Assembly: GCA_947494545.1 (NCBI GenBank)
Contig: CANLVH010000004.1
Location: forward strand, 181,281-245,280
DNA from: an uncultured Mesonia sp.
Lineage (GTDB): Bacteria > Bacteroidota > Bacteroidia > Flavobacteriales > Flavobacteriaceae
Reading direction: 5' to 3'
DNA: 64,000 nt
Part shown: in pieces, positions 1 through 64,000 of the stretch
Position numbering within the stretch: position 1 is the first letter of the stretch
Layout of the letters: each line of letters opens with the position of its first letter
Made by a program: the position numbers and the translations under genes
Notes under the pieces: generated by a model
What the model was told of the DNA's origin: nothing
Databases searched by the model: none
The model's input: the letters and a program-made list of their open reading frames with translations, nothing else

Positions 1-1
1 G

Positions 2-238
2 TCTCCAGCATTAAATTATGGGGAAGCTAGAAGTGTAGAATCTTCTCGAGACTTTTTACATAAAATGAAAATTTGTTTAAAAGAATTGAGAGAATCTTAC
101 GTGAATTTAAAAATTCAAAAAGGAGCTGGGCTAACTTTAAATTCAGAACTTTTAGAAGAATTATTAAAAGAGAATAACGAACTTATTTCAATTTTTGTGA
201 GGAGTGTAAAGACGGCTTCTTTTAAATTAAAATCTTAA
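2..238 (+). CDS. Four-helix-bundle protein (23S rRNA IVS-like family), 3' part; truncated by window start
   Basis: Manual translation SPALNYGEARSVESSRDFLHKMKICLKELRESYVNL...ELISIFVRSVKTASFKLKS*; the NYGEA..S..DF.HK..I.LKE.RE pattern is typical of the family. Confidence 0.85.
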   Translation, partial: SPALNYGEARSVESSRDFLHKMKICLKELRESYVNLKIQKGAGLTLNSELLEELLKENNELISIFVRSVKTASFKLKS

Positions 239-251
239 AATATTACGTTGT

Positions 252-1463
252 ATGACAAATCAACAATCAACAATCAACAATCAACAATCTTCAATTATTA
301 TTGCAATTATAGGAGCAGGAACAATGGGTAGCGGTATTGCGCAAGTTGCGGCAACCGCCGGATGCCAAGTTATGCTCTACGATACCAAACAAGAAGCATT
401 AGACAAAAGCAAAACCAAGCTGGAAAAAATCTTGTTTCGATTAATCGAAAAAGGAAGAATTGATGAAACAGAAAAAAATCGGATAGAAGGAAATATTTCG
501 TATGTAAACGCTTTAAAAGATTTGGCCAAAGCAGATTTAACCATCGAAGCAATTGTAGAAAACCTCGATATTAAGCGTAAAGTTTTTCAAGAATTGGAAA
601 GTTACCAATCTAGAGATGCTATCATAGCTTCTAATACGTCTTCGCTTTCTATAGCTAGCATTGCTGCTTCTTTAGAAAATCCGGAACGTGTTATCGGGAT
701 TCATTTTTTCAATCCCGCACCTTTAATGCCGTTGGTAGAAATTATTCCGGCCGTTCAAACTTCCGAAAAGGTAAAAGATAAAGTAGTACAAATTATAAGC
801 GACTGGGAAAAAGTTGGTGTACTTGCCAAAGACACGCCAGGCTTTATTGTAAACCGCGTGGCGCGACCATTTTACGGAGAAGCTTTACGGATTTACGAAG
901 AAGGAAAAGCCAGTTTTGCCGAAATTGATCAAGCTATGAAAGACTTAGGTGGTTTTAGAATGGGGCCATTTGAGTTGATGGATTTTATTGGAAACGACGT
1001 TAATTACACCGTTACCGAAACCGTTTTTGCAGCCTTTTATTACGATCCGCGTTACAAACCTTCCTTCACGCAAAAACGCCTATCAGAAGCTGGGTATCTC
1101 GGGCGAAAAACCGGGAAGGGTTACTACACTTATAAAGACGGCAAGCCTGTCATCCCGAGCGAAGTCGAGAAATCTCTCAACCAAGAAAAAGCAAATGAAA
1201 TCTTAGATCGCATTTTGGTAATGCTCATCAATGAAGCTGCCGACGCACTTTTCTTAAATATCGCCACGGCAAAAGATATAGATTTGGCAATGACTAAAGG
1301 CGTAAACTATCCAAAAGGTTTACTCGCTTGGGCCAACGAAAAAGGCATTGACTGGTGCGTAGAAAAAATGGATGCTTTATACGAAGAATACCACGAAGAC
1401 CGCTATCGCTGTAGTCCGCTGTTACGGAAAATGGCGAAAGAGAATAACAACTTTAACTTTTAA
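252..1463 (+). CDS. paaH: 3-hydroxyacyl-CoA dehydrogenase (PaaH-like)
   Basis: GAGTMGSGIA Rossmann motif, SNTSSLSI, GIHFFNPAPLMPLVE, DTPGFIVNR; paa gene neighbourhood. Confidence 0.85.
   Translation: MTNQQSTINNQQSSIIIAIIGAGTMGSGIAQVAATAGCQVMLYDTKQEALDKSKTKLEKILFRLIEKGRIDETEKNRIEGNISYVNALKDLAKADLTIEAIVENLDIKRKVFQELESYQSRDAIIASNTSSLSIASIAASLENPERVIGIHFFNPAPLMPLVEIIPAVQTSEKVKDKVVQIISDWEKVGVLAKDTPGFIVNRVARPFYGEALRIYEEGKASFAEIDQAMKDLGGFRMGPFELMDFIGNDVNYTVTETVFAAFYYDPRYKPSFTQKRLSEAGYLGRKTGKGYYTYKDGKPVIPSEVEKSLNQEKANEILDRILVMLINEAADALFLNIATAKDIDLAMTKGVNYPKGLLAWANEKGIDWCVEKMDALYEEYHEDRYRCSPLLRKMAKENNNFNF
255..289 (+). repeat. Heptamer tandem repeat (CAACAAT)x4 plus a degenerate unit
   Basis: Exact copies at 261-267, 268-274, 275-281, 282-288; encodes NQQSTINNQQ at the PaaH N-terminus. 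Confidence 0.95.
1148..1176 (+). repeat. CGTC-type REP-like palindrome embedded in frame in paaH
   Basis: TGTCATCCCGAGCGAAGTCGAGAAATCTC, translated as VIPSEVEKS; related copy on the minus strand at 51477-51499. Confidence 0.65.
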
Positions 1464-1474
1464 ATAAGTAGAAA

Positions 1475-1888
1475 ATGAAAAATGGCATTGTACGAAACAT
1501 TTTAGCAGTTATTTTAGGAGCTGTCTTGGGCGGTTTTATCAATATGGGAATAATAATGATAAGCGGCTATATAATTCCGCCACCTGCGGGAGCAGATTTA
1601 ACTACTCCAGAAGGATTGGAAGCGGCAAAAGATTTGTTAGAGCCCAAACATTTTATTTTTCCGTTTTTGGCACACGCTATAGGAACTTTGATAGGAGCTT
1701 TCATAACCGTAATTGTGGCCAAAAACCGTCATCTTATTTTGGCAATGCTAATTGGTTTTTTCTTTTTAATTGGGGGAATTGCAGCGGCCTTTATGATTCC
1801 ATCACCCACCTGGTTTGTGGTGTTAGATTTGGTCTTGGCTTATATTCCATTTGCTTGGTTAGCGTATAAAATTAGAAAAAAAATCTAA
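1475..1888 (+). CDS. Hypothetical membrane protein (about 4 TM segments)
   Basis: 137-aa ORF with several hydrophobic segments, co-oriented within the operon. Confidence 0.8.
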   Translation: MKNGIVRNILAVILGAVLGGFINMGIIMISGYIIPPPAGADLTTPEGLEAAKDLLEPKHFIFPFLAHAIGTLIGAFITVIVAKNRHLILAMLIGFFFLIGGIAAAFMIPSPTWFVVLDLVLAYIPFAWLAYKIRKKI

Positions 1889-1917
1889 TAGAAAGCATTA
1901 TTAAAATTAAAGTTTCG

Positions 1918-2349
1918 ATGAAAAATAAAGAAAATAAAAACAGTCTATCACCATTAAAAATTCCGCAGCATATGTTAGAAAATGATGCTTTCAGCCAATG
2001 GTTGGGGATTGAGATAGTAGAAGTGCAAGAAGGTTATTGTAAAGTGCAAATGCAAATCCGTAAAGAAATGCTTAACAGTATGAAAAAAGCCCACGGTGGC
2101 ATTACGTATTCTTTGGCAGATACCGCTTTTGGCTTTGCCTGCAACACTTACGGCAAAAAGGCAGTTTCTATAGAAACATCCATAAATCACATAGAAGCTT
2201 TAGAAGAAGGCGATATTATAACCGCAGAATCAGATGTAAAAAGCCAGAAAAACAAACTTGGTTTTTATATAGTAGAAGTAAAAAAACAAGAACAAATGGT
2301 TGCACTTTTTAAAGGCGTTACCTATCGCACGAGTGTAAACTGGGAGTAA
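1918..2349 (+). CDS. paaI: PaaI family hotdog-fold thioesterase
   Basis: DAFSQWLGIE...HGGITYSLADTAFGFA motif; paa context. Confidence 0.88.
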   Translation: MKNKENKNSLSPLKIPQHMLENDAFSQWLGIEIVEVQEGYCKVQMQIRKEMLNSMKKAHGGITYSLADTAFGFACNTYGKKAVSIETSINHIEALEEGDIITAESDVKSQKNKLGFYIVEVKKQEQMVALFKGVTYRTSVNWE

Positions 2350-2359
2350 AATAATCATT

Positions 2360-2451
2360 GGGGCGCAACCCTATCGGGTCGGGCTTTCGCGAGTCGCTTC
2401 CCGATTGCTTTCGCATCGGGAGAGCTTCAACAAACGCTCAATCCCTTGCAC
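2360..2451 (-). ncRNA. Flavo-1-like structured repeat, copy A
   Basis: Minus strand reads AGGGATTGAGCG...GCGAAAGCCCGACCC-hairpin-GGGTTGCGCCC; same architecture at 20771 and 52209. Family name assigned from recalled consensus, not from a covariance-model search. Confidence 0.55.
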
Positions 2452-2568
2452 AAAATAACAGACCATAAAATTTAAAAAATAAAATGTAAAAGTGAAAAGT
2501 TAGAGGGTTCGTATTAAAAACTTTATCTTTTGCATTCAAAATTTATAACTCAAAATTTAAAATTAGAA

Positions 2569-3774
2569 ATGAACGCATATATAATAGACGGAATAAGAAC
2601 GCCAATAGGAAATTATAAAGGAACATTGTCTCCAGTAAGAACAGACGATTTGGGAGCACTTGTCATTAAAGAAATTGTAAAAAGAAATCCGAATATTCCT
2701 AAAGATGCTTACGCCGATGTGATTATGGGCTGCGCCAACCAAGCCGGCGAAGATAATAGAAATGTTGCCAGAATGTGTTCGCTTTTGGCGGGTTTACCAT
2801 ACTCCGTTCCGGGCGAAACCGTAAATAGACTTTGCAGTAGCGGACTTTCGGCTATTATTCACGCCAATCGGGCAATAAAAACCGGAGACGGAGATTTGTT
2901 TATTTCCGGTGGTGTAGAACATATGACGCGCGGACCTTATGCTATTGCCAAACCTTCTTCCGCTTATGGAAATGATGCCAAAATGTACGATACCAGTTTT
3001 GGGTGGCGCTTTGTCAATCCAAAAATGCACGAGATGTATGGCACCGATGGCATGGGAGTAACGGCAGAAAATTTAGTAGATAAATACGTTATTTCTCGCG
3101 AAGACCAAGATGCTTTTGCATATTGGAGCCAAATGAAAGCCACCAAAGCCCAAGAAAATGGTCGTCTGGCAAAAGAAATTGTGCCTGTAGAAATTCCGCA
3201 AAGAAAAAAAGACCCTATTCACTTTAATCAAGATGAGTTTATAAAACCAAAAACCTCCAAAGAAATCTTAGCGAAGTTACGCCCGGTTTTCCGTAAAGAA
3301 GGTGGTAGTGTAACCGCAGGGAATGCTTCCGGACTTAACGATGGTGCTGCGGCAACTATTATAGCGTCAGAAGATGCTGTGAAAAAATACGATTTAAAAC
3401 CAATGGCAAAAATCTTGAGTTCTGCGGTAGTGGGGGTAGAACCAAGAATTATGGGAATAGGTCCCGTAGAAGCTTCTAATAAAGCTTTAGAAAAAGCAGG
3501 ATTAACCCTGAAAGATATGGATGTCATCGAGTTGAACGAAGCTTTTGCCGCACAAAGTTTGGCTTGTACCAGAGCTTGGGGATTAGAAGATAACGATTCC
3601 CGTCTAAACCCAAATGGAGGCGCTATTGCAATTGGTCATCCACTCGGCGTTACCGGAGCAAGACTAGCTTATACCGCAGCCTTAGAATTGCAACTTACCG
3701 GTAAAAAATATGCTCTAGTAACAATGTGCGTTGGAGTAGGACAAGGTTATGCTGCTGTAATAGAACGAGCCTAA
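2569..3774 (+). CDS. paaJ: 3-oxoadipyl-CoA/acetyl-CoA thiolase (PaaJ/PcaF)
   Basis: NRLCSSGL catalytic Cys, NEAFAAQ, GHPLGVTG, CVGVGQG; ATG at 2569 preferred to the TTG at 2530. Confidence 0.92.
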   Translation: MNAYIIDGIRTPIGNYKGTLSPVRTDDLGALVIKEIVKRNPNIPKDAYADVIMGCANQAGEDNRNVARMCSLLAGLPYSVPGETVNRLCSSGLSAIIHANRAIKTGDGDLFISGGVEHMTRGPYAIAKPSSAYGNDAKMYDTSFGWRFVNPKMHEMYGTDGMGVTAENLVDKYVISREDQDAFAYWSQMKATKAQENGRLAKEIVPVEIPQRKKDPIHFNQDEFIKPKTSKEILAKLRPVFRKEGGSVTAGNASGLNDGAAATIIASEDAVKKYDLKPMAKILSSAVVGVEPRIMGIGPVEASNKALEKAGLTLKDMDVIELNEAFAAQSLACTRAWGLEDNDSRLNPNGGAIAIGHPLGVTGARLAYTAALELQLTGKKYALVTMCVGVGQGYAAVIERA

Positions 3775-3905
3775 TTCCTGCGAAAGCAGGAATCTCAGGA
3801 GCAAGAGTAAAAGAGTTTTAGTCTGTGGGATATCTATGATAAGATATTAAGATTCCCACTTTCGTGAGAATACTGCGAAAGCAGGAATCTCAGGAGTAAG
3901 AGTAA
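3774..3905. repeat. REP-like doublet: ATTCCTGCGAAAGCAGGAATCT (3774-3795), degenerate inverted copy (3850-3871) and a second direct copy (3873-3905)
   Basis: 33-nt direct repeat 3778-3810 vs 3873-3905 with 1 mismatch; palindromic core with a GAAA loop; related copy at 15894-15921. Confidence 0.85.
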
Positions 3906-3988
3906 GAAGTTTGTGTTCTATAATTAATTGATAATGCGATTATTGTATTAAATATTTATTGATTATATTTACAAAAAATAAATATAAA

Positions 3989-4234
3989 ATGGCAACATTC
4001 ACATCTTCACTTCCCGATCATTTGCTAAAAGAACTGGCAGAAAAAGCTAAGGCATTAAAAATGCCTAAAAATAAGCTTATTGAAAAAGCGCTTGAAATTT
4101 ACTTAGAACAATTAGATCGTGCTGCGTATAAAAAATCCTACCAAAGAATGGCAAAAGACGAAGACATGTTAGCCATGGCTGAAGAAGGAATGGCAGATTA
4201 TTTTAAACAGCTTCAAGAGTTAGATAAAGAATGA
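3989..4234 (+). CDS. CopG/ribbon-helix-helix antitoxin
   Basis: MATFTSSLPDHLLKELAEKAK...KNKLIEKALEIYL RHH-like pattern; 4-nt ATGA overlap with the toxin gene. Confidence 0.8.
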   Translation: MATFTSSLPDHLLKELAEKAKALKMPKNKLIEKALEIYLEQLDRAAYKKSYQRMAKDEDMLAMAEEGMADYFKQLQELDKE

Positions 4235-4563
4235 AGCAAGGAGAAATTTGGGAAGTTTATTTTGATCCTGTAAAAGAAAGCGAGCAGGGAGGAAGACGTC
4301 CAGCAGTCATAATTTCTGGTAATTTGGTAAATGCAAATTTAAAGACAGTAATTGTATGTCCATTAACTAGCAAATTAAAAAATTATCACGGTAATTTAAT
4401 TGTGGAACCTTCCCAAAAAAACAGATTGAAAGCAAAATCAGAAGTGATGGCAATTCACGTTTGTTCCATATCTAAAGAGTGCTTTAAAAACAAATTAGGA
4501 GTTTTTAATAAAAAAGAAATGGCCGTAATTATTGAAGGCTTGAGTAAAATAATAAAGTATTAA
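4231..4563 (+). CDS. PemK/MazF family type II toxin (endoribonuclease)
   Basis: QGEIWEVYFDP..SEQGGRRPAVIIS...VIVCPLTS signature. Confidence 0.9.
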   Translation: MKQGEIWEVYFDPVKESEQGGRRPAVIISGNLVNANLKTVIVCPLTSKLKNYHGNLIVEPSQKNRLKAKSEVMAIHVCSISKECFKNKLGVFNKKEMAVIIEGLSKIIKY

Positions 4564-4607
4564 AGTAAAAATAGAAACGTTTTTTTACTGATTCTAAAAA
4601 TTAAAAA

Positions 4608-7145
4608 ATGCAAAAATTACAAAGTTATATTAACGGAAAATGGGTAAGTGGTTCTGGCGAAGGCGTCCCAATGTTAGATGCCGTAACCGGCGAAACCATT
4701 GCGTTAAGCGATACAAAAGGGCTTGATTTTGATCAAGCCTTAAAATATGGTAGAAAAAAAGGAGAAGCTTTACGGAAAATGACTTTCCAAGAACGCGGGT
4801 TAATGCTAAAAAAATTAGCGTTTTACCTGATGAAAAGAAAGAAAAAATTTTATGAAGTAAGTTACCGCACCGGCGCTACCAAAGCAGACAGTTGGGTAGA
4901 TATAGAAGGTGGATTTGGTAACCTTTTTGCCAATGCTTCTTTACGAAAAGTTTTTCCAAATCAGCCTTTTGATGTAGAAGGCGATCCTATAGATTTATCA
5001 CGCGGCGGTCGTTTTATGGGGCATCATATTTTGGTACCAAAAGAAGGTGTTGCGGTACATATTAATGCGTTTAACTTCCCGGTTTGGGGAATGTTAGAAA
5101 AATGTGCAGTCAACTGGATGGCCGGGATGCCAGCTGTGGTAAAACCGGCTACCAATACTTCTTTCTTAACAGAAGCGGTAGTGCGCGAAATCATTAATTC
5201 AGGAATTTTGCCCGAAGGCTCTTTGCAGCTTATTTCGGGTTCTGCACGTTCTATTTTAGATACCGTAGAATCGCAAGATGTGGTAACATTTACCGGCTCT
5301 GCAGATACCGGAAGACTCTTAAAATCGCATAAACGCTTGTTAGAAGAATCGGTTCCTTTTAATATGGAAGCAGATTCGTTAAACTCTTCTGTTTTGGGCG
5401 AAGATGCAAAACCCGGCATGCCGGAATTCGATTTGTTTATCAAAGAAGTACGTAACGAAATGACTTCTAAATGCGGTCAAAAATGTACGGCAATTCGTCG
5501 CGTTATTGTTCCGGAGAATTTGGTCGAAGATGTGCAAATTGCATTAGGAAAATCGCTGGGGAAAGTTACCGTTGGCGATCCACGTTTAAAAGAAGTACGT
5601 ATGGGTGCTTTGGTAAGCAAAGATCAAGTGCAAGAAGTACGTGAACGCGTGCAAGAAATGTCTAAAACCGCCAATTTGGTTTATGGCGATTTAGAAAATA
5701 TAAAAACCATAGGAGCAGATGCCAAAAAAGGCGCATTTATGTCGCCAATTGTGTTGCGAGAAGACAATCCGTTTGAAAATCTTGCTGTACACACTACAGA
5801 GGCTTTTGGTCCGGTAAGTACTATTATGCCGTACAAAAATTTAGACGAAGCTATAAAACTTTCCAAAATGGGTAAAGGTTCGTTGGTAAGTTCAATTGCT
5901 ACCGGCGATGATAAAATTGCTCGAGATTATACCGTAAAAGCAGCAACGCATCATGGTCGTATTTTGGTAATAAATAAAGAAAGCGCCAAGCAAAGTACCG
6001 GTCACGGTTCGCCATTGCCGCAATTGGTTCACGGCGGTCCCGGAAGAGCCGGAGGCGGAGAAGAAATGGGTGGTAAGCGCGGTATAAAACATTATATGCA
6101 GCGTTGCGCCATTCAAGGTTCGCCAACTACTTTAACCGAAATTACCGGTATTTATCAAGCTAATGCTAAATATAAAGAAGCAGAAAAACATCCGTTTGCG
6201 TACCATTGGGAAGATATTCAACCAGGAATGTCTTTAAAAACCCATAACCGAACCCTTACCGATACGGATATTGTTAACTTCGGGAATCTTACTTGGGATC
6301 ATTTTTATGCGCATACCGATATAACTTCTCTTGACGGAAGTATTTTTGAAAAACGAACCGCGCACGGTTACTTTATTATTTCCGCGGCAGCGGGATTATT
6401 TGTGTATCCTAATAAAGGACCGGTAGCAGCCAATTATGGTTTGGAAGAAATTCGGTTTTTGCGCCCGCTTTATCACAACGATACTATTCACGTACGTTTA
6501 ACCTGTAAAGAAAAGATAGATCGCGAACAAAAAGGAAGAGAATTACCAAGCGGAATCGTAAAATGGTTTGTAGAGGTTTTTGACACCAATGTAACCGATG
6601 GTAAATTGCCAAAAGACCAAGCAGAAGAAAAAGAGTCGCTTGTAGCAATTGCGACTATTTTAACAATGGTGCAAAAGAAACAAACAAGCTTTACGGAAAT
6701 TAATGAAGACGTGATTAATTCCGCTTTAGCGAAATTAAATGAAGACAGTAAACCGGCTTGGGGAAGTATGAAGCCGCAAGATTTGGTAGAACATTTAGAA
6801 GCAAGTTACCGAATTGCCTCGGGCGAAATTCAAGATTTTGACATTGTCACACCAGAGAAATATTTAGACGATACGCGTTCTACTTTATGGAATTATGAGC
6901 CGATGCCAAAAAATTTCAATTTCCCATTATACGAAGAAGGAAAGCTTCCGGAGTTGAGACATGAAAATTTAGAGGAAGCAAAGAAAAAACTTCGCGAAGC
7001 GCGAGAACAATATATTGAATTCTTTAAAGAAAACCCGGATGCAATTACTAAAAATGCCGTGTTTGGAGAGTTGACAAAATATGAATGGGAGTTACTAGAA
7101 CGCAAACACCTTAACCATCATTTTGAGCAGTTTGGATTGCTGTAG
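4608..7145 (+). CDS. paaZ: Oxepin-CoA hydrolase / aldehyde dehydrogenase PaaZ with an extra C-terminal DinB/DUF1569-like domain
   Basis: ALDH domain (INAFNFPVWG, EADSLN, GQKCTAIRR), MaoC domain (WDHFYAH, AHGYFIIS), then about 150 extra residues. Confidence 0.93.
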   Translation: MQKLQSYINGKWVSGSGEGVPMLDAVTGETIALSDTKGLDFDQALKYGRKKGEALRKMTFQERGLMLKKLAFYLMKRKKKFYEVSYRTGATKADSWVDIEGGFGNLFANASLRKVFPNQPFDVEGDPIDLSRGGRFMGHHILVPKEGVAVHINAFNFPVWGMLEKCAVNWMAGMPAVVKPATNTSFLTEAVVREIINSGILPEGSLQLISGSARSILDTVESQDVVTFTGSADTGRLLKSHKRLLEESVPFNMEADSLNSSVLGEDAKPGMPEFDLFIKEVRNEMTSKCGQKCTAIRRVIVPENLVEDVQIALGKSLGKVTVGDPRLKEVRMGALVSKDQVQEVRERVQEMSKTANLVYGDLENIKTIGADAKKGAFMSPIVLREDNPFENLAVHTTEAFGPVSTIMPYKNLDEAIKLSKMGKGSLVSSIATGDDKIARDYTVKAATHHGRILVINKESAKQSTGHGSPLPQLVHGGPGRAGGGEEMGGKRGIKHYMQRCAIQGSPTTLTEITGIYQANAKYKEAEKHPFAYHWEDIQPGMSLKTHNRTLTDTDIVNFGNLTWDHFYAHTDITSLDGSIFEKRTAHGYFIISAAAGLFVYPNKGPVAANYGLEEIRFLRPLYHNDTIHVRLTCKEKIDREQKGRELPSGIVKWFVEVFDTNVTDGKLPKDQAEEKESLVAIATILTMVQKKQTSFTEINEDVINSALAKLNEDSKPAWGSMKPQDLVEHLEASYRIASGEIQDFDIVTPEKYLDDTRSTLWNYEPMPKNFNFPLYEEGKLPELRHENLEEAKKKLREAREQYIEFFKENPDAITKNAVFGELTKYEWELLERKHLNHHFEQFGLL

Positions 7146-7166
7146 AAATTGGAAAAACAATAATAG

Positions 7167-7203
7167 AAAAAGCCGTCTAAAATTTGAAATTTAGACGGCT
7201 TTC
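7167..7203. terminator. Bidirectional intrinsic terminator
   Basis: AAAAAGCCGTCTAAA...TTTAGACGGCTTT hairpin between convergent genes. Confidence 0.85.
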
Positions 7204-7230
7204 TTATTTTAGTAAACTAAGTTTGCTGGT

Positions 7231-9372
7231 TTACTTCACTAAAGTCAACTCATCAATTATATGGGTTGCTCCGGCAAATTTGTCTATTAAAAACAAAACG
7301 TATCTAATATCTACACTTATGGTACGTTGCAATTCGTCATCAAAAATTACATCGCCGGCCATTGCTTCAATATTTCCGTCAAAAGCTAATCCAATTAATT
7401 CTCCTTTTCCGTTTAAAACTGGCGAGCCAGAATTTCCACCGGTAATATCATTATCCGTTAAAAAGTTTACCGGTAAATAGCCATCTTCATCGGCATATTG
7501 ACCAAAGTCTTTTTTCTCGTATAAATCAATTAACTTTTGTGGCATATCAAACTCTTCGTCTCCCGGTTGGTATTTTGCAACCGTTCCCTTTAAAGTTGTA
7601 TAATAATTTTTCTTGGCGTCGTTACTTTCGTCTTCCGGCAAGGCAATTACTTTTCCGTAGGTTAAACGCAACGTACTGTTGGCATCCGGATAATATTTTT
7701 TGTCCGGATTTTGGTTGCGCATTCCTTGAATCATTAGCCTAAACGCTTTTTGGTACTTATCTTCCCATTCTTTTTGCTCATCAGATTTTGCTCTGTAACG
7801 CGTTAATAAATCGGTAGATAAAGCGTACATCGGGTCGTTGTTAAGCTCTTCAATATTTGGATTGTTCAAAAACGCTCTAAACGTTTCTTCAGATTTAAAG
7901 ATGCTGTTTTCTACTGCTTCATCTATATAGTTCTGCCAAGCTTCTGCATCGTTATCGCTTTCATCAGCAATTTCTTTTACTTTAGGAGCAATATCTTTCG
8001 CTTTTTCAGAATACAAATGTAGTTGTGAGGCAAGAACATCTTTTTCTAAAGGCAGGTATAAACCATCGTACAACTTCTCGATTTCATTTTCTAATTTAGG
8101 CAATATTTCTGCTTGTTTTGCCTCGTTCTGCGTAAGGTAATATTCCATAGTTTTTCCTAAACGGTACGGAATTGTAGCCATTCTTGTACGCAATAAAAGA
8201 CTCAAATAATTACGATGACGACTACTTTCGTTTGTCTTTTCGTAATATTTGTTAATGGTGGGCATCACTTCTTCATACTTGTCGGTTTCCTGCTTTTTTG
8301 CCCATCTTTTAAACTTTCTCTCTGCTTTTCGCTTTGTTTTTGCTGTTTTATGTTCTTTTAAAGCATCAATCATTCCTTGTCTATTTTTCCAATAATTAGC
8401 GATGCTGGCATAGCTGGAAGCGTAGTCTAAATTAACTTGTGGTTTTTCATCCATATATTTCTTCATAACATCCATAGATGTTTTTGAAGCTTCTACCCAA
8501 GCAGGATAAGCGTACTCTACGTTTTGCTCAATTCCTGCAGAAGGCATCCAGCGGTTGGTTCTTCCGGGGTAACCCAAAATCATTGCAAAATCGTTTTCTT
8601 CAAAACCTTTTATGCTTGTTGGTAAATGATATTTAGGTTCTAATGGCACATTATCTTCAGAATATTCAGCCGGATTCCCGTCTTTGTCTGCGTACACTCT
8701 AAACAGCGCAAAATCTCCGGTATGGCGTGGCCACTCCCAATTATCTGTATCGCCACCAAATTTTCCAATATCTTTTGGCGGAGTTCCTACCAAACGCACA
8801 TCGTTATAATCTTGGTAAACAAAATAGTAAAACTCGTTACCGCTGTAAAAAGACTTTACGGAAACGGTATATTTTCCGCCTTCGCTATTTTCTTCTTGAA
8901 TTTTTGCCATCTCTTTATTTAAAGCGGCTTCACGTTCATCTTCTGTCATTTGGTCGTTTACTTGCGCCAACATACGTTCCGAAACATCGTCCATACGCAC
9001 AAAAAAGCGTACCGAAAGATTTTCCGGTTTTAATTCTTCTTCGTGGTTTTTTGCCCAAAATCCGTTGTTCAAATAATCGTTTTCTTCGGTAGAAAGTTCA
9101 GCAATAGTACCGTAACCGCAATGGTGATTGGTAAGTACCAAACCTTGATTAGAAATAATTTCTGCAGTACAACCTCCACCAAATTGTACAATGGCGTCTT
9201 TTAAGCTTTGGTTGTTAATACTGTAAATTTCTTCGGGCGTAAGTTGTAGCCCCATTTTTTGCATATCTACGTAATTTAAACGCTCAATATGCATTAAAAA
9301 CCACATTCCTTCATTTGCGCGCACGGGCAAAATAAATGTAGCCAAGAGTAAACATAAAAATAGTTTTTTCAT
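7231..9372 (-). CDS. dpp7: S46 family dipeptidyl peptidase, DPP7-like
   Basis: EGMW N-terminus, TNHHC, TGGNSGSPV catalytic Ser; FDGN (Gly at the S1 specificity position). Confidence 0.88.
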   Translation of the reverse strand: MKKLFLCLLLATFILPVRANEGMWFLMHIERLNYVDMQKMGLQLTPEEIYSINNQSLKDAIVQFGGGCTAEIISNQGLVLTNHHCGYGTIAELSTEENDYLNNGFWAKNHEEELKPENLSVRFFVRMDDVSERMLAQVNDQMTEDEREAALNKEMAKIQEENSEGGKYTVSVKSFYSGNEFYYFVYQDYNDVRLVGTPPKDIGKFGGDTDNWEWPRHTGDFALFRVYADKDGNPAEYSEDNVPLEPKYHLPTSIKGFEENDFAMILGYPGRTNRWMPSAGIEQNVEYAYPAWVEASKTSMDVMKKYMDEKPQVNLDYASSYASIANYWKNRQGMIDALKEHKTAKTKRKAERKFKRWAKKQETDKYEEVMPTINKYYEKTNESSRHRNYLSLLLRTRMATIPYRLGKTMEYYLTQNEAKQAEILPKLENEIEKLYDGLYLPLEKDVLASQLHLYSEKAKDIAPKVKEIADESDNDAEAWQNYIDEAVENSIFKSEETFRAFLNNPNIEELNNDPMYALSTDLLTRYRAKSDEQKEWEDKYQKAFRLMIQGMRNQNPDKKYYPDANSTLRLTYGKVIALPEDESNDAKKNYYTTLKGTVAKYQPGDEEFDMPQKLIDLYEKKDFGQYADEDGYLPVNFLTDNDITGGNSGSPVLNGKGELIGLAFDGNIEAMAGDVIFDDELQRTISVDIRYVLFLIDKFAGATHIIDELTLVK

Positions 9373-9414
9373 GGAATTATGTATTGATTATAAAATGATT
9401 TTAATTTCGTATCG

Positions 9415-9422
9415 CAAAGATA
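9415..9422 (-). promoter_or_regulatory. Bacteroidota -7 promoter box (TATCTTTG) upstream of dpp7
   Basis: Exact TAnnTTTG match about 45 nt upstream of the start codon. Confidence 0.6.
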
Positions 9423-9594
9423 CTTCTTTCCGTAAGTAAGACCTTTTACACGCTCAAAAGTTTAACGCTTTACGCGGAATTTTTTACCGAAATAATTTTA
9501 AAGACAGATTGGTTTTGGTTTTTAAGTATTTTTTAGACTTCTATTTGTTGGAATACATTGCACAATGTTTATTTTTGAGGTAAAACACAATACT

Positions 9595-10350
9595 ATGAGT
9601 GAACAAGCATACGTAAAAAAGAATATAGAAAATAAAATTGCAACCGTAGAATTTTTTCATCCCGCCCATAATTCCTTACCGGGAAAGATCTTGGCAGAAT
9701 TGGCAGATACGATAACAGAAATGGGACAAAATGATGAGGTTTTGGTCATTGTTTTAAAATCTGGTGGCGACAGGACTTTTTGTGCCGGGGCTAGCTTTAC
9801 GGAATTAATCAATATTGAAAACGAGAAAGATGGCGAGAAGTTTTTTATGGGCTTTGCCAATGTGATTAATGCAATGCGCAAGTGTCCTAAATTTATTATT
9901 GGGCAAGTGCAAGGAAAAGCTGTTGGCGGCGGAGTAGGCGTTGCCTCTGCAGTAGATTATTGTATGGCGACTAAATTTTCGGCAATCAAATTAAGCGAAT
10001 TAAATCTAGGTATCGGGCCTTTTGTAGTGGGACCGGCAGTAGAGCGTAAAATAGGCGTAAGCGGAATGTCTCAAATTGCAATAGATGCCAATTCTTTTTA
10101 TTCGCCAGAATGGGCCAAACAAAAAGGCTTGTACGCCAACGTTTACGAGACAGCAGAAGAATTGGAAGAAGCAGTTGCAGAATTAGCGCAAAATTTATGT
10201 GCTTACAACCCCGAAGCCGTAAAAGAAATGAAAGAAATGTTTTGGCGCGGCACCGAAGATTGGGACGAACTGCTAAACAAACGAGCAAAAATAAGCGGAC
10301 GCTTGGTGTTATCTGATTTTACAAAAGAGAAATTGGAGAAGTATAAGTAA
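9595..10350 (+). CDS. Enoyl-CoA hydratase/isomerase (crotonase family)
   Basis: FCAGASF, GKAVGGGVG, SELNLGIGP motifs; paa context; ATG at 9595. Confidence 0.88.
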   Translation: MSEQAYVKKNIENKIATVEFFHPAHNSLPGKILAELADTITEMGQNDEVLVIVLKSGGDRTFCAGASFTELINIENEKDGEKFFMGFANVINAMRKCPKFIIGQVQGKAVGGGVGVASAVDYCMATKFSAIKLSELNLGIGPFVVGPAVERKIGVSGMSQIAIDANSFYSPEWAKQKGLYANVYETAEELEEAVAELAQNLCAYNPEAVKEMKEMFWRGTEDWDELLNKRAKISGRLVLSDFTKEKLEKYK

Positions 10351-10358
10351 TAGAGGTA

Positions 10359-10382
10359 AGTGGGTAGTTTTTAGAGGGTAGT
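10359..10382. repeat. Left arm of the inverted repeat around the four-helix-bundle gene
   Basis: AGTGGGTAGTTTTTAGAGGGTAGT matches the reverse complement of 10761-10791 at 23/24 positions plus one 7-nt bulge. Confidence 0.85.
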
Positions 10383-10386
10383 GAAT

Positions 10387-10757
10387 ATGAAAAGTAATTA
10401 TCATTTTAAATTTGAAGAATTAAAAGTATATCAAAAAGCCATTGAATATGGTGAATTGGTTCATTTTCAGATATCCACTTTTCCAAAAATTGAAGATTAT
10501 CGATTGTCGGCACAATTTGGAAGAGCTGCGGATTCGATAGCATTTAACATTGCTGAAGGTTCTGGAAGTTCGGATGCAAGTTTCTTAAATTATTTGAGAA
10601 TTGCGGAGATAGTTCACGTGAATGTGTTGCTTCAACAACCAAAGCTTTATTAAGAAATTATATAACTTTTGAAGAAAGTGAAAAAAATCGAGGCTTATTG
10701 GTTGAAATCAATAAAATGCTCGCAGCCTTAATGAAACATCTAAAAAATAAAAAATAG
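10387..10757 (+). pseudogene. Four-helix-bundle protein gene with a 1-nt deletion frameshift
   Basis: FKFEELKVYQKA...QFGRAADSIAFNIAEGS family start; after ATT GCG GA the second frame continues DSSRECVASTTKALLRNYI...LMKHLKNKK* (shift near 10606). Confidence 0.85.
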
Positions 10758-10760
10758 CGT

Positions 10761-10791
10761 ACTACCCTCTACTCACTAAAAACTACCAACT
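10761..10791. repeat. Right arm of the inverted repeat (7-nt periodic)
   Basis: ACTACCCTCTACTCACTAAAAACTACCAACT; ends 3 nt before the paaY ATG. Confidence 0.85.
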
Positions 10792-10794
10792 AAA

Positions 10795-11391
10795 ATGATC
10801 TACAAATTCAAAAATCACATTCCCGTAATTCACGAAAGCAGTTTTGTGCATCCGCTTGCTGCGGTAACTGGAAATGTTATCATTGGGAAAGACTGTTATA
10901 TTGGACCCGGAGCTGCAATTCGTGGCGACTGGGGCGAAATTGTTTTAGAAGACGGCGTGAACGTGCAAGAAAATTGTACGGTGCATATGTTTCCGGGAAA
11001 AAGCATTACCTTAAAAAAAGGAGCGCACGTTGGACACGGCGCAATTATTCACGGCGCTAATTTAGGAGAGAATTGCCTTATCGGAATGAATTCTGTAATT
11101 ATGGACGATGCCGAAATTGGCGATGAATGTATTGTTGGGGCAATGGCTTTTGTAAAAGCCGAAACCAAAATAGAAAAGCGCAGTTTGGTGGTGGGCAACC
11201 CGGCAAAAGTGATTAAAAAAGTTTCTGATGAAATGATTGCTTGGAAAACTGCCGGGACTAAATTATACCAACGGTTGCCAACAGATTGTCACGAAAGCTT
11301 AGAAGAAGTAGAACCCTTACGGGGAATTCCTAAAAACAGACCCAAACAAGAAAATTTTTACCAGACTTTACAAGAGATGAAAAAAAGTTAA
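10795..11391 (+). CDS. paaY: Hexapeptide-repeat gamma-carbonic-anhydrase-like protein (PaaY/CaiE)
   Basis: IRGDWGEI, NVQENCTVH, HVGHGAIIHG left-handed beta-helix motifs. Confidence 0.82.
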   Translation: MIYKFKNHIPVIHESSFVHPLAAVTGNVIIGKDCYIGPGAAIRGDWGEIVLEDGVNVQENCTVHMFPGKSITLKKGAHVGHGAIIHGANLGENCLIGMNSVIMDDAEIGDECIVGAMAFVKAETKIEKRSLVVGNPAKVIKKVSDEMIAWKTAGTKLYQRLPTDCHESLEEVEPLRGIPKNRPKQENFYQTLQEMKKS

Positions 11392-11448
11392 TTTAAGTCG
11401 GCTAATTTGAATTGACACAATTTTCTAAGATTTAATTTAAGTGGTTAT

Positions 11449-11481
11449 AAAAAAAGCTCGCCAATTTGGCGAGCTTTTTTT
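11449..11481. terminator. Bidirectional intrinsic terminator
   Basis: AAAAAAAGCTCGCCAATTTGGCGAGCTTTTTTT. Confidence 0.9.
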
Positions 11482-11503
11482 ATGTTCAGAATTTTAAAAA
11501 GAA

Positions 11504-13669
11504 CTATTTCTTCTTAGAAGCTTTATTCTTCTTAGGATGCACCAATTTCATTTCCTCTATCAAATGATTTGCATCAGCATATTTATCTATAATGAATAAA
11601 ATGTAACGCGCATCTACCATAATGTTTCTGGAAATTACAGGATCATAATAATAATCGCTCATTGTGCCTTCCCAAACACGGTCAAAATTTAAACCAATCA
11701 GGTTTCCGTGGGCGTCAATTACCGGGCTTCCGGAGTTTCCTCCCGTGGTGTGGTTGGTGCCAATAAAGTTTACCGGTAATTTACCGTTTTCGGCATATTG
11801 ACCGTAATCTTTCTTTTCATACAAATCGATTAATTTTTGGGGTACGTCAAACTCATAATCGTCTTCTACATATTTTTGCATCACGCCTTCTAAATGCGTC
11901 ACCGGCTCGTAATAAACCGCGTCTCTAGGGCTGTAACCTTTTACTTGTCCGTAAGTAACACGCAAAGTCCCGTTGGCATTTGGGAAAATTCTGGCCTCTT
12001 TGGGACTTAATTCTACAATGGCTTTCATATATTCTTTTTGCAAAGCGTCTATTTCCATTCTTTTACTTCGGTAGGCAGGCAATACATCGCTATAAAACTT
12101 TTCTGCTTGTTTTTTTACAAAAGCATAACCCGGATCTTCGTTTAATTTAGAAACGATTTCTTGGGCATCACCTTGCATCATTTTTTCTAAAGAAGCATAG
12201 TTGGTCAAAGCAGAGTTGTTGTAAATATTTTGGGTTAATTGCTGTTTGTTTTTTTGCTGAAGTCCTTCGGTTAAGAATTTTTCCGGCATATTTTCAGCAT
12301 AAAACTCAATTACTTTTTCAAAAACCTTTTCATCTACTTTGGCGCTATAGTCTTTGTAGCGGGATTGTAAACTGCTTAATAAATTATCTTTTCTATCGTT
12401 AAAAGATTGTTTGCCACGGTTATTTAAAACTTGTTCTAATTGGTACAGTTGAAAACCGTTTCGCAATAATTCTACATTGCGTAAAAAAGCTTCGGAAAAC
12501 AGATTGTACGCTAAGTCATAATCTTTAAATTCGGCGTAAGCCTCATCAAAGTCATTTAAAATATGACCGTATTCTTTTTGCAAGCCTTTTGCTTTTACCT
12601 GCTGCATAAATTGCTTTTCCTGCTCTTTTTTAATGCCAACAACATTGGTGTTGGTAAGACCTTGACTTTCGCCAATCCATTTTTTGTGGTAATTGGCAAT
12701 GCTGGCATATTTAGAAGCATATTTTATTTTTATTTCTTGATCTTTACGCATAAAAACGTCTTGCTCTTTTAAAGCAACTTCGCGCAAACCAATTCTTGCC
12801 GGATTGATGGTTTCTACCAATTGCTCTATGGCAACGGCTGGTAAATACTCATCTGTAGTTCCCGGAAAACCAAAAACCAAGGTAAAATCATCTTCGGCAA
12901 CGCCGTCTAAACTTACCGGTAAATAATGTTTTGGCGTGTAAGGCACATTGTCTTCGCTATACTCTGCCGGACGGTTGTTTTTGTCTGCATAAATTCTAAA
13001 CAACGAAAAATCGCCGGTATGTCTTGGCCACATCCAGTTGTCTGTATCCGAGCCATATTTCCCTATAGACGAAGGTGGCGCGCCAACCAATCTAATGTCT
13101 TTAAAAGTTTCTACGCGAAATAACATAAATTGGTTGCCATCATAAAACGTGCTAACGCGGTTGGTTTGCCAGTCTTCTTTTGGTGCGTTGTTAACTACTT
13201 TTTGTTTGTTTTGTGCAATTATTTGTTGGCGTTCTTCTTCAGAAGAGGCATTTTCTGTTCCTTCTAAAACTTTCTTGGTAACATCAGAAATTTCTACGAT
13301 AAAAGTTACCGTCATTCCCGGATTGGCCAATTCTTCGTCAAGGTTTTTGGCCCAGAAGCCGTCAGTCAAATAATCGTTTTCTACGGTAGAGTGTGATTGT
13401 ATCTGGCTGTAACCGCAGTGGTGATTGGTTAATAATAAGCCTTTCGGCGAAATTACCTCAGAGGTGCAACCGCCGTTAAAATGCGGCACGGCATCTTTTA
13501 AACTACTTTGGTTAACGCTGTAAATATCTGCAGCGCTCATTTTCATGCCCAAATTTTGCATTTCGGTTTCGTTCATTCCTTCTAAAAGAGAAGGAATCCA
13601 CATTCCGCCTTGTTGCGCAAACATTGGGAAGGCAAGAAGGAGAATAAATAATCTAATAAGTTTCATCAT
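11504..13669 (-). CDS. dpp11: S46 family dipeptidyl peptidase, DPP11-like (Asp/Glu-specific)
   Basis: GGMWIP, TNHHC, TTGGNSGSPV; FDRV (Arg at the S1 specificity position). Confidence 0.85.
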   Translation of the reverse strand: MMKLIRLFILLLAFPMFAQQGGMWIPSLLEGMNETEMQNLGMKMSAADIYSVNQSSLKDAVPHFNGGCTSEVISPKGLLLTNHHCGYSQIQSHSTVENDYLTDGFWAKNLDEELANPGMTVTFIVEISDVTKKVLEGTENASSEEERQQIIAQNKQKVVNNAPKEDWQTNRVSTFYDGNQFMLFRVETFKDIRLVGAPPSSIGKYGSDTDNWMWPRHTGDFSLFRIYADKNNRPAEYSEDNVPYTPKHYLPVSLDGVAEDDFTLVFGFPGTTDEYLPAVAIEQLVETINPARIGLREVALKEQDVFMRKDQEIKIKYASKYASIANYHKKWIGESQGLTNTNVVGIKKEQEKQFMQQVKAKGLQKEYGHILNDFDEAYAEFKDYDLAYNLFSEAFLRNVELLRNGFQLYQLEQVLNNRGKQSFNDRKDNLLSSLQSRYKDYSAKVDEKVFEKVIEFYAENMPEKFLTEGLQQKNKQQLTQNIYNNSALTNYASLEKMMQGDAQEIVSKLNEDPGYAFVKKQAEKFYSDVLPAYRSKRMEIDALQKEYMKAIVELSPKEARIFPNANGTLRVTYGQVKGYSPRDAVYYEPVTHLEGVMQKYVEDDYEFDVPQKLIDLYEKKDYGQYAENGKLPVNFIGTNHTTGGNSGSPVIDAHGNLIGLNFDRVWEGTMSDYYYDPVISRNIMVDARYILFIIDKYADANHLIEEMKLVHPKKNKASKKK

Positions 13670-13865
13670 GGTATTGTAATTAAAAAATTAAATCAGAATA
13701 GGGAAAAATATTTTAGTCCGCAAAATACTAAATTTTGTTGGTTTTTGTTAGCAGATTTTTGCGTTTAAATTTGACTTAGGTATTAATTATAGCGCGTAAC
13801 ACAGTGTGACTTAAATGTTAAAACACCATAATTTGCTTTGATTTTGAATATAAAAATATATTTTT

Positions 13866-13885
13866 ACTAACTAATGTTCGTTAGT
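13866..13885. promoter_or_regulatory. Putative TetR (PaaR-like) operator
   Basis: ACTAAC-N8-GTTAGT palindrome 20 nt upstream of paaK, which is followed by a TetR gene. Confidence 0.55.
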
Positions 13886-13905
13886 TTTTAATAAAAAAGT
13901 AATTT

Positions 13906-15246
13906 ATGTACCAAAAAGAAATAGAAACCCTACCCCTAGAAAAGTTACGAAAATTGCAAAGTGAGCGCTTGGTAAAATTGGTAAATCGGGTTTATAAAAC
14001 CGTCCCGTTTTACAAAAAACAACTCGATTTGCACGGCGTGCATCCCAAAGATATTACTTCTATAGAAGATTTACATAAACTGCCATTTACGCAAAAAACA
14101 GACATTCGGGATGAGTATCCGTTTGGCTTTTTAACCGTTCCGCAATCAGATTTAAGCAGGATTCATTGCTCCAGCGGAACCACGGGGAAACCTACCGTTG
14201 TAGCTTATACCCAAAAAGATTTGGCTATTTTTTCTGAGGTTGTTGCGCGCTCGTTAAAAGCAGCCGGCGCAAAACCCGGTATGAAAATGCACAACGCCTA
14301 TGGTTACGGCTTATTTACCGGAGGAATAGGAATTCATTACGGCGCCGAAAAATTGGGAATGTCTGTAATTCCCGTTTCTGGCGGAATGACGCAAAGACAA
14401 ATTACTTTACTCAAAGATTTTCAGAGTGAAGTGATTTGCTGTACGCCATCTTATGCACAAACCATCGCGCATGAAATAGAGAAACAGGGTTTAGATTTAG
14501 CAGACTTTAATCTAAAATATGCTATATTAGGCGCTGAGCCTTGGACAGATGCCATTAGGCAAGATTTAGAAAGTAGTTTGGGCGTAAAAGCCACCAATAT
14601 TTACGGCTTGAGCGAAGTAATTGGTCCGGGCGTTTCGCAAGAAGCTTTGGGCGAAGAAAATACGGGTTGTTATGTTTGGGAAGATCATTTTTATCCCGAA
14701 ATTGTAGATAAACACACGGGTAAACCTTTGCCTTACGGCGAAGAAGGCGTATTGGTTTTTACAACCTTAACCAAAGAAGCAATGCCTTTTTTACGTTATT
14801 GGACTAATGATATTTGTAGTTTAAGTTATGACCATAGTATTTCCAGAACCCATATAAAAATGAGCGGAATTAAAGGTAGGGCAGACGATATGTTAATTAT
14901 TCGCGGTGTAAATTTATTCCACACGCAAGTGGAAGAAGTGTTTAACCATTATGATGAACTTTCTGCACATTATCAATTAATTGTGAGCAAAAAAGGAACG
15001 ATGGATATCGTGCAAATTGAAGTAGAAACTACAGCAGATTTTCAGCAAGAATTATTGTTTTCTACCGGTTTTACCAACGACGATTGTGTGAAAAATGAAA
15101 GCTTGTCTAAGCTTACCAAAAAATTAGGTAAGAAGATAAAAGACAGCACCGGACTTTCTATGCAAATACAGCTAAAACCTTACGATAGCATTAAAAAAAG
15201 TAACGGAGGTAAAATACAACGTATAAAAGATTTACGCCATGCCTAA
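13906..15246 (+). CDS. paaK: Phenylacetate-CoA ligase
   Basis: RIHCSSGTTGKPTVVAYT, YGYGLFTGG, GAEPW, YGLSEVIGPGV, GRADDMLIIRGVN. Confidence 0.93.
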   Translation: MYQKEIETLPLEKLRKLQSERLVKLVNRVYKTVPFYKKQLDLHGVHPKDITSIEDLHKLPFTQKTDIRDEYPFGFLTVPQSDLSRIHCSSGTTGKPTVVAYTQKDLAIFSEVVARSLKAAGAKPGMKMHNAYGYGLFTGGIGIHYGAEKLGMSVIPVSGGMTQRQITLLKDFQSEVICCTPSYAQTIAHEIEKQGLDLADFNLKYAILGAEPWTDAIRQDLESSLGVKATNIYGLSEVIGPGVSQEALGEENTGCYVWEDHFYPEIVDKHTGKPLPYGEEGVLVFTTLTKEAMPFLRYWTNDICSLSYDHSISRTHIKMSGIKGRADDMLIIRGVNLFHTQVEEVFNHYDELSAHYQLIVSKKGTMDIVQIEVETTADFQQELLFSTGFTNDDCVKNESLSKLTKKLGKKIKDSTGLSMQIQLKPYDSIKKSNGGKIQRIKDLRHA

Positions 15247-15832
15247 ACCAAAAAAACAGAGTAAACGTCGCGAAGAAATTTTGCAAATGTCTGCCAAACT
15301 TTTTAACGAGAAAGGTTACAAAGCAACTTCTGTAAAAGATATTGCAGCCGTTGCGGGCATAGAGGCCGCCAGTTTATACAATCATATAGAAAATAAACAA
15401 GAAGTTTTGCAAGTGTTGCTTTTGGCTGTAGCCGAAAAATTTAATGCTGCCATAGATGTAATTTCAGTACGGGGAATTCCGCCTAAGCGTAAATTAAAAC
15501 AAATAATAGAAGCGCATTTAGAAATTGCTTTTGAACATAGAAACAGCGTGCATCTTATCTTGCATGACTGGAAGGAATTAGAAGCGCAGCAAAAAGATAA
15601 ATTTTTAAGGCTAAGAAACGATTACCAGAATAAATTTCAGCAAATAATAGAAGAAGGTATAGAGGCTGGTAGTTTGAAAGCCGTAAATTCTACATTGCAA
15701 TTACAACATATTTTATCTTCTCTACGTTGGATTTACAACCCGGAGCTTTATAAAAAACCGCTAGAAATTAGTTTAGAAGAATATAAAGAAACCGTACTCA
15801 ACTTGTTGTTTAGTGGGATTATAAAGGAGTAG
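15239..15832 (+). CDS. TetR/AcrR family regulator (PaaR-like)
   Basis: N-terminal HTH: F.EKGYKATSVKDIA...ASLYNHI..K. Confidence 0.9.
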   Translation: MPKPKKQSKRREEILQMSAKLFNEKGYKATSVKDIAAVAGIEAASLYNHIENKQEVLQVLLLAVAEKFNAAIDVISVRGIPPKRKLKQIIEAHLEIAFEHRNSVHLILHDWKELEAQQKDKFLRLRNDYQNKFQQIIEEGIEAGSLKAVNSTLQLQHILSSLRWIYNPELYKKPLEISLEEYKETVLNLLFSGIIKE

Positions 15833-15893
15833 TGCTGGAATCTGTGGGAAAACACACTAAATTCGAGGTAAAATAGGTCTAAAATGCTATTTT

Positions 15894-15921
15894 TGTTACA
15901 TTCCTGCGAAGGCAGAAATCT
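15894..15921 (+). repeat. REP-like palindrome upstream of a GIY-YIG gene
   Basis: TGTTACATTCCTGCGAAGGCAGAAATCT followed by CAGGTAATGAGT; closely matches 3774-3810. Confidence 0.75.
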
Positions 15922-15987
15922 CAGGTAATGAGTGTAACGTGTTTTAGTTTTTCTTTTTAATTAGAGAATAATATAATAAACAAGAGA

Positions 15988-16302
15988 TTGGATAATTGGT
16001 ACATTTATATAATGAGAAATAAGCCGAACGGCCTAATTTATATCGGAGTTACTGATAATTTACAAGAACGAGTAAAAGAGCATAAATTTAAAATGTATCC
16101 AAACTCATTTACTGCAAAGTATAATTGTGACAAATTGGTTTATTTTGAAAAACTTGATAACGGTGCTAAAGCCTCAAGACGTGAGAAACAATTCAAAAAA
16201 TGGAAGAGAGCTTGGAAAATTTCTTTAATTGAAGAGATGAATCCTAATTGGATGGATATTAGCATGAATTGGAAATTTGATTTGAATAAATTTAGAAATT
16301 AG
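15988..16302 (+). CDS. Small GIY-YIG nuclease (YhbQ/UPF0213-like)
   Basis: WYIYIM...LIYIGVTDNLQERVKEH...FTAKYNCDKLVYFE...REKQFKKWKRAWKI.LIEEMNPNW.D. Confidence 0.9.
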   Translation: MDNWYIYIMRNKPNGLIYIGVTDNLQERVKEHKFKMYPNSFTAKYNCDKLVYFEKLDNGAKASRREKQFKKWKRAWKISLIEEMNPNWMDISMNWKFDLNKFRN

Positions 16303-16427
16303 AGTTTTACCTTCTTATAAATTTAGTTTTGGCTGGAACCTGAAATAATCTTTTAGAATAAGAGTCAAACACTTGTTTTAGATAGTTTTGAAATAGAAGT
16401 GTAAAAATCAATCAAAAAAGCAAAAGA

Positions 16428-17759
16428 ATGAGTGAAGATAAGAGATTCCCACGTTCGTGGGAATTTAAACTTCCCAAAATGGGAGAAAGTATTTCTGAAG
16501 GAACCATTATTAACTGGCTGGTAAACGAAGGAGATACCATAGAAAAAGACCAAATTATTGTAGAAGTTGCTACAGACAAAGTAGACTCTGAAGTGCCCGC
16601 CCCGGCAAATGGGAAAATCACGAAAATCTTTGCACAAGCAGATGAAGTAGTGCAAGTAGGGCAGGTAATTGCAAATATCGAAGCTTCCAGTGATCAATCG
16701 GTTAAAACAGATCACGCTTCCGCGGAAGCGAAAAAAGCAACACCTAAACCTTCTAAACCTAAAACACCAAAGAAGAAACCAGTCTCAACTTCGAACTCAC
16801 CTTCAACTTCAAAAACTTATACGCTTAATAAAAATCAGAACACTTACATTTCGCCACTTATTCAGAATATTGCGATAGATTATCACATTAGTTATGAAGA
16901 GTTGGCGCGCATTCCGGCAACGGGACACGACGGGCGTTTGCGCAAAAGCGATGTTTTTAAGTATATTGAAGAAGGCAGACCGGCGCAATTTGCACAACCC
17001 GCACCGGAAGCATCTGGTTTTCAAGTTCCCGATTTAAAATTGGACAAAGGAAAAGGCGAAATCATAGAAATGGACCGTATGCGGCAGATGATTGCCGATC
17101 ATATGGTTTATTCCAAACACACCTCGCCACACGTAACCGCGTATGTAGAAGCAGATTTAACCGAGATGGTAAATTGGCGAAATGCCAATAAAAAAGCTTT
17201 TCAAGATAAATATGGCGAAAAACTTACTTTTACGCCGCTTTTTGTAGAGGCAGTAGCCAAAGCGGTAAAAGATTTTCCCATGATTAATGTAAGCGTTGAC
17301 GGCAAAAATATCATTAAGAAAGAACATATAAATATCGGGATGGCCACGGCATTACCAAGCGGGAATTTAATTGTGCCCGTAGTAAAAAACGCTGACAAAA
17401 AAGATTTAAAAAGCATTGCTGCAGAGGTAAATGTCTTGGCGGAAAAAGCCAGAAATAACAAATTAAAACACGAAGAAACCAGCGGAAGCACGTTTACGAT
17501 TTCTAACGTAGGAACTTTTGGTAGCTTGATGGGAACCCCAATTATCAATCAGCCGGAAGTGGCGATATTAGCAACCGGAATCATCAAAAAACGCGCTGAA
17601 GTGATGGAATATGAAGATGGCGATAAAATTGAAATTAGAAGCATGATGTATCTCTCACTTTCCTTTGATCATCGCGTGGTAGATGGTTTTCTTGGCGGAA
17701 GTTTTTTAAGAAGAGTAGCAGATTATTTTGAAGATTTTAATCAAGAACGGGCTATTTGA
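16428..17759 (+). CDS. 2-oxoacid dehydrogenase E2 (dihydrolipoamide acyltransferase, branched-chain type)
   Basis: Lipoyl motif EVATDKVDSEVP, E3-binding domain, catalytic FDHRVVDG. Confidence 0.92.
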   Translation: MSEDKRFPRSWEFKLPKMGESISEGTIINWLVNEGDTIEKDQIIVEVATDKVDSEVPAPANGKITKIFAQADEVVQVGQVIANIEASSDQSVKTDHASAEAKKATPKPSKPKTPKKKPVSTSNSPSTSKTYTLNKNQNTYISPLIQNIAIDYHISYEELARIPATGHDGRLRKSDVFKYIEEGRPAQFAQPAPEASGFQVPDLKLDKGKGEIIEMDRMRQMIADHMVYSKHTSPHVTAYVEADLTEMVNWRNANKKAFQDKYGEKLTFTPLFVEAVAKAVKDFPMINVSVDGKNIIKKEHINIGMATALPSGNLIVPVVKNADKKDLKSIAAEVNVLAEKARNNKLKHEETSGSTFTISNVGTFGSLMGTPIINQPEVAILATGIIKKRAEVMEYEDGDKIEIRSMMYLSLSFDHRVVDGFLGGSFLRRVADYFEDFNQERAI

Positions 17760-17844
17760 GAAAAGACTTTTTGAAATATGACGATTTGAGACAGGACGAT
17801 TTGAATCAGGAGGTTTTGATACAAGACTTTTGGAGACAGGATTA
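17755..17844 (+). repeat. Six degenerate 15-nt tandem repeats (TTTGAGACAGGACGA-like)
   Basis: Units start at 17755, 17770, 17785, 17800, 17815, 17830; five begin TTTGA and one TTGGA. Confidence 0.9.
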
Positions 17845-17856
17845 AAGTAAAATTTG

Positions 17857-18222
17857 ATGAGACGACATAATTTTAAAAAACTACAAATTTGGAAAGAAGC
17901 GATGGATTTGATAGATGAAAATTATCTTTTCACTTCTACATTACCAGATTATGAAAGATATGGACTGAGAACTCAAATGAATCGTTGTTCTGTATCTATT
18001 GCTTCTAATATCTCGGAAGGTTCCAGTAAACGAACTGATAAACATTTTGTAAAATATTTAGAAGATAGCTTAGGTTCTGCCTATGAATGGGAAACGCAAT
18101 TAGTAGTTTGTTTCCGTCAAGATTTTCTTTCCGAAGATGTTTATTTAAGTTTAGAAAGTAAAGTGCAAAAAGTACAAAGTAAAATCTCGAATTTTATCGA
18201 CAGACTTGATTCCAATAACTAA
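17857..18222 (+). CDS. Four-helix-bundle protein (23S rRNA IVS-like family)
   Basis: HNFKKLQIWKEAMDL...ERYGLRTQMNRCSVSIASNISEGS.....F...L..SLGSAYE.ETQL. Confidence 0.92.
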   Translation: MRRHNFKKLQIWKEAMDLIDENYLFTSTLPDYERYGLRTQMNRCSVSIASNISEGSSKRTDKHFVKYLEDSLGSAYEWETQLVVCFRQDFLSEDVYLSLESKVQKVQSKISNFIDRLDSNN

Positions 18223-18224
18223 AT

Positions 18225-18258
18225 AGTCGTGGTTCAAAACGTCCTGATTCTTGATTCT
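18225..18258. repeat. Right arm of the inverted repeat, plus TTGATTC heptamer
   Basis: 18225-18250 is the reverse complement of 17803-17828 at 22/26 positions. Confidence 0.85.
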
Positions 18259-18271
18259 AAAATATATAAAT

Positions 18272-20383
18272 ATGAGTAATAAAATAAAAAAAGATATACT
18301 AAAAAAAGCCTTCTCTAACCTGTGTACCGCGAAAGCCTTAACAGAGTTATACGAAGAGAATTTTAAAACCGTATCTAAATATGTGCACGCCACTTCCCGT
18401 GGACATGAAGTGATTCAAATGGCTGTGGGAATGCAGCTTTTGCCGCAAGATTATGTTTTTCCGTATTATCGGGACGATTCGATTTTGCTTTCTATCGGGA
18501 TGCAACCAAAAGATTTGATGTTGCAAGTGCTGGCAAAAAAAGACGATCCGTTTTCTGGCGGGCGCACCTATTATTCGCATCCCAGTCTAAAAGATGCCGA
18601 TAAACCTAAGATTCCGCACCAGAGTTCTGCTACGGGAATGCAAGCCATTCCGGCTACAGGCGTTGCTTTAGGGTTTCATTACCGTGAAGGAGGCGATTTA
18701 TTTACGGAAGATGAAAAATACGCGTTTTATAAAGAAATGGGGCAAGAAGAAGCTTTGGTGAATGGCGAGAAACCAGTTGTGGTTTGTTCGTTAGGAGACG
18801 CCAGTGTTACCGAAGGGGAAATAGCAGAAGCTTTTCAAATGGCTGCGCTTAAAAAATTACCTATTTTATATGTGGTGCAAGATAACGGCTGGGATATTTC
18901 TGCTAACGAAGCCGAAACTCGTGCTCAAAATGCCGCAGAATATGCACAAGGTTTTAAAGGTCTAGAAGCCGTTTCTATAGACGGAACCAATTTTGAAGAA
19001 AGTTATACCACGGTTCAAAATGCGTTAAAAACCATCCGTAAAGAAAGAAAACCAATGTTGATTCACGCTAAAGTTCCGTTGTTGAATCACCATACTTCTG
19101 GCGTGCGAATGGAATTTTATCGTGATGATTTAGAGGAAGCAAAAACCCACGATCCGTATCCGAAAATGAAAGACTATTTGTCTAAAAATAACTTTACGGA
19201 AGACGAAATAGAAGCTATTGAAGTTTTAGCAAAAGCCAAAGTAAAAGAACACTACCAAGAAGCCTTAACTGCCGAAGACCCCAAACCGGAAGATTTATTT
19301 ACCCACGATTTCGCGCCAACATCAATTACCGAAGAAAAAGGAGAACGCTCTCCAGAAGGTGCCGAAAAAGTGGTCATGGTAGATTGCGCTTTGTTTGCTA
19401 TCGAAGAATTGATGAAAAAACACAAAGAATGCCTGTTGTACGGTCAAGATGTTGGCGGTAGATTGGGTGGAGTTTTTAGAGAAGCGGCAACTTTAGCTCA
19501 AAAATTTGGCGACAACCGCGTGTTTAATACGCCTATTCAAGAAGCTTTTATTATTGGTTCTACCGTTGGGATGTCTGCGGTTGGTCTAAAACCCATCGTA
19601 GAAGTGCAATTTGCAGATTATATCTGGCCTGGACTTAACCAGTTGTTTACGGAAGTGAGCCGAAGTTGTTATTTGTCTAACGGCAAATGGCCGGTTTCTA
19701 TGGTATTGCGCGTTCCTATTGGCGCTTACGGTAGCGGCGGACCTTACCATTCTTCTTCGGTAGAAAGTGTGGTAACCAATATTCGCGGACTTAAAATTGC
19801 GTACCCGAGCAACGGAGCCGATTTAAAAGGTTTGATGAAAGCCGCTTATTACGACCCGAATCCGGTGGTGATTTTTGAACATAAAGGTTTATATTGGAGC
19901 AAAGTGCCCGGGACAAAAGGCGCAACTTCGGTAGAACCGAGTGAAGATTATGTGTTGCCGTTTGGAAAAGCTTGGGTTTTGCAAGAAATCTGGAAGCAAG
20001 AAGATAAAGAGACCTTGAGTATTGTTACTTACGGAATGGGCGTACATTGGGCGATGAACGCTTCTGCGGAATTAGGTCTGCAAGATCAAATAGAAGTAGT
20101 AGATTTACGAACTTTACATCCACTTGATGAGGAGACCATAATGAAATCTGTAAAGAAATGCGGCAAATGTTTGGTAGTAACCGAAGAACCATCAGATAAT
20201 ACCTTTGCAAGAGCTTTGTCGGGTAAAATTCAAGAAGAATGTTTTAAAACTTTAGACGCTCCGGTCATGACAATTGGTTCAGAAAATATGCCGGCCATTC
20301 CGTTAAATTCAACCTTAGAAGAAACGATGATTCCTTCTACGGAAAAAGTAAAAGCGAAGATTGAGGAGTTGTTGAGGTATTAG
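18272..20383 (+). CDS. 2-oxoisovalerate dehydrogenase E1, fused alpha+beta subunits
   Basis: TPP-binding GDASVTEG...DNGW in the alpha part; GQDVGG..GGVFR, FNTPIQE, EVQFADY in the beta part. Confidence 0.92.
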   Translation: MSNKIKKDILKKAFSNLCTAKALTELYEENFKTVSKYVHATSRGHEVIQMAVGMQLLPQDYVFPYYRDDSILLSIGMQPKDLMLQVLAKKDDPFSGGRTYYSHPSLKDADKPKIPHQSSATGMQAIPATGVALGFHYREGGDLFTEDEKYAFYKEMGQEEALVNGEKPVVVCSLGDASVTEGEIAEAFQMAALKKLPILYVVQDNGWDISANEAETRAQNAAEYAQGFKGLEAVSIDGTNFEESYTTVQNALKTIRKERKPMLIHAKVPLLNHHTSGVRMEFYRDDLEEAKTHDPYPKMKDYLSKNNFTEDEIEAIEVLAKAKVKEHYQEALTAEDPKPEDLFTHDFAPTSITEEKGERSPEGAEKVVMVDCALFAIEELMKKHKECLLYGQDVGGRLGGVFREAATLAQKFGDNRVFNTPIQEAFIIGSTVGMSAVGLKPIVEVQFADYIWPGLNQLFTEVSRSCYLSNGKWPVSMVLRVPIGAYGSGGPYHSSSVESVVTNIRGLKIAYPSNGADLKGLMKAAYYDPNPVVIFEHKGLYWSKVPGTKGATSVEPSEDYVLPFGKAWVLQEIWKQEDKETLSIVTYGMGVHWAMNASAELGLQDQIEVVDLRTLHPLDEETIMKSVKKCGKCLVVTEEPSDNTFARALSGKIQEECFKTLDAPVMTIGSENMPAIPLNSTLEETMIPSTEKVKAKIEELLRY

Positions 20384-20431
20384 AAATGAAGAAGAAAATT
20401 TTAAAAAAAGAGGGTATTTAAAAGTCAGTTT

Positions 20432-20458
20432 TGTCATCCTGAACTCGATTAAGGATCT
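20432..20458 (+). repeat. CGTC-type REP-like palindrome (third subfamily), degenerate
   Basis: TGTCATCCTGAACTCGATTAAGGATCT; same TGTCAT-CC...GG-ATCT frame as 1148 and 3774. Confidence 0.55.
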
Positions 20459-20620
20459 TATAATGTACTATTTATCAATTTAATAAGTGTACGAACTCAA
20501 CCTGCCTTAATATTATGGACAGGCTCGAAAGTTTCGACTTTTAATGAGTTTTCAAGGGGAGAAAAATAATTTAGGAGATTATAGCTGAATCCTAAATTAA
20601 ATAAATGCATAATGTTAAAC

Positions 20621-20654
20621 AAAAAACCAATTTTTTGCAAAAGATTGGTTTTTT
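20621..20654. terminator. Intrinsic terminator-like hairpin
   Basis: AAAAAACCAAT...ATTGGTTTTTT. Confidence 0.6.
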
Positions 20655-20770
20655 GTTTTTTTAGAAATAGTTGCTACTACACTTTATATTCGTTGAAATT
20701 TACTTTTAGCAATATAAACGGAATAGCAATCAATAGTTTATATCGAATTTGTGTGTTTATTAACGACGCG

Positions 20771-20872
20771 TTAGGGATTGCAGCGGTTAGCCTGCAGGGA
20801 GCGGTAGCGAACCGAAGCCTAAAAGCGGAAAGCCCGGCCCCTCCTCAATTTAATTGGGGAGGGGGAACGCCC
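20771..20872 (+). ncRNA. Flavo-1-like structured repeat, copy B
   Basis: AGGGATTGCAGCGG...AGCGGAAAGCCCGGCCCCTCCTCAAT-TTA-ATTGGGGAGGGGGAACGCCC; GC-rich island in an AT-rich spacer. Confidence 0.55.
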
Positions 20873-21020
20873 AAATAACTACCTTGTTTATAGAATTGCT
20901 AATAAGCAGCTAAGCAAAATTATTTACCTTGGTTAAGTTCACGATAAAAATGGGGCTTTTAAGCTGTTTTTGCGTTATTTCCGGTATATTGTAAAATTGT
21001 AAAAAAATAGACGATTTAAT

Positions 21021-21893
21021 ATGAATAAGGACTTTTGGGTTCACGTTAAAGATACATTTCTAAAGTTTTTGGTAGAGATTGGTCCACGCGCCATTTATGC
21101 AATTATAGCATTATTTATAGGGGTTTTTGTTATAAAAATCGCCATGCAAATGCTTAAGCGAATACTCAAAAAATCTAAGATAGAGCTCTCTTTAAAAACC
21201 TTTTTAGAAAGTCTTTCTGTTTTTGTATTATGGGGTTTGTTGTTTTTTGTAGTTGGTTCTATTTTAGGTATAGAAGCTTCTTCTTTTCTCGCTATTTTTG
21301 GTGCAGCAGGTATTGCTATTGGCTTAGCACTACAAGGTAGTTTGGCCAATTTTGCCGGTGGAGTTTTAATCTTGGTTTTTAAACCTTTTAAAGTGGGAGA
21401 TTTGATAAAAGTTAATAATGTGCTTGGTTTTGTAGAAAAAATAGACATTCTCTACACGCGCGTTAAAACCTACGACGGACTTATAGTTACCATGCCTAAC
21501 GGAAATGTTTCTAATAGCGATGTAGATAATAGAACCATGGAGCCGTACCGAAGGGTTGGCCTGGATTTAAAATTTAATTATGATGTAGATATAGATTTTG
21601 TGCTTAACCTTATTGAAGAAACCATGAAAAAACATCCAAAAATAATACACAATCCTGAGCCAGATGCGTGGTTAGATAGTATTGGAGAGTATGAGCTCAA
21701 AGTTGTTGCGCGCTGTTGGGTAAAATCAGAAGAATATTATCCTATTTATTGGGAGCAATTATTGGCAGTAAAAAAAGCTTTAGACAAAAACGGTATAGAA
21801 ATGCCGGTGCCAAAACGTACTTTATACCAGCCGCAACTAAAGCAAGAATTAATGGTTAAACCAAATGAAAAGGCTCCAAAAGAGGGCAAATAA
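21021..21893 (+). CDS. mscS: MscS family mechanosensitive ion channel
   Basis: GAAGIAIGLALQGSLANFAGGVLIL..KPFKVGD. Confidence 0.92.
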   Translation: MNKDFWVHVKDTFLKFLVEIGPRAIYAIIALFIGVFVIKIAMQMLKRILKKSKIELSLKTFLESLSVFVLWGLLFFVVGSILGIEASSFLAIFGAAGIAIGLALQGSLANFAGGVLILVFKPFKVGDLIKVNNVLGFVEKIDILYTRVKTYDGLIVTMPNGNVSNSDVDNRTMEPYRRVGLDLKFNYDVDIDFVLNLIEETMKKHPKIIHNPEPDAWLDSIGEYELKVVARCWVKSEEYYPIYWEQLLAVKKALDKNGIEMPVPKRTLYQPQLKQELMVKPNEKAPKEGK

Positions 21894-21945
21894 TCTCTTT
21901 TCTTTAAAGGTTAGAATATTGAATTAATAAGTGGTTTCTACTTTA

Positions 21946-22824
21946 TTACCCAACTTTGTACGGATATTTTTCGTACACCGCATTATCTTCGTTAATGGTA
22001 TTGCCGGCTTCTTTGCTCTTTTTCAATTGGTTAAAAACGCTCTCCAGCTCTTTTTTTGTATAAGTTTCTAATTGCATCATAGATAATGCTTTGTAGAGCA
22101 AAGGCTCAGAAAAATTTAGGTATTTTTCTAAAGATTTCTCAAACTGTACAATGGCGTCTTCCCATTTTTGTTGCTCAAATAAGGAGATGCCGTAGTAAAA
22201 CAAATCTAAATGATGGTAACCATCTTCGCCCCATTGGGCTACTTGATCATCTATATCTTTTTTAAAGATTTTTTCTGCTTTTGCAAATTCATTCAGTTGC
22301 AAATAAGACAAGGCTATATGAAAGTTGTAGGTATGGTCCATCACAAAAGAATTGCCTTCCAGCTCTTTTATCCGCTCAAAATTTTTAATTGCGCTGTGGT
22401 AGGTTTTTGCAAAAATACATTTTATAAACCCGCGGTAAGACAGCCATTTTCTTTCGTCGTATTTTACGGCTTTGTCTAAAAATATCATTCCTGCCTCATA
22501 TTTTCGGGCTTTAAAATAAGGCATTGCTTTTTGTTGCCATATATAGGCTATGGTAGAATCTTGCGCCAAACCTTTATCTAAACATTCTTGGTATTTGTAC
22601 ATTTCATATTTGTAATTATAATTATGCGCACAATCGTACAAATACTCTTGTATAATTTGTTCTTGTTTTTCTCTTACGGAAATAGACGTTGTTGTAATTT
22701 TTTCCTTAACGGAATTTTTCTTGGCAGTTTTATGATTTTCGCAAGCACTAAACACCAAAAGGCTACAAAGCAAAATGAGCAGTTTTTTAGGCCTAAAATA
22801 GGCTTTTACTTTCTTAAGAATCAT
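21946..22824 (-). CDS. TPR-repeat putative lipoprotein
   Basis: LLVFSAC lipobox-like motif; repeated A..YL...GD/A...F.KA helical TPR patterns. Confidence 0.7.
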   Translation of the reverse strand: MILKKVKAYFRPKKLLILLCSLLVFSACENHKTAKKNSVKEKITTTSISVREKQEQIIQEYLYDCAHNYNYKYEMYKYQECLDKGLAQDSTIAYIWQQKAMPYFKARKYEAGMIFLDKAVKYDERKWLSYRGFIKCIFAKTYHSAIKNFERIKELEGNSFVMDHTYNFHIALSYLQLNEFAKAEKIFKKDIDDQVAQWGEDGYHHLDLFYYGISLFEQQKWEDAIVQFEKSLEKYLNFSEPLLYKALSMMQLETYTKKELESVFNQLKKSKEAGNTINEDNAVYEKYPYKVG

Positions 22825-22949
22825 ATAAATAAGATGTTATTTAGTTAATCTCCGTTAATTGGATAATAAGACGATGTTAATTGTATTTTTAAAGTGAATT
22901 GTATGCACTAAATTAGTTAAAAAATTAATTAAACCTTAAAATTAAAGCT

Positions 22950-23396
22950 ATGGAATTTAAAAAAGAAGTTGCATCAAACCTAAACCAATTATTAGAAAAA
23001 ACTTACGATGCCGAAAAGGGTTATAAAGAAGCTGCTTCTAATGTAAAAAATGCTAAGATGAAAAGTTTCTTAGAAGAGCAAGCAAAACAACGCTATGATT
23101 TTGGCCATAAGATTAAAGAAGAAATTAAAGCTTTTGACCAAAAACCAGATAAAGGCGGAAGCGCTACCGGAGGTTTACACAGAACCTGGATGGATGTAAA
23201 AACAGCCGTTTCCGGCAACGAAAACGAAACCGTTATGGAAGAAGTGCAACGCGGCGAAAAAGCTGCCATAGAAGATTATGACGATATTTTGGCTAAAAAA
23301 GATTTGCCGCCAAGTACCAAAAGCATGTTACAAGACCAGCGCCAAAAAATTGAGCAAGCATACCAAAGTGCTAAAAATTGGGAAGTAGTTTCCTAA
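22950..23396 (+). CDS. PA2169/DUF2383 ferritin-like four-helix protein
   Basis: LNQLLEKTYDAEKGY.EAA...GGLHRTWMDVK...EVQRGEKAAIEDY. Confidence 0.88.
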   Translation: MEFKKEVASNLNQLLEKTYDAEKGYKEAASNVKNAKMKSFLEEQAKQRYDFGHKIKEEIKAFDQKPDKGGSATGGLHRTWMDVKTAVSGNENETVMEEVQRGEKAAIEDYDDILAKKDLPPSTKSMLQDQRQKIEQAYQSAKNWEVVS

Positions 23397-23417
23397 ATCA
23401 CTATAGCCTATAAAACC

Positions 23418-23446
23418 AAAAAGGTCGGGTTATTGCCCGACCTTTT
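23418..23446. terminator. Bidirectional intrinsic terminator
   Basis: AAAAAGGTCGGG-TTATTG-CCCGACCTTTT between convergent genes. Confidence 0.85.
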
Positions 23447-23465
23447 CCTCATGAAAAAAGTAAAA

Positions 23466-24197
23466 TTAAACAGCAACATTTTGCTTCTTCTCTAAAGCAA
23501 TGGCTTTAGGAAACAAAATATTATTTTCGAGGTGTATGTGCTTATGCAAATCCTCTTCAAATTCTTGTAGCATTGCAAAGGTCACCTTATAGGTATTGCA
23601 AGCATCTGCAGGCGGTTGATAGTTGTTGCTTTCTTTTGCAATAACACGCAATAATTCTCCTGCTTCTGCATGTTCATGCTCCATCATATTAATAGGGTTT
23701 TCTACCGTGCCAAAATGTGGCTTTTCTAAAGTTTGCTTAGTCAAGTCTGTATTAACTATTTTTCTAATAAACGGGAATAAAACCAACTCCTCTTTTTTCA
23801 TATGCGAGGCCAGTTCTTTAGAAAGTTCTTGAAAAGCTTCGTTTATTTTAAATAATTCTGGGTGTCTGTCTCCGTGTACTTTGCAAAGTTTATTTAAAAA
23901 CTGTAATAAAGGTGGGGTTTTTTCAGACACATAACGGTGGTGTGTTTTTTCTACATAATCTGCCAATAGGTCTAACGGCCATTGGTTAAAGTCTGGGTCG
24001 CCGTTGTTGGTAGCAGAAAATATTTGTTCTAATTGTGCGGCAATATCGTCTGGATTAATTTTCTTTTTCTCACATACATCGTTTACTGCGCGGTTTCCGC
24101 GGCAGCAAAAATCTATTCCAAACTTATTAAAAACAGCAGCGGTTCTATAATCTTTTGCTACTAATTCTCCAATTTGTTTATTCATTATATTCTCCAT
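23466..24197 (-). CDS. ric: Iron-sulfur cluster repair di-iron protein (Ric/YtfE/ScdA)
   Basis: IDFCCRG, HHRY, HMKKEELVLFP, EHEHAEAG, HIHLENNILFP hemerythrin-like motifs. Confidence 0.93.
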   Translation of the reverse strand: MENIMNKQIGELVAKDYRTAAVFNKFGIDFCCRGNRAVNDVCEKKKINPDDIAAQLEQIFSATNNGDPDFNQWPLDLLADYVEKTHHRYVSEKTPPLLQFLNKLCKVHGDRHPELFKINEAFQELSKELASHMKKEELVLFPFIRKIVNTDLTKQTLEKPHFGTVENPINMMEHEHAEAGELLRVIAKESNNYQPPADACNTYKVTFAMLQEFEEDLHKHIHLENNILFPKAIALEKKQNVAV

Positions 24198-24208
24198 AAC
24201 ATACATAT

Positions 24209-24229
24209 TAAGGACATCTTTGTCCGATT
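24209..24229. promoter_or_regulatory. Putative Rrf2-regulator operator upstream of ric
   Basis: GGACA-N4-TGTCC palindrome; a second similar site (13/18 identical) at 24722-24743. Confidence 0.6.
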
Positions 24230-24245
24230 TTAAACTAAATTTTTT

Positions 24246-24680
24246 TTATTCTTTTAAAAATGCTAATTTGTCTTTTACACCAAGTGCCAGTTCTTCTAGC
24301 GTGGTGTGTTCTAATAAATTATTTAAATTTTCTCTTACATCCATAAATTGAAAATGCATTGCACAAGGTTTTTCTGAGCTGCACTCACTAAAACCAAGGG
24401 CGCAGTTGGTGTATAAAGCATCACCATCTAAAGCGTATACAATATCTTTTAATTTTATTTGGTCTACAGTAGATAAATCTACTCCAAAACCACCTTTGGC
24501 GCCACGCGTACTAGTTATAATATCGTTTTTTACAAGCTTTTGTAATATTTTACCGGTAAATGCTTCCGGGCTGTCTATTGCTTTTGCTATATCTTTTAAG
24601 CTGACGCGCTTTTGCAGCATTGTATCTTGCGCAATAAAAATTGCTGCTTTAATACCATATTCACATGCTTTAGAAAACAT
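24246..24680 (-). CDS. Rrf2 family transcriptional regulator (NsrR/IscR-like)
   Basis: MFSKACEYGIKA, SPEAFTGKILQKL, S.RG.KGGF, three Cys (CALGFSECSSEKPC). Confidence 0.92.
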   Translation of the reverse strand: MFSKACEYGIKAAIFIAQDTMLQKRVSLKDIAKAIDSPEAFTGKILQKLVKNDIITSTRGAKGGFGVDLSTVDQIKLKDIVYALDGDALYTNCALGFSECSSEKPCAMHFQFMDVRENLNNLLEHTTLEELALGVKDKLAFLKE

Positions 24681-24704
24681 AAAACCTTGTTTATAATACA
24701 GGTA

Positions 24705-24712
24705 CAAATGTA
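24705..24712 (-). promoter_or_regulatory. -7 promoter box (TACATTTG) for rrf2-ric
   Basis: Exact TAnnTTTG match 25 nt upstream of the Rrf2 ATG. Confidence 0.65.
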
Positions 24713-24721
24713 AGTGCTTTA

Positions 24722-24743
24722 ATTCGGATAAAAAAGTCTGAAT
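24722..24743. promoter_or_regulatory. Putative Rrf2 operator in the rrf2/nos divergent promoter
   Basis: ATTCGGATAAAAAAGTCTGAAT imperfect palindrome, similar to 24209-24229. Confidence 0.55.
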
Positions 24744-24745
24744 AA

Positions 24746-24759
24746 ATGATTTTCGTCAT
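24746..24759. promoter_or_regulatory. Crp/Fnr-type box candidate
   Basis: ATGAT-N4-GTCAT resembles TTGAT-N4-ATCAA and lies upstream of the nos -7 box. Confidence 0.4.
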
Positions 24760-24781
24760 ATTTTCAATACCTTTATGCACA

Positions 24782-24789
24782 TATCTTTG
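24782..24789 (+). promoter_or_regulatory. -7 promoter box (TATCTTTG) for the nos operon
   Basis: Exact TAnnTTTG match 35 nt upstream of the cytochrome c ATG. Confidence 0.7.
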
Positions 24790-24823
24790 TAGTGTTTTAA
24801 TAACTAAAAAAAAATCAATAACA

Positions 24824-25336
24824 ATGAAAAACTATTTAAAACTAAGTTTCTTGCTGTTAGCTTTTTCAGGTATACTGATAGGCTGCGGCGGAGAAAAGAA
24901 AAAAGACAACGAAAAAGAGAAAGTCACTTTACATAGTGGCACCGACAAAAAAGATAAAAAAGAAGACAAGGCAAGTAAGGTTCCTGCCTCAGAGCGTGTT
25001 GTATTAGACAATAAAGGAGTAGGGCCAATTAAAAATGTTGATTTAGCCGAAACGGTAGACCAAGATTTAGCAAACAAAGGTAAAGATGTATACAATAAAA
25101 TGTGTACAGCTTGCCACAAAACAACCAAACGTTTTATAGGTCCGGCCCCACAAGGAATTTTAGAAAGAAGAAGTCCGGAGTGGGTTATGAATATGATTTT
25201 GGCACCAGAAAAAATGGTACGCGAAGATCCGTTGGCAAAAGACTTATTAATAGAATTTAACGGCTCGCCAATGGCCAACCAAGGGCTTACAGAAGATGAA
25301 GCCCGTGCAGTTTTAGAATACTTTAGAACACTATAA
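24824..25336 (+). CDS. Monoheme c-type cytochrome lipoprotein associated with nos
   Basis: LIGC lipobox, CTACH heme motif, distal Met (SPMANQ). Confidence 0.9.
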   Translation: MKNYLKLSFLLLAFSGILIGCGGEKKKDNEKEKVTLHSGTDKKDKKEDKASKVPASERVVLDNKGVGPIKNVDLAETVDQDLANKGKDVYNKMCTACHKTTKRFIGPAPQGILERRSPEWVMNMILAPEKMVREDPLAKDLLIEFNGSPMANQGLTEDEARAVLEYFRTL

Positions 25337-25356
25337 ACCAATTTTATTAGAACACT

Positions 25357-27321
25357 ATGAAGATATTAAATTTAGGATTAGGCTTATTAACAGTCGCAGC
25401 CATGTTCAGCTGCAGGTCCGATGACAACGGAAATAAAAGCCAAGGGGCTTTATCTTCCAACAACGCAGAGAAAGTTTACGTTGCTCCCGGAGAGCACGAT
25501 GAGTATTATGCATTTGTATCTGGTGGTTATAGCGGTAACTTAACCGTTTACGGATTACCATCAGGTAGAATGTTTAAAGAAATTCCGGTTTTTAGCCAGT
25601 TCCCAACTTCCGGTTACGGCTACTCTGAAGAAACCAAACCAATGTTAAATACTTCGCACGGATTTATTCCTTGGGGAGATTCTCACCACCCGGATATTTC
25701 GCAAACAGAAGGAGTAACAGACGGGCGTTGGATTTTTATTAACGAAAACAACACTCCTCGTATTGCTAGAATAGATTTAGAAACGTTTGAAACTACCGAG
25801 ATTATTGAAGTTCCTAATAGTGCCGGTAACCACAGTTCTTCTTTTGTTACAGAAAATACAGAGTATGTAGTAGCAGGAACGCGTTTTTCTGTTCCGGTAC
25901 CACAAGAAGACATTAGTATTAAAGAATATAAAGGTAAATTTAAAGGCGCTTTGTCTTTTATTAGTGTAGATCCTGAAAATGGTGGCATGGATATAAAATT
26001 CCAATTAATGATGCCAGGTTTTAACTATGATTTATCACACCCCGGTCGTGGGCAATCACACGGTTGGTTCTTCTTTACTACCTATAATACAGAAGAAGCA
26101 AATACTTTATTAGAAGTTAACGCTTCGCAAAACGATAAAGATTTTATTGCAGCAGTAAACTGGAAGAAAATTGAAGAATATGTAAATAACGGCGGTGGTA
26201 AAATGATGCCGGCCAAATATGCACATAACGTGTATGATCATGATACGCACGTAGGTACTTCTACTATGAAAGAAGAAGTGCGAGTAATAAACCCTTCAGA
26301 TGTTCCCGGAGCTGTATTCTTATTGCCAACTCCAAAATCTCCTCACGGTTGTGATGTATCACCTGATGGGCAGTATATTGTGGGTAATGGTAAATTATCT
26401 GCAAACTTAACTGTACACTCTTTCCCTAAAATGTTAGAAGCTATTGAAAACGAAAAATTTGATGGCGATGCTTACGGAATTCCAATTTTAAGTTTTGAAG
26501 ACGTATTAGCAGGACAAGTAGAGCAAGCAGGTTTAGGACCACTACACACAGAATTTGACGATAAAGGAAATGCTTATACCACGTTCTTTATCTCTTCTGA
26601 AGTTGTAAAATGGAAATTAGATACTTGGGAAGTTGTAGACAGAAAACCAACTTACTATTCTGTTGGTCACCTTACCATTCCTGGAGGTAACTCAAGAGAA
26701 CCAGATGGTAAATATATGTTCGCAATGAATAAAATTACCAAAGACCGTTATTTACCAACAGGTCCTGAGTTAGAGCACTCTGCGCAGTTATACGATATCT
26801 CTGGAGAGAAAATGGAACTTATTTTAGATTTCCCTACGCATGGAGAACCGCACTACGCAGCAGCAATCAAAGCAGACAAAGTAGCGCCAAACTCTAAAAA
26901 ATTCTATAAACTGGCAGATAACAAGCACCCGCACGCCGCTAAAAGTGAAGCAGATACAAAAGTGGTTCGTGATGGTAAAGAGGTACACGTTTACTTAACA
27001 ACTATACGTAGCCACTTCTCACCAGACAATATAGAAGGTATAAAAGTAGGCGATAAAGTTTACTTCCACATTACCAACTTAGAGCAAGATTTTGATGTAC
27101 CACACGGTTTTGCAGTAATAGGTCAAAACAACTCAGAGCTTTTAATTATGCCCGGGCAAACCAAAACAACAGTTTGGGAGCCTAAACAAGTTGGCGTGTG
27201 GCCGTTTTACTGTACAGACTTCTGTTCTGCACTTCACCAAGAAATGCAAGGCTACATTCGCGTTTCACCAGAAGATTCTGATATAGAATTAGACTGGTCT
27301 CTTGGCGAAGACGTAGAGTAA
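25357..27321 (+). CDS. nosZ: Clade II (Sec-dependent) nitrous-oxide reductase
   Basis: CuZ His motifs (DSHHP, GNH, PHGCD, GPLHT, EPH); CuA site DVPHG...FYCTDFCSALHQEM; no twin-Arg; lipobox-like MFSC. Confidence 0.96.
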   Translation: MKILNLGLGLLTVAAMFSCRSDDNGNKSQGALSSNNAEKVYVAPGEHDEYYAFVSGGYSGNLTVYGLPSGRMFKEIPVFSQFPTSGYGYSEETKPMLNTSHGFIPWGDSHHPDISQTEGVTDGRWIFINENNTPRIARIDLETFETTEIIEVPNSAGNHSSSFVTENTEYVVAGTRFSVPVPQEDISIKEYKGKFKGALSFISVDPENGGMDIKFQLMMPGFNYDLSHPGRGQSHGWFFFTTYNTEEANTLLEVNASQNDKDFIAAVNWKKIEEYVNNGGGKMMPAKYAHNVYDHDTHVGTSTMKEEVRVINPSDVPGAVFLLPTPKSPHGCDVSPDGQYIVGNGKLSANLTVHSFPKMLEAIENEKFDGDAYGIPILSFEDVLAGQVEQAGLGPLHTEFDDKGNAYTTFFISSEVVKWKLDTWEVVDRKPTYYSVGHLTIPGGNSREPDGKYMFAMNKITKDRYLPTGPELEHSAQLYDISGEKMELILDFPTHGEPHYAAAIKADKVAPNSKKFYKLADNKHPHAAKSEADTKVVRDGKEVHVYLTTIRSHFSPDNIEGIKVGDKVYFHITNLEQDFDVPHGFAVIGQNNSELLIMPGQTKTTVWEPKQVGVWPFYCTDFCSALHQEMQGYIRVSPEDSDIELDWSLGEDVE

Positions 27322-27352
27322 TAATACATTGTTGATTAATTGATTTTTTCAG

Positions 27353-27393
27353 AAAAGCGGGGATGGTTGGAGTTTCAAGCCTCTCCGCTTTTT
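27353..27393 (+). terminator. Hairpin plus U-tract between nosZ and accessory genes
   Basis: AAAAGCGGGGATGGTTG...CAAGCCTCTCCGCTTTTT. Confidence 0.6.
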
Positions 27394-27412
27394 AACTTCA
27401 AAATATTTTAAA

Positions 27413-28018
27413 ATGAAAGCAGCAAGCGCTATAATGATAATTGGCTCTGCCTTGTTATTAAGCCTGTTTATCTATCCGTTATGGACGGTAGAATTAGAAG
27501 CACCGCAATATCCGGACGGCTTAGGAATGTATATTCATTTAGATGGCTTACAAGGCTTTACGGAATACGATTTAAATAATATAGATGGTCTAAACCACTA
27601 TATTGGTATGCAAAAATTACCTAAACCTACAGATATGTGGGAGTTTCAAACTTTTCCTATAGTTGTAGGAATAATGGCAGGCTTAGGAATATTAATAGGT
27701 CTTTTAGGGTTTTTTAAAGTAGTAACCTATAAATGGTTTTTAGGTTGGCTAATTTTAATGACAGTTTTAGGAGTTGCCGGTATGTACGATTTTAATGCCT
27801 GGTTGGTAGATTATGGTACCAATTTAGATCCAAAAGCTATTATAAAAGTGGTAGATAAAGAAGGAAACCCCTTTAGTTATAAACCACCACTATTAGGCTC
27901 GAGAGATATTCTTAATTTTACAGCAGTTTCTTATCCGGCTTTAGGCGGTATTTTGCTAACTGTAGGAATGTTCTTAACTTTCGTAGCTTATTTAGTAGGA
28001 TTAAAAAGAGCAAAATAA
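27413..28018 (+). CDS. nosB: Clade II nos membrane protein (NosB-like)
   Basis: PLW.VELEAPQYPDGLGMYI, INGLNHYIGM-like motif, about 4 TM; directly after a clade II nosZ. Confidence 0.65.
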   Translation: MKAASAIMIIGSALLLSLFIYPLWTVELEAPQYPDGLGMYIHLDGLQGFTEYDLNNIDGLNHYIGMQKLPKPTDMWEFQTFPIVVGIMAGLGILIGLLGFFKVVTYKWFLGWLILMTVLGVAGMYDFNAWLVDYGTNLDPKAIIKVVDKEGNPFSYKPPLLGSRDILNFTAVSYPALGGILLTVGMFLTFVAYLVGLKRAK

Positions 28019-28453
28019 ATGAAGAAATTAGGTATTTTATCTTTTCTGATGGTATTGCTAATGAGTTGTAGTAAAGAAAAACAACCCATTACATACGGAG
28101 AAGACAGTTGCGATTTTTGTAAAATGACTATTGTGGATAAAATTCACGGTGCCGAAATTGTAACAGATAAAGGTAAAGTGTACAAATTTGACGCTACAGA
28201 ATGTATGATAGATTTTGAGCAAGAAATGAGCAAAGAAAAGGTTGGTCAATTTTATACCAATCACTACCATAATCCGGGTGAGTTAATCTTAGCCAACAAA
28301 GCAAGTTTTTTGATTTCTAAAAACATACCAAGCCCCATGGGTGGCTTTATTACCGCTTTTGCCAGCCAAGAAAAGGCAGCAGAAGTACAAGCCGAAAAAG
28401 AGGGTGAAATTTACACATGGCAAGAACTCAAAAATCACCAAAACAAGAAATGA
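28019..28453 (+). CDS. nosL: NosL copper chaperone lipoprotein
   Basis: LMSC lipobox, CDFCKMTI, KFDATEC, SPMGG. Confidence 0.9.
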   Translation: MKKLGILSFLMVLLMSCSKEKQPITYGEDSCDFCKMTIVDKIHGAEIVTDKGKVYKFDATECMIDFEQEMSKEKVGQFYTNHYHNPGELILANKASFLISKNIPSPMGGFITAFASQEKAAEVQAEKEGEIYTWQELKNHQNKK

Positions 28454-28477
28454 CGTCTTTTAAAGTCGCTAGAAATT

Positions 28478-29722
28478 ATGCCCCTTCGTCTATATAGTTT
28501 ACTTCTCTTTAGTTTTTTTATTTGCAGTATTTTTATGTCGGCAAACGCACAGGTAGAAGTTTGTAATACCTGTGCTTTTACCAGCATAAAAGCAGGAATA
28601 AAAGCCGCCCAGCCCGGTGATACGGTTTTGGTTAAAAAAGGCGTTTATAAAGAAAATTCTATAATTATAGACAAAGCCATAAGTTTGGTAGGAGAAAACT
28701 TACCTACAATAGACGGCGAAGATAAAGGCGATATAATTCAGGTTTTTGCAGATAACGTGCTTATAGACGGTTTTAAACTGGTAAATGTAGGCTCTAGTTA
28801 TACAGAAGATTTTGCAGCTATCCGCGTAAGCAAAGCAAAAGATTTTACTATTCAGAATTTAGAATTGCGTAAAATTTTCTTCGGAATTTATCTGGAGAAA
28901 TCTACAGATGGTATTGTACGCAATAATAACATCTTGGGCGATGCAGTTTCTGAGCACAATTCCGGAAACGGTATACAACTTTGGTATTCCAAAAGAATAA
29001 ATATTACCAACAATAACATAAAACATGTGCGCGATGGTATTTATTTAGAATTTGCAGACGATTGTACTATTTCACATAATATAAGCAAAAATAATTTGCG
29101 CTATGGTCTGCATTTTATGTTTTCTAATGATGACATTTACCACGATAATGTTTTTGAAAACAATGGCGCAGGCGTAGCGGTTATGTTTTCTAAACGCATA
29201 AAAATGATGCGCAATAAATTTCAGTACAATTGGGGAATGGCAGCTTACGGTTTGTTACTCAAAGAAATAAACGATGCAGAGATTTACGACAATCTTTTTG
29301 AAGAAAACACCACCGGCATAAATATAGAAGGCTCTAACCGGATAAATTATAAGGGAAACACTTTTAAAAATAACGGTTGGGCTGTAAAAGTACGCGGGGC
29401 TTGTTATAATAATAAGTTTATAAACAACAATTTTCTATACAACTCTTTTGATGTTAGTTATAACAGCCGTATAAACGACAATAGGTTTTATCAGAATTTT
29501 TGGAGCGAATATACCGGCTACGATTTAGATAAAAACGGTTATGGAGACGTGCCTTACCGGCCGGTAAAACTCTTTAGTTATATTGTTAATAGAACGCCGG
29601 AAACAATTATTTTAATGCGTAGTCTTTTTGTAGATATAATAGATTTTTCAGAAAAAGTTTCGCCGGTTTTCACCCCGGATAATTTAGTAGACGAAGCACC
29701 ACTAATGAAAAAGCACCAATGA
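28478..29722 (+). CDS. nosD: NosD periplasmic maturation protein (beta-helix)
   Basis: GNGIQLWYS, RDGIYLE, LRYGLHFMFS, NFWSEYTGYDLDKNGYGDVPYRP. Confidence 0.93.
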   Translation: MPLRLYSLLLFSFFICSIFMSANAQVEVCNTCAFTSIKAGIKAAQPGDTVLVKKGVYKENSIIIDKAISLVGENLPTIDGEDKGDIIQVFADNVLIDGFKLVNVGSSYTEDFAAIRVSKAKDFTIQNLELRKIFFGIYLEKSTDGIVRNNNILGDAVSEHNSGNGIQLWYSKRINITNNNIKHVRDGIYLEFADDCTISHNISKNNLRYGLHFMFSNDDIYHDNVFENNGAGVAVMFSKRIKMMRNKFQYNWGMAAYGLLLKEINDAEIYDNLFEENTTGINIEGSNRINYKGNTFKNNGWAVKVRGACYNNKFINNNFLYNSFDVSYNSRINDNRFYQNFWSEYTGYDLDKNGYGDVPYRPVKLFSYIVNRTPETIILMRSLFVDIIDFSEKVSPVFTPDNLVDEAPLMKKHQ

Positions 29723-30426
29723 TAAAAATAGAGAACATTCATAAAAAATTTGGTAAAAATAAGGTACTGAAGGGGGTAGATTTAGAAATTCCCGAAAACG
29801 GTATTTTTGCCATCTTAGGCCCAAACGGCTCAGGTAAAACCACTTTAATAAAATCTATTTTAGGAATGGTGGTGCCGGACCAAGGCAAGATTTTTATAGA
29901 TGGTAAACAAACCCATTCTAACGGCCTTTATAGAAAAAACATAGACTATTTACCACAAATTGCTAATTTTCCCGGCAATCTTGGTGTGAGTGAGCTTATA
30001 AAAATGATTAAAGATTTACGTGGTGTAAATGCAGATTCTGATCATTTAATAAAGTTGTTTCAATTAGAACCTTTTTTAGATAAAAAACTAAATAACCTTT
30101 CCGGGGGTACCAAACAGAAAGTAAATATTGTATTAACCTTTATGTTTGACAGTAAGCTGGTAATTTTAGATGAGCCTACTACAGGTCTAGATCCTGTGGC
30201 TTTGCTGCATTTAAAAGAGCTTATAGAACAAGAAAAAAAGAAAGGAAAAACAATTTTGGTTACCTCGCATATTATGAGTTTTGTAGAAGAAATTTCTGAC
30301 GAAATTGTATTTATCCTAGAAGGTAAAATATACTTCAAAGGAAATTTAAGTCAGTTGCGGGAAAAAACCGGACAAGAAGATTTTGAACGCGCTATTGCTC
30401 ATCTTTTAAAGAAAAATCATGCTTAA
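29719..30426 (+). CDS. nosF: NosF ABC transporter ATPase
   Basis: GPNGSGKT Walker A, LSGG, ILDEPTTGLDP. Confidence 0.9.
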   Translation: MIKIENIHKKFGKNKVLKGVDLEIPENGIFAILGPNGSGKTTLIKSILGMVVPDQGKIFIDGKQTHSNGLYRKNIDYLPQIANFPGNLGVSELIKMIKDLRGVNADSDHLIKLFQLEPFLDKKLNNLSGGTKQKVNIVLTFMFDSKLVILDEPTTGLDPVALLHLKELIEQEKKKGKTILVTSHIMSFVEEISDEIVFILEGKIYFKGNLSQLREKTGQEDFERAIAHLLKKNHA

Positions 30427-31201
30427 AATATTAAAATATAGTTTTTTCGATTTAATACGTAGTAGATGGAGTTATGTGTATCTTTTATTCTACTTATTGT
30501 TGGGTTTTGTACTGCTTTTTTTAAACCAAGATTTGTCTAAAGCGGTAATTACATTAATGAATGTAATTATAATTTTAGTACCCCTTATCGGAACCATTTT
30601 TGGTGTTATGTATTATTATAACTCCAAAGAATTTACAGAATTATTGCTGGCACAACCCGTAAAGCGCTCCTCAATTTTTGTTGGGCAATACCTGGGCGTC
30701 TCTTTGTCTTTGGTCATGAGTTTGGTTTTAGGTCTCGGATTGCCGTTTGTGTTTTACGGGTTATTTCAGTCTGCTGCTATTTGGGATTTTAGTCTGCTGT
30801 TAATTACCGGCGCATTACTTACTTTTATTTTTACGGCTTTAGCGTTTAACATAGCGCTGTATAACGAGAATAAAATTAAAGGGTTTAGTTATGCTATTTT
30901 GTTATGGCTGTTTTTGGCCGTGGTTTACGATGGTTTGTTTTTAATGTCTCTAATAGTTTTTGAAACCTATCCGCTAGACAAGTTTACTTTATTTGCTACC
31001 ATATTTAACCCAATAGATTTATCTAGGATTTTAATTTTGCTTAAATTAGACATCGCAGCTTTACTTGGGTATACTGGAGCAATTTTTCAAAAATTCTTTG
31101 GCACCAATTGGGGCTTGTTTTTAGCTTTAGGAACCTTATGTTTGTGGGTAGTTTTACCCGTGCTAAACATCCGCCGAAAGGCTAAAACGAAAGATTTTTA
31201 A
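30419..31201 (+). CDS. nosY: NosY ABC permease
   Basis: Multi-TM; ELLLAQPVKRS, FNPIDLSRI; follows nosF. Confidence 0.88.
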   Translation: MLKILKYSFFDLIRSRWSYVYLLFYLLLGFVLLFLNQDLSKAVITLMNVIIILVPLIGTIFGVMYYYNSKEFTELLLAQPVKRSSIFVGQYLGVSLSLVMSLVLGLGLPFVFYGLFQSAAIWDFSLLLITGALLTFIFTALAFNIALYNENKIKGFSYAILLWLFLAVVYDGLFLMSLIVFETYPLDKFTLFATIFNPIDLSRILILLKLDIAALLGYTGAIFQKFFGTNWGLFLALGTLCLWVVLPVLNIRRKAKTKDF

Positions 31202-31212
31202 AACAAGAAACT

Positions 31213-32445
31213 TTGCTTAGTTTACAAAAACAATTGCGTATTGCCTTAAGTCTGTTTTTTATAGCAGTTTTGGCAGGTTTGTTTCTACGTTTTTTATTTG
31301 TGGCAGATTTAGAGGTTGTTTTTAAATATGTGGTGCACGCACACTCGCATGTGGCTTTGCTGGGTTGGGTTTATACCGCGTTAATTCTGCTTGTTTATAA
31401 ACTTATTCTAAAAAAGTTTGTCCCGCCAAAAGTTTATAAACGCATATTTTATTTCACGCTTTTTACCGTTATCGGGATGCTGTTTAGTTTTCCTTTTCAA
31501 GGATATGCTGCAGTTTCTATAACGTTTTCTACCTTATTTTTGTTTGCCAGTTATGCTTTTTATTGGGCATATTTAAAATATATTCCTAAAGAAGATAGAC
31601 AAACCCCCGCTTTGAAATGTATTAATTATGCGCTGTTTTATATGGTTGTTTCCAGCCTTGGTCCTTGGGCAGTTGGGGGCGTAATGGCTACGTTAGGGCC
31701 AAACTCAGATTGGTATAGGGTTGCTATTTATTTTTATTTACATTTACAATACAACGCTTGGATGATTCTGGCTTTAGTGGGCGTTTTTTTATACATTATT
31801 GAGCAACGCGGTGTTTATTTTTCCAAAAGAAATTTTAGCCGCTTTATACTAAGTTTTCACGTTTCTATTGTCTTAACTTTCTTTCTGTCGGTTTTATTTT
31901 TATATCCGCCCACCGTAGTTTATGTTTTAGCTGTAAGCGGAGGCGTGGTACAGTTTATGGCGTTTGGTTATCTGTATAAATTTCTTAAAAAACGACGATT
32001 TTTATTTGCAAGACGTTTCTCTAAATTGCAACAACAAATGCTAAGCTGGCTTTTTGTTTTGCTTATAGGAAAATTGATTTTCCAATTTATAGGAGCTTTC
32101 CCACAAGCCGCAGATTTTGCTACGGTTTATAAAAACCTAACCATCGGATTTTTACATTGGGTGTTTTTGGGCTTGGTAAGTATAGGTTTGTTTTTTTTAC
32201 TGAATTATTACCGCTTGTTACGTCTAAGTTTTTTACAATTTAGATTATACATATTAGCTTTTGTCTTGACGGAAATACTTATTTTCTTTTCGCCGTTTTC
32301 TAAAATTACCGGCTTTCCGTTTCCCGATAGTTATTATTGGTGGGTATTTTTGGCCAGTTTGTTTTTTGTATTGGTAATAGGTAGTATTTTTTTAAGCAAC
32401 CTTTCCAATAAAAAAAGACCGCCAAAAGGCAGCCTTTCTAAGTGA
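31213..32445 (+). CDS. Uncharacterised polytopic membrane protein with His motifs (NnrS/heme-copper-oxidase-like fold suspected)
   Basis: About 12 hydrophobic segments; HAHSHVALLGW, YLHLQYNAW, FLHWVFLG; TTG start. Confidence 0.7.
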   Translation: MLSLQKQLRIALSLFFIAVLAGLFLRFLFVADLEVVFKYVVHAHSHVALLGWVYTALILLVYKLILKKFVPPKVYKRIFYFTLFTVIGMLFSFPFQGYAAVSITFSTLFLFASYAFYWAYLKYIPKEDRQTPALKCINYALFYMVVSSLGPWAVGGVMATLGPNSDWYRVAIYFYLHLQYNAWMILALVGVFLYIIEQRGVYFSKRNFSRFILSFHVSIVLTFFLSVLFLYPPTVVYVLAVSGGVVQFMAFGYLYKFLKKRRFLFARRFSKLQQQMLSWLFVLLIGKLIFQFIGAFPQAADFATVYKNLTIGFLHWVFLGLVSIGLFFLLNYYRLLRLSFLQFRLYILAFVLTEILIFFSPFSKITGFPFPDSYYWWVFLASLFFVLVIGSIFLSNLSNKKRPPKGSLSK

Positions 32446-32450
32446 ATTTT

Positions 32451-32987
32451 TTATTCTTGTCCCGGCGGGTATTTCTTTAAAACTTCTTCTACAATTTCTT
32501 GTATACGTTCAATTTTGGTGTCCATATCCATAGATAGCGCTCCGGTTCCCATACCTTGCCAAACCAGTTCCATTGTTTTGGCGTCTATCAAATCTATATA
32601 AAGCGTTCCTTCTGTGGTTCTGGAAACGGTGTTATAACCGCGTCCCCAGTAATAAGGATGAAACGCATAACCATAGCCATAAGCATAGTTATTTTGATAA
32701 ATATTTACGTTTTCTTGGGTTTTTGTAAAAATGCTTACCAACAAATCGGGCTCTTGTTTTTTAGTAAAGCCTTTTGCGGTAAGTTCTTTTTCAATAGCGC
32801 GTAAAATACGTTTTTTGTCTAAATCTGAAACTTCAGCTTTATCTATTCCCGGCTTATAAAAAGCAAAGCTATTATACTTAGCAAAATTGGTTTGCCGGTC
32901 ATAATCTGTAGCTACCTGTACAGAACTACAAGAAGCTACAAAAGCTGCGAGTAGTAAAAAAACAGGTATTTTTATTAATTTTTTCAT
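32451..32987 (-). CDS. DUF4136 family lipoprotein
   Basis: VASC lipobox; DYD..TNF..Y.SFAF...EGTLYIDLIDA...LVWQG. Confidence 0.85.
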   Translation of the reverse strand: MKKLIKIPVFLLLAAFVASCSSVQVATDYDRQTNFAKYNSFAFYKPGIDKAEVSDLDKKRILRAIEKELTAKGFTKKQEPDLLVSIFTKTQENVNIYQNNYAYGYGYAFHPYYWGRGYNTVSRTTEGTLYIDLIDAKTMELVWQGMGTGALSMDMDTKIERIQEIVEEVLKKYPPGQE

Positions 32988-33001
32988 GGTGTTTTTGTTT
33001 T

Positions 33002-34987
33002 TTATAACGAATTAAACAAAGCGTCGTCCACTTGGTTGGGAAGCGTAACTTTTAAATTTGGTTCTTGTTGCATTGCACGTTTAATAGCAAAAACCGCTCC
33101 TTCATTTCGTGCCCAAGAACGTCGGGAAATCCCATTATTAACGTCCCAGAAAAGCATTGATTGTAAGCGCTTTGTAGCCTCTTTAGAACCATCAAGAATC
33201 ATACCGAAGCCACCATTAACTACTTCTCCCCAGCCAACGCCGCCGCCGTTATGAATACTAACCCAAGTTGCTCCTCTAAAGCTGTCGCCTATTACATTTT
33301 GTATGGCCATATCTGCGGTAAATTTACTGCCGTCATAAATATTAGAAGTTTCGCGGTATGGAGAATCGGTGCCGGAAACATCGTGATGATCGCGACCTAA
33401 AATCACTTCGCCTATTTCGCCTTTTTCTATGGCATCGTTAAAAGCTTGGGCAATTTTCACCCTTCCTTCCGCGTCAGCGTAAAGAATTCTAGCTTGCGAA
33501 CCAACAACCAGTTTATTTTCTTGTGCGCCTTTTATCCAAGTAATATTATCCTGCATTTGCTGTTGAATTTCTTCCGGGGCATTTTGTTTCATCTCCTCTA
33601 AAATTGTGGTTGCAATTTTATCGGTTTTTAATAAATCTTCTTTTTTACCCGAGGCGCAAACCCATCTAAAAGGTCCAAAACCGTAATCAAAGCACATTGG
33701 TCCCATAATGTCTTGCACGTAACTTGGGTATTTAAAGCTTTTGTTGTCTTGACTCATAATATCGGCGCCGGCGCGAGAAGCTTCTAAAAGAAAGGCATTT
33801 CCGTAATCAAAAAAGTAAGTGCCTTTTGCGGTATGTTTATTAATAGCGTCGGCTTGGCGCTTTAAACTGCGTTGTACTTCTTTTTTAAACTGCTCCGGAT
33901 TTTCTGCCATCATTTTATTGGCTTCTTCATAACTCAAACCAACCGGATAGTAACCACCGGCCCACGGATTGTGCAAAGAGGTTTGGTCACTGCCAATATC
34001 TATTTTTAAGTTTTCTTCATCAAATTTTTCCCAAACTTCTACAATATTTCCATCGTAAGCAATAGAAACACTTTCGTTGTTTTCTTTGGCTTTTTTTACA
34101 CGTTGGGTGAGTTGGTCTAAATCGCTAATTACCTCTTTTACCCAACCTTGTTCGTGACGGGTTTTGGTAGCTTTTTTATTTACTTCGGCGCAAACCGTTA
34201 TGCAACCTGCAATGTCACCGGCTTTGGGTTGCGCGCCGCTCATTCCGCCTAAACCAGAAGTTACAAACAAGCCACCATTGGTTGGTTTTTTAATTTTTCT
34301 AAAAGCGTTAAGAACAGTAATTGTAGTGCCGTGTACAATACCTTGCGGACCAATATACATATAACTTCCAGCAGTCATTTGTCCGTATTGGGTAACGCCA
34401 AGGGCGTTGAATTTTTCCCAATCGTCTTGCGAAGAATAATTAGGAATCATCATTCCGTTTGTAACCACAACGCGCGGCGCATCTTTATGGGAAGGAAATA
34501 ATCCCATTGGGTGCCCGCTGTACATAGCCAAAGTTTGCTCGTCTGTCATTTCTGCCAAATACTGCATTGTTAACCGGTATTGTGCCCAATTTTGAAAAAC
34601 AGCTCCGTTGCCTCCATAAGTAATCAGTTCGTGCGGATGTTGCGCCACGGCATGATCTAGATTATTCTGAATCATAAGCATTATGGCTTTTGCTTGCGTA
34701 CTTTTCCCCGGATAATCGTTTATATCGCGCGCATAGATTTCGTAATCCGGTCTAAATCTATACATGTAAATTCGGCCATATTTTTCTAATTCTTCTTTAA
34801 ATTCCGGTAATAAAGTAGCGTGGTGTTTCGCATCAAAATAACGCAAGGCATTTTGAAGTGCCAATTTTTTCTCATCGGCGTCCAAAATATCTTTTCGTTT
34901 TGGGGCGTGGTTTATCTCGGAATCGTATTTTTTTGGTTGCGGAAGTTCTTCCGGAATACCTTGTATTATTTCTTCTTTAAAAGTCAT
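33002..34987 (-). CDS. hutU: Urocanate hydratase
   Basis: PHELITYGGNG, GQMTAGSYMYIGPQGIVHGT, SDQTSLHNP, GRDHHDVSGTDSP, HNGGGVGWG. Confidence 0.96.
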   Translation of the reverse strand: MTFKEEIIQGIPEELPQPKKYDSEINHAPKRKDILDADEKKLALQNALRYFDAKHHATLLPEFKEELEKYGRIYMYRFRPDYEIYARDINDYPGKSTQAKAIMLMIQNNLDHAVAQHPHELITYGGNGAVFQNWAQYRLTMQYLAEMTDEQTLAMYSGHPMGLFPSHKDAPRVVVTNGMMIPNYSSQDDWEKFNALGVTQYGQMTAGSYMYIGPQGIVHGTTITVLNAFRKIKKPTNGGLFVTSGLGGMSGAQPKAGDIAGCITVCAEVNKKATKTRHEQGWVKEVISDLDQLTQRVKKAKENNESVSIAYDGNIVEVWEKFDEENLKIDIGSDQTSLHNPWAGGYYPVGLSYEEANKMMAENPEQFKKEVQRSLKRQADAINKHTAKGTYFFDYGNAFLLEASRAGADIMSQDNKSFKYPSYVQDIMGPMCFDYGFGPFRWVCASGKKEDLLKTDKIATTILEEMKQNAPEEIQQQMQDNITWIKGAQENKLVVGSQARILYADAEGRVKIAQAFNDAIEKGEIGEVILGRDHHDVSGTDSPYRETSNIYDGSKFTADMAIQNVIGDSFRGATWVSIHNGGGVGWGEVVNGGFGMILDGSKEATKRLQSMLFWDVNNGISRRSWARNEGAVFAIKRAMQQEPNLKVTLPNQVDDALFNSL

Positions 34988-35013
34988 TTTTTTAATTTTT
35001 CGGTTCATTTATT

Positions 35014-35091
35014 TACTACTACTTACTACCCACTGCTAACTGTTAACTGCTAACCGTCAAGTGCTACCTAAAACCCAACACCTAAAACCTA
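35014..35091. repeat. Degenerate heptamer tract (AACTGCT-type then ACCTAAA-type units)
   Basis: cactgct aactgtt aactgct aaccgtc aagtgct acctaaa acccaac acctaaa accta from 35031. Confidence 0.8.
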
Positions 35092-35247
35092 ATCCTTATT
35101 TCTATCAAAACCATACGGGCAATGTCTACAACCACTTTTACAGCAATAGCCGCGTTTTAGATGGTATTGTTCCGTAAAGCATCTGTAACCTTGCGGAGTT
35201 AAGTAATAATCGCCTTCTTCTAGCGGAATACGTTTCTTTAAATTCAT
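35089..35247 (-). CDS. Small Cys-rich protein (DUF5522-like), 52 aa, missing from the ORF track
   Basis: Manual translation MNLKKRIPLEEGDYYLTPQGYRCFTEQYHLKRGYCCKSGCRHCPYGFDRNKD*. Confidence 0.85.
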   Translation of the reverse strand: MNLKKRIPLEEGDYYLTPQGYRCFTEQYHLKRGYCCKSGCRHCPYGFDRNKD

Positions 35248-35357
35248 AGGTTTCAAAAATAAGGATTTTAAAACGGAAATAGAAGTCTCCTAAAGTGTAT
35301 AAAGCTGAAATTATTCAGTAAAACCATAAAACTTTGTATTTTTGCAAAATGTTAGCA

Positions 35358-36275
35358 ATGCAGCAAAAACCCATTAACCAATTTCTTTTTAAAGACCAAA
35401 AAAGAGGTATTGAGCTGTGGATTAAACGAGAAGATTTGTTGCATCCGGAAGTTTCGGGAAATAAATTTAGGAAACTGAAATACAATTTGCAAGCCGCAAA
35501 AAGTCAGAAGCATACAAAAGTACTGACTTTTGGGGGAGCATTTTCCAACCATATTTTAGCTACTGCAGCAGCCGCAAACGAGCAGGGTTTAGATAGTATT
35601 GGCGTAATTCGTGGCAATGAATTAGGCGGCAAAAACCTGCAAAAAACCTTAGAAGGCAATAAAACATTGCGAGAAGCGGTAAATTTTGGAATGCACTTGC
35701 ATTTTGTAACTCGGTCAGAATACCGTAAAAAACATCAATTAGATTTTATAAACGCTTTACGCGGAATTTTTAGTGATTTTTATCTTATTCCCGAAGGTGG
35801 AACAAACGATTTAGCCATAAAAGGCTGTGAGGAAATTTTGACTGAAGAAGATAAAGATTTTGATGTAGTTAGTGTTGCGGTAGGAACCGGCGGCACGATT
35901 AGTGGCTTGATAAAATCTTCTTCCGTAAAGCAAAAAATATTAGGGTTTCCTGCTTTAAAAGGAGACTTTTTGCAAGAAGAAATTAGTAATAATGTAAAAA
36001 AAGAAAACTGGCAACTTATACTAAATTATCATTTTGGCGGTTATGCTAAAACAAACGAAGCCCTAATAGGGTTTATAAATGTATTTAAAGAAAAGTATTG
36101 TGTAACTTTGGATCCTATTTATACCGGAAAAATGATATACGGACTTTTTGATTTGATTAAAAATGATTATTTTAAAGAAAACACGCGTATTTTAGCTATT
36201 CATACCGGTGGTTTGCAAGGCATTGCCGGTATAAACAAAAATTTATGTAAAAAAGGAAAGACCTATTTATTATAA
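35358..36275 (+). CDS. ACC deaminase / D-cysteine desulfhydrase family PLP enzyme
   Basis: KREDLLHPEVSGNKFRKLKYNL, TFGGAFSNH, PEGG, LDPIYTGK, HTGGLQG; start codon uncertain (35349 or 35358). Confidence 0.88.
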   Translation: MQQKPINQFLFKDQKRGIELWIKREDLLHPEVSGNKFRKLKYNLQAAKSQKHTKVLTFGGAFSNHILATAAAANEQGLDSIGVIRGNELGGKNLQKTLEGNKTLREAVNFGMHLHFVTRSEYRKKHQLDFINALRGIFSDFYLIPEGGTNDLAIKGCEEILTEEDKDFDVVSVAVGTGGTISGLIKSSSVKQKILGFPALKGDFLQEEISNNVKKENWQLILNYHFGGYAKTNEALIGFINVFKEKYCVTLDPIYTGKMIYGLFDLIKNDYFKENTRILAIHTGGLQGIAGINKNLCKKGKTYLL

Positions 36276-37147
36276 TGAGAATAAAATTTTACTTCGTATC
36301 GTTTTTGGTAATTATATTTTTTAGTGCTTGTGGTACTAAGAAAAAAGCCGTTAGCAATAAATCAGATAAACGTAATAACACTGCCTATCATTCTCGGCAA
36401 GAAATAGAAGAAAGCATTGCTCGAGAAAAAGCAAAAAAAGAAACAGAAGACCGTACAGAAGAACCTAATTATAAAAAACCAAAAGTAAAAAAACCGGTTT
36501 TTAAAGATAATAATGAACGTTATATTTATAATTACGCGCAAATTGCCAAAGACGAAATGGCTTTGTACGGCATTCCTGCTAGTATAACGTTGGCGCAAGG
36601 CATTTTAGAATCTAGTGCTGGTCTGGGCGAACTTACCAGAAAATCTAATAATCACTTTGGTATAAAATGTAACGGTTGGGAAGGCGAAAAAGCTTACCAC
36701 GATGACGATGCTTACCAAGAATGTTTTAGAAAATACAAAGACCCAAAATATAGTTTTAGAGACCATTCTTTGTTTTTAAAAGATAGAAGGCGTTATGCTT
36801 CGCTTTTTAATCTAAAAAAAGACGATTATAAAGGCTGGGCTCGCGGTTTAAAACGCGCTGGTTATGCAACAGACCCGCGTTACCCTTCAAAGTTAATTAG
36901 TATTATAGAGCGTTACCAGCTACATCGTTTTGACGAAGAAGTTTTGGGCACCGGCAGTAGAGATGGTTTACCTACAAAAACTTTAAAAGTAGATCATACC
37001 GGTATTCGGTACACCGTAAAAAAAGGCGATACGCTTTACAGTATTGCAAAACGCCATAATTTAACAGTAGAAGAGTTAAAACAACTCAACAACTTACGCA
37101 ACGACCATTTGCAAATTGGTCAGAAATTATTTGTAAAAACCTTGTAA
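36275..37147 (+). CDS. Glucosaminidase (GH73) + LysM peptidoglycan hydrolase lipoprotein
   Basis: [32 protein letters not shown]-terminal [13 protein letters not shown]. Confidence 0.92.
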
Positions 37148-37157
37148 TAAAATCATT

Positions 37158-38444
37158 ATGTTATACCAAAGAAGTAGTGCTTTATTTACCGAAGCAAAAA
37201 AGTATATTCCCGGCGGCGTAAATTCTCCGGTAAGAGCTTTTAAAGCTGTTGGCGGAAATCCTATTTTTATTAAAGAAGCCAAAGGCGCATACTTATATGA
37301 CGAAGACGACAGAAAATATATAGACTACATAAACTCTTGGGGGCCGTTAATTTTAGGCCACGCTTACCAGCCGGTAATAGACGCGGTTATAGAAAAAACC
37401 AAAAAAGGAACCAGTTTTGGTACACCAACAGAAATTGAAACCAAAATTGCTAAACTTGCAGTTTCTATGGTGCCGGGCATAGACCAAATTAGAATGGTAA
37501 ATAGCGGTACAGAAGCTTGTATGAGCGCAGTTAGATTGGCAAGAGGTTTTACCAAAAAAGACAAGATTATAAAATTTGCCGGTTGTTATCACGGTCATAG
37601 CGATTCGTTTTTGATACAAGCGGGGAGTGGTGCCGTAACCTTTGGAACACCAAACTCTCCCGGCGTTACCAAAGGAACTGCACAAGATACTTTGTTGGCA
37701 AAGTTTAACGATTTAGAAAGTGTAGAAGCTTTACTAGAAGCCAACAAAAATGAAGTTGCTTGTATAATTTTAGAACCCGTTGCCGGAAATATGGGCTGCA
37801 TCCCGCCGCAAAAAGACTTTTTAGAAGCTTTACGGAAAGTATGTGATAAACATAATGTTTTACTGATTTTTGATGAGGTAATGACGGGCTTCCGGTTAGC
37901 AAAAGGAGGCGCACAAGAACTTTTTGGCGTAAAGGCAGATATTGTAACTTTTGGAAAAGTAATTGGCGGCGGTTTGCCGGTTGGTGCGTTTGCAGCACGT
38001 AAGGAAATTATGGAACACTTAGCGCCAAACGGACCGGTTTACCAAGCAGGAACTTTAAGCGGGAATCCGTTAGCAATGGCGGCCGGTTTGGCAATGCTAA
38101 CTGAGTTGAACAACGACGATGGCGTTTATAAACGTTTGGAAGAAAAAACTACTTACTTAAAAGAAGGACTTCACAAAGCATTAGATAAAAACAATATTAC
38201 TTATACCATCAATCAAATTGGTTCTATGATTTCGGTGCATTTTAACGATGTTCCCGTAACCGATTTTGATTCTGCCGCCGAAGCAAACAACGAATATTTT
38301 AAAAAGTTTTTTCAAGGCTTGTTAGAAGAAGGCGTTTATATTGCCCCAAGTGCTTTTGAAACTTGGTTTATTACAGATGCTTTAACCTACGAAGATTTAG
38401 ATAAAACTATTGCTGCCGCGGAAAAAGTTACCGCTAAATGGTAA
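37158..38444 (+). CDS. hemL: Glutamate-1-semialdehyde 2,1-aminomutase
   Basis: [51 protein letters not shown]. Confidence 0.97.
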
Positions 38445-38481
38445 AGAAGAAGTTAGATGCTCTTTTTTATAAACACTAATT

Positions 38482-38536
38482 AAAAGTAAAGTCAGAACCT
38501 ATCTTCAAGATAAAGTTCTGACTTTACTTTTTTTTT
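38482..38536. terminator. Bidirectional terminator hairpin
   Basis: AAAAGTAAAGTCAGAAC / GTTCTGACTTTACTTTT 17-bp stem. Confidence 0.85.
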
Positions 38537-38598
38537 GTGTCTTTTATTAAAATGACACTTCAAGTTTTTCACGATATTCTTAGGTTTAAAAAAGCCTC

Positions 38599-39219
38599 TC
38601 AATAACACTTACTTGCCCGCACTACAAGTTCGGGAATATCTTCGGTATCATAATCTTGCTTTTTCATTTCTTTCACTAGAGTTTGGCAATTAGAATAGTA
38701 CTTTTTAATTCGTTTTCTAAAATACCTAAAGCTTCTAGCAAATTTTAGTAGAGGCAAAGCTTTTTCGAAACTTTTATCATAAATATAATATTCATCTGCC
38801 GCTTCTCTGCCCATAGTAATTGTGGGGGCAACACCGCTAGTACCCATAGTTGCCGGTGCACCAATGATATGTCTGCTGTAGAGGGCAGGATAAATATCTT
38901 CATTTACCACCCGAAATACTTTAAGTTTGTTTTTCCTTATGGGAATAAATTTATACACACTCTGAATGCTATCGTGTTGCAAAATAATCTTTTCAATAGC
39001 TTCTTCGTCTTTAAATTTTTCTTTATCAGCAGCTTCATTGGCTTTAAATTGCGTGTTAAAGCCATAACCAACAAGATGTTTTGCAGAGACAGGAATCCGG
39101 ACCAAGCCTTCTTTTACTTCTCCGTTTTTAAAGAAAATTTGGCCTTCATAAAACTTCCAATCTTGCGAAAAAGTTAGTAATGGTAGTAAAAGCGATAATA
39201 ATAGAGTAATTTTTTTCAT
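38599..39219 (-). CDS. Hypothetical secreted protein
   Basis: 206-aa ORF with an N-terminal signal-peptide-like segment. Confidence 0.7.
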   Translation of the reverse strand: MKKITLLLSLLLPLLTFSQDWKFYEGQIFFKNGEVKEGLVRIPVSAKHLVGYGFNTQFKANEAADKEKFKDEEAIEKIILQHDSIQSVYKFIPIRKNKLKVFRVVNEDIYPALYSRHIIGAPATMGTSGVAPTITMGREAADEYYIYDKSFEKALPLLKFARSFRYFRKRIKKYYSNCQTLVKEMKKQDYDTEDIPELVVRASKCY

Positions 39220-39291
39220 AATTTGGTTAGTTGGTTGTGGTAAAAATAAAGTCCTATATCTTGTTTTGATGTTTTTAATTAATTCTAAAAT

Positions 39292-40812
39292 CTAAATCTC
39301 CCCATTCAACTCCAACAACTCTTCTACATATTCGCGTTTGTTGGAAAGACGCGGTATTTTATGTTGTCCGCCCAATTTATTTTGTTTTTTAGACCAATTA
39401 TAAAAAAGTTTTGGTTTGGCTTGGTGCAGTTTCAACTGGTTTAAAGTGGTGTTGTTATAACGTTTGGCTTCATAGTCGCTGTTAATGCTTTGCAGAGTTT
39501 TATCGAGGCTCGTAGCAAAGGCATCTAAATTTTCCGGCGCTTTTTTAAACTCTATAATCCATTCGTGCGCACCTTTTTCTTCACCTTCCATAAATATTGG
39601 TCCGGCAGTATAATCTACAATTTCGCATTGGTGCATTTTGGAAGCTTTTCTGAGTGCTTCTTCGGCATTTTCTATTATCAATTCTTCGCCAAAAACATTT
39701 ATATGGTGTTTGGTTCTGCCGGTTACTTTTATCCGGTAAGGAGAAAGCGAGGTAAACCTAATGGTGTCGCCAATTTTATAACGCCATAAACCGGCATTTG
39801 TCGTGATGATTACGGCATAATTTACACCCGTTTCTACTTCGTTAAGCGGAATGGTTTTTTCGTTTTTTGCACCATACGTATCCATTGGTATAAACTCATA
39901 AAAAATACCATAATCTAACATCAGCAATAATTCTTTACTGTTATTTTGGTCTTGTACGGCAAAAAAACCTTCCGAAGCGTTATAGGTTTCATAATACCTA
40001 AAATCTTCTTTTGGTATTATTTTACCGTACTGCTCGGCATAAGGCTCAAAACTTACACCACCATGAAAATATACTTCCAAATCCGGCCAAACTTCCAATA
40101 AATTGCTTTTGTGCGTGGTTTCTAAAACTTGGTTTAGTAAGACCAGCATCCAAGACGGTACGCCGGCAATACTGGTAACTTTTTCCCGTATGGTTTGGTT
40201 TACAACGGCTTGCATCTTTTTTTCAAAATCGCTCATCAAAGAGATTTCATTGTTTGGCGTACTGCTGTAAGTTGCCCAAAATGGCATATTGTCTATCAAA
40301 ATGGCAGAAAGGTCGCCAAAAACAGTTCCGTTTTCGCGGTATAATTCTTTACTTCCGCCTAAGCGTAAACTTTTGCCGGTAAATAATTGTGCATTTTCGT
40401 TATTGTTGAGGTAAAGACATAACAAGTCTTTGCTTGCTGCATAATGGCAATTTTCTAAAGATTCCGGGCTAACCGGTATAAATTTACTTTTGGCGTTGGT
40501 TGTACCGCTAGATTTGGCAAACCATTTTATGGGCGTTGGCCAGAAAATATTATTTTCGCCACGACGGCTGCGTTCTATCAGCGGTTCAAATTCTTCATAG
40601 GTTTGAATGGGAACTTGCGCTTTAAAGTCTTCATAAGATTTTATGGAAGAGAAGCCGTATTTTTTGCCAATTTCTGTGTTTTTAGCCTTATAAATTAGGT
40701 GTTGTAAAAGTTCAAATTGTACTTCTTGTGGGTATTTTATAAACAATTCCATTTGATGGATTCGCTTTTTCAAAAACCACGATGCAATAGAATTTACTAT
40801 AGGAATTGGCAT
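39292..40812 (-). CDS. GH3 family acyl-adenylate/amido ligase-like protein
   Basis: FAKSSGTTNAKSKFIP, YNASEGFF, GLWRYKIGDT. Confidence 0.92.
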   Translation of the reverse strand: MPIPIVNSIASWFLKKRIHQMELFIKYPQEVQFELLQHLIYKAKNTEIGKKYGFSSIKSYEDFKAQVPIQTYEEFEPLIERSRRGENNIFWPTPIKWFAKSSGTTNAKSKFIPVSPESLENCHYAASKDLLCLYLNNNENAQLFTGKSLRLGGSKELYRENGTVFGDLSAILIDNMPFWATYSSTPNNEISLMSDFEKKMQAVVNQTIREKVTSIAGVPSWMLVLLNQVLETTHKSNLLEVWPDLEVYFHGGVSFEPYAEQYGKIIPKEDFRYYETYNASEGFFAVQDQNNSKELLLMLDYGIFYEFIPMDTYGAKNEKTIPLNEVETGVNYAVIITTNAGLWRYKIGDTIRFTSLSPYRIKVTGRTKHHINVFGEELIIENAEEALRKASKMHQCEIVDYTAGPIFMEGEEKGAHEWIIEFKKAPENLDAFATSLDKTLQSINSDYEAKRYNNTTLNQLKLHQAKPKLFYNWSKKQNKLGGQHKIPRLSNKREYVEELLELNGEI

Positions 40813-40906
40813 TTATTAACGTATATTTAAACCGAATTAGATAATCATAAAAGTAAGATTATTTTAATCGCCTAGAAAAAACTTTGTACAAAAAAATTAT
40901 AAAAAT

Positions 40907-41701
40907 ATGCAATTAGAAGGTGTTTTGAGGAAAATGAAAACCGAGTATAACCCAACGGTAGACTATTTTTTACTCTTTGAAAACGATTTTTTACACCTTA
41001 ATCAAATCTTAAACAAAAAGATAAGTATTCATTTTAAAAGGTTTGAATGTCTTAATTGTAAAAAAGATAAAAAAATTTTTAGACAAGGTTTTTGTTATGA
41101 TTGCTTTTATGAAATTCCGCAAGCGGGAGATTGGATTATGAAACCCGAATTGAGCACCGCGCATTTAGATAAAGAAGACCGCGATTTAGATTACGAAAAA
41201 AAGGTGCAATTGCAACCGCATATTGTTTATTTGGCCAATTCTTCTAACGTAAAAGTTGGCGTTACTAGAAAAACGCAAATTCCTACCCGATGGATAGATC
41301 AAGGCGCGCACGAAGCTTTAGAAATCTTAGAAGTTCCTAATCGGTACCTTGCGGGAATTGCTGAAGTTGCTTTAAAAAACCACGTGGCAGATAAAACCAA
41401 TTGGCGAACAATGTTAAAAAATGAAATTGAAGATGCCGATTTAGAAAAACTTCGCGATAGTCTAGAAGAGTTTTTACCCAAGGAAACTTTGCCATACTTA
41501 CTAAAAAACAACAGAGAAAAACATATTAATTTCCCTGTATTGCAATATCCTAAAAAGCTAAAAAGTTTAAATCTTTTAAAGAAAATGGATTATTCCGGAA
41601 CTTTAAAAGGAGTAAAAGGACAATATTTAATTTTTGAAGACGATACGGTTTTTAATGTGCGCAATAACGAAGGCTTGGTGGTAAGTATAGATTTTAATTA
41701 A
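40907..41701 (+). CDS. DUF2797 domain protein
   Basis: CLNC...QGFCYDC, PHIVYLA, KVGVTR, RWIDQGA, G.L.GVKGQYLIF. Confidence 0.85.
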   Translation: MQLEGVLRKMKTEYNPTVDYFLLFENDFLHLNQILNKKISIHFKRFECLNCKKDKKIFRQGFCYDCFYEIPQAGDWIMKPELSTAHLDKEDRDLDYEKKVQLQPHIVYLANSSNVKVGVTRKTQIPTRWIDQGAHEALEILEVPNRYLAGIAEVALKNHVADKTNWRTMLKNEIEDADLEKLRDSLEEFLPKETLPYLLKNNREKHINFPVLQYPKKLKSLNLLKKMDYSGTLKGVKGQYLIFEDDTVFNVRNNEGLVVSIDFN

Positions 41702-42774
41702 TCTATCAATTTTTTCTTGATATACTTCGAGTTCATTACGCGTAAAGCGCCCATATATGTCATTTTAAAACTCACAACGTCGCCAACTTTATAGGTTTTG
41801 GTAGATTTGCTAAGGTCTAATACCAACATATCTGAACTGGCACCAATAAAGCTTAAATTATCTTCACTGGCCTTTAAAAAATCTACTTTAGAAATATCTA
41901 ACAAGCCAATATCTAAAATAGCGCGTCGTTGGGTGCTACCATAGTCATCTTCGTTTATTTGCGTTCTTTCCCCAGAAGGGTTTGCCTCTATATAACCGTG
42001 CGGAACAGCAGGTTTTTCGGTAATTTCTATGATTTCTGAATGTAACATAAACACATCATCTTTCATCTCCGGAATGGTTTCGTTAGCAAACAAATCTGTG
42101 CCTAAAAAAAGTGTTTCGCCAATTCTAAAATGGTTTACTCCTTTAGGAATTAATCCTTTTAATAATAATGGCACCATAACCGATGAGCCGCCACTAACGC
42201 CTTTTATTTTTTTACCAAATTTGGCTTCTATCAACTGTTCGTATAAACTTAGCTGAATTAATTTGTCTTTACTAGGCATCACGCCGTTAAGGCAATTTAA
42301 ATTAGAGCCAATGCCTGCAACTTCTATGTTGGGCAATTCAAAAACGCGTTTATAAAAATCTATCAGGGAATCACCCATAATACCTTCGCGCAAATCTCCC
42401 AACTCAATCATAATAATTATACGGTGCGTTTTATTTTGTCGCTGGGCTTCTTCAGACAGCCATTGTATCGTAATAAACTCTGTATTAAAACTTACATCTG
42501 CATATTTAACCACCTTTTCTATGCTGTTTTTTGCGGGCGGTTTTATGTAAATAGTTTCTTTCTCGGGGTTTAATGCTTTTATGATTTTCAGGTTGCTCAA
42601 ACGGGCATCGCAAACTTGTTCATCTCCTAAAGACAGGATAAAATCTAAAAATATTTCGTTTCCGCAAAGCATTTTTAAAACCGGTGCCCAGTCTATATCG
42701 TTTTCACGGAATAGTTTTTGCAAAAAACGATAATTGTGCGTTAAAGAAGATTTACTAAGGGTGACGTAGGCCAT
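41698..42774 (-). CDS. Alanine/ornithine racemase family PLP enzyme
   Basis: PVLKMLCG (PLP Lys), IELGDLREG, SGGSS, RIGETLFLG, GASSDMLVLD. Confidence 0.85.
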   Translation of the reverse strand: MAYVTLSKSSLTHNYRFLQKLFRENDIDWAPVLKMLCGNEIFLDFILSLGDEQVCDARLSNLKIIKALNPEKETIYIKPPAKNSIEKVVKYADVSFNTEFITIQWLSEEAQRQNKTHRIIIMIELGDLREGIMGDSLIDFYKRVFELPNIEVAGIGSNLNCLNGVMPSKDKLIQLSLYEQLIEAKFGKKIKGVSGGSSVMVPLLLKGLIPKGVNHFRIGETLFLGTDLFANETIPEMKDDVFMLHSEIIEITEKPAVPHGYIEANPSGERTQINEDDYGSTQRRAILDIGLLDISKVDFLKASEDNLSFIGASSDMLVLDLSKSTKTYKVGDVVSFKMTYMGALRVMNSKYIKKKLID

Positions 42775-42779
42775 GCAAG

Positions 42780-44183
42780 TTATTTTTTCACGATTAAATA
42801 TACGATAATTCCGCTTATTATACCAATTAAAATAGGATCGAAACCGTAGGGAATTTTAATTTCTAAAAATGAAAGAAGTAGCGTAGTGCTACCGCCAATT
42901 AACATAGAGAGCAAAGCGGCCAATGGTTTTTTCTTTTTACCAAATAACATTCCGAGTACCGGAATAAGCAAACCGGAAACCATAAACGAATAGGAGAGAA
43001 GCATCAAATCTAAAACGCTGGTCATATAACTGGCAATTAAAACTGCCACAAAGCCAACAGTAAAGGTAATAATTTGCGAAATGCGCATAGCATTCGGGTT
43101 GTTTTCTTTTAAGCCCAAAATATCTGTAGTAAAATTACCCGAAGCTGCCAAAAGACAACTATCTGCCGTAGACATTATTGCCGAAAAATAAGCAGAAAGC
43201 ATTAAGCCCATTAAGCCAACCGGCAAAATGGTTTTTAAAAGCATTGGTAAGCCAATTTCAGGATCCATTTGTGCAGCATTGGCAAAACCTTCTGCGGCAA
43301 ATAAACCTTGTTCTGCACCAACACGGGCAAAAAGTCCTAAAATTATTCCCATAAATGCCATGATAGGATATTCAAACAAGCCGGCAATATACCAGGCTTT
43401 TTTAGCAGTTTTTTCGTCACGGCAAGAGTAAATTCGCTGGTAAAGCGTCATTCCTACAAACCAAATAGGCACAATTGTAATAAACCAGTTTAAGAATTGC
43501 ACCCACGATAAATTGGTCAGACTAAAAAGTTTGTCGGGAAGCGTATCTGTTATAGTTTGGTAGCCGCCCAAATAATTATAAGCAAACGGAATGCCTATAA
43601 AAATAAGACCAACCATTAAAATAGACCACTGAAAAGTATCGGTATAAATTACTGCTTTTATACCGCCAAAAACCGTATAAATTATGGCGACAGCGCCCAT
43701 AATATAAAGCGCGTTTTCTAGACCCAACTCGGGAAATGTGCCAACCGCCAATTTTGCTCCGGCCAATAATTGCGAAGAGGTAAATCCAAGATAACCAATA
43801 AAAGAGATTAAACCGGCTGTTAGGGCTACCGCTTTGCCGTAATGATTTTTTAATAGTTGCGGAAAGGTTAAGAAGTTAAGCTCGCGGGCTTTATGAATTA
43901 CTTTTGGAATTAAAAAAACAGCGCTCAACCAGGCGCCAATCAAACCGGTAAAAAGCATCCAAGAACCGGAAAGTCCCATTACAAAACCCAAACCTCCTAA
44001 GCCAATGCTAAAACCGCCGCCAACATCTGTGGCTACTACAGAAAGACCAACGTGAAAGCTGCTCATATCTCTACCGCCCACATAATAATCGTTGGTGCTT
44101 TTATTTTTTCTATAGTAATAAAAGCCTATTCCTAAAACAATTATCAGGTAGACAATAAAGACAATAATATCTATTAACGGCAT
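42780..44183 (-). CDS. Sodium:solute symporter (SSS) family
   Basis: DYYVGGR, YTVFGGIKAVIYTD, SAIMSTADS; about 13 TM. Confidence 0.92.
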   Translation of the reverse strand: MPLIDIIVFIVYLIIVLGIGFYYYRKNKSTNDYYVGGRDMSSFHVGLSVVATDVGGGFSIGLGGLGFVMGLSGSWMLFTGLIGAWLSAVFLIPKVIHKARELNFLTFPQLLKNHYGKAVALTAGLISFIGYLGFTSSQLLAGAKLAVGTFPELGLENALYIMGAVAIIYTVFGGIKAVIYTDTFQWSILMVGLIFIGIPFAYNYLGGYQTITDTLPDKLFSLTNLSWVQFLNWFITIVPIWFVGMTLYQRIYSCRDEKTAKKAWYIAGLFEYPIMAFMGIILGLFARVGAEQGLFAAEGFANAAQMDPEIGLPMLLKTILPVGLMGLMLSAYFSAIMSTADSCLLAASGNFTTDILGLKENNPNAMRISQIITFTVGFVAVLIASYMTSVLDLMLLSYSFMVSGLLIPVLGMLFGKKKKPLAALLSMLIGGSTTLLLSFLEIKIPYGFDPILIGIISGIIVYLIVKK

Positions 44184-44186
44184 AGA

Positions 44187-44630
44187 TTATTTTTTATACC
44201 GCATCTCTAGGTATTTATTGGTAAAGCCGAGTTTTTCGTAAAGGTGTTTGGCAGGATTATTTGGTTCTACGTGTAGCGCAATATCGCCTTTGCACGTAGC
44301 AATGGCTTTTTCCATAAGCTGTTTACCTATACCTTTTCCGCGGGTTTTGTGGTGTACAGCAATATAAACCAGAATGTTTTCGGGGATATAATCAGACATT
44401 CCGGTTTGATTGATTATTGTAATTCCTAAAGTTTCTTCTTGGTCTTTGATAAGTAATGCAAAGCCCGAAAAGTTATTTTCAGAATCCCCAATAGCATAAT
44501 TTAAGCATTTTAAAATATCGTTTTTTGCATCGCCATAATCGCCCAAATGTGTATAAAGAAAGTCTACAATATGATTTTTCTCTGACTCAGAGGGTTTATG
44601 CTGTGCATCAAATATTTTAAAAGTGTACAT
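44187..44630 (-). CDS. GNAT family N-acetyltransferase
   Basis: YIAVH...RGKGIGKQLM motif A, N..A..LYEKLGF. Confidence 0.9.
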   Translation of the reverse strand: MYTFKIFDAQHKPSESEKNHIVDFLYTHLGDYGDAKNDILKCLNYAIGDSENNFSGFALLIKDQEETLGITIINQTGMSDYIPENILVYIAVHHKTRGKGIGKQLMEKAIATCKGDIALHVEPNNPAKHLYEKLGFTNKYLEMRYKK

Positions 44631-44645
44631 AGAGCAAGTAGATTT

Positions 44646-44840
44646 CTAAAATTCTTCTTGGTCTCTTAAAGATTGTATGTAAGCTGCTTTTTGTCTTTGC
44701 TTTCTGTTTTCAACAGATTTTTTTGTGTAGTATTGGTTGTCTCTAAGGTTCTGTAACACCTTAGTATCTCTAAACTTACGCTTTAAACGTTTTAATGCGC
44801 GTTCAATTTTTTCTCCGTCTTTTACTTTTACTATTAGCAT
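44646..44840 (-). CDS. rpsU: 30S ribosomal protein S21 (possibly a paralog)
   Basis: VKDGEKIERALKRLKRKF...YTKKSV..R. Confidence 0.85.
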   Translation of the reverse strand: MLIVKVKDGEKIERALKRLKRKFRDTKVLQNLRDNQYYTKKSVENRKQRQKAAYIQSLRDQEEF

Positions 44841-44958
44841 ATATTAATTTTAACTTAAATGATTTATTCTAACAATTATTATTTTTTCTCGTAAAATGTG
44901 CCGCAAGGTACAAATAATCATGTTTAAATGCTTGAAAATTAATACCTATTAGCATTTT

Positions 44959-45822
44959 TTAGCCTAAAAACTTTTTTAATAACTTGTTTTTAGAAGAATG
45001 CCGAAGTTTTTTAATGCCTTTTTCTCGTATTTGACGTACTCTTTCTCTAGTTAAACCAAAGGTTTCGCCAATTTCTTCTAAAGTCATTGCCCGGTGATCT
45101 CCAATTCCGTAAAACAATTTAATAACATCTGCTTCGCGTTGGGTTAGGGTTTCTAGGGCACGATTTATTTCTATATTTAAAGAATCGCGTATTAAACCTT
45201 CGTCCGGGTTGGGAGATTCTCCCACATTAAGAACATCGTACAAATTGGAGGTTTCGCCGTCTTTTAATGGCGCATCCATAGATAAATGTCTGCCCGAGTT
45301 TTTTAAAGATTGCTTAACGTCTGCAATTGTCATATCTAGCTCGTTTGCAAGCTCCTCTGGAGTTGGTGGCCGCTGATTGGCTTGTTCTAAATGGGCAAAG
45401 GCTTTGTTTATTTTATTGATAGAGCCAATTTTGTTAAGCGGCAAGCGTACCACGCGAGATTGTTCTGCTAAGGCTTGTAAAATAGATTGTCTAATCCACC
45501 ATACGGCATACGAGATAAATTTAAAACCGCGGGTTTCGTCAAAACGTTTGGCGGCTTTTACCAAACCAACATTTCCTTCATTAATTAAATCTGGAAGTTT
45601 TAGACCTTGATTTTGGTATTGTTTGGCTACCGAAACTACAAAACGTAAGTTGGCAGTAGTAAGTTTTTCTAATGCAACTTGGTCTCCTTCTCTAATGCGC
45701 TGTGCCAGCTCTACTTCTTCTTCTGCGGTAATTAAATCTACCTTACTTATATCATGCAAGTATTTATCTAACGAAACAGATTCTCTATTGGTAACCTGTT
45801 TAGTAATTTTAAGCTGTCTCAT
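44959..45822 (-). CDS. Bacteroidota RpoD/SigA-type sigma70 factor
   Basis: [58 protein letters not shown]. Confidence 0.93.
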
Positions 45823-45927
45823 GCGCCGGGTGTTTTACTGTGACCTTTTCTTATTAAATTCTTAGGCAAGAGGTCTTTTTTTAAAAATGCCTAGATTTTT
45901 GCAATTTAGTATTTTATGAACGGCAAA

Positions 45928-48597
45928 TTAGTTGTTTTCTTGTTTTTGTTTGTCTTTTTTCTTTTTTCCGAAAAGACCACCTAAAATATCTTCTGCAGCG
46001 TCTTTTATTTTATCGCGGCCATCTTTGGTTTTGCTGGTATCTTTTACCGTGCCATCTTGATTTTCTGTAGCGTCATCGTCTTTATTTCCGCCAAGAATAT
46101 CTTTAATCTTATCGGTTGCTTTATCTTTTATTTTGTCTTTTTGCGAAGCTATTATTTGCTGACTCAACTCTTGCGTGGCTTGTTTTATATTAAGTTGCAC
46201 GTTTGGGTTGCTAAAACTTCCGCTTAAAGCGACAGGCAAAGTAACTTTAGTGTTTTCTAAATCTGTTTGCGTAAGATTTGCAAGTCCGCCACCAATTTCT
46301 GAGCCTAAATATTTTGCGGGTAAATCTAAAGCCATCTCATAGTTCATTTGGTTATCAAAACTATGGCTTCCGTTTACGGTAATTAAAATGTCTTTTATAT
46401 TAAAATCAAATGGTTGTAAGTTTACTTGTCCGTCTTGAAACTGCACTTTGGTTTCTATATCTTTTAAATCTAACTTGTCTAAATTTAAAAAATTTAATTT
46501 ACTGTCTAAGTTGGCCAATAGCGGCATTTGCTGCGTGTCAATATCCGCATCTAAAATTTTGGCAAAAGCATCTCCTGCCAAACTGCTTAAAATTGGCGTT
46601 AACTCTTTTGTTAAGTTACCGTGTAAATTAATAGTAGTGTTAAGATCTCCTTTTAAAGCTTTGGCAATTGGTGCTAAGTTGCGTAGTAATTCTAATTCTT
46701 TAAAAGAATCTACAATATTTATGCGGTTTAACTTCAGATCCATATCAAAAGTTGGGTGGGCCGCTTTGGTAGATACATTTCCGTTAAGGCTAATATTTCC
46801 GCCAAAAATATCTGCCGAAACATTTTCTAAACGTGCCGTTTCGTCTTTTATAGCCATTGCGCCTTTGGTGTTGCTTAGCGTCAAATTATCATAAATTACT
46901 TTATTGGCGGTAAAATCTAATCGCGCATCTAAAAAAGAAGGAATTTTAATAGCTTCTTCTTGGGTGGCTTTGGGTTGTTGCGAAGTTTCGGTTTCTTCAT
47001 TTTCCTTTACGGAAGTGTCTTCGGCTTGCGCAATCATAAAGTCGTTAATGGCAAAGGTATTGGCAGCAACTTTAAACCGACCTTTCAATTTTTGATCAGA
47101 AAATAAATACCCCATCAAATTATCTAAAGTCCCCGAAATTTTAGCATCTGTTTGACCGGTTTTTAATTGCATTTCTTGCAAAGTAACGTTACTGGTGTTA
47201 AAGCTCAAATTGGCGCGGTCTACCAAAACAGGATTAGGAATTTCTTTAGAGGTATATTTAAAATTGCTAATGCTTGCAGTACCTTGACTTTTAACCCTGC
47301 TGTAGTTTTCGTTTTCTACATCGTTCATCGCAAAATTGGTTTGCAAGTCGGCTTTTAAAATTCCGTTTAAATCTTGTTCTAATTCTAACGGATAGGCTTT
47401 TTCTAGGTTTGCAAGATTTAGCGTTCCTTTTAGAACCAAATTAACCAACATATTTTCGGTAATATTCTTAAAATTACCATTGGCAGAAAATACGTCTTGG
47501 TCTATGGTAAAAGTTAATTTATCTAAGTTTAAATAGGTGTCTTCTATCTTGCCGGTTTGGTTTTTTAAAACCGCATCTAGATTTATGTTACGCACTTGCT
47601 TTGGTAAATCAGGATATTTAAAAGCAGCGTTGTTACTGGTAACGGCAATGTCTAGTTTAGGAATATTTTCTTCGTCTATAATTCCGTTAATTTTACCATC
47701 TATTTTAAAGTCGCCCGAAGTTTCTACGCCATCCAAATTTTTTGCATAGGTTTCCGGTATAACGGCCAAAAAGTTTTTAAAATCAGACGAGGGTGTGGTA
47801 AAACTTATGTCTACTTCGTTATTATTTTCATTTACTTTTACAAAACCATCAAAAGTGAGAGGTAGTTTATTTATTAAAGCTTTATTTTCTAAAAAACTGA
47901 ATTTCTGCTCTGCCAAATTCATTTTAAAGTCGGCATCTAATTGCAGTTTATTATTTTCTAGATAATTTTCTTCGTCTAAAGTAAACGAGATAAGCGTTTC
48001 TGAAGTTGTTTTTAGCGTAAACTCTTCCGCAGAGAAATCGCCGCTACCGTGGTGATTAAAATCTTTTAAGCGTACAAAAGTTTTAGAAGCTTCGTCTAAA
48101 TAATTTATGCGCGAATTGGCAATATTATATTCTTGCACATCTAAGCTTAAACCACCTTGTGTGCTTTGGTCTTGTTGGTTTGGCGTTGCTTTTCTTTCTT
48201 TGGCAATGTCATAATTGGCGTTACCTAAAGAATCTACTTTTATATTTACATACGCATTATCTAAATCTAATTGATTTACGCTTAGCGGTGCATCGCCACC
48301 TTTAAAAAGTTGCGGAATGCCCATACTCAAGCCCAATTTTTCTGCCGTTGCCAAAGTATCGCCGGCAAAAGGTTCTTTGTTTATTACGCTCAGGTTTTCT
48401 AATTGCAACTCGGCATCCGGAAAGCTGGAAAAGAGACTTAAATCTAAATCTTCCCAAGCTACAGTTGCATTTATGTTGTTATTGATAGATTTTTTTACGG
48501 CACGCTCTATCGGGCCTTTAAATATAAAAGGTGCGGCAATTAGAAATACTACCAAAACCAGTAATACAATACCAATAATTTTTAAAGCTTTTTTCAT
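45928..48597 (-). CDS. AsmA-like (bridge-like lipid transfer family) protein
   Basis: N-terminal TM anchor, long beta-rich body, typical AsmA C-terminal FDF...I.ITVNGSHSFD. Confidence 0.8.
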   Translation of the reverse strand: MKKALKIIGIVLLVLVVFLIAAPFIFKGPIERAVKKSINNNINATVAWEDLDLSLFSSFPDAELQLENLSVINKEPFAGDTLATAEKLGLSMGIPQLFKGGDAPLSVNQLDLDNAYVNIKVDSLGNANYDIAKERKATPNQQDQSTQGGLSLDVQEYNIANSRINYLDEASKTFVRLKDFNHHGSGDFSAEEFTLKTTSETLISFTLDEENYLENNKLQLDADFKMNLAEQKFSFLENKALINKLPLTFDGFVKVNENNNEVDISFTTPSSDFKNFLAVIPETYAKNLDGVETSGDFKIDGKINGIIDEENIPKLDIAVTSNNAAFKYPDLPKQVRNINLDAVLKNQTGKIEDTYLNLDKLTFTIDQDVFSANGNFKNITENMLVNLVLKGTLNLANLEKAYPLELEQDLNGILKADLQTNFAMNDVENENYSRVKSQGTASISNFKYTSKEIPNPVLVDRANLSFNTSNVTLQEMQLKTGQTDAKISGTLDNLMGYLFSDQKLKGRFKVAANTFAINDFMIAQAEDTSVKENEETETSQQPKATQEEAIKIPSFLDARLDFTANKVIYDNLTLSNTKGAMAIKDETARLENVSADIFGGNISLNGNVSTKAAHPTFDMDLKLNRINIVDSFKELELLRNLAPIAKALKGDLNTTINLHGNLTKELTPILSSLAGDAFAKILDADIDTQQMPLLANLDSKLNFLNLDKLDLKDIETKVQFQDGQVNLQPFDFNIKDILITVNGSHSFDNQMNYEMALDLPAKYLGSEIGGGLANLTQTDLENTKVTLPVALSGSFSNPNVQLNIKQATQELSQQIIASQKDKIKDKATDKIKDILGGNKDDDATENQDGTVKDTSKTKDGRDKIKDAAEDILGGLFGKKKKDKQKQENN

Positions 48598-48843
48598 AAT
48601 TTATCTATCTACAATTCTATATTATCTTAATTTCGTTTTTTAATCTATGTTGTTTGCTTAACCTTTTTTAGGGAAAATCGATTTCTGTTGAAGCAACTTA
48701 AAATTTAATAAATTTTATAGACCGTAATTTTTTTGTTGTTGCCCAATATCGTTTTTTTGCATAGCCAAAGGCAAATTTAAGTCTCTAAATTTTCCTTTAG
48801 CTTAATTTGCTGTGAAATTGTTAATACCAGACTGTTAAAATTT

Positions 48844-49965
48844 TTGAAAAGCCCTACTATTACATACATTGCTCTGGGAAGCAATCAAGGAGATAAATTG
48901 GATAATTTGCAACTTGCCACCGCTTATATATACAAGAAAATTGGCGATGTAACCGCGGTTTCCAAAATTTATACCGGTCCGGCAATTGGTTTTAACGGCG
49001 ATGCTTTTTATAATGCTTGCATAGAAGTTTCTACGCGTTTTTCTGCTAAGAAAGTCCTTAACCAACTTTTAGAAATAGAACAATTAATGGGACGCCGGCG
49101 TAAAATTACTACCGAATATGAAAACCGGATAATAGATTTAGATTTGCTGTTTTATCAAGAAGAGGTTATCCAAACCAAACGCATTACTTTACCACACCCG
49201 CATTTGCATAAGCGCAATTTTGTTTTGCAGCCTTTGGCAGATATTGCCGGCTCGGTTTTGCATCCGGTATTGCAAAAAACGGTTAGCGAATTCTTAGAAA
49301 GCCTTCCCCATCAAGAAAAATTGACTGCTATTTCAGCAAATTTACAACCGCAAAACAGTCAATTAAAAGCTTTTAATTATTTGGCTATTGAAGGAAATAT
49401 TGGCGCGGGAAAAACAAGTTTGGCCAGTATGATAGCGCAAGATTTTAAGGCAAAACTTATTACGGAACGTTTTAAAGACAATCCGTTTTTACCAAAGTTT
49501 TACAAAGACCAAAGTAGGTATGCTTTTCCGTTAGAAATGTCTTTTTTGGCAGATCGTTACCAGCAATTATTAGACGATATTTCGCAATACGATTTGTTTA
49601 ACGATTTTATGGTAGCCGATTATGACGTGTATAAATCGCTTATTTTTGCTAAAGTTACCTTGCAGGAAGAAGAATATGCTTTGTATAAAAAGCTTTTTCA
49701 GATAATGTATAAAGATTTGGCAAAGCCCGATTTGTATGTTTATTTGTATCAAAACACAGAGCGCTTGCTAGAAAATATTCAAAAACGCGGCAGAAAATAC
49801 GAACAAGATATTCCTGCAGATTATCTAGAAAACATTAACAGAGGATATTTAGAATTCATAAAACAGCAACACCACCTCAAAGTGAAAATTATAGATATTT
49901 CTGAATTGGACTTTGTAAACCAACGCGAAGATTATTTAGAAGTGCTGGAGCAGATTTCTGGTTAG
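48844..49965 (+). CDS. folK: FolK (HPPK) fused to deoxynucleoside kinase
   Basis: YIALGSNQGD, RIIDLDLLFY, LPHP.LH.R.FVL.PL; then IEGNIGAGKTS and DRYQQ. Confidence 0.92.
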   Translation: MKSPTITYIALGSNQGDKLDNLQLATAYIYKKIGDVTAVSKIYTGPAIGFNGDAFYNACIEVSTRFSAKKVLNQLLEIEQLMGRRRKITTEYENRIIDLDLLFYQEEVIQTKRITLPHPHLHKRNFVLQPLADIAGSVLHPVLQKTVSEFLESLPHQEKLTAISANLQPQNSQLKAFNYLAIEGNIGAGKTSLASMIAQDFKAKLITERFKDNPFLPKFYKDQSRYAFPLEMSFLADRYQQLLDDISQYDLFNDFMVADYDVYKSLIFAKVTLQEEEYALYKKLFQIMYKDLAKPDLYVYLYQNTERLLENIQKRGRKYEQDIPADYLENINRGYLEFIKQQHHLKVKIIDISELDFVNQREDYLEVLEQISG

Positions 49966-50070
49966 GGATTAGGTGGTAGATTAGTAGATAGTGGGGACTA
50001 GGTTGTAGGTCTTAGGTTTTAGAAAAAATAATAGACTAGTAAACTAGTGAACCAGTCAATTAGTTAACCA
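49963..50070. repeat. Degenerate heptamer (TAGGTTT-type) tract followed by an octamer (AAACTAGT-type) tract
   Basis: TAG recurring at about 7-nt spacing over 49963-50022; agactagt aaactagt gaaccagt caattagt at 50033-50064. Confidence 0.75.
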
Positions 50071-50115
50071 AATCATTTTCCAACCAAAGCAGAAAGTTTA
50101 CGGCTAAAACAATTC

Positions 50116-51336
50116 TTATTCTACCTCGAGCTCAAATTGCAGAGATTTATTTAATTTATTGCTAACTACAAGAGTATATTTCCCGGGTTTTAGTGCCATA
50201 TAACCAGGTGTTTGCGGGTTTGGAATCTCAATAATATCTGTAGGAATAGCATTTTGAATATTTTCGTTTTTTACGTAAGCCAAAACCATTACCGGAAAAG
50301 CAATTTTTGCATCTTGTAAAGCAATTTTAACCGCTTTGTTTTCTTTACTGAATAACCAGTTTGGTCGGTTGTTGGCATATTTGGTTACAGGATGCAAAAC
50401 AGCAATATCTGTATAACTTTGGTTTCTTTTATACCCTAAAATCTCTCCATTTTTTTGAAGTAAAACCGAACTTTTTTCTAAATCTAAAGCTTTCAAAAGT
50501 TTATTGTTTAGGGCTTTATTACTGCGCTCACTGTATTTTGTCTGATTAATAGTCAGCGGATCCATGCCGGTATATTCAGAAAGTTTTGCGGCCATAGCTT
50601 TTCCCCATTTTTTATGCTTGCCTTCTAAAACATGGTCATAGCCGCAGTGAATAATATATTTGCCGTTTGGATTTTTATCCATAAAACCCTGAATGTTTTT
50701 AGCTTGTGCAATTTCCCTTTTTTTTCCATTAAAGTTGGAAGTTTGTTCATACGAGAACACGGTAAACCCTATTTCTAAAGCAGTCCGTACCAAATTTCCA
50801 AATTGCGGTTCTTTTATATAATAACCGTTTTTTTGAACGGGATAACCTCTTTCATTTAGAAGCGAATCTTTGTTTTTCCCGTTGGTCAAAGCTTCTAACC
50901 CCAAATTTTTATAACCGTTTTCGTATAATTTCTGCAATAAGCTTTTGGTGAAATTTCTGTGGGAAGGATTGTGATGCGCTTCGTTTATAATAAGTAAATC
51001 TGTAGCTTTTGCCTGCTCAACAATATAACCTGCGGCCGGTATAATTTCATATTTATTTTGAATAGAATCAATTTGCTTTTTTGAAAAAGTTGTAACCCTT
51101 CCGGGGAAAGCGATATCCCATTGCTCTAAAGCGTTTTTAAAATCTCCTTTTTTAGCATATTCTGCCGCCGAAATCTGGTTTTTCCAAGCAGTTGTGTCTT
51201 TGGCGAGTTTTTCTTGAATAGCAGCATCAAATTTATAAGGATTCTTATATTCAATTTCTTGATAGTCGTGCGTGCTTTTACAGTTTACAAAAAGAAGAAA
51301 AATAGACAACACATAAATAACCGGAAGAAAGCGCAT
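50116..51336 (-). CDS. Hypothetical exported protein/lipoprotein
   Basis: 406-aa ORF; FVNC lipobox-like motif; IINEAHH and LGLEAL motifs. Confidence 0.75.
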   Translation of the reverse strand: MRFLPVIYVLSIFLLFVNCKSTHDYQEIEYKNPYKFDAAIQEKLAKDTTAWKNQISAAEYAKKGDFKNALEQWDIAFPGRVTTFSKKQIDSIQNKYEIIPAAGYIVEQAKATDLLIINEAHHNPSHRNFTKSLLQKLYENGYKNLGLEALTNGKNKDSLLNERGYPVQKNGYYIKEPQFGNLVRTALEIGFTVFSYEQTSNFNGKKREIAQAKNIQGFMDKNPNGKYIIHCGYDHVLEGKHKKWGKAMAAKLSEYTGMDPLTINQTKYSERSNKALNNKLLKALDLEKSSVLLQKNGEILGYKRNQSYTDIAVLHPVTKYANNRPNWLFSKENKAVKIALQDAKIAFPVMVLAYVKNENIQNAIPTDIIEIPNPQTPGYMALKPGKYTLVVSNKLNKSLQFELEVE

Positions 51337-51476
51337 AGGAAAACTTTAGTTTAAACTGCAAGTATAACTAAATTTCTAGTTTTAAATAGGTTTTTTGTAA
51401 TAAAATAGAGTTGAGAGAAAATTTTTCTTTTAAAAACTTAACTTGTTTCTTGTTTAAAAACTGTGGTTAAAAAGCG

Positions 51477-51499
51477 CCTCGACTCCGCTCTCCGTGACA
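51477..51499 (-). repeat. Solo REP-like palindrome
   Basis: Reverse complement TGTCACGGAGAGCGGAGTCGAGG, related to 1148-1170. Confidence 0.5.
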
Positions 51500-51584
51500 T
51501 TTAGCTTGAAAAAGAAACATGCTCGTTCTAGCTAGCAAAACCTTTTTCTTCTTTAGCTTTTTCGCTGTTTTACTTTTGATTTAA

Positions 51585-52127
51585 TCAACTAATCTTCCCC
51601 ATTTTCGCAAACAAATCCCAAATAACAACGCCGGCACTTACCGAAATATTAAGCGAGTGTTTACTGCCGTATTGCGGAATTTCGATTACGGTGTTGGCTT
51701 TAGAAACTACCTCTTGACTTACACCTTTTACTTCGTTACCAAAAACCACTGCGTAAGTTTGGTCTCCCTTCGGAGTGAAATTATTAAGCATTATCGCGTT
51801 TTCGGCTTGTTCTATGGCTAAAACCTGTACGCCATCTGCTTGTAATTGTTCTATTAATTCTGTTGTGTTTTCTACGTGTTCCCAAGTCACGGTTTCGGTG
51901 GCGCCAAGAGCGGTTTTTCTAATATCTTTATGCGGCGGAGTTGCGGTGATGCCACAGAGATATATTTTCTCGATTAAAAAAGCATCGGCGGTCCTAAAAA
52001 CCGAACCTATATTATTTAAACTTCTGATGTTATCCAACACTAAAATCAATGGCGTTTTAGATGCGTGTTTAAATTCGGTTATGCTTTTTCTGCTTAACTC
52101 GCTGTTTTTTAGCTTTCGGTTTTTCAT
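51585..52127 (-). CDS. SpoU/TrmH family RNA 2'-O-methyltransferase
   Basis: LDNIRSLNNIGSVFRTADA, VFGNEVKGVS, EIPQYGSKHSLNISV. Confidence 0.92.
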   Translation of the reverse strand: MKNRKLKNSELSRKSITEFKHASKTPLILVLDNIRSLNNIGSVFRTADAFLIEKIYLCGITATPPHKDIRKTALGATETVTWEHVENTTELIEQLQADGVQVLAIEQAENAIMLNNFTPKGDQTYAVVFGNEVKGVSQEVVSKANTVIEIPQYGSKHSLNISVSAGVVIWDLFAKMGKIS

Positions 52128-52208
52128 AACTGCAAAAGTCTGTTAATTTGACTAATTTTTAAAATGAATTTATAAAAAACTGCTTTACGTGATTGCTTAA
52201 CGGTTTTT

Positions 52209-52379
52209 GCGTGAGGGATAGTAGCGGTAGCCCGTAAAAGCTTTCTTTGTTAAAAATACCGGGAGCCTGGGCGACCGGCAGGAAGCCCAAGAAACCGTAT
52301 ATTTTTTTAAAGAAAGCTTGCGGACTATAAGCGGATAGCCCGGCCCCTCTCCAATTAAAATTGGGGAGGGGTCACGCCC
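52209..52379 (+). ncRNA. Flavo-1-like structured repeat, copy C (extended central stem)
   Basis: GTGAGGGATAGTAGCGG...AAGCTTTCTTT/AAAGAAAGCTT stem...AGCGGATAGCCCGGCCCCTCTCCAATT-AA-AATTGGGGAGGGGTCACGCCC. Confidence 0.55.
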
Positions 52380-52470
52380 AAAATAGTTTTGTTTATATTC
52401 TTACAACCGAATTTATTAGTAAAAACTATTGGAATGCCTATTTTTACCAAAATTTAAAAAATCACTCATT

Positions 52471-55086
52471 TTGTCTGCAAAGAAACCTAAAAAAGTAACG
52501 CCGCTAATGAAGCAATATTATGCTATAAAGCATAAATATCCGGATGCGATGTTGCTATTTCGGGTAGGCGATTTTTATGAAACTTTTGGCGAAGATGCCG
52601 TAAAAGCTGCGCGAATTTTAAACATTGTTTTAACCAACCGAAACAACGGCAGCGAGCGGACAGAGTTGGCCGGTTTTCCGCATCATAGCTTAAATACATA
52701 CTTACCAAAGTTGGTAAAAGCCGGCGAGCGCGTGGCCATTTGCGACCAGTTAGAAGACCCAAAACAGACCAAAAAAATTGTAAAACGCGGGGTTACAGAA
52801 TTGGTAACGCCGGGTGTGGCGCTAAACGATGAGGTGTTGCAGAGCAAAACCAATAACTTTTTGTGTGCCGTGCATTTTGGTAAGAAAAAATGCGGAATTG
52901 CCTTTGTAGATGTTTCTACCGGTGAGTTTTTAACAGCAGAAGGCGATGTGGAGTATTTAGATAAATTGTTGCAGAATTTTAGTCCGAGTGAGGTGTTGGT
53001 TTCTAAAAATTGTAAAAACAATTTTACTGCTCATTTTGGGAGCGGCTACCATACTTTTTTTCTGGAAAATTGGATTTTTAAGTTGGATTATGCCACGGAA
53101 ACTCTAAACGAGCATTTTAAAACAAAATCGCTTAAAGGCTTTGGTATAGAAAATTTGGTAGACGGCGTAATTGCTTCGGGTGCTATTTTGTATTATTTAA
53201 GCGAAACGCAACACCATAAATTAGAGCATTTGGCTTCTATATCGCGCATTGCGCAAGATGAGTACGTTTGGATGGACCGGTTTACTATTCGTAATTTGGA
53301 GCTGTACCAATCTACGGCAAACCAAGCGGTTACTTTGCTAGATGTTATAGACAAAACTATCTCGCCAATGGGCGGCAGGCTCCTAAAACGTTGGTTGGCT
53401 TTACCGTTAAAGAGTTTAGAGAAAATTACACGGCGTTATGAAGTGGTTGGTTTTTTCTTAAAAAACACGGCTTTAAAAGAAAAACTGCAGGCTCAAATAA
53501 AAAATATGGGCGATTTGGAGCGTTTGATTTCCAAGGTTGCCACGCAAAAAATTAGTCCGCGGGAGGTGCTTCAACTCAAAACCTCTTTAGATGCCGTGGT
53601 TCCTATAAAAGAAGCTACAAAAAACACAGCTTGCGAACCTTTAAATAGTATTTCAGAAAATTTACATGCTTGTGATTTATTGCGTTCTAAAATTAAAAAT
53701 GCTTTAAAAGAAGATGCGCCGGTAAATGTATCTAAAGGAAATGTTATTGCAGATGGCTTTTCGGAAGAATTAGACGAGTTGCGTAAAATTGCCTTTTCAG
53801 GGAAAGATTATCTGGATAAAATGATAGCGCGGGAAGTAAAAACTACCGGCATTAGTAGCCTGAAAATTGGCAGCAATAATGTGTACGGATTTTATATAGA
53901 AGTACGCAATACGCACAAAGATAAAGTGCCCGAAACTTGGGTGCGTAAACAAACTTTGGTAAATGCAGAGCGTTATATTACCGAAGAACTAAAAGAATAC
54001 GAAACCAAAATTTTAGGTGCCGAAGAGAAAATACATTCCTTAGAACAAGAAATTTTCACCAAATTGGTAATTTGGCTTAACGATTACATAGCTTCGGTAC
54101 AACAAAACGCTTTGCTTATTGCCAGATTAGACTGTTTGTGCAGCTTTGCGCAATTGGCTCTAGAAGAAAATTATTGCAAACCGCAATTGCATAACGAGCA
54201 CGATTTAAAAATAGAGCAGGGCAGACATCCGGTTATAGAAAAGCAACTGCCGCCGGGCGAACCTTATATTGCCAACGATTTGTTTCTAGATAGAGAAACG
54301 CAACAAATTGTAATGATTACCGGACCAAATATGAGTGGTAAGTCGGCTATTTTACGCCAAACCGCTTTAATTGTATTGTTGGCGCAAATGGGAAGTTTTG
54401 TCCCGGCAAAAGCCGCCGAAATTGGTTTGGTAGATAAAATTTTTACTAGAGTAGGAGCCAGCGATAATATAAGTATGGGCGAATCTACTTTTATGGTAGA
54501 AATGAACGAAACTGCCAATATCTTAAACAACATTTCTGAACGTAGTTTGGTTTTGTTAGATGAGATTGGTCGTGGTACCAGTACTTACGATGGTATTTCT
54601 ATTGCTTGGGCAATTAGCGAATATTTGCATGAACATCCTGCCAAAGCAAAAACTTTATTTGCCACGCATTACCACGAGTTGAATGAAATGACCCAGCGTT
54701 TTGATCGGATCAAAAACTATAATGTTTCGGTAAAAGAATTAAAAAATAAGGTATTGTTTTTACGGAAATTGGTACCCGGCGGCAGCGAACATAGTTTTGG
54801 AATTCACGTAGCAAAAATGGCCGGAATGCCACAGCAGGTAGTGTTACGAGCTTCTAAGATATTAAAGAAGTTAGAAAAATCGCACGCAGGAGAAGAGCTT
54901 AGTTCTAACTTAAAAAGTGCAACCGAGCAGGAGCCGCAATTGAGCTTTTTTCAGTTAGACGATCCGTTGTTGGAAGAAATAAAAGAAGAGATTTTAGATC
55001 TGGATATCGATACGCTTACACCCGTGGAAGCTTTAATGAAACTAAACGAAATAAAACGATTGCTGGCGCCAAAAAAGCAGGGATGA
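52471..55086 (+). CDS. mutS: DNA mismatch repair protein MutS
   Basis: [46 protein letters not shown]; start uncertain (TTG 52471 or ATG 52507). Confidence 0.97.
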
Positions 55087-55105
55087 GTTTATACTAGATA
55101 ATACA

Positions 55106-55226
55106 GTAGAAAATAGAGAATAGAAAATAGAAGCTGTATGCTAAATTTTCTCCGTCAGAAGTGTCGAATCTTAGTATTTTTCCGAAAATCAAAAATCAGT
55201 AATCAAAAATCAGCGATCTACAATCT
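55106..55226. repeat. Two orphan heptamer tracts (ATAGAAA-type 55106-55133; AAAATCA-type 55185-55226)
   Basis: gtagaaa atagaga atagaaa atagaag; aaaatca aaaatca gtaatca aaaatca gcgatct acaatct. Confidence 0.8.
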
Positions 55227-55360
55227 TTAATTTCCAATTGCTAATTATTTCAAGATTTTATTGGTAGCGCTAATTATCAGGCTAACAAGCACTTTTAAAA
55301 TGTTAGGTGGGATTAGTAAATTTTTTTTAAAAAAATGCTTTGAGATATTAATAAAAAGTA

Positions 55361-55368
55361 TAAATTTG
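55361..55368 (+). promoter_or_regulatory. -7 box (TAAATTTG) with upstream TTTG (-33) for the tRNA operon
   Basis: TTTG at 55339-55342, 18-nt spacer, TAAATTTG, then tRNA 36 nt downstream. Confidence 0.75.
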
Positions 55369-55404
55369 CATCCGCAATAAGACAATAAAGTTCTTTTAAA
55401 AAAC

Positions 55405-55477
55405 GCGAAAATAGCTCAGCTGGTAGAGCGCCACCTTGCCAAGGTGGAGGTCGCGGGTTCGAATCCCGTTTTTCGCT
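55405..55477 (+). tRNA. tRNA-Gly (GCC)
   Basis: Cloverleaf: GCGAAAA/TTTTCGC acceptor, CCACC-TT-GCC-AA-GGTGG anticodon arm, GGTTCGAATCC T-arm. Confidence 0.97.
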
Positions 55478-55547
55478 CTGAAATGTAAAACTTTTAAACT
55501 TTTATTTTTGTGAAAAACAGTAAAGGTTTTATGTTATAAATGCTCAG

Positions 55548-55635
55548 GCTCGGGTGGTGGAATTGGTAGACACGTTGGACTTAAAATCCAATGGCCATTA
55601 TGGCCGTACGGGTTCAAGTCCCGTCCCGAGTACCA
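55548..55635 (+). tRNA. tRNA-Leu (TAA)
   Basis: GCTCGGG/CCCGAGT acceptor, TTGGA-CT-TAA-AA-TCCAA anticodon arm, long variable arm, encoded CCA. Confidence 0.97.
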
Positions 55636-55637
55636 AA

Positions 55638-55672
55638 GACCCTCTTAATCTTTTGATTTTGAGGGTTTTTTT
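55638..55672 (+). terminator. tRNA terminator hairpin, repeated in each cassette (also near 56035 and 56431)
   Basis: ACCCTC...GAGGGTTTTTTT. Confidence 0.75.
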
Positions 55673-55707
55673 GTTTTTATGTATTTTGTTTTAATCAATT
55701 AGCAATT

Positions 55708-56007
55708 ATGGCTGCGGTTTATATTCTTTATTCTGCTTCTATTGACTCTTTTTATGTTGGGAGTTGCGAAGATTTTGATAGTCGTTTATCGCAACATTTA
55801 AATGGTGATTTCAAAAAGGCATTTACTAAAAGAGCGAAAGATTGGCAGAAATTTCTTCTTCTTGAAAATCTAGAATATGCCCAGTCACGACAAATTGAGG
55901 CGCACATTAAGAAAATGAAATCGACTAAATATATTGCCAATCTCAAAATGTATGAAGAAATGATACAGAAATTAATAGAGAGATTCAAAACGGGTTCATC
56001 CCGATAG
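55708..56007 (+). CDS. Small GIY-YIG nuclease, copy 1
   Basis: VYILYS...FYVGSCEDFDSRLSQH...FTKRAKDW...IEAHIKKMKS. Confidence 0.9.
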   Translation: MAAVYILYSASIDSFYVGSCEDFDSRLSQHLNGDFKKAFTKRAKDWQKFLLLENLEYAQSRQIEAHIKKMKSTKYIANLKMYEEMIQKLIERFKTGSSR

Positions 56008-56016
56008 CTATCGGGA
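55999..56016. repeat. Perfect 18-bp palindrome TCCCGATAGCTATCGGGA inserted in the tRNA-derived T-arm (second copy 56395-56412)
   Basis: Replaces AGT of ACGGGTTCA-AGT-CCCG; contains the nuclease stop codon TAG. Confidence 0.95.
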
Positions 56017-56103
56017 CCCGTCCCGAGTACCAAAGATCCTCTTAATCTTTTGATTTTGAGGGTTTTTTGTTTTTATGTATTTTGTTTTAATCAATTAGCA
56101 AGT

Positions 56104-56403
56104 ATGGCTGTGGTTTATATTCTTTATTCTGCTTCTATTAACTCCTTTTATGTTGGAAGTTGCGAAGATTTTGATAGTCGTTTATCGCAACATTTAAATG
56201 GTGATTTCAAAAAGGCATTTACTAAAAGAGCGAAAGATTGGCAGAAATTTCTTCTTCTTGAAAATCTAGAATATGCCCAGTCACGACAAATTGAGGCGCA
56301 CATTAAGAAAATGAAATCGACTAAATATATTGCCAATCTCAAAATGTATGAAGAAATGAGACAGAAATTAATAGAGAGATTCAAAACGGGTTCATCCCGA
56401 TAG
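56104..56403 (+). CDS. Small GIY-YIG nuclease, copy 2
   Basis: 99 aa, differs from copy 1 at 3 residues (A3V, D13N, I86R); ATG at 56104. Confidence 0.9.
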   Translation: MAVVYILYSASINSFYVGSCEDFDSRLSQHLNGDFKKAFTKRAKDWQKFLLLENLEYAQSRQIEAHIKKMKSTKYIANLKMYEEMRQKLIERFKTGSSR

Positions 56404-56592
56404 CTATCGGGACCCGTCCCGAGTACCAAAACCCTCTTAATCTTTGATTTTGAGGGTTTTTTGTTTGTAAAATGATTTTGTTTTACTGAAATCATCTAAA
56501 ATTCCTCCCTACTTCCTACAGAAAAAATCAACAACGTCATCTTTTGGCGCTGTCGCTTTTTAGTTTTGTTTTCTAACCAAAAAACTAAAGAG

Positions 56593-57684
56593 ATGAACGA
56601 TACTACATTAGCAAAGCACAGTTTAAAAGATAAATTTACACAACAACTAGACAGCAGTTTATTTGGCTCTTATCCTGTTATGAATTTGTACAGAACCAGA
56701 AGACTTTTTGTGCTTAAATTTAATTATCTCCCTAATCTAATTGTAGAGAATCAAATAAACGCATCTAACTTTTACGCGGCTTTCCGTAAAGAATATAAAA
56801 ACTGTATTTATGAAGATTATTATGGAAAAAGAGGTTCTAAAAATCATTCCATAAAAATGGTAGATTATTATTGCTTTTTGAAAGAAGATATATTGGTTCA
56901 TATAGATTTTAACGAAGATGAGATAAGCTTACTTTTTAATAAAACAAATGAAGAAGCGGTAAATGAGATTCAGCAGCTAGTAGTAAAACACCGGCAGAAA
57001 ATAAAAAAAGAACCTAAAATAAATGTAGTGGTTTCTTCGCAGCACGGTCTTTCGCTGCATTTAATGGATTTGAATACTACAGAACTTGATATAGAAGCAA
57101 ATTATAACGATGATTTTCTAGCTGTGCACCAAACTATTTTGGCGCGTATTAAAAAGAAAAAGGACAAAGGTTTAGTATTACTTCACGGCAAACCCGGCAC
57201 CGGTAAAACTACTTATATAAAACACCTTATTTCTCAAGTAGAAAAAGAAGTTGTTTTTATGCCACCCAATTTGGCCAATCAAATTACCAATCCGGGACTT
57301 TTAGAGTTACTAATAGAAAATCCCAATTCTATTTTGGTAATAGAAGATGCAGAAGACATAATTCTTGAGCGAAATCAAAAAAGCAACTCGGCTGTTTCTG
57401 CTTTACTGAATTTATCTGACGGGATTTTAGCAGAGTGTTTAAACATTCAAATTATTTGTTCTTTTAATACCCAACTTTCTAAAATAGATTCTGCTTTATT
57501 GCGAAAAGGAAGACTAATTGCCAGGTATGAATTTGAAGAATTAGCACTTGATAAGGTAAATAACTTGTGCCGAAATTTAGGATTAACACAAGAGTATTTT
57601 GAGCCACAAGTCTTAGCGGAAATCTTTAATCAACACGAAAAAGCCAGTCAGCAGAAGCAAAAAAAGATTGGTTTTTTTGCTTAG
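56593..57684 (+). CDS. AAA+ ATPase with uncharacterised N-terminal domain
   Basis: LLHGKPGTGKT Walker A, ILVIEDAE Walker B, LLNLSDG, DSALLRKGRL Arg finger. Confidence 0.88.
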   Translation: MNDTTLAKHSLKDKFTQQLDSSLFGSYPVMNLYRTRRLFVLKFNYLPNLIVENQINASNFYAAFRKEYKNCIYEDYYGKRGSKNHSIKMVDYYCFLKEDILVHIDFNEDEISLLFNKTNEEAVNEIQQLVVKHRQKIKKEPKINVVVSSQHGLSLHLMDLNTTELDIEANYNDDFLAVHQTILARIKKKKDKGLVLLHGKPGTGKTTYIKHLISQVEKEVVFMPPNLANQITNPGLLELLIENPNSILVIEDAEDIILERNQKSNSAVSALLNLSDGILAECLNIQIICSFNTQLSKIDSALLRKGRLIARYEFEELALDKVNNLCRNLGLTQEYFEPQVLAEIFNQHEKASQQKQKKIGFFA

Positions 57685-57762
57685 TAATAAGGAAATCAAT
57701 TTCCAAAAAAAGCTTCGAAACAGAGAAACTAAAGATTTTTTATAAACTAAACTATATATCAA

Positions 57763-58008
57763 ATGACTAAGAAAAAATTCCAAACTCATTTTCCAAAAAG
57801 AGATCGCTTTTTAGAGAAATCCACCAAAGCGCTAGAAACATTTGAAAAATTAGAAATGCAGGTGGAGGAAATCAAAACAGAATTATTAGATTTTTTATTG
57901 TATAGTCAGGCCATAAAATTAAAAGCGATGCAAAGTGAATTAAAAACTCTAAAAACAAAATATAAAGAGATAGACGAAAACTTCTTTAAACCGCCTAACC
58001 ACAAATAA
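57763..58008 (+). CDS. Small hypothetical coiled-coil protein
   Basis: 81-aa ORF with ATG start in an otherwise empty spacer; no recognised motif. Confidence 0.45.
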   Translation: MTKKKFQTHFPKRDRFLEKSTKALETFEKLEMQVEEIKTELLDFLLYSQAIKLKAMQSELKTLKTKYKEIDENFFKPPNHK

Positions 58009-58205
58009 ATGTTTTAAAACATTATTTAACCGAGATAGTATGTAATGAACAGTTTTAAATAAAATCTATGTTTTTTTAAGAAATGCACAGGATTTTGATC
58101 CGAAAAACCTGGTTTTTGGCTAAAAAGCGGAAAAAAGAAGTCTTTTTATAGTTTTGTTAAAATTCTATTTTTGATTTTTTCTCTATATTCCCAAAAAATC
58201 AATTT

Positions 58206-59267
58206 ATGCGAAATTATTTACTCGGAATTTTCTGTTTGTTTTATTTTTTAAGCTTTGGTCAAGATACTACTGCAAACAAAGATTTTTCATCTAAAGAGTT
58301 TACCATCGGTGTTTTTGAAACGCCTCCGTTTGTCACTAAAACACCAAATGATTATGGCGGGATGAGCGTTAAATCTTGGAAAATGGTAAACGAAAAATTG
58401 CAATGGGATTATAATTTTAAAGAATACGAATCGCTTGGAGCCTTAATAAAAGGAGTAGAAGCGGGAGAAGTAGATTTTAGTATAAACCCAATTACCGTTA
58501 CCGATAAACGGATGGAGCGTCTAGATTTTTCGCAACCTTATTTTATATCTAATACCGGCATTGCAAAGAAAAGTGAATCTGCCGTATGGAAAATAATCAC
58601 TAATTTATGGAGCTGGAAATTCTTATCGGCTATCTTAATTTTGCTTTTAATCTTGCTTATTTTCGGTACTTTAGTGTGGTTTTTTGAACGGAAGAAAAAC
58701 GAAGAATTTGGCGGAAAAGGTGCCAAAGGAATTTACGAAGGTTTATGGTGGAGCGCCGTAACTATGACAACTGTAGGTTACGGAGACAAATCTCCCAGAA
58801 CTACCGGAGGCCGCGTTGTTGGACTTATCTGGATGTTTATGGCCGTGATTATTCTCTCTAGTTTAACAGCAGGAATTGCTTCGGCTTTGACCGTGCAATC
58901 TATTAGCGATGAGATAGCTTCTATAGACGATTTAGGCCGATTTAAAGTTGCAACGGTAGAAAACTCTAGCTCACAAGAACTTTTAGATTTGTACCAAATA
59001 GATTATATAACAGTAGCCAATGGCGAAGAAGGTATAGAGAAACTGTTAGACCAAGAATACCTTTTTGTATATGATTTGCCCATTTTGCAATACGAAGTTA
59101 AAGAGCAAGATTTAGAAAAAGATATCGAGATATTGGAGCGTTCTTTAAAACGAGATTATTTTAGTTACAGCTTTCCTAAAAATACTACGTTGGTAGAACC
59201 CATTAACCCCGAAATTATTGCGGTATTAAAAACAATGGAATGGAGTAAAATTACAGAAAATTATTAA
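58206..59267 (+). CDS. Ligand-gated K+ channel with split periplasmic-binding domain (GluR0-like)
   Basis: PBP S1 half (TPPF, ITVT.KR...DFSQPYF), TM1, pore WWSAVTMTTVGYGD, TM2, PBP S2 half. Confidence 0.88.
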   Translation: MRNYLLGIFCLFYFLSFGQDTTANKDFSSKEFTIGVFETPPFVTKTPNDYGGMSVKSWKMVNEKLQWDYNFKEYESLGALIKGVEAGEVDFSINPITVTDKRMERLDFSQPYFISNTGIAKKSESAVWKIITNLWSWKFLSAILILLLILLIFGTLVWFFERKKNEEFGGKGAKGIYEGLWWSAVTMTTVGYGDKSPRTTGGRVVGLIWMFMAVIILSSLTAGIASALTVQSISDEIASIDDLGRFKVATVENSSSQELLDLYQIDYITVANGEEGIEKLLDQEYLFVYDLPILQYEVKEQDLEKDIEILERSLKRDYFSYSFPKNTTLVEPINPEIIAVLKTMEWSKITENY

Positions 59268-59362
59268 GTTCTATTTGGTAGTAATTCTACGGTAAGAAAA
59301 ACGTTTAAGATTCTTGTAAGAAACTTATAATTGCTTAAAGCGGAAGAAATTATTGCTTAAAA

Positions 59363-59396
59363 TACAGGGTGGTTTTTTATAAAAAACCACCCTGTA
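59363..59396. repeat. Perfect 34-bp palindrome with no spacer
   Basis: TACAGGGTGGTTTTTTATAAAAAACCACCCTGTA equals its own reverse complement. Confidence 0.95.
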
Positions 59397-59428
59397 AAAG
59401 TTGCGATAACCTAAAATTAGAGGCGGGA

Positions 59429-59704
59429 TTAATCTATTTCTCTATCTATTTCTTCGGCCTCTTGATTTATTTCTCGGCGTGTACGCTCTGTTGCTTCTTC
59501 TACTTCTCTAGCTCCTTCTTTAACAGCTCTTTCGGTTTTTTCTGCGGCGTTTTCTATCGCTTCATCGGTTTGCTCTGCAGCATTTTCTATGTCTTCACCA
59601 ATGGCTTCTGCGGCTTCTTCGGTTTTATCTCTGGTTGTTTCTCTACACGCGCTAAATGCTAAAAGCACAAAAAGTGCAAACGTGCTTACAAATAGTTTTT
59701 TCAT
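59429..59704 (-). CDS. Small acidic lipoprotein with 11-aa repeats
   Basis: LAFSAC lipobox; IENAAEQTDEA/IENAAEKTERA repeats. Confidence 0.8.
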   Translation of the reverse strand: MKKLFVSTFALFVLLAFSACRETTRDKTEEAAEAIGEDIENAAEQTDEAIENAAEKTERAVKEGAREVEEATERTRREINQEAEEIDREID

Positions 59705-59779
59705 GGTTGTGGTTTTTAATTGTATTAAAAGTAAAATTATAAAAAAATAAATCTTAATAACAAATGTAAATTATAAAGA

Positions 59780-59819
59780 AAAAAGCTGTTTCGGGATTTT
59801 ATTCCTGAAACAGCTTTTT
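59780..59819. terminator. Intrinsic terminator
   Basis: AAAAAGCTGTTTCGGGA...TCCTGAAACAGCTTTTT. Confidence 0.85.
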
Positions 59820-59848
59820 AGTAAATTTCACCTAAAAGTAAAAAGTTC

Positions 59849-60190
59849 TTACAAGTCGTCGTTGCCGCCCATTCCTGTGTTTTCCTCTACTTCGTTGGCG
59901 CCTTCTTCTATAGCGTCACCGGTTTCGTTTGCAGCTTCTTCTACTGCATCACCGGTTTCTTCTGCTGCATTTTCAATAGCATCGCCGGTATCTTCAGCAG
60001 CTTCTTCCAAGTCGTTTTGCGCGTCTTGGGTTGCGTCATCCATATCGTCTGCAGCATCTTCCATGCTGTTTTCAATATTGTCTCCGGTTTCTTCCATTTG
60101 GTCTTCGGCAGACTGGTTTTGGTCTCTACAAGCAGTAAAAGCCGTACTTGCTGCTACTGCAATTGCTAACATTACAATTGATTTTTTCAT
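59849..60190 (-). CDS. Small very acidic lipoprotein with 11-aa repeats
   Basis: AFTAC lipobox; AEDTGDAIENA AEETGDAVEEA ANETGDAIEEG. Confidence 0.85.
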   Translation of the reverse strand: MKKSIVMLAIAVAASTAFTACRDQNQSAEDQMEETGDNIENSMEDAADDMDDATQDAQNDLEEAAEDTGDAIENAAEETGDAVEEAANETGDAIEEGANEVEENTGMGGNDDL

Positions 60191-60227
60191 GAGTTTTGGT
60201 TTTTATTTAGTATTTAATTTTTGGTCT

Positions 60228-60449
60228 TTAGTCTCCTATTTCGTCTATTTTCTTGTCTACTTCTTCGTTAACTTCTTTGTCTATTTTTTCGCCGGTTCTC
60301 TCTAAGATACCTTTGTTTTCTTCGGTTTCAACTTCTTTTTCTACCTCTACTTCTTTTACAACGGTTTCTTTTTCGGTTTTTTGATCCCTACACGAAGTAA
60401 AAGCAAGCGTAAAGCTTACTAATGCTAGCGTTAAAATTGATTTCTTCAT
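60228..60449 (-). CDS. Small lipoprotein
   Basis: LAFTSC lipobox followed by RDQKTEKE. Confidence 0.8.
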   Translation of the reverse strand: MKKSILTLALVSFTLAFTSCRDQKTEKETVVKEVEVEKEVETEENKGILERTGEKIDKEVNEEVDKKIDEIGD

Positions 60450-60548
60450 GAGTTTTTAATTAGTATTAGTGGGCTAAGTTATAAAAAACTGGAAAATTGC
60501 AACCAACACATTTATAAAATTTTAATAAATTTTTTACTTAATTGACTT

Positions 60549-61790
60549 TTACAGCAATGCTTGCTCGCTTATATATTGCATAATTTTTGTAGTGGCGCCG
60601 GTTCTTTTTATAACAAAATCTTTAGCATTTTCACCTGCTTTTTGCCGTTCTTCTTTACGGAAAAGCAAGCGCTGTAAAACACTGTTCATTTCTGTTTGAT
60701 TCTTTACGGAAAAAAGTCCGCCGTTGTTTTGTAATGCTTTAGCTTCCGGAAATTTCTGAAAATTTTCTCCTATAACAATTGGCACGCCAAAGGTTGCCGG
60801 CTCTAAAACATTATGCAAACCTGTGTTGCCCATAGCGCCGCCAACGTATGCCACGTCTGCATAATGGTATAATTTAGTAAGTAAGCCAATGGTATTAACA
60901 ATCAACACCGAAAAACCTGCTAAATCTTGTCCGTCTATTTCTGTGTATAAAATGCTGGGTTTATTTAAGGATTTTTGAAAAGCCTTTATTTTTGAAACTT
61001 CTATCTGATGCGGAGCAATAATGTACTTCGTTTCTTCTTGCGTGTTGTTAATAAAATCTGCCAAATAAGTCTCGTCTTCCGGCCAAGTGCTACCGGCTAC
61101 CAAGCAAGGTTTTTCGGCAACAAATTCTTCGGCGAAAGCCAACTTATTATCCATTTTTAACTGTGCGCTAACCCTATCAAATCTCGTGTCGCCACTTATG
61201 GCAACTTTACGGAAATCATATTTTTTTAATAGATTTAATGAATTTTTATCTTGCACGAAAATATAAGTGAAACGGTGTAAAACCTTTCGCATAAATTTGC
61301 CGTAGCTTTTAAAAAAATGTTGGTTTTTTCTAAACAAGCCCGATACTAACAAAGTGGGAATTTCTTGCTTCTGTAATTGCGCTAAATAATTGGGCCAAAC
61401 TTCGTATTTAATAAAAATGGCAAGCTTTGGCTGTACAATTTTTATAAACTGTTTAGCGTTTTTTTTGGTGTCTAGAGGTAAGTAGCAAACCACGTCTGCA
61501 ATGGCTGAGTTTTTCTTTATTTCGTAACCGGAAGGAGAGAAGAAACTAACTAAAATTTGGTATTGCGCATAGTCTTCCCGAAAGCGTTTAAGAATTGGTA
61601 CGGCTTGTTCATATTCGCCCAAAGAGGCAGCGTGGACCCAGATTACAGGTTTGTCGTTCAGTTTTTTCCGTAAAGTTTTAAAAATATTTTTTCTGCCCGA
61701 GACAAATAGTCGCATTTTGCGGCTAAAGAGCGCTATTACCGGCAAGAGCTTTTCTGCTAAGGTTATAAAAAAGTTGTAGAGAAACTTCAA
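60549..61790 (-). CDS. waaA: 3-deoxy-D-manno-octulosonic acid (Kdo) transferase
   Basis: IWVHAASLGEYEQ, FFSPSG, YLPLD, KYEVWPNY, GDTRFDRV, HNVLEPA. Confidence 0.93.
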   Translation of the reverse strand: MKFLYNFFITLAEKLLPVIALFSRKMRLFVSGRKNIFKTLRKKLNDKPVIWVHAASLGEYEQAVPILKRFREDYAQYQILVSFFSPSGYEIKKNSAIADVVCYLPLDTKKNAKQFIKIVQPKLAIFIKYEVWPNYLAQLQKQEIPTLLVSGLFRKNQHFFKSYGKFMRKVLHRFTYIFVQDKNSLNLLKKYDFRKVAISGDTRFDRVSAQLKMDNKLAFAEEFVAEKPCLVAGSTWPEDETYLADFINNTQEETKYIIAPHQIEVSKIKAFQKSLNKPSILYTEIDGQDLAGFSVLIVNTIGLLTKLYHYADVAYVGGAMGNTGLHNVLEPATFGVPIVIGENFQKFPEAKALQNNGGLFSVKNQTEMNSVLQRLLFRKEERQKAGENAKDFVIKRTGATTKIMQYISEQALL

Positions 61791-61859
61791 AAGTTATAAA
61801 ATTGTTTGGGCAAAAATAAGTCTTTCTGTTAAAAAGAAGGCTACAAAAGCGATTATTCG

Positions 61860-61867
61860 TAAATTTG
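61860..61867 (+). promoter_or_regulatory. -7 promoter box (TAAATTTG)
   Basis: Exact TAnnTTTG match 20 nt upstream of the aminotransferase ATG. Confidence 0.65.
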
Positions 61868-61886
61868 CCGCCTAGAAAGTAAGCAG

Positions 61887-63014
61887 ATGAAAAAAATACA
61901 AATGGTAGACCTTAAAGGTCAGTTTCAACCAATAAAAGAACAAATTAAAGCTTCTTGGGAAGAAGTTTTAGAAAATACAAGTTTTATAAATGGGCCGCAT
62001 GTGCATAGTTTCCAAAAAGAATTGGAAGAGTACTTAGAGGTTAAGCACGTAATACCCTGTGCTAATGGTACAGATGCTTTGCAAATTGCTATGATGGGCT
62101 TGGGCTTAAAACCCGGCGATGAGGTTATTACCGCAGATTTTACCTTTGCCGCAACGGTAGAGGTTATTGCTTTGCTCAATTTAACGCCCGTTTTGGTAGA
62201 TGTAGAAAAAGATTCTTTCAATATTTCTGTAGAGGCTATAGAGCGCGCTATTACGCCAAAAACCAAAGCAATTGTGCCGGTGCATTTGTTTGGGCAACCC
62301 GCCAATATGGCTGCAATTAACAAACTTGCCAAAAAACACAATCTGTTTGTAATAGAAGATAATGCGCAAGCAATAGGAGCCAATTATTATGATGACAGAG
62401 GAAATAGTCAAAAAACCGGAACTATTGGTGATGTTGGTACAACTTCTTTTTTTCCTTCTAAAAATCTTGGTGCTTACGGCGATGGTGGCGCAATTTTTAC
62501 AAATGATGATGCTTTGGCACATACCATAAGAGGCATTGTAAACCACGGAATGTATGAGCGTTACCACCACGATGTTGTGGGTGTAAATTCTCGTTTAGAT
62601 AGTTTGCAAGCTGCTGTTTTGCAAGCAAAGTTACCGCATTTAGATGCGTATAATAAAGCCAGACGAACGGCCGCAAATATGTATAATGAAGCTTTACGGA
62701 AAAATGAAAATGTTGTGGTACCGGAAATTTTAGGAAAAGAAGATTCGCACGTGTTCCATCAGTATTGTTTGCGAATATTAAATGGTAAACGCGATGCGCT
62801 TTTAAAACATTTGCAAGAAAATGACGTGCCTTGCGGAATTTATTACCCAATTCCGTTGCACGCTCAAAAAGCTTATGCAGACCAGCGCTATAATGAAGAT
62901 GATTTTCCGGTTACCAATCAGTTGGTAAAAGAGGTAATTGCTTTGCCAATGCATACAGAATTAGAAGAAGAGCAAATTGCGTTTATTACTAAATTGATAA
63001 ACGATTTTGTGTAG
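61887..63014 (+). CDS. DegT/DnrJ/EryC1/StrS sugar aminotransferase
   Basis: ANGTDALQIA, IEDNAQAIGA, SFFPSKNLGAYGDGGA, NSRLDSLQAA. Confidence 0.93.
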   Translation: MKKIQMVDLKGQFQPIKEQIKASWEEVLENTSFINGPHVHSFQKELEEYLEVKHVIPCANGTDALQIAMMGLGLKPGDEVITADFTFAATVEVIALLNLTPVLVDVEKDSFNISVEAIERAITPKTKAIVPVHLFGQPANMAAINKLAKKHNLFVIEDNAQAIGANYYDDRGNSQKTGTIGDVGTTSFFPSKNLGAYGDGGAIFTNDDALAHTIRGIVNHGMYERYHHDVVGVNSRLDSLQAAVLQAKLPHLDAYNKARRTAANMYNEALRKNENVVVPEILGKEDSHVFHQYCLRILNGKRDALLKHLQENDVPCGIYYPIPLHAQKAYADQRYNEDDFPVTNQLVKEVIALPMHTELEEEQIAFITKLINDFV

Positions 63015-63036
63015 CGATTAGAAATATATTATTCCT

Positions 63037-63078
63037 AAAAAACGCTTCTTGTCTGTTTAAAGATAAGAAGCGTTTTTT
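63037..63078. terminator. Bidirectional intrinsic terminator
   Basis: AAAAAACGCTTCTTGTCT...AGATAAGAAGCGTTTTTT. Confidence 0.88.
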
Positions 63079-63080
63079 AT

Positions 63081-63677
63081 TTATACTGACCAATCTAAAG
63101 CGTGTAAGTTGCTTTCTAATCCGTAAAATATGTGCACTTCTCCGTTTGGTTTTATGCATAGATGATTCATTTTAAATTCAGAATCTTTAAAGAATAAATT
63201 CTGTAATAAATTGTAAGGGTCGTGGTATAAATGTTTTTTAGGATTGGCTTGTATGCCGGAGTTTTTAGTACTAATTAAAAAAGATTGAAATTTTCTCTTG
63301 TTCTTTTTAATATAGCGCCAATACCTTTTGTCTTCTATATCTTTATTTATTTTCTCCGTCTTTTCACTATAGAGATGTAGCATCGTATTTTTTTCTGGGT
63401 CGTAATCTTCTCCAATTATTTTACTTAAAAACATTTTTAATTGCTGGTGCTGCGTACTGTCTAATTGCGCAGTATTTTTACGCGGATAGATTTCTGTTAC
63501 TATGGTAGAATCATTTTCGACGGTTTTGGTGAAAATTTTACGTTGATCTAAGCTTTTGTATACTTTTTCACTTAATACTTGTTGGTCAGGGACCATATAT
63601 CTTATTTTCTTTTTTTCTTGCCCAAAACCAGCGATAAAAAATAATAAACTGAAAATATGGATAAAATATGTTTTCAT
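63081..63677 (-). CDS. Hypothetical secreted protein
   Basis: 198-aa ORF with signal-peptide-like N-terminus. Confidence 0.7.
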   Translation of the reverse strand: MKTYFIHIFSLLFFIAGFGQEKKKIRYMVPDQQVLSEKVYKSLDQRKIFTKTVENDSTIVTEIYPRKNTAQLDSTQHQQLKMFLSKIIGEDYDPEKNTMLHLYSEKTEKINKDIEDKRYWRYIKKNKRKFQSFLISTKNSGIQANPKKHLYHDPYNLLQNLFFKDSEFKMNHLCIKPNGEVHIFYGLESNLHALDWSV

Positions 63678-63689
63678 AAAGATTATTTT

Positions 63690-63998
63690 TTAATTAGAAA
63701 CCGTAATTTTCTCTGAAATAAAGTAACCATTTTGGGAAAAACCTTCAATATAAAGATTTATGTCAGAAACATTTCTATTAGGAATTTTAAATTCTAATTC
63801 TCCGTTTTTGTTTAATTCTAGCATAGATTTCCAGTCTATTACACCAAATTTCTGAAATTCCGGTTCATAATATTTGTATTTAGGCGAATAATATTCGTCC
63901 GGTTCCGTAAAGCCTGAATTTGCGAGAAAACCTTGAATAGTCGGCTTCTTCATGCTAAATCCAGAATCTATTCTAGTTTTAATTCTGATAACACCTCC
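63690..63998 (-). CDS. C-terminal part of a larger exported protein running off the window end
   Basis: Frame stays open to the window edge (GGVIRIKTRIDSGFSMKKP...), so the track's Met at 63953 is probably internal; GGVI.I.T resembles the end of a TonB-plug-like domain. Confidence 0.7.
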   Translation of the reverse strand, partial: GGVIRIKTRIDSGFSMKKPTIQGFLANSGFTEPDEYYSPKYKYYEPEFQKFGVIDWKSMLELNKNGELEFKIPNRNVSDINLYIEGFSQNGYFISEKITVSN

Positions 63999-64000
63999 TG

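Follow-up and report, generated by a model that had tools for sequence, protein, structure and literature searches.

Four-helix-bundle genes between complementary short-repeat arrays in operon spacers of an uncultured Mesonia sp.

INTRODUCTION

Three small four-helix-bundle (4HB) genes lie next to short periodic repeats in a 64,000-nt stretch of DNA from an uncultured Mesonia sp. (contig CANLVH010000004.1, positions 181,281-245,280, assembly GCA_947494545.1; genome label G000), hereafter called the window. The question that they raise is what kind of element such a gene and its repeats make up together, and how it relates to the similar tracts that occur in the same window with no gene at all. 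The genes belong to PF05635/TIGR02436, a very large family whose function is, to our knowledge, unknown, and which we know only from rRNA intervening sequences (IVS) and from Avd; the solved homologue of the family is a four-helix-bundle pentamer. We propose, with a probability of roughly 55%, that the loci are small promoterless cassettes built like the ORF-bearing IVS of 23S rRNA, the arms of which would pair in the transcript and which would be selfish or nearly neutral.

RESULTS

Layout of the 4HB loci

Profile searches matched PF05635 in all three window ORFs, and the genome as a whole contains eight PF05635/TIGR02436 genes, all of them located between protein-coding genes and none inside a 23S rRNA helix (25 or 45). 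The neighbours were co-oriented on both sides at the eight loci and at 72 of the 77 4HB cassettes sampled in relatives, where the gaps have medians of 50 and 42 nt; in the window, the cassettes adjoin genes for 3HCDH, ECH, a hexapeptide transferase, E2 and E1. Profile matches and arrays agree with the first-pass annotation, which had placed three 4HB genes at operon junctions beside 7- or 15-nt repeats, and its further observation of a constant layout with a locus-dependent repeat is supported. At each of the eight PF05635 loci of the genome, the gene stands between short-period arrays that are reverse complementary to one another. An exact-protein look-up returned no match.

Table 1. Cassettes and gene-less repeat tracts of the window
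Feature	Position	Strand	Remarks
Cassette 1, left arm	just upstream of window		GATTGAA GATTAAC GATTGAT GATTGCA...
Cassette 1, 4HB (PF05635) gene, 3' part	2..238	+	profile match
Cassette 1, right arm	252..296	+	(CAACAAT)x4.6 at 258-289
Cassette 2, left arm	10351..10383	+	G-rich quasi-heptads TAGAGGT AAGTGGG TAGTTTT TAGAGGG TAGTG
Cassette 2, 4HB gene	10387..10757	+	pseudogene
Cassette 2, right arm	10761..10790	+	ACTACCCTCTACTCACTAAAAACTACCAAC
Cassette 3, left arm	17754..17841	+	~6 units of 15 nt (15/30-nt array)
Cassette 3, 4HB gene	17857..18222	+	intact, 121 aa
Cassette 3, right arm	18223..18257	+	ATAGTCGTGGTTCAAAACGTCCTGATTCTTGATTC; pairs with left arm 22/26
Orphan tract 1	35014..35092	-	G-rich heptad arrays between DUF5522 and urocanase genes (both minus strand)
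Orphan tract 2	49963..50068	.	gene-less imperfect heptad hairpin, convergent junction after HPPK-dNK gene
Orphan tract 3a	55095..55132	+	(TAGAAAA)n directly 3' of mutS stop codon
Orphan tract 3b	55185..55226	+	(AAAATCA)n, G-poor

The first cassette straddles the window start. Its gene, a 120-aa ORF, begins 124 nt before the window (at G000:C4:181156) and has its 3' two-thirds inside, and the PF05635 score is 40.8 bits for the whole ORF from the genome and 19 bits for the window fragment alone (cut-off 33.8). Its arms are complementary at 32/39. The 3-hydroxyacyl-CoA dehydrogenase ORF takes in the right arm as its first 16 codons.

In the second cassette, the left arm begins 1 nt past the stop codon of the enoyl-CoA hydratase gene and the right arm stops 4 nt short of the ATG with which the hexapeptide-transferase (paaY-like) gene starts. 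The arms pair as GGTAGTTTTTAG, a 7-nt bulge (TGAGTAG) and AGGGTAGT, which recovers the reverse complementarity (23/24 plus the bulge) claimed previously for these flanks. The gene between them scores 57 bits with PF05635, on its N-terminal part, and is a pseudogene owing to a 1-nt deletion near 10605; its G009 orthologue has been inactivated independently, by an in-frame TAG.

The repeat unit of the third left arm combines an ACAAGAC-type heptamer with a TTTTGA-type octamer (7+8 = 15). Its first copy reaches into the E2 acyltransferase gene, sharing sequence with the final codons and the TGA stop; orthologues have 2 to 7 copies, and the E1 gene starts at 18272, downstream of the right arm. Gene 3 reaches 108 bits with PF05635 (cut-off 33.8) and 100.9 bits with TIGR02436, and its residues 6-115 match Xanthomonas XCC0516 (PDB 2GSC, 5 chains; E=3.3e-17). 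Its orthologues are 82-90% conserved in the genus, and in several genera they are likewise located between E2 and E1. The pairing of its flanks described before (22/26) was reproduced.

Complementarity of the arms

The complementarity of the flanks is real and far above chance. Duplex energies compared with dinucleotide shuffles, a control that the first-pass annotation had called for, gave z values from -1.2 to -4.6 at all eight genomic loci; flanks aligned with higher scores than at 300 control genes (p=4e-12), and in the comparison of cognate with non-cognate arm pairs 48 of 77 fell in the top 5% and 30 of 77 lay above all 40 cross pairs. When whole elements were folded, a terminal stem made up of the arms appeared in the MFE structure and again in the centroid (z=-2.7 and -2.2). 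Overall, arms are ~78% complementary, and complementarity within a cassette is kept despite fast drift of the arm sequence. The mismatches showed no wobble bias (44 of G·U type versus 51 of A·C type) and were dominated by transversions (133), so that selection on an RNA stem at the level of base pairs was not detectable. The former suggestion that the loci are intervening elements at the mRNA level stays an analogy.

Polymorphic junctions and co-inheritance of gene and arms

Three junctions were compared over Mesonia species (E2/E1, hydratase/paaY and DUF5522/urocanase), and each was found empty, filled with the same cassette, filled with another one (other 4HB type, GxxExxY or GIY-YIG) or holding remnants. 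Among 16 Mesonia genomes compared at E2/E1, seven carry an intact type-A cassette, one a type-A remnant with its arms retained, one a type-A cassette interrupted by a GIY-YIG gene, three another 4HB type with other arms, and one a GxxExxY cassette with CGCAAAG/CTTTGCG arms; two hold REP-like palindromes only and one is empty. The hydratase/paaY junction is reduced to a TAATG overlap in G012 and elsewhere holds hairpins or a cassette of the GIY-YIG or 4HB kind. As for the DUF5522/urocanase junction, six genomes have it empty, G008 carries an intact cassette there, G009 retains a remnant of the right arm and G000 the left-arm-like orphan. No target-site duplication was recognisable at the TAATG and 51-nt empty alleles (one genome per species), and no clean insertion boundary was seen at the compared junctions. 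GIY-YIG genes are sometimes inserted into 4HB cassettes; others make up cassettes of their own, both in this genome and, in relatives, at the same junctions.

One protein clade with its arm type was found at no fewer than six junction types in several genera, and arm k-mer similarity at different junctions climbs with protein identity (0.067, 0.103, 0.145 and 0.172), the observed value being attained in 2 of 500 runs of a Mantel-like permutation. Since the arm sequence tracks the protein clade to new junctions, gene and arms move as one unit. This result, together with the filled and empty alleles, both of which are present at the three junctions as the first-pass annotation had asked to see, bears out its idea of a transposase-less mobile unit of the IVS type. 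Its companion claim, that each protein is paired with its own repeat, extends as far as co-inheritance, with arm similarity at background below ~50% protein identity; specific recognition of a flanking repeat by its 4HB protein is putative. Pseudogene-like 4HB genes amount to 17 of 77 (~22%). Genes are often broken, arms can persist alone as footprints, and junctions are polymorphic.

Orphan tracts and heptamer arrays

The gene-less tracts reported earlier at 35014, 49963 and 55106 are all present, with pairing only at 49963-50068, which folds as a hairpin of -28.5 kcal/mol (z=-3.4). Folding at 35014 and 55106 returned unpaired arrays and no stem, and tract 3b showed no complementarity to tract 3a. 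The TAGCAGT TAACAGT TAGCAGT units of orphan tract 1 resemble the left arm of the complete G008 4HB cassette at the same junction, a likeness that identifies the tract at 35014 as the left-arm footprint of a cassette intact in the sister species. The junction of orphan tract 2 has almost no spacer in four relatives and other arrays in three, and tract 3a belongs to a ~200-nt insertion missing in 12/12 congeners. The interpretation of orphans as footprints, put forward previously, holds for at least the tract at 35014. The match of orphan tracts to resident arms is only modestly above that to foreign ones, units common to resident cassette arms occurring in 22 of 52 orphan tracts versus 9.5±3.8 for random foreign cassette sets.

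Period 7 is strongly in excess in the genome, with 66 repeat tracts, compared with 8 for period 6 and 13 for period 8. After merging, 53 heptamer tracts of 34 unit classes were obtained, 52 of them intergenic; the majority are distant from 4HB genes and many do not form hairpins, so their existence is partly independent of the cassettes. Among cassette arms, 7 is likewise the commonest period (39 arms, with more at periods 14 to 16), and it occurred in only 5 of 600 control flanks. The heptamer arrays are polar, G-rich following stop codons and C-rich preceding starts: the G-rich arm comes first in 79 cassettes and the order is reversed in 8, and at convergent junctions arm polarity tracks gene orientation.

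DISCUSSION

According to the reading that we favour, a cassette would consist of one ~120-aa 4HB gene (S23p/TIGR02436, Avd-like) within two inverted short-repeat arrays, lodged in a spacer that has co-oriented host genes on either side and presumably transcribed by read-through. The arms would pair in the transcript and loop out the ORF like an rRNA IVS, which would make the insertion tolerable for the operon and the stem a likely RNase III substrate. By analogy with rRNA, cassettes may be excised at the RNA level by RNase III, a gene for which is present in this genome. The fixed polarity, with a G-rich arm after the stop codon and a G-poor, C/A-rich arm before the start, could reflect selection for an unstructured leader of the next gene, and the element would be selfish or nearly neutral rather than a host regulator.

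A domesticated role, in which the 4HB protein would bind its own repeats as RNA or DNA and tune the stability or translation of neighbouring metabolic genes, seems very improbable. Precise placement from stop codon to start codon, a right arm 4-15 nt from the downstream ATG and the conservation of the gene 3 orthologues and their junction would befit a regulator, but broken copies make up 22% of the genes, cassettes are found patchily among sister species, the cargo of a junction is interchangeable, and independent inactivation has occurred in the lineages of two of the three window genes. We also consider it quite improbable that the heptamer arrays are an independent intergenic feature on which 4HB genes land or are retained, the stem being a by-product. 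The excess of period 7, the many unit classes of intergenic tracts mostly far from 4HB genes, and the arrays that come and go at junctions without a 4HB gene all point in that direction; cognate arms are nonetheless much more complementary than non-cognate G-rich/C-rich pairs, arms accompany a protein clade when it turns up at other junctions, no arrays are present in empty alleles of the same junction, and at one junction new cargo means new arms.

The absence of an RNA-wobble signature in the arm mismatches could also suggest a hairpin element of the REP/RAYT or Ssn/NTS sort acting at the DNA level, with the arms as ssDNA hairpins for a nuclease or recombinase possibly acting in trans, the 4HB protein as an accessory and the gene-less arrays and hairpins as non-autonomous copies. 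Complementarity kept during drift suits DNA-templated correction of quasi-palindromes, nuclease-fold cassettes with inverted repeats (GIY-YIG and the PD-(D/E)XK-like GxxExxY) occupy the same junctions in relatives, resident-arm units recur in orphan tracts, and Ssn GIY-YIG nucleases are published as cutting the repeats that frame them (PMC11893778). We nevertheless judge this unlikely: no catalytic activity is known for the 4HB fold, cassettes are nearly always co-oriented with the operon, and polarity tracks transcription even on both sides of convergent pairs, which a symmetric DNA cruciform would not predict. Doubtful as well is the notion that 4HB proteins are sequence readers of heptamer arrays, the pentamer binding, spreading or maintaining 7-nt arrays, so that cassettes and gene-less arrays would form an autonomous/non-autonomous system like RAYT/REPINs and the rRNA IVS would be one special landing site; if true, it would account for the heptamer microsatellites of Flavobacteriia and cyanobacteria (STRR).

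Should the hairpin-armed operon-spacer cassette be the usual context of PF05635/TIGR02436, the rRNA IVS would be one example among insertable modules of a widespread class, and the arms, their polarity and the allelic series from empty through filled to footprint would offer a concrete experimental handle. One class of unexplained heptamer microsatellites is tied to a gene family, and operon junctions appear as hot spots for the mutual replacement of unrelated small cassettes (4HB, GxxExxY, GIY-YIG, REP). Annotation is affected too, because arm repeats get read as N- or C-terminal codons of host genes.

Comparison with known systems

Like REP/RAYT (REPIN) elements, the cassettes hold a small gene within inverted repetitive sequences, with many gene-less copies partly sharing its repeat. 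They differ in that a non-catalytic four-helix bundle takes the place of the Y1 transposase as cargo, tandem heptamer arrays stand where a single palindromic REP would be, and the arm sequence is different at nearly every locus; membership was rejected, the cargo being PF05635 only with no Y1 (IS200/IS605-like) transposase. Ssn GIY-YIG nucleases with NTS/SRM repeats (PMC11893778) are likewise small genes framed by their associated repeats, and GIY-YIG cassettes occur at identical junctions in sister species; the 4HB cassettes, in contrast, are without a nuclease gene, any recognition of the repeats by their protein is putative, and Ssn/NTS membership was rejected for want of a GIY-YIG domain. 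Avd of diversity-generating retroelements (DGR) has a homologous four-helix-bundle fold and belongs to the same family (PMC10053308), whereas no reverse transcriptase is adjacent and no template or variable repeats are found at the 4HB cassettes. DGR membership was rejected, the single RVT_1 match of the genome lying at C9:23424-24026 on a contig without any 4HB locus.

Cyanobacterial STRR are intergenic heptanucleotide tandem repeats of many unit types and unexplained origin. The Mesonia arrays are also intergenic tandem heptamers of many unit types, though from another phylum and with a subset that are demonstrably 4HB cassette arms or footprints. STRR have been used as fingerprinting targets (PMC5088731).

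Among known systems, the ORF-bearing 23S rRNA IVS (Coxiella burnetii helix-45 with S23p; Leptospira, Xanthomonas, Brucella) comes closest; it carries the same PF05635/TIGR02436 family. Its excision by RNase III is proven, that of the Mesonia cassettes putative; the latter lie in operon spacers between protein genes and not in an rRNA helix, their arms are whole repeat arrays with a fixed G-rich-first polarity, and the genome contains scattered gene-less footprints. Both share an ORF within inverted repeats forming a long stem, a sporadic distribution, decaying ORFs and tandem heptamers of variable copy number just 5' of the ORF (PMC4990558), as in the RNase III-excised Coxiella 23S IVS, where GACAGAT heptamers precede the S23p ORF in numbers that vary by strain (PMC4990558).

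Repeat-bracketed layout of the four-helix-bundle genes

The three four-helix-bundle (4HB) genes that the first-pass annotation had singled out all belong to the S23p family, or '23S rRNA IVS protein' (PF05635/TIGR02436, 3/3), and the ORF of gene 1 extends upstream of the window. The window is G000:C4:181281-245280, and publicly recorded relatives assign the genome to Mesonia (Flavobacteriaceae). The draft genome (G000; 3.28 Mb, 35% G+C) contains eight PF05635 loci, and at all of them the order is the same: upstream stop codon, G/T/A-rich short-period array, ORF, reverse-complementary array and next start codon. We refer to the ORF with its two mutually complementary arrays, or arms, as a cassette. 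The reverse complementarity described earlier was reproduced for cassette 2 (23/24 plus a 7-nt bulge) and cassette 3 (22/26), while the left arm of cassette 1, just outside the window, pairs at 32/39 positions.

Chance does not account for this layout, which is general, the complementarity of the flanks exceeding shuffles, control genes and cross-cassette pairings alike. Duplex energies, which are noisy over the 100-nt windows used, fell below dinucleotide shuffles at 8/8 resident loci (z -1.2 to -4.6), and the flanks of 37 loci were more complementary than those of 300 size-matched control genes (p=4e-12), high scores among the controls being AT-rich chance matches. Under the strictest control, in which each left arm was paired with right arms of unrelated cassettes so that composition and periodicity were retained, cognate pairing lay in the top 5% in 48 of 77 cassettes and above all 40 cross pairs in 30. 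When cassettes 2 and 3 were folded as full-length RNA, the arm stem was the closing helix of the MFE structure and of the centroid alike (z=-2.7 and -2.2). Gene neighbours are co-oriented at 72 of the 77 cassettes from G000 and its relatives, the gaps having medians of 50 and 42 nt, and 17 of the 77 are pseudogene-like. As an observation, the repeat-bracketed layout is confirmed.

Coordinates of genes, tracts and related features (window coordinates unless a contig of G000 is named; E2 and E1, acyltransferase and E1 genes of a 2-oxoacid dehydrogenase)
Feature	Position	State	Context
Gene 1 (4HB)	2-238	3' two-thirds of an ORF of 120 aa, whose start is 124 nt upstream of the window	cassette 1 directly upstream of the 3-hydroxyacyl-CoA dehydrogenase gene, 252-1463 (Pfam); other neighbour outside the window
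Start of dehydrogenase ORF	252-299	annotated start inside the right arm of cassette 1	codons 1-16 (MTNQQSTINNQQSSII) are a (CAACAAT) array; Pfam domain from residue 17
Gene 2 (4HB)	10387-10757	pseudogene, one base lost near 10605	cassette 2 between enoyl-CoA hydratase and hexapeptide transferase (Pfam)
Last 4-5 codons of E2	17743-17759	endings differ by insert type	same site in loci L031-L046
Gene 3 (4HB)	17857-18222	intact; matches the Xanthomonas XCC0516 four-helix bundle (PDB 2GSC), E=3e-17	cassette 3 between E2 and E1 (Pfam)
Orphan tract	35014-35092		DUF5522/urocanase junction
Orphan tract	49963-50068		convergent junction
Orphan tracts	55095-55226
Tandem duplication	55620-56466	396-nt unit, 2.1 copies, 97% identical	follows a tRNA
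GIY-YIG-like ORFs	55708-56007; 56050-56403		one in each 396-nt unit
GIY-YIG gene	C1:406845-407140		within a 4HB ORF, flanked by TGACCTGTGAAAT/ATTTCACAGGT
Very long heptamer arrays	C8:133556-133845; C14:82283-82384	(GGTGGTT/GGTAGTT), ~20 units	in the same spacer as (GTTTCGT)x8 and further unit types, all chained together; no intervening ORF

Either the right arm of cassette 1 is translated, or the true start of the dehydrogenase lies elsewhere.

Filled, empty and replaced junctions

Filled and empty alleles, as anticipated for a mobile element, were found in relatives at three junctions, including E2/E1, for which 16 Mesonia genomes were compared.

Allelic states at three junctions in Mesonia (G001-G014, relatives; type A, gene-3-type cassette)
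Junction	State	Genomes
E2/E1	empty, 51 nt, repeat-free	G013
E2/E1	REP-like palindromes alone	G005, G006
E2/E1	intact type-A cassette	7 genomes
E2/E1	remnant: ORF mostly deleted, both arms kept	G003
E2/E1	type-A ORF interrupted by a GIY-YIG gene (locus L032)	G014
E2/E1	other TIGR02436 gene with other arms (AATTTTTA period)	3 genomes
E2/E1	GxxExxY (TIGR04256) gene flanked by CGCAAAG and CTTTGCG arrays	G008
Hydratase/transferase	TAATG stop-start overlap	G012
Hydratase/transferase	short hairpins, REP element or other non-cassette sequence	G001, G011, G010, G007
Hydratase/transferase	GIY-YIG cassette with REP-like inverted repeats (L102, L103)	G003, G008
Hydratase/transferase	4HB cassette	5 genomes, among them G000 (frameshift), G009 (in-frame TAG), G005 (5' truncation)
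DUF5522/urocanase	short, without repeats	6 genomes
DUF5522/urocanase	intact 4HB cassette, left arm nnnCAGT x4, right arm (CACTGAA)x6	G008
DUF5522/urocanase	(AACACTG)x3 alone, before the start codon	G009
DUF5522/urocanase	TAGCAGT TAACAGT TAGCAGT, left-arm-type units	G000

The last of these junctions bears on the orphan tracts, which had been taken for footprints of lost cassettes. There is direct support for this origin in the case of tract 35014, since it contains left-arm-type units and the same junction holds an intact cassette in G008. The other tracts differ: those at 55095-55226 are part of a ~200-nt insertion missing in 12/12 congeners and show no pairing, and tract 49963 folds into a hairpin without a gene (-28.5 kcal/mol, z=-3.4), its junction being nearly spacer-free in four relatives and carrying other arrays in three.

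Several further features were observed at these sites. In type-A alleles the left arm is made of 15-nt units, numbering from 2 to 7 (7 in G014), the first of which coincides with the final codons and stop of E2, whose endings across insert types read ..ERAI*, ..EKTF*, ..RPNY* and ..KADRKI*. REP-like palindromes (e.g. GTCACCCTGAACTTGATTCAGGGT, CTCCCTTCCCTCGGGGAAGGG) occur at cassette junctions in L035 and L043 (G006, G005), L033 (G009) and L110 (G010), and small GIY-YIG genes recur near cassettes, with at least 12 tblastn hits in G000. At DUF5522/urocanase, L121 and L126-L128 (G006, G004, G001, G003) share a conserved ~130-nt insert, ..AAATGAAACAYTTAGT..GTCGACATCG.GTYGACATTCGATA... In two 4HB genes of unrelated clades, L070 (G009:C18) and L091 (G014:C11), the codon of the same conserved Glu is changed from GAA to the stop TAA (NK*Y, DK*Y), and three others have stops within the conserved W-Q/K motif, which could be coincidence or recurrent inactivation. 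In Aequorivita, the E2/E1 loci L192, L194 and L209 have a left arm and ORF followed by a second, directly repeated left-arm module and then by the right arm, as if an ORF-bearing unit stood beside a gene-less hairpin or arrays had recombined.

Co-movement of arms and gene

At the E2/E1 junction, a change of cargo was accompanied by a change of arms. A scan of public genomes located the gene-3 clade at E2/E1 also in Psychroflexus, Aequorivita, Ulvibacter, Patiriisocius and Winogradskyella, as well as at no fewer than five further junction types, where the arms are again CA[AG]GA-type heptamers. This motif was selected post hoc, after inspection, whereas the k-mer/Mantel test was not. Among different-junction pairs of 124 cassettes, arm 6-mer similarity rose with protein identity from 0.067 (<50%) to 0.103 (50-60%), 0.145 (60-70%) and 0.172 (70-80%), bringing such pairs close to the same-junction level, and the observed correlation was reached in 2 of 500 label permutations. 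The proposed co-variation of protein clade with repeat sequence is borne out in this sample; an initial, smaller test of 77 loci found none (rho 0.017), the correlation becoming positive only after wider sampling of the 50-80% identity range.

Because arm similarity tracks protein identity across different junctions, the gene relocates together with its arms, the arms then diverging fast, and the cassette is supported as a mobile unit. The resemblance of the E2 tail to the first repeat unit would alternatively suggest that the local target sequence supplies the arms, an idea that we set aside since units of the same CA[AG]GA type accompany the gene-3 clade at other junctions. Below about 50% protein identity the arms are unrelated in sequence but still complementary to their own partner, so that something keeps the two arms matched. 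Specific recognition between protein and repeat is hypothetical. An exact-protein look-up for strain-level variants gave no match.

Arm pairing in RNA or in DNA

Wobble pairs are normally enriched where selection acts on the base pairs of a structural RNA, whereas the 228 mismatched positions of 27 well-paired stems showed no excess of the G·U type on the sense strand (44 G·U-type, 51 A·C-type, 133 transversions), which is evidence against detectable RNA-level selection on the arms. Such a mismatch pattern would also fit homogenisation of the arms on a DNA template. Their periodicity permits several pairing registers, type-A unit number ranging from 2 to 7. Arm polarity tracks transcription: the left arm has G>C and the right arm C>G in 79 of 124 cassettes, the reverse holding in 8, and where two genes converge, a G-rich array of its own follows each of them. 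Such polarity may reflect a filter set by the downstream host gene, which would require a G-poor, unstructured leader.

In Coxiella, an S23p ORF following tandem GACAGAT heptamers of variable number lies within inverted repeats and is excised by RNase III (PMC4990558). An RNase III gene is present in G000, and a sequencing-run search with the window locus and a Flavobacterium relative matched low-share metagenomes only. RNA-level excision of the cassettes, conceivable by analogy, is hypothetical.

Heptamer arrays across the genome

Tandem tracts of period 7 number 66 in G000, those of periods 5, 6, 8, 9 and 10 being 18, 8, 13, 0 and 0. Merging gave 53 tracts in 34 unit classes. Of these tracts 52 are intergenic, and the arrays are of two kinds: those that directly follow a stop codon are G-rich and lack C, those that precede a start are C-rich and lack G. 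At least half of the 6-mers were common to an arm of the eight resident cassettes in 22 of 52 tracts; when the eight cassettes were instead drawn at random from unrelated foreign ones, the number was 9.5±3.8 and reached 22 in 0 of 2000 resamples, the per-cassette contrast being marginal (p=0.058). Given this sharing with resident arms, and given that most tracts are distant from any 4HB gene, the heptamer arrays are partly cassette-linked and partly independent.

Two proposals on the role of the units were discarded. Heptads do not act as stops in all three frames, since many units are stop-free (GGAGATT, GGTGGTT, GTTTCGT) and the 15-nt array holds TGAs in one frame. G-quadruplex formation fits only GGG-containing units, e.g. 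(GGGTAGT)n, which excludes most arrays.

Relation to known systems

The interpretation offered by the first-pass annotation is partly supported, namely in the mobile unit and the footprint. In a full-text literature search, subscription journals being outside its scope, neither PF05635 nor GxxExxY genes were found described as cassettes with repeat arms lying between protein genes. The window contributes three within-genus allelic series, evidence of arms relocating with their gene, a negative wobble test and one directly documented footprint.

The cassettes share the S23p/TIGR02436 family and the build of ORF-bearing rRNA intervening sequences but differ from them in the defining location, as they are not in rRNA. 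Nor are they components of a diversity-generating retroelement (DGR), since the sole RT of G000 is on a contig other than those with 4HB genes. With REP/RAYT elements and the recently described Ssn/NTS pairs (PMC11893778) they have in common a small gene framed by repeats, and they differ from both in having no catalytic domain.

Follow-up and report, generated by a model that had tools for sequence, protein, structure and literature searches.

A four-helix-bundle gene enclosed by inverted heptamer arrays in a flavobacterial phenylacetate operon: a candidate insertion cassette of the intervening-sequence type

In the phenylacetate degradation operon of an uncultured Mesonia sp., the enoyl-CoA hydratase gene and the paaY-like gene are separated by 444 nt that hold a small four-helix-bundle (4HB) gene between two complementary arrays of heptamers. 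The question raised by this locus is whether these nucleotides belong to the host operon, for instance as a regulatory hairpin of paaY, or are an insert, and in the latter case what kind of insert could persist between two protein genes of an operon. Positions refer to the window, the whole 64,000-nt stretch of contig that was analysed; the features of the locus are as follows.

9565-10350, + strand: enoyl-CoA hydratase/isomerase gene (crotonase family) of the paa cluster; stop codon TAA at 10348-10350; PF00378, 118 bits.
10351-10794: the whole insert, 444 nt, filling the gap from the hydratase stop to the paaY start.
10351-10386, + strand: left spacer; about five phased heptamers (TAGAGGT, AAGTGGG, TAGTTTT, TAGAGGG, TAGTGAA), read from the sequence.
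10359-10382, + strand: left arm of the enclosing inverted repeat, AGTGGGTAGTTTTTAGAGGGTAGT, from sequence reading, repeat search and fold.
10387-10757, + strand: 4HB gene (PF05635/TIGR02436), about 123 aa when repaired; split between frame 1 (10387-10653) and frame 3 (10602-10757).
10604-10605, + strand: frameshift site, with one base fewer than relatives, which read GC-A-AGA (I-A-R-D).
10758-10794, + strand: right spacer; complementary NNNNCTA array ending in CTAAA immediately 5' of the paaY ATG.
10761-10791, + strand: right arm of the inverted repeat, including a bulged extra unit, CTACTCA, at 10769-10775.
10795-11391, + strand: gene for a PaaY-like hexapeptide-repeat protein; best match TIGR02287 (PaaY), 229.9 bits, below the equivalog cut-off of 319.6; Hexapep, 72.9 bits.

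Anatomy of the insert and state of its gene

The arms described in the first-pass annotation are exact in the sequence. The left arm begins 8 nt past the hydratase stop and the right arm ends 3 nt before the paaY ATG at 10795; the reverse complement of the right arm reads AGTTGGTAGTTTTTAG, the heptamer TGAGTAG, then AGGGTAGT, so that 23 of 24 positions pair; the exception is a G/A mismatch between 10362 and 10788, and the bulge measures exactly one heptamer unit (7 nt). Both halves of the inverted repeat (I1 and I3) were recovered by the repeat search; the arrays, of about five units per side, are phased as TAGNNNN (left) and NNNNCTA (right), and each of the three reading frames meets a stop codon in the left array. 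The flank-complementarity score of the cassette is 32, above the 99th percentile (29) of 1500 gene-flank pairs from the same genome (mean 17.1, maximum 41). In the minimum-free-energy RNA fold of 10340-10810 the arm stem closes around the entire ORF and is extended by TAGA (10351-54) pairing with TCTA (10799-802), which sets the paaY start inside the helix region; the predicted looping-out of the ORF and occlusion of the paaY start agree with what had been proposed from the letters alone. The fold has a z of -2.48, and 2 of 100 shuffles fold equally well. An Rfam scan of 9000-12000 gave no match to rRNA or any other family, scans for sigma-70 promoters and intrinsic terminators found none inside the cassette, and the cassette contains no recombinase, nuclease or target-site duplication.

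The enclosed ORF matches PF05635 over its N-terminal part (57.4 bits; cut-off 33.8), and the repaired protein matches TIGR02436 at 73.3 bits (cut-off 24) across profile positions 1-109 of 109; both families carry the name "23S rRNA intervening-sequence protein", and structures are solved for the relatives PDB 2gsc (XCC0516) and 2rld. Residues R46, S50, N54 and E57 are conserved here and invariant in the alignment of the PF05635 paralogs of this genome; this RxxxSxxxNxxE motif has been published as GxxRxxxSxxxNxxE (PMC3936711). The reading frame is not intact, being interrupted by the 1-nt frameshift at 10604/10605. Two metagenome contigs that are 94-98% alike (X1:6387 and X2:324050) have an extra A behind 10604, which restores I-A-R-D-S-S-R-E-C; Mesonia ostreae, the nearest named relative, also has the extra base, but its 4HB gene carries a separate in-frame TAG elsewhere. 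As aligned, the two copies are broken independently, and the 4HB gene therefore appears to be decaying in this lineage; the frameshift in the present copy may mark a pseudogene or an assembly error.

These observations raise the reading that the element is an inert relic in this genome, with a dead gene, arms that have not yet decayed for lack of time and a stem without present function. The absence of the frameshift from the contigs that are 94-98% alike, the independent TAG in M. ostreae and the decayed forms at the same junction in two other loci (L031 and L032, see below) all speak for it. Set against this, the right arm shows no mismatch to M. ostreae over about 40 nt, the bulged unit included, while the flanking genes are only 82-86% identical (hydratase 82.5%, paaY 86.5%; the 4HB gene 92.7%), the frameshift may be an assembly error, and the reading covers this copy alone and leaves the class unexplained; it is considered improbable. 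Since the extra bulged unit is also present in M. ostreae, it was inherited and is not a recent slip.

States of the junction and inheritance of the cassette

The junction was surveyed in 30 genera of Flavobacteriaceae sampled via PaaY orthologs, and a hydratase ortholog lies upstream of paaY in all 30. In seven genera the junction is empty, with a gap of -1 to 6 nt (TAAATG, for example); five carry a 4HB cassette, one of them internally deleted and one with an in-frame stop. At locus L031 the cassette is 245 nt long and retains its two arms but just the termini of the 4HB ORF; in L032 the ORF is interrupted by an in-frame stop and the arms are eroded. Six genera, and the tail of a seventh gap, hold a gene-less heptamer hairpin of 72-96 nt, three hold a GIY-YIG ORF between REP-like palindromes, and the remaining sampled genera have other short elements. 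L031 is a possible intermediate between the full cassette and the gene-less hairpin. The gene-less hairpins (L012, L013, L021, L022, L026, L028 and the L036 tail) belong to the unit families AAAATGT/TTTTACA, CGAATAA and GATTGAT. The GIY-YIG ORFs (L014, gap 388 nt; L034, 394 nt; L020, 558 nt) are about 105 aa long (PF01541, 59 bits) and bracketed by TTCCTGCGTAGGCAGGAAT-type palindromes; L029 and L030 have the palindrome without the ORF, and the L020 insert is accompanied by a duplicate of the first ~156 nt of paaY. Mapped on a tree of the hydratase and PaaY, the junction states require 17 changes; the 4HB state accounts for five, of which at least three are forced by well-supported branches.

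Empty sites were also found closer to the present locus, as the first-pass annotation had proposed to look for. In a seawater metagenome contig (80-92% alike) position 10350 is joined straight to 10795, with exactly 444 nt absent, and the cassette is likewise missing from a contig that matches the Aequorivita nionensis ortholog at 97% identity in its hydratase segment and continues as hyd..GA-ATAAAA-ATG; among the metagenome contigs at 92% likeness or more to this genome no empty joint was seen. Because relatives have the hydratase and paaY genes abutting, the segment 10351-10794 is, on this comparison, an insert and not a host regulatory hairpin. The four-helix element noted between the hydratase and paaY is thus real; what that description had missed is that it is an insertion cassette of a recurrent class. 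One further contig (L064:1398-1922; runs X12-X15; 21 kb) is 99% identical to the A. nionensis hydratase and then has 365 nt of unlike sequence followed by a paaY that is only 89% identical, a sharp recombination breakpoint at the cassette site; comparison of the 365-nt insert with a clade-A locus gave no match. The library behind this contig is labelled RNA-Seq, and the contig size suggests that it contains DNA.

The same survey bears on the suggestion that the hairpin has been adapted by the host into a translational or stability switch for paaY. The predicted helix does bury the paaY start codon, and the right array ends at or a few bases from the ATG in most orthologs; a dedicated switch would nonetheless have to be reconciled with a junction that is empty in seven of the 30 genera and occupied by unrelated inserts in many others, with arms whose unit number and order vary, and with a sequence that displays no ligand-type conserved core and no Rfam family. 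As the junction can be empty or otherwise filled, paaY does not need the element, and a role as a dedicated switch is very unlikely.

Using the single repaired 4HB protein as query, 59 loci were found. The closest protein relatives lie predominantly at the same hydratase-paaY junction (33 of 42), and more than 30 Flavobacteriaceae genomes have a 4HB cassette of the same lineage there, in Mesonia, Aequorivita, Xanthomarina, Gelidibacter, Marinirhabdus, Bizionia, Hanstruepera and Psychroflexus, among others. Six further close relatives lie behind the paaH ortholog of the same paa cluster; this branch (L062, L065, L077, L078, L080, L081) is a third branch of the 4HB lineage at 54-69% identity, and the paaH-ortholog junction of the present genome holds an ordinary small membrane-protein gene (window 1476-1879). 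The dN/dS of the 4HB gene is 0.079 in clade A and 0.043 in clade B, beside 0.03-0.05 for paaY and the hydratase, values that rest on saturated synonymous sites (dS 1.6-2.3); by this measure the 4HB protein is shown to be under strong purifying selection in most relatives.

The two clades, A and B, are recovered in the 4HB protein tree with a support of 99 and differ in their arms. In clade A, 20 of 21 cassettes have GGTAG on the left and 19 have CTACC on the right, with no case of the inverse orientation; clade B has GGTGAG on the left and CTCACC on the right, GGTGAG being present in 10 of 10, and one long-branch member has AGCTCAT units. The clades are intermixed on the host tree, and Aequorivita carries both; AU tests, run on groups chosen after the trees were seen, reject monophyly of the clade-B hosts (p = 7e-7) and, on the 4HB data, monophyly of Aequorivita (p = 1.6e-5). 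Taken over all pairs, cassettes exceed their flanks in identity by a median of just 1.6 to 2.2 points, and descent is therefore mostly vertical. Among individual pairs, the 4HB genes of A. sinensis and A. xiaoshiensis are only 61% identical between flanks of 95.5% and 92.5%, and A. nionensis and A. aquimaris show zero differences from -60 to +514 (the cassette being 1 to 503) between flanks of 96.2% and 89.3%. Between A. aquimaris and an uncultured Aequorivita the cassette is 98-100% identical and the flanks 84.5% and 89.3%, the tract running from -17 to +526; the Aequorivita identity tracts stop within 11-60 nt of the arms. By these alignments and trees the gene and its arms are shown to travel as one unit, which at this junction is mostly inherited vertically and is also lost, replaced by the other lineage and occasionally copied between species within the limits of the cassette. 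The left spacer of the M. ostreae locus (L040) has outer units of the GGTGAG type (clade B) that are unpartnered on the right, followed by inner units of the GGGTAG type; composite arms are also present in L068 and L051/L052, and these patterns resemble the traces of cassettes that occupied a single site one after another.

Predicted stem, heptamer units and proposed excision

The explanation that is favoured, with modest confidence, is that of an insertion cassette of the IVS-protein type, seated between the hydratase stop and the paaY start. The cassette would be transcribed within the paa operon message; in this mRNA the G-rich left array would pair with the C-rich right array, looping out the gene and forming a long duplex. 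RNase III, which is encoded in this genome (rnc), would most likely cleave the duplex, in the manner known from the intervening sequences of 23S rRNA, and such a cut would release the cassette RNA from the operon transcript and expose the paaY start, which would otherwise be occluded; the stops of the left array in three frames would end upstream translation. Stem, cleavage and stops together would make the insert tolerable inside an operon. Both the mRNA stem and its cleavage are inferred by analogy with the rRNA intervening sequences. The Aequorivita ortholog of the cassette occurs in metatranscriptome contigs, one of which runs from the end of the hydratase gene through the left arm and across the ORF; these RNA-labelled runs consist of contigs, some of them DNA-like in size (at least 21 kb, the longest 137 kb), and give no transcript ends.

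In all 32 distinct orthologous cassettes the predicted fold joins the left spacer to the right one, with a median of 25 predicted pairs as against 15 when the right arm is replaced by a composition-matched shuffled one; since the shuffled arm still gives 15 pairs, part of the effect is due to G-rich versus C-rich composition. Mismatches within the arms display no excess of sense-strand G:U (28 of the sense and 30 of the antisense type) and are mostly transversion-type differences between unit variants (99). Arm complementarity averages 29.8 within a cassette and 21.7 with foreign arms, and in no more than 4 of 32 cases does a left arm find its best match in the right arm of the same genome, complementarity coming largely from the common unit family. 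Across genera the unit sequence is conserved despite saturated synonymous sites, and more so than the pairing register, which argues against a pure pairing constraint, as such a constraint does not predict it. Owing to the mismatch types, the own-partner result and the conservation of the unit, a sequence-specific reader of the heptamer units remains a serious rival or complement to the stem, with the 4HB protein as the obvious candidate.

In its full form this rival holds that the arms are primarily arrays of binding sites, in DNA or RNA, for the cassette's own 4HB protein, serving maintenance, copying or autoregulation by analogy with Avd, and that the stem is a by-product of inverted sites. 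The strict orientation of the clade-specific units (20 of 21 and 19 of 21 in clade A, 10 of 10 in clade B), their conservation at saturated synonymous sites and the strong purifying selection on the protein would fit such a role, as would a unit number and order that are scrambled between genera, mismatches of the transversion rather than the wobble type, and arms that are seldom their own best-matching pair. The link between unit and clade is equally explained by joint inheritance of gene and arms, however; the present copy and that of M. ostreae keep matched arms beside broken genes, and the genome holds some 165 heptamer arrays and only eight 4HB genes. Binding-site arrays as the primary function are on balance regarded as rather unlikely.

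The wider genome places both the gene and the heptamers in context. It has nine matches to PF05635, corresponding to eight genes, of which three lie in or at the edge of the 64-kb window; the eight copies have differing arms and 23-32% protein identity. Five of the eight have a flank complementarity above the 99th percentile, each with a different repeat unit; the proposition that every 4HB copy is armed was rejected, as the other three score at control level. Further 4HB cassettes lie at window 1-238 (C4:181156-181518) and 17755-18258, with flank-complementarity scores of 43 and 33, and the paa/E2-E1 region thus carries three. At C1:406699-407348 a 4HB gene is split by a GIY-YIG ORF (87 aa; PF01541, 65.7 bits) with a short inverted repeat of its own, CCTGTGAAAT...ATTTCACAGG, a selfish element within a selfish cassette. 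Seven is the commonest period of tandem repeats in the genome, with 169 arrays of at least 3.5 copies as against 55-74 for periods 5, 6 and 8; TAG-phased arrays of four units number 37 where 0.76 are expected. Many heptamer arrays start directly behind stop codons, and some use the GGGTAGT unit of the cassette; examples are C35:4137-4199 with 4606-4670, C8:133700-133845, C14:82284-82380 and C19:37584-37809. Nearly all are solo, having neither an inverted partner nor a 4HB gene; that heptamer arrays are mostly hairpins was rejected, since 6 of 165 have an inverted partner above control level.

A bolder reading is that a 4HB gene and its inverted heptamer arrays make up an active, self-contained mobile unit, able to copy itself from genome to genome into one and the same operon junction and to displace a resident cassette of another lineage; the 4HB protein and the clade-specific arms would then be the sole element-encoded machinery, homing would proceed by means other than a recognisable nuclease or recombinase, and the rRNA intervening sequences would be the same elements in rRNA. 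This is put forward tentatively, as a possibility rather than an expectation.

To our knowledge, no function has been assigned since 1993 to the proteins that rRNA intervening sequences encode, and we know of no explanation for the excess of 7-base tandem repeats in bacterial genomes. The junction provides an unusually well-sampled series from one site (empty, two cassette lineages, internally deleted, hairpin only, GIY-YIG), which shows gene and arms as a heritable, transferable unit kept under selection. With marine flavobacteria that can be cultured, Aequorivita and Mesonia among them, both the role of the IVS protein and the mobility of intervening sequences become testable; for annotation, the cassette accounts for odd operon gaps of 0.4-0.5 kb with small "four helix bundle" genes.

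Comparison with known systems

Judged on its sequence, the element matches an ORF-bearing rRNA intervening sequence (IVS) in its defining anatomy, location excepted: a terminal inverted-repeat stem is present, and the flanks are protein genes rather than 23S rRNA. The nearest published counterpart, the 23S rRNA IVS of Coxiella burnetii, carries a gene of the PF05635 family, a 28-bp terminal stem with a bulge and tandem heptamers (GACAGAT) of variable unit number (PMC4990558), and is cut mid-stem by RNase III (PMC4990558, Warrier et al. 2016). Compared with the ORF-bearing 23S rRNA IVSs of C. burnetii (S23p) and Leptospira (PMC4990558; Ralph & McClelland 1993), the cassette has a gene of the same family and a similar length (~430-450 nt); both stems are of ~24-28 bp with one mismatch and one bulge, and both have tandem heptamers beside the ORF, a strain-variable unit number and an ORF that is often decaying. 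The cassette differs in lying in the gap between two protein genes of an operon and not in a 23S rRNA helix, in encoding a protein that is under strong purifying selection in most relatives, and in that excision by RNase III, shown for the IVS, is here only probable by analogy.

Avd, the accessory protein of diversity-generating retroelements (DGRs) such as that of Bordetella phage BPP-1 (bAvd), is a nucleic-acid-binding pentamer. It shares the four-helix-bundle superfamily fold with the cassette protein; here, however, no reverse transcriptase adjoins the gene, whose immediate neighbours are the hydratase and paaY. A DGR Avd locus was rejected as a candidate, as neither a reverse transcriptase nor template/variable repeats occur among the immediate neighbours. 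PF05635 is discussed in PMC10053308, and PF05635 genes in cas loci have been described (PMC3936711).

Intergenic inverted heptamer repeats are known from Xanthomonas (GGGAATC) and Nostoc (GGGGAYT; PMC4692102), and heptanucleotide elements from Geobacter (PMC2700814). These arrays likewise consist of tandem 7-nt units, often as convergent inverted pairs between genes; PMC4692102 and PMC2700814 link them to no 4HB gene, whereas here the pair encloses one and the unit is clade-specific. A transposon or MITE was rejected as the identity of the element, as a comparison of filled and empty sites reveals no direct repeat at its ends, the sole ORF is the 4HB gene and the genomic copies are divergent.

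With homing-type genes and small cassettes, such as the GIY-YIG inserts at the junction, the element shares a precise intergenic site, presence/absence polymorphism at that conserved site and element-limited identity tracts, but it encodes no recognisable nuclease or recombinase, its ORF matching only PF05635 in Pfam. No description of an operon cassette that combines a 4HB gene with inverted heptamer arrays was found in the literature searched, in which the components are described separately; this locus adds a multi-genus series at one junction, cassette-limited identity tracts, lineage replacement and a negative wobble test.

Follow-up and report, generated by a model that had tools for sequence, protein, structure and literature searches.

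What is a gene for a small four-helix-bundle protein, framed by complementary repeats, doing between two genes of a metabolic operon? We addressed this question in a 64,000-nt stretch of Mesonia DNA (the window), in which, on the forward strand, the gene for the E2 acyltransferase of a 2-oxoacid dehydrogenase complex (16428–17759; 443 aa, Pfam lipoyl, E3-binding and 2-oxoacid_dh domains) is followed by that for a fused E1 alpha/beta protein of a 2-oxoacid dehydrogenase (18272–20383; 703 aa, Pfam E1_dh, Transket_pyr and Transketolase_C domains). The host operon is probably that of a branched-chain 2-oxoacid dehydrogenase. Its E2–E1 intercistronic spacer is occupied by a cassette of about 500 nt (17754–18257), which comprises a repetitive leader array (17754–17843), an A-rich spacer read directly from the sequence (AAAGTAAAATTTG, 17844–17856), a 121-aa gene of the '23S rRNA intervening sequence protein' family (S23p, Avd-like; 17857–18222) and a trailer arm complementary to the leader unit (18222–18257), all on the same forward strand.

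The leader consists of six 15-nt units with a consensus of about nTTTGArACAGGACn. Tandem Repeats Finder returned arrays of period 15 and 30 at 17754–17841, a repeat search recovered five or six copies at exact 15-nt spacing from 17753/17754, and autocorrelation reached 0.71 at lag 15 and 0.70 at lag 30, with all other lags at 0.15–0.38. Similarity among the units is no higher than about 70%; the unit has invariant cores (TTTGA, CA and GAC), with variable positions in between. The first unit, ATTTGAGAAAAGACT, includes the E2 stop codon TGA (17757–17759), and the last four codons of E2 together with the stop form the outermost repeat unit. The period equals five codons, and translation in frame with E2 shows its C-terminal tail and stop encoded anew in each unit, as x-[K/R]-T-[F/I]-stop (ERAI-stop, EKTF-stop, NMTI-stop, DRTI-stop, IRRF-stop and YKTFG). 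The E2 C-terminus itself, FNQERAI-stop, is of the native type, which genomes with an empty junction have too. Downstream, the array ends at 17843, 13 nt ahead of the ATG at 17857, with a TTG at 17854, and an A-rich spacer of 9–14 nt is kept among Mesonia orthologues. The trailer is likewise 15-nt periodic, with two units (GTCGTGGTTCAAAAC at 18226–18240 and GTCCTGATTCTTGAT at 18241–18255) followed by TC; it ends in CTGATTC TTGATTC, 15 nt before the E1 ATG (18272). The spacing of 49–50 nt between the four-helix stop and the E1 ATG is conserved in 10 of 26 orthologous junctions. A genome-wide search for TTTGA..CA.GA[CT] on both strands found 19 matches, where 20.7 were expected, with the E2–E1 locus as the only cluster. 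Membership in a dispersed-repeat family (REP/REPIN, NTS or Xanthomonas-type heptamers) was therefore rejected, the motif being private to this locus.

Leader and trailer are complementary well beyond chance. Positions 17803–17828 form 22 Watson–Crick pairs of 26 with 18225–18250, and the extended arms, 17803–17831 (leader units 4–5, the 5' arm of the best stem) and 18222–18250, are 83% complementary over 29 nt. The leader–trailer duplex has a computed energy of −34.8 kcal/mol; dinucleotide shuffles of either arm placed it at z-scores of −4.1 and −4.8, with 1 and 0 out of 1,000 shuffles equalling the real duplex. Five ungapped registers at exact multiples of 15 nt give 17–22 Watson–Crick pairs out of 26, compared to at most 13 in all others, and the helix is broken by mismatches of 1–2 nt within every unit. 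These analyses reproduced every item that a sequence-only reading of the locus had described: six 15-nt units beginning in the E2 stop and ending shortly before the ORF, the 22/26 pairing exactly, alternative pairing registers, and a TTGATTC-type heptamer before E1. The heptamer-type flanks it had noted at other loci were found as well, at two further four-helix genes in the window (about 1–238 and 10388–10757), where they are complementary.

Complementary flanks are not confined to the E2–E1 copy. Among the 2,884 ORFs of the genome scanned for flank complementarity, four-helix genes ranked 2nd, 6th (the E2–E1 copy) and 12th. Across nine protein-cluster representatives from the genus, cognate leader–trailer duplexes averaged −28.4 kcal/mol, as opposed to −17.5 kcal/mol for non-cognate combinations (permutation p < 1e-5); flank complementarity is thus specific to each cassette lineage. 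Within the E2–E1 orthologues, in-register pairing amounted to 72%, compared to 26–47% when the partner was shifted by 1–8 nt. Signatures of selection on base pairing as such were not seen in the same orthologues: conserved pairs never change, and variable positions show neither covariation nor compensatory changes. A motif-anchored comparison of 30 + 30 nt yielded 21.7 cognate and 22.2 non-cognate pairs out of 30, and the difference in duplex energy was marginal (p = 0.057). Likewise, 37 armed cassettes showed no wobble excess, with 19 mismatches of the G–U type and 25 of the A–C type. If the sense RNA were under selection, the G–U type should be in excess, so that the outcome is at best neutral towards an RNA stem.

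The encoded protein belongs to the PF05635/TIGR02436 four-helix-bundle family, as it matched PF05635 at 108.1 bits (E 3.3e-31, profile positions 1–105 of 106; cut-off 33.8 bits) and TIGR02436 at 100.9 bits (E 4.2e-29; cut-off 24). It is homologous to the PDB entries 2GSC (E 3e-17) and 2RLD, both deposited with five chains, and from this homology to solved structures it is predicted to adopt the four-helix fold and to form a homopentamer. No nuclease motif is present in the protein, and it matched none of the PADLOC defence-system models. Its dN/dS is 0.094, next to 0.047 for E2 and 0.083 for E1, and its dN tracks that of the host genes (rho 0.50–0.57). The cassette protein is under purifying selection comparable to that on E1 and E2, which argues for its having a function.

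The cassette occupies the E2–E1 junction in Mesonia, Psychroflexus, Aequorivita, Ulvibacter and Patiriisocius, with same-junction orthologues of the four-helix protein sharing 67–90% identity in at least five genera; it settled at this junction long ago and has been passed down vertically, as opposed to having been inserted recently. The ancestral arrangement across genera is symmetric, with two leader and two trailer units. In the source genome the leader has grown to six, an expansion limited to a few Mesonia leaders; among relatives, arrays of 1 to about 10 units occur, with close relatives carrying 2, 6, 8 and 10. The closest, L011, has eight units; relative to the source genome, units have been gained or lost at the outer end as well as within the array, and the innermost ones are shared. 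Far from being identical in distant relatives, the junction is also found empty, with gaps of −4, 25 and 30 nt between the host genes, or holds a degraded remnant or a PD-(D/E)XK, GIY-YIG or second four-helix cassette. With filled, empty and replaced junctions placed on the host tree, the cassette has been lost or replaced in some lineages.

Members of the same protein lineage (53–74% identity) reside at other junctions, where they again carry TTTGA..CA.GAC-type leaders and complementary trailers. Since the arm motif stays with the protein lineage, gene and arms travel as one unit, and the lineage appears to have moved to these other junctions over long time scales only. The source genome contains nine PF05635 copies, and copy number within the genus ranges from 0 to 11 per genome, with many copies broken. 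Most members of the family in the genus are framed by arms in the same way, and every sampled copy sits between the end of an upstream gene and the start of a downstream gene on its own strand. Phasing is 15 nt at E2–E1 and 7–8 nt in other cassette lineages; in two cassettes of the genus, L053 and L061, the arrays on either side run in the same direction and there is no stem. We also considered whether leader arrays are generally seeded by the tail of the upstream gene, and rejected this idea: over 109 cassettes the mean z was 0.13, and the relation holds for the E2–E1 family only.

The expression context suggests a shared transcript. The -7 promoter consensus of Bacteroidota is TAnnTTTG, and a pattern scan of 16000–18400 found matches only at 16324 and 16383 (16324–16390, forward strand), upstream of E2; these are candidate promoters for a transcript spanning E2, the four-helix gene and E1. 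Inside the cassette, no promoter- or terminator-like site was detected with a sigma-70 scan model, which is ill-suited to Bacteroidota, and 17600–18400 gave no Rfam match. The genome encodes RNase III (rnc). In public sediment metatranscriptomes, a 265-nt contig runs contiguously from the end of E2 through the leader into the four-helix ORF; it is 97% identical to a Mesonia relative and, at a depth of 2, weak evidence. Four sediment metatranscriptomes contain just 6% of the words, and otherwise hold pieces of unrelated E2 paralogues. No sequencing run containing the source strain was found, the top word share being 0.19, in DNA or unknown runs.

Among known systems, the closest parallel is the intervening sequence (IVS) of 23S rRNA. 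The Coxiella IVS is 428 nt long, contains an S23p ORF and is closed by a 28-bp terminal stem that is cleaved by RNase III, and Leptospira has a likewise organized element (PMC4990558). The IVS of Coxiella burnetii and Leptospira share with the cassette a PF05635 protein and a similar size, an ORF enclosed by terminal complementary sequences with a stem of about 28 bp, a sense orientation inside a longer transcript and a sporadic occurrence among relatives. They differ in their host, which is helix 9, 25 or 45 of the rRNA for the IVS and the E2–E1 mRNA spacer for the cassette, and in the phased 15-nt units of the cassette, which vary in number and of which the outermost overlaps the coding tail and stop of E2. 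RNase III cleavage, demonstrated for the rRNA IVS (PMC4990558), is something that we infer for the cassette. Moreover, purifying selection on the cassette protein is clear, while for Coxiella the authors suggest that S23p is not produced.

Other systems resemble the cassette in part. Avd, the accessory protein of diversity-generating retroelements (DGRs), has a homologous four-helix-bundle fold and pentameric assembly, and works on RNA with complementary segments around the template (PMC10053308; bioRxiv 10.1101/2023.10.23.563531). Yet none of the nine copies has a reverse transcriptase or a template/variable repeat pair beside it. The single RVT_1 gene of the genome lies on contig C9, which has no PF05635 match, and is matched best by retron-type defence reverse transcriptases, so that we rejected a role as the Avd component of a DGR. 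The Xanthomonas GGGAATC and Geobacter heptanucleotide repeats also form short-period convergent pairs between co-oriented genes, with unit numbers that vary among related genomes (PMC4692102, PMC2700814). They present one motif in tens to hundreds of copies and have been described without an enclosed gene, whereas the cassette motif is private to one locus, has a period of 15 and encloses a gene. Similarly, the REP/RAYT and NTS/GIY-YIG Ssn systems place a small gene within structured repeats (PMC11893778), and at the E2–E1 junction itself some relatives have a GIY-YIG or PD-(D/E)XK nuclease gene between inverted repeats of its own. In contrast to these systems, the cassette has a protein without a nuclease motif and repeats that are not dispersed. 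A literature search found no account of repeat-armed PF05635 genes lying in operon spacers.

The account we favour, and hold at about even confidence, is that of an IVS-type cassette living in an operon, with a trailer–leader stem, RNase III cleavage and a leader expanded by slippage; arm pairing in the operon transcript followed by RNase III cutting is most likely the mechanism. The cassette would have no promoter of its own and would be co-transcribed with E2 and E1. In the transcript, the trailer is predicted to pair with leader units to give an imperfect stem of about 26–30 bp that loops out the ORF, with the A-rich spacer in the loop and neither the four-helix start codon nor that of E1 inside the helix. 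RNase III would then cleave the stem, as it does in the homologous 23S rRNA intervening sequences, and thereby separate the E2, four-helix and E1 messages. The extra leader units are best accounted for by slippage or unequal exchange in the tandem array; the differences between L011 and the source genome, inside the array as well as at its end and with shared inner units, form the pattern expected of such events. Changes in unit number should be tolerated because any leader unit can pair with the trailer, and should never damage E2 because the five-codon unit re-creates its tail and stop. If the stem is indeed processed, a guest gene could occupy the operon without disturbance and might set the E2:E1 ratio.

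A serious rival, which we judge possible though unlikely, is that the arms are phased binding sites, on RNA or DNA, most plausibly for the encoded pentameric protein itself. Complementarity would then be a by-product of the same site occurring inverted in the other arm. By binding, the protein would exert autoregulation on the cassette, or mark or protect its ends, and RNase III processing would be beside the point. The lack of compensatory changes and of a wobble excess lends this view its weight: invariant cores with non-covarying positions between them are what contact and non-contact positions would produce, and strict phasing with variable copy number, direct instead of inverted arrays in L053 and L061, five chains in the solved homologues and a motif that accompanies its protein lineage from junction to junction, even at protein identities as low as about 53%, all fit. 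So does Avd, a homologue that acts as a positively charged pentamer on structured RNA in DGRs (bioRxiv 10.1101/2023.10.23.563531). Against it, unrelated arm motifs occur within one protein cluster (single linkage, 55% identity), which would need recognition to change very fast; the genome has no other cluster of the motif; and complementarity is in register, as a stem predicts. The missing wobble excess is also compatible with arms that are terminal inverted repeats at the DNA level, acting as hairpins or cruciforms of a non-autonomous mobile cassette whose moving enzyme is encoded elsewhere and whose RNA stem is a by-product. Copy numbers of 0 to 11 with many broken copies, one gene-plus-arm lineage at several junctions and the re-use of the E2–E1 junction by PD-(D/E)XK, GIY-YIG and MITE-like inserts, which carry inverted-repeat ends too, speak for such an element. 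We nevertheless consider it improbable, given vertical inheritance across several genera at a dN/dS of 0.09 and the wedging of all sampled copies between a co-stranded gene end and start, which suggests that the constraint acts on the transcript. Neither a transposase gene in the cassette, nor a flanking direct target-site duplication, nor recent movement was seen.

Vertical residence, strong purifying selection on the protein and arms without covariation could also describe an ordinary small gene of long standing in the operon, with slippage-prone, low-complexity repeats in its spacers and no function at the level of the cassette. This is more doubtful still, as the complementarity is far above chance and lineage-specific, the trailer length is kept, and the same architecture recurs around most family members in the genus and in the rRNA intervening sequences (PMC4990558). 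The sequence-only reading had proposed an inserted element that loops out its ORF by a stem, with repeats arising from iterative templated copying at its end. The insertion and the potential stem are supported, as are the variable, sometimes empty junctions that go with them, whereas the copying is not. The addition of single units at the outer end, creating new registers, would match the variation in close relatives and the overlap of the outermost unit with the E2 tail, yet it is highly improbable: L011 differs inside its array as well as at the end while sharing the inner units, units that are about 70% alike are not recent copies, the only reverse transcriptase of the genome is retron-type and on another contig, and similarity between upstream tail and leader is not general across the 109 cassettes.

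Intervening sequences in rRNA, together with the S23p proteins that they encode, were recognized thirty years ago, and the E2–E1 locus presents their gene-in-stem design within an ordinary metabolic operon. More speculatively, and with low confidence, PF05635 proteins and phased-repeat arms may constitute one self-contained system that colonizes transcribed junctions, be they rRNA helices or operon spacers. The pentamer would read the units of its own arms, as RNA or DNA, while the arms would neutralize the insertion in the transcript and define the moving unit; at E2–E1, the arm would have been rebuilt on a five-codon period from the host gene tail, a sequence then shared by host gene and element. 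Should the protein indeed read the repeats, nucleic-acid recognition would be general to the Avd/S23p family, beyond diversity-generating retroelements. Cultivable marine flavobacteria already offer, at this single junction, natural alleles that are filled, expanded, degraded, replaced or empty.

The cassette at 17754-18257 sits between the genes for the E2 acyltransferase of a 2-oxoacid dehydrogenase (16428-17759, forward strand) and a fused E1 alpha/beta component (18272-20383, forward strand). Its 121-codon ORF (17857-18222) matched PF05635 ('23S rRNA-intervening sequence protein') over the whole profile length in a profile search (E 3.3e-31), with TIGR02436 ('four helix bundle protein') as a second family match; the closest solved structures, 2GSC (E 3e-17) and 2RLD, comprise five chains in each deposit. 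Tandem Repeats Finder and a repeat search placed a leader of 15-nt units 5' of this ORF, from 17754 to about 17843, with an autocorrelation identity of 0.71 at a lag of 15 nt, 0.70 at 30 nt and 0.38 or less at all remaining lags. The sequence-only reading had the units starting in the E2 stop codon and 17803-17828 pairing with 18225-18250 at 22 of 26 positions; the first unit indeed contains the stop, exactly 22 of the 26 positions form Watson-Crick pairs, and that description of the cassette's sequence held in every particular. The arms extend to 29 nt with 83% complementarity, and the leader-trailer duplex reaches -34.8 kcal/mol, 4-5 standard deviations under dinucleotide shuffles of either arm. 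The trailer, too, is periodic, being made of two 15-nt units that complement the leader unit. In five ungapped registers, offset by exact multiples of 15 nt, 17-22 of 26 positions pair, with all other registers giving 13 or fewer. Within its own genome the arm motif is private to this locus: TTTGA..CA.GA[CT] occurs 19 times (20.7 expected), and the sole cluster is the E2-E1 cassette.

The history of the junction was followed through the E2-E1 junctions of 25 relatives (loci designated by L-numbers) and protein orthologues from named genomes. Orthologous cassettes with 67-90% protein identity occupy it in Mesonia, Psychroflexus, Aequorivita, Ulvibacter, Patiriisocius and Winogradskyella luteola, as well as in several metagenome-assembled genomes. 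A junction identical in distant relatives and lacking an empty allele would have counted against the sequence-only reading; we found instead empty junctions with gaps of -4 nt (L031), 25 nt (L025) and 30 nt (L021), as well as replaced states whose gene families were confirmed by family search. The latter include a GIY-YIG gene wrecking the ORF in the closest relative (L011), a PD-(D/E)XK gene (PF13366, 'GxxExxY') in place of the four-helix ORF in two Mesonia genomes (L015, L018), an unrelated second PF05635 lineage whose complementary flanks are AT-rich (L027-L029) and a 364-aa branched-chain amino-acid aminotransferase-like gene between E2 and E1 (L030, L032; two other genera). Further states are an internally deleted remnant (L023), MITE-like hairpins (L019, L020) and a solo stem (L024). 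In a phylogeny built from the hosts' E2 and E1 segments, most non-cassette states nest within cassette-bearing clades, while L031 (empty), L024 (the solo stem) and L026 branch outside them. The insertion is therefore long-standing and has repeatedly been lost or overwritten. One or two old 15-nt leader units are left 5' of the PF13366 gene, which has inverted arms of its own (CACGCAAAG... / ...CTTTGCGTG), which shows serial re-use of the site by hairpin-flanked cassettes.

Several of these alleles carry further features. In L011 (about 1000-1500), the GIY-YIG gene cuts the four-helix ORF after codon 11, surrounded by inverted repeats TTTGTCATACTGAAC ... GTCAAGCCCAGAATGACAAA, and the old cassette's 8-unit leader and trailer persist. 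The MITE-like hairpin GTCACCCTGAACTTGATTCAGGGT ... GCTGAATCAAGTTCAGCATGAC lies directly 3' of the E2 stop in the cassette-free genomes L019, L020 and L030. Aequorivita and relatives (L077-L086, L096) show an extra nested hairpin-like CACGACCGTTCGCT..GCTCACTGCACGAA.CACGAC in both arms, sometimes in several copies, which may be a secondary small insert. The aminotransferase gene, in turn, supports a putative branched-chain 2-oxoacid role for the dehydrogenase complex.

Among junction orthologues, the four-helix gene had a pairwise dN/dS of 0.094, compared with 0.047 in the E2 segment and 0.083 in the E1 segment, and its dN tracked the host-gene values (rho 0.50-0.57; E1 versus E2, rho 0.64). These values argue for a functional, long-resident and vertically inherited gene rather than a decaying recent insert.

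The base state across genera is a leader of two units and a trailer of two, spaced at 15 nt; in 10 of the 26 orthologous junctions, the E1 start lies 49-50 nt beyond the four-helix stop. Leader expansion is limited to some Mesonia: six units here, eight in L011, ten in M. profundi (L069) and six in M. ostreae (L072). The idea, from the sequence-only reading, that the repeats arise by iterative templated copying at the element end was not supported by comparison with L011: the innermost units are common to both leaders and differences lie at the outer end but also within the array, a pattern typical of slippage or unequal exchange and unlike that of units added one after another at a single end. 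Absent from that reading is that 15 nt equals five codons. Read in frame with E2, the leader gives ERAI, EKTF, NMTI, DRTI and IRRF, each followed by a stop, and the array tail x-[K/R]-T-[I/F]-stop is the same as E2 tails at empty junctions (DRTI, NRKY and KPTF before the stop). The outermost unit is thus the native E2 tail, and each added unit re-creates that tail with an in-frame stop, so that E2 cannot be damaged by a change in unit number, a protection that a 7-nt array running into a coding end would lack. Overlap or similarity of the leader with the upstream gene tail was no general rule among 109 cassettes compared.

The own genome, placed in Mesonia (Flavobacteriaceae) by its named relatives, holds nine PF05635 matches, three of them inside the window and some broken; counts per genome range from 0 to 11 in 19 genomes of the genus. 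Nearly all full-length copies are wedged between one gene's end and the next gene's start on the same strand, flanked by short-period repeats (7-8 nt, sometimes 15 nt) whose sequence varies by lineage and whose upstream and downstream sets are complementary. Cognate flanks paired at -28.4 kcal/mol versus -17.5 kcal/mol for non-cognate ones (permutation p < 1e-5, one representative per protein cluster). In an unbiased flank scan of the 2884 ORFs of the own genome, four-helix genes ranked 2nd, 6th (the E2-E1 copy) and 12th, and a GIY-YIG gene 4th. Exceptions in the genus are L053 and L061, where the repeat arrays on either side of the four-helix gene point the same way; these arrays are long, phased and stemless (ACCAGTn about 12 times; ATAACAAG about 9 times). 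In another own-genome locus (L006 and L008, C1:406710-407318), an inserted GIY-YIG nuclease gene splits the four-helix gene in two; the upstream outer flank still has heptamers of the GAGTAAT type and the downstream one units complementary to them.

The cassette's protein lineage recurs at 53-74% identity at other junctions in other genera, for example between fatty-acid oxidation genes ending in KGKPLRN plus stop and starting with MKTAYIVKAY. Eight such loci (L090, L092, L093, L095, L097, L099-L101) kept leader units of the TTTGA..CA.GAC type, with GTC.TG / TCTTGATTC in their trailers. The separate cassettes of the fatty-acid junction, in turn, have at least five different arm motifs among them. 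One motif at several junctions and many motifs at one junction together show that the motif goes with the element, not with the target. The KGKPLRN-stop / MKTAYIVKAYRTA junction (L001, L045, L046, L051, L052, L057, L059, L062-L065, L090, L092, L097) is a second hot spot, its arm motifs being unrelated.

In Coxiella, the intervening sequence (IVS) of 23S rRNA spans 428 nt, encodes the PF05635 protein S23p and ends in a 28-bp stem cut by RNase III; that of Leptospira is similar (PMC4990558). The cassette resembles such ORF-bearing elements in ORF, stem and size, but not in the defining location; by this comparison it is related to the IVSs and would work like one, but strictly it falls outside the class. 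From this architecture, an rnc gene in the own genome, scans for promoters and terminators and a transcript contig, we infer that the cassette is co-transcribed with the E2/E1 operon, that the arms would pair in the transcript with both start codons outside the helix, and that RNase III would cleave the arm stem. No promoter-like or terminator-like site was found in the cassette, using a sigma-70 model unsuited to Bacteroidota, and a pattern scan placed Bacteroidota -7 motifs upstream of E2 only. In a single metatranscriptome contig of low depth, contributed by a close Mesonia relative, the end of E2, the leader and the start of the four-helix ORF are contiguous.

Against a stem, the paired cores are invariant and the variable positions lack covariation among E2-E1 orthologues, and a few cassettes have no inverted arms. 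Cognate arms paired no better than non-cognate ones among these orthologues (duplex test p = 0.057), and wobble-type mismatches were not in excess (19 versus 25). Invariant cores, free positions between them and a fixed phase are the look of a protein-site array, and the main rival, arms serving as arrays of protein-binding sites, draws further on Avd, a homologue of the four-helix protein and accessory protein of diversity-generating retroelements, which is a charged pentamer working on structured RNA (bioRxiv 10.1101/2023.10.23.563531). We consider this rival serious but less probable than the RNA stem. A role in a diversity-generating retroelement was excluded because the genome's sole reverse transcriptase is retron-type and unlinked. 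The gene after this 402-aa enzyme (L149, C9:23424-24026; best PADLOC matches retron types XI, XII and I-C) encodes a 277-aa protein without a family match, and the locus is probably a defence retron, unlinked to the cassettes.

Gene-free inverted heptamer-repeat pairs have been published for Xanthomonas and Geobacter (PMC4692102, PMC2700814) and small nucleases framed by repeats for Ssn (PMC11893778); a literature search found no published description of operon spacers that hold PF05635 genes flanked by repeat arms. The E2-E1 cassette adds the codon-phased 15-nt unit sharing sequence with the host gene tail, the allele series documented at one junction across genera, the quantified purifying selection on the four-helix protein and the evidence of gene and arms moving together. 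Elsewhere in the window, 55620-56466 holds 2.1 copies of a 396-nt unit at 97% identity, containing the start of an ORF (MAAVYILYSAS...), a start that looks GIY-YIG-like by eye.
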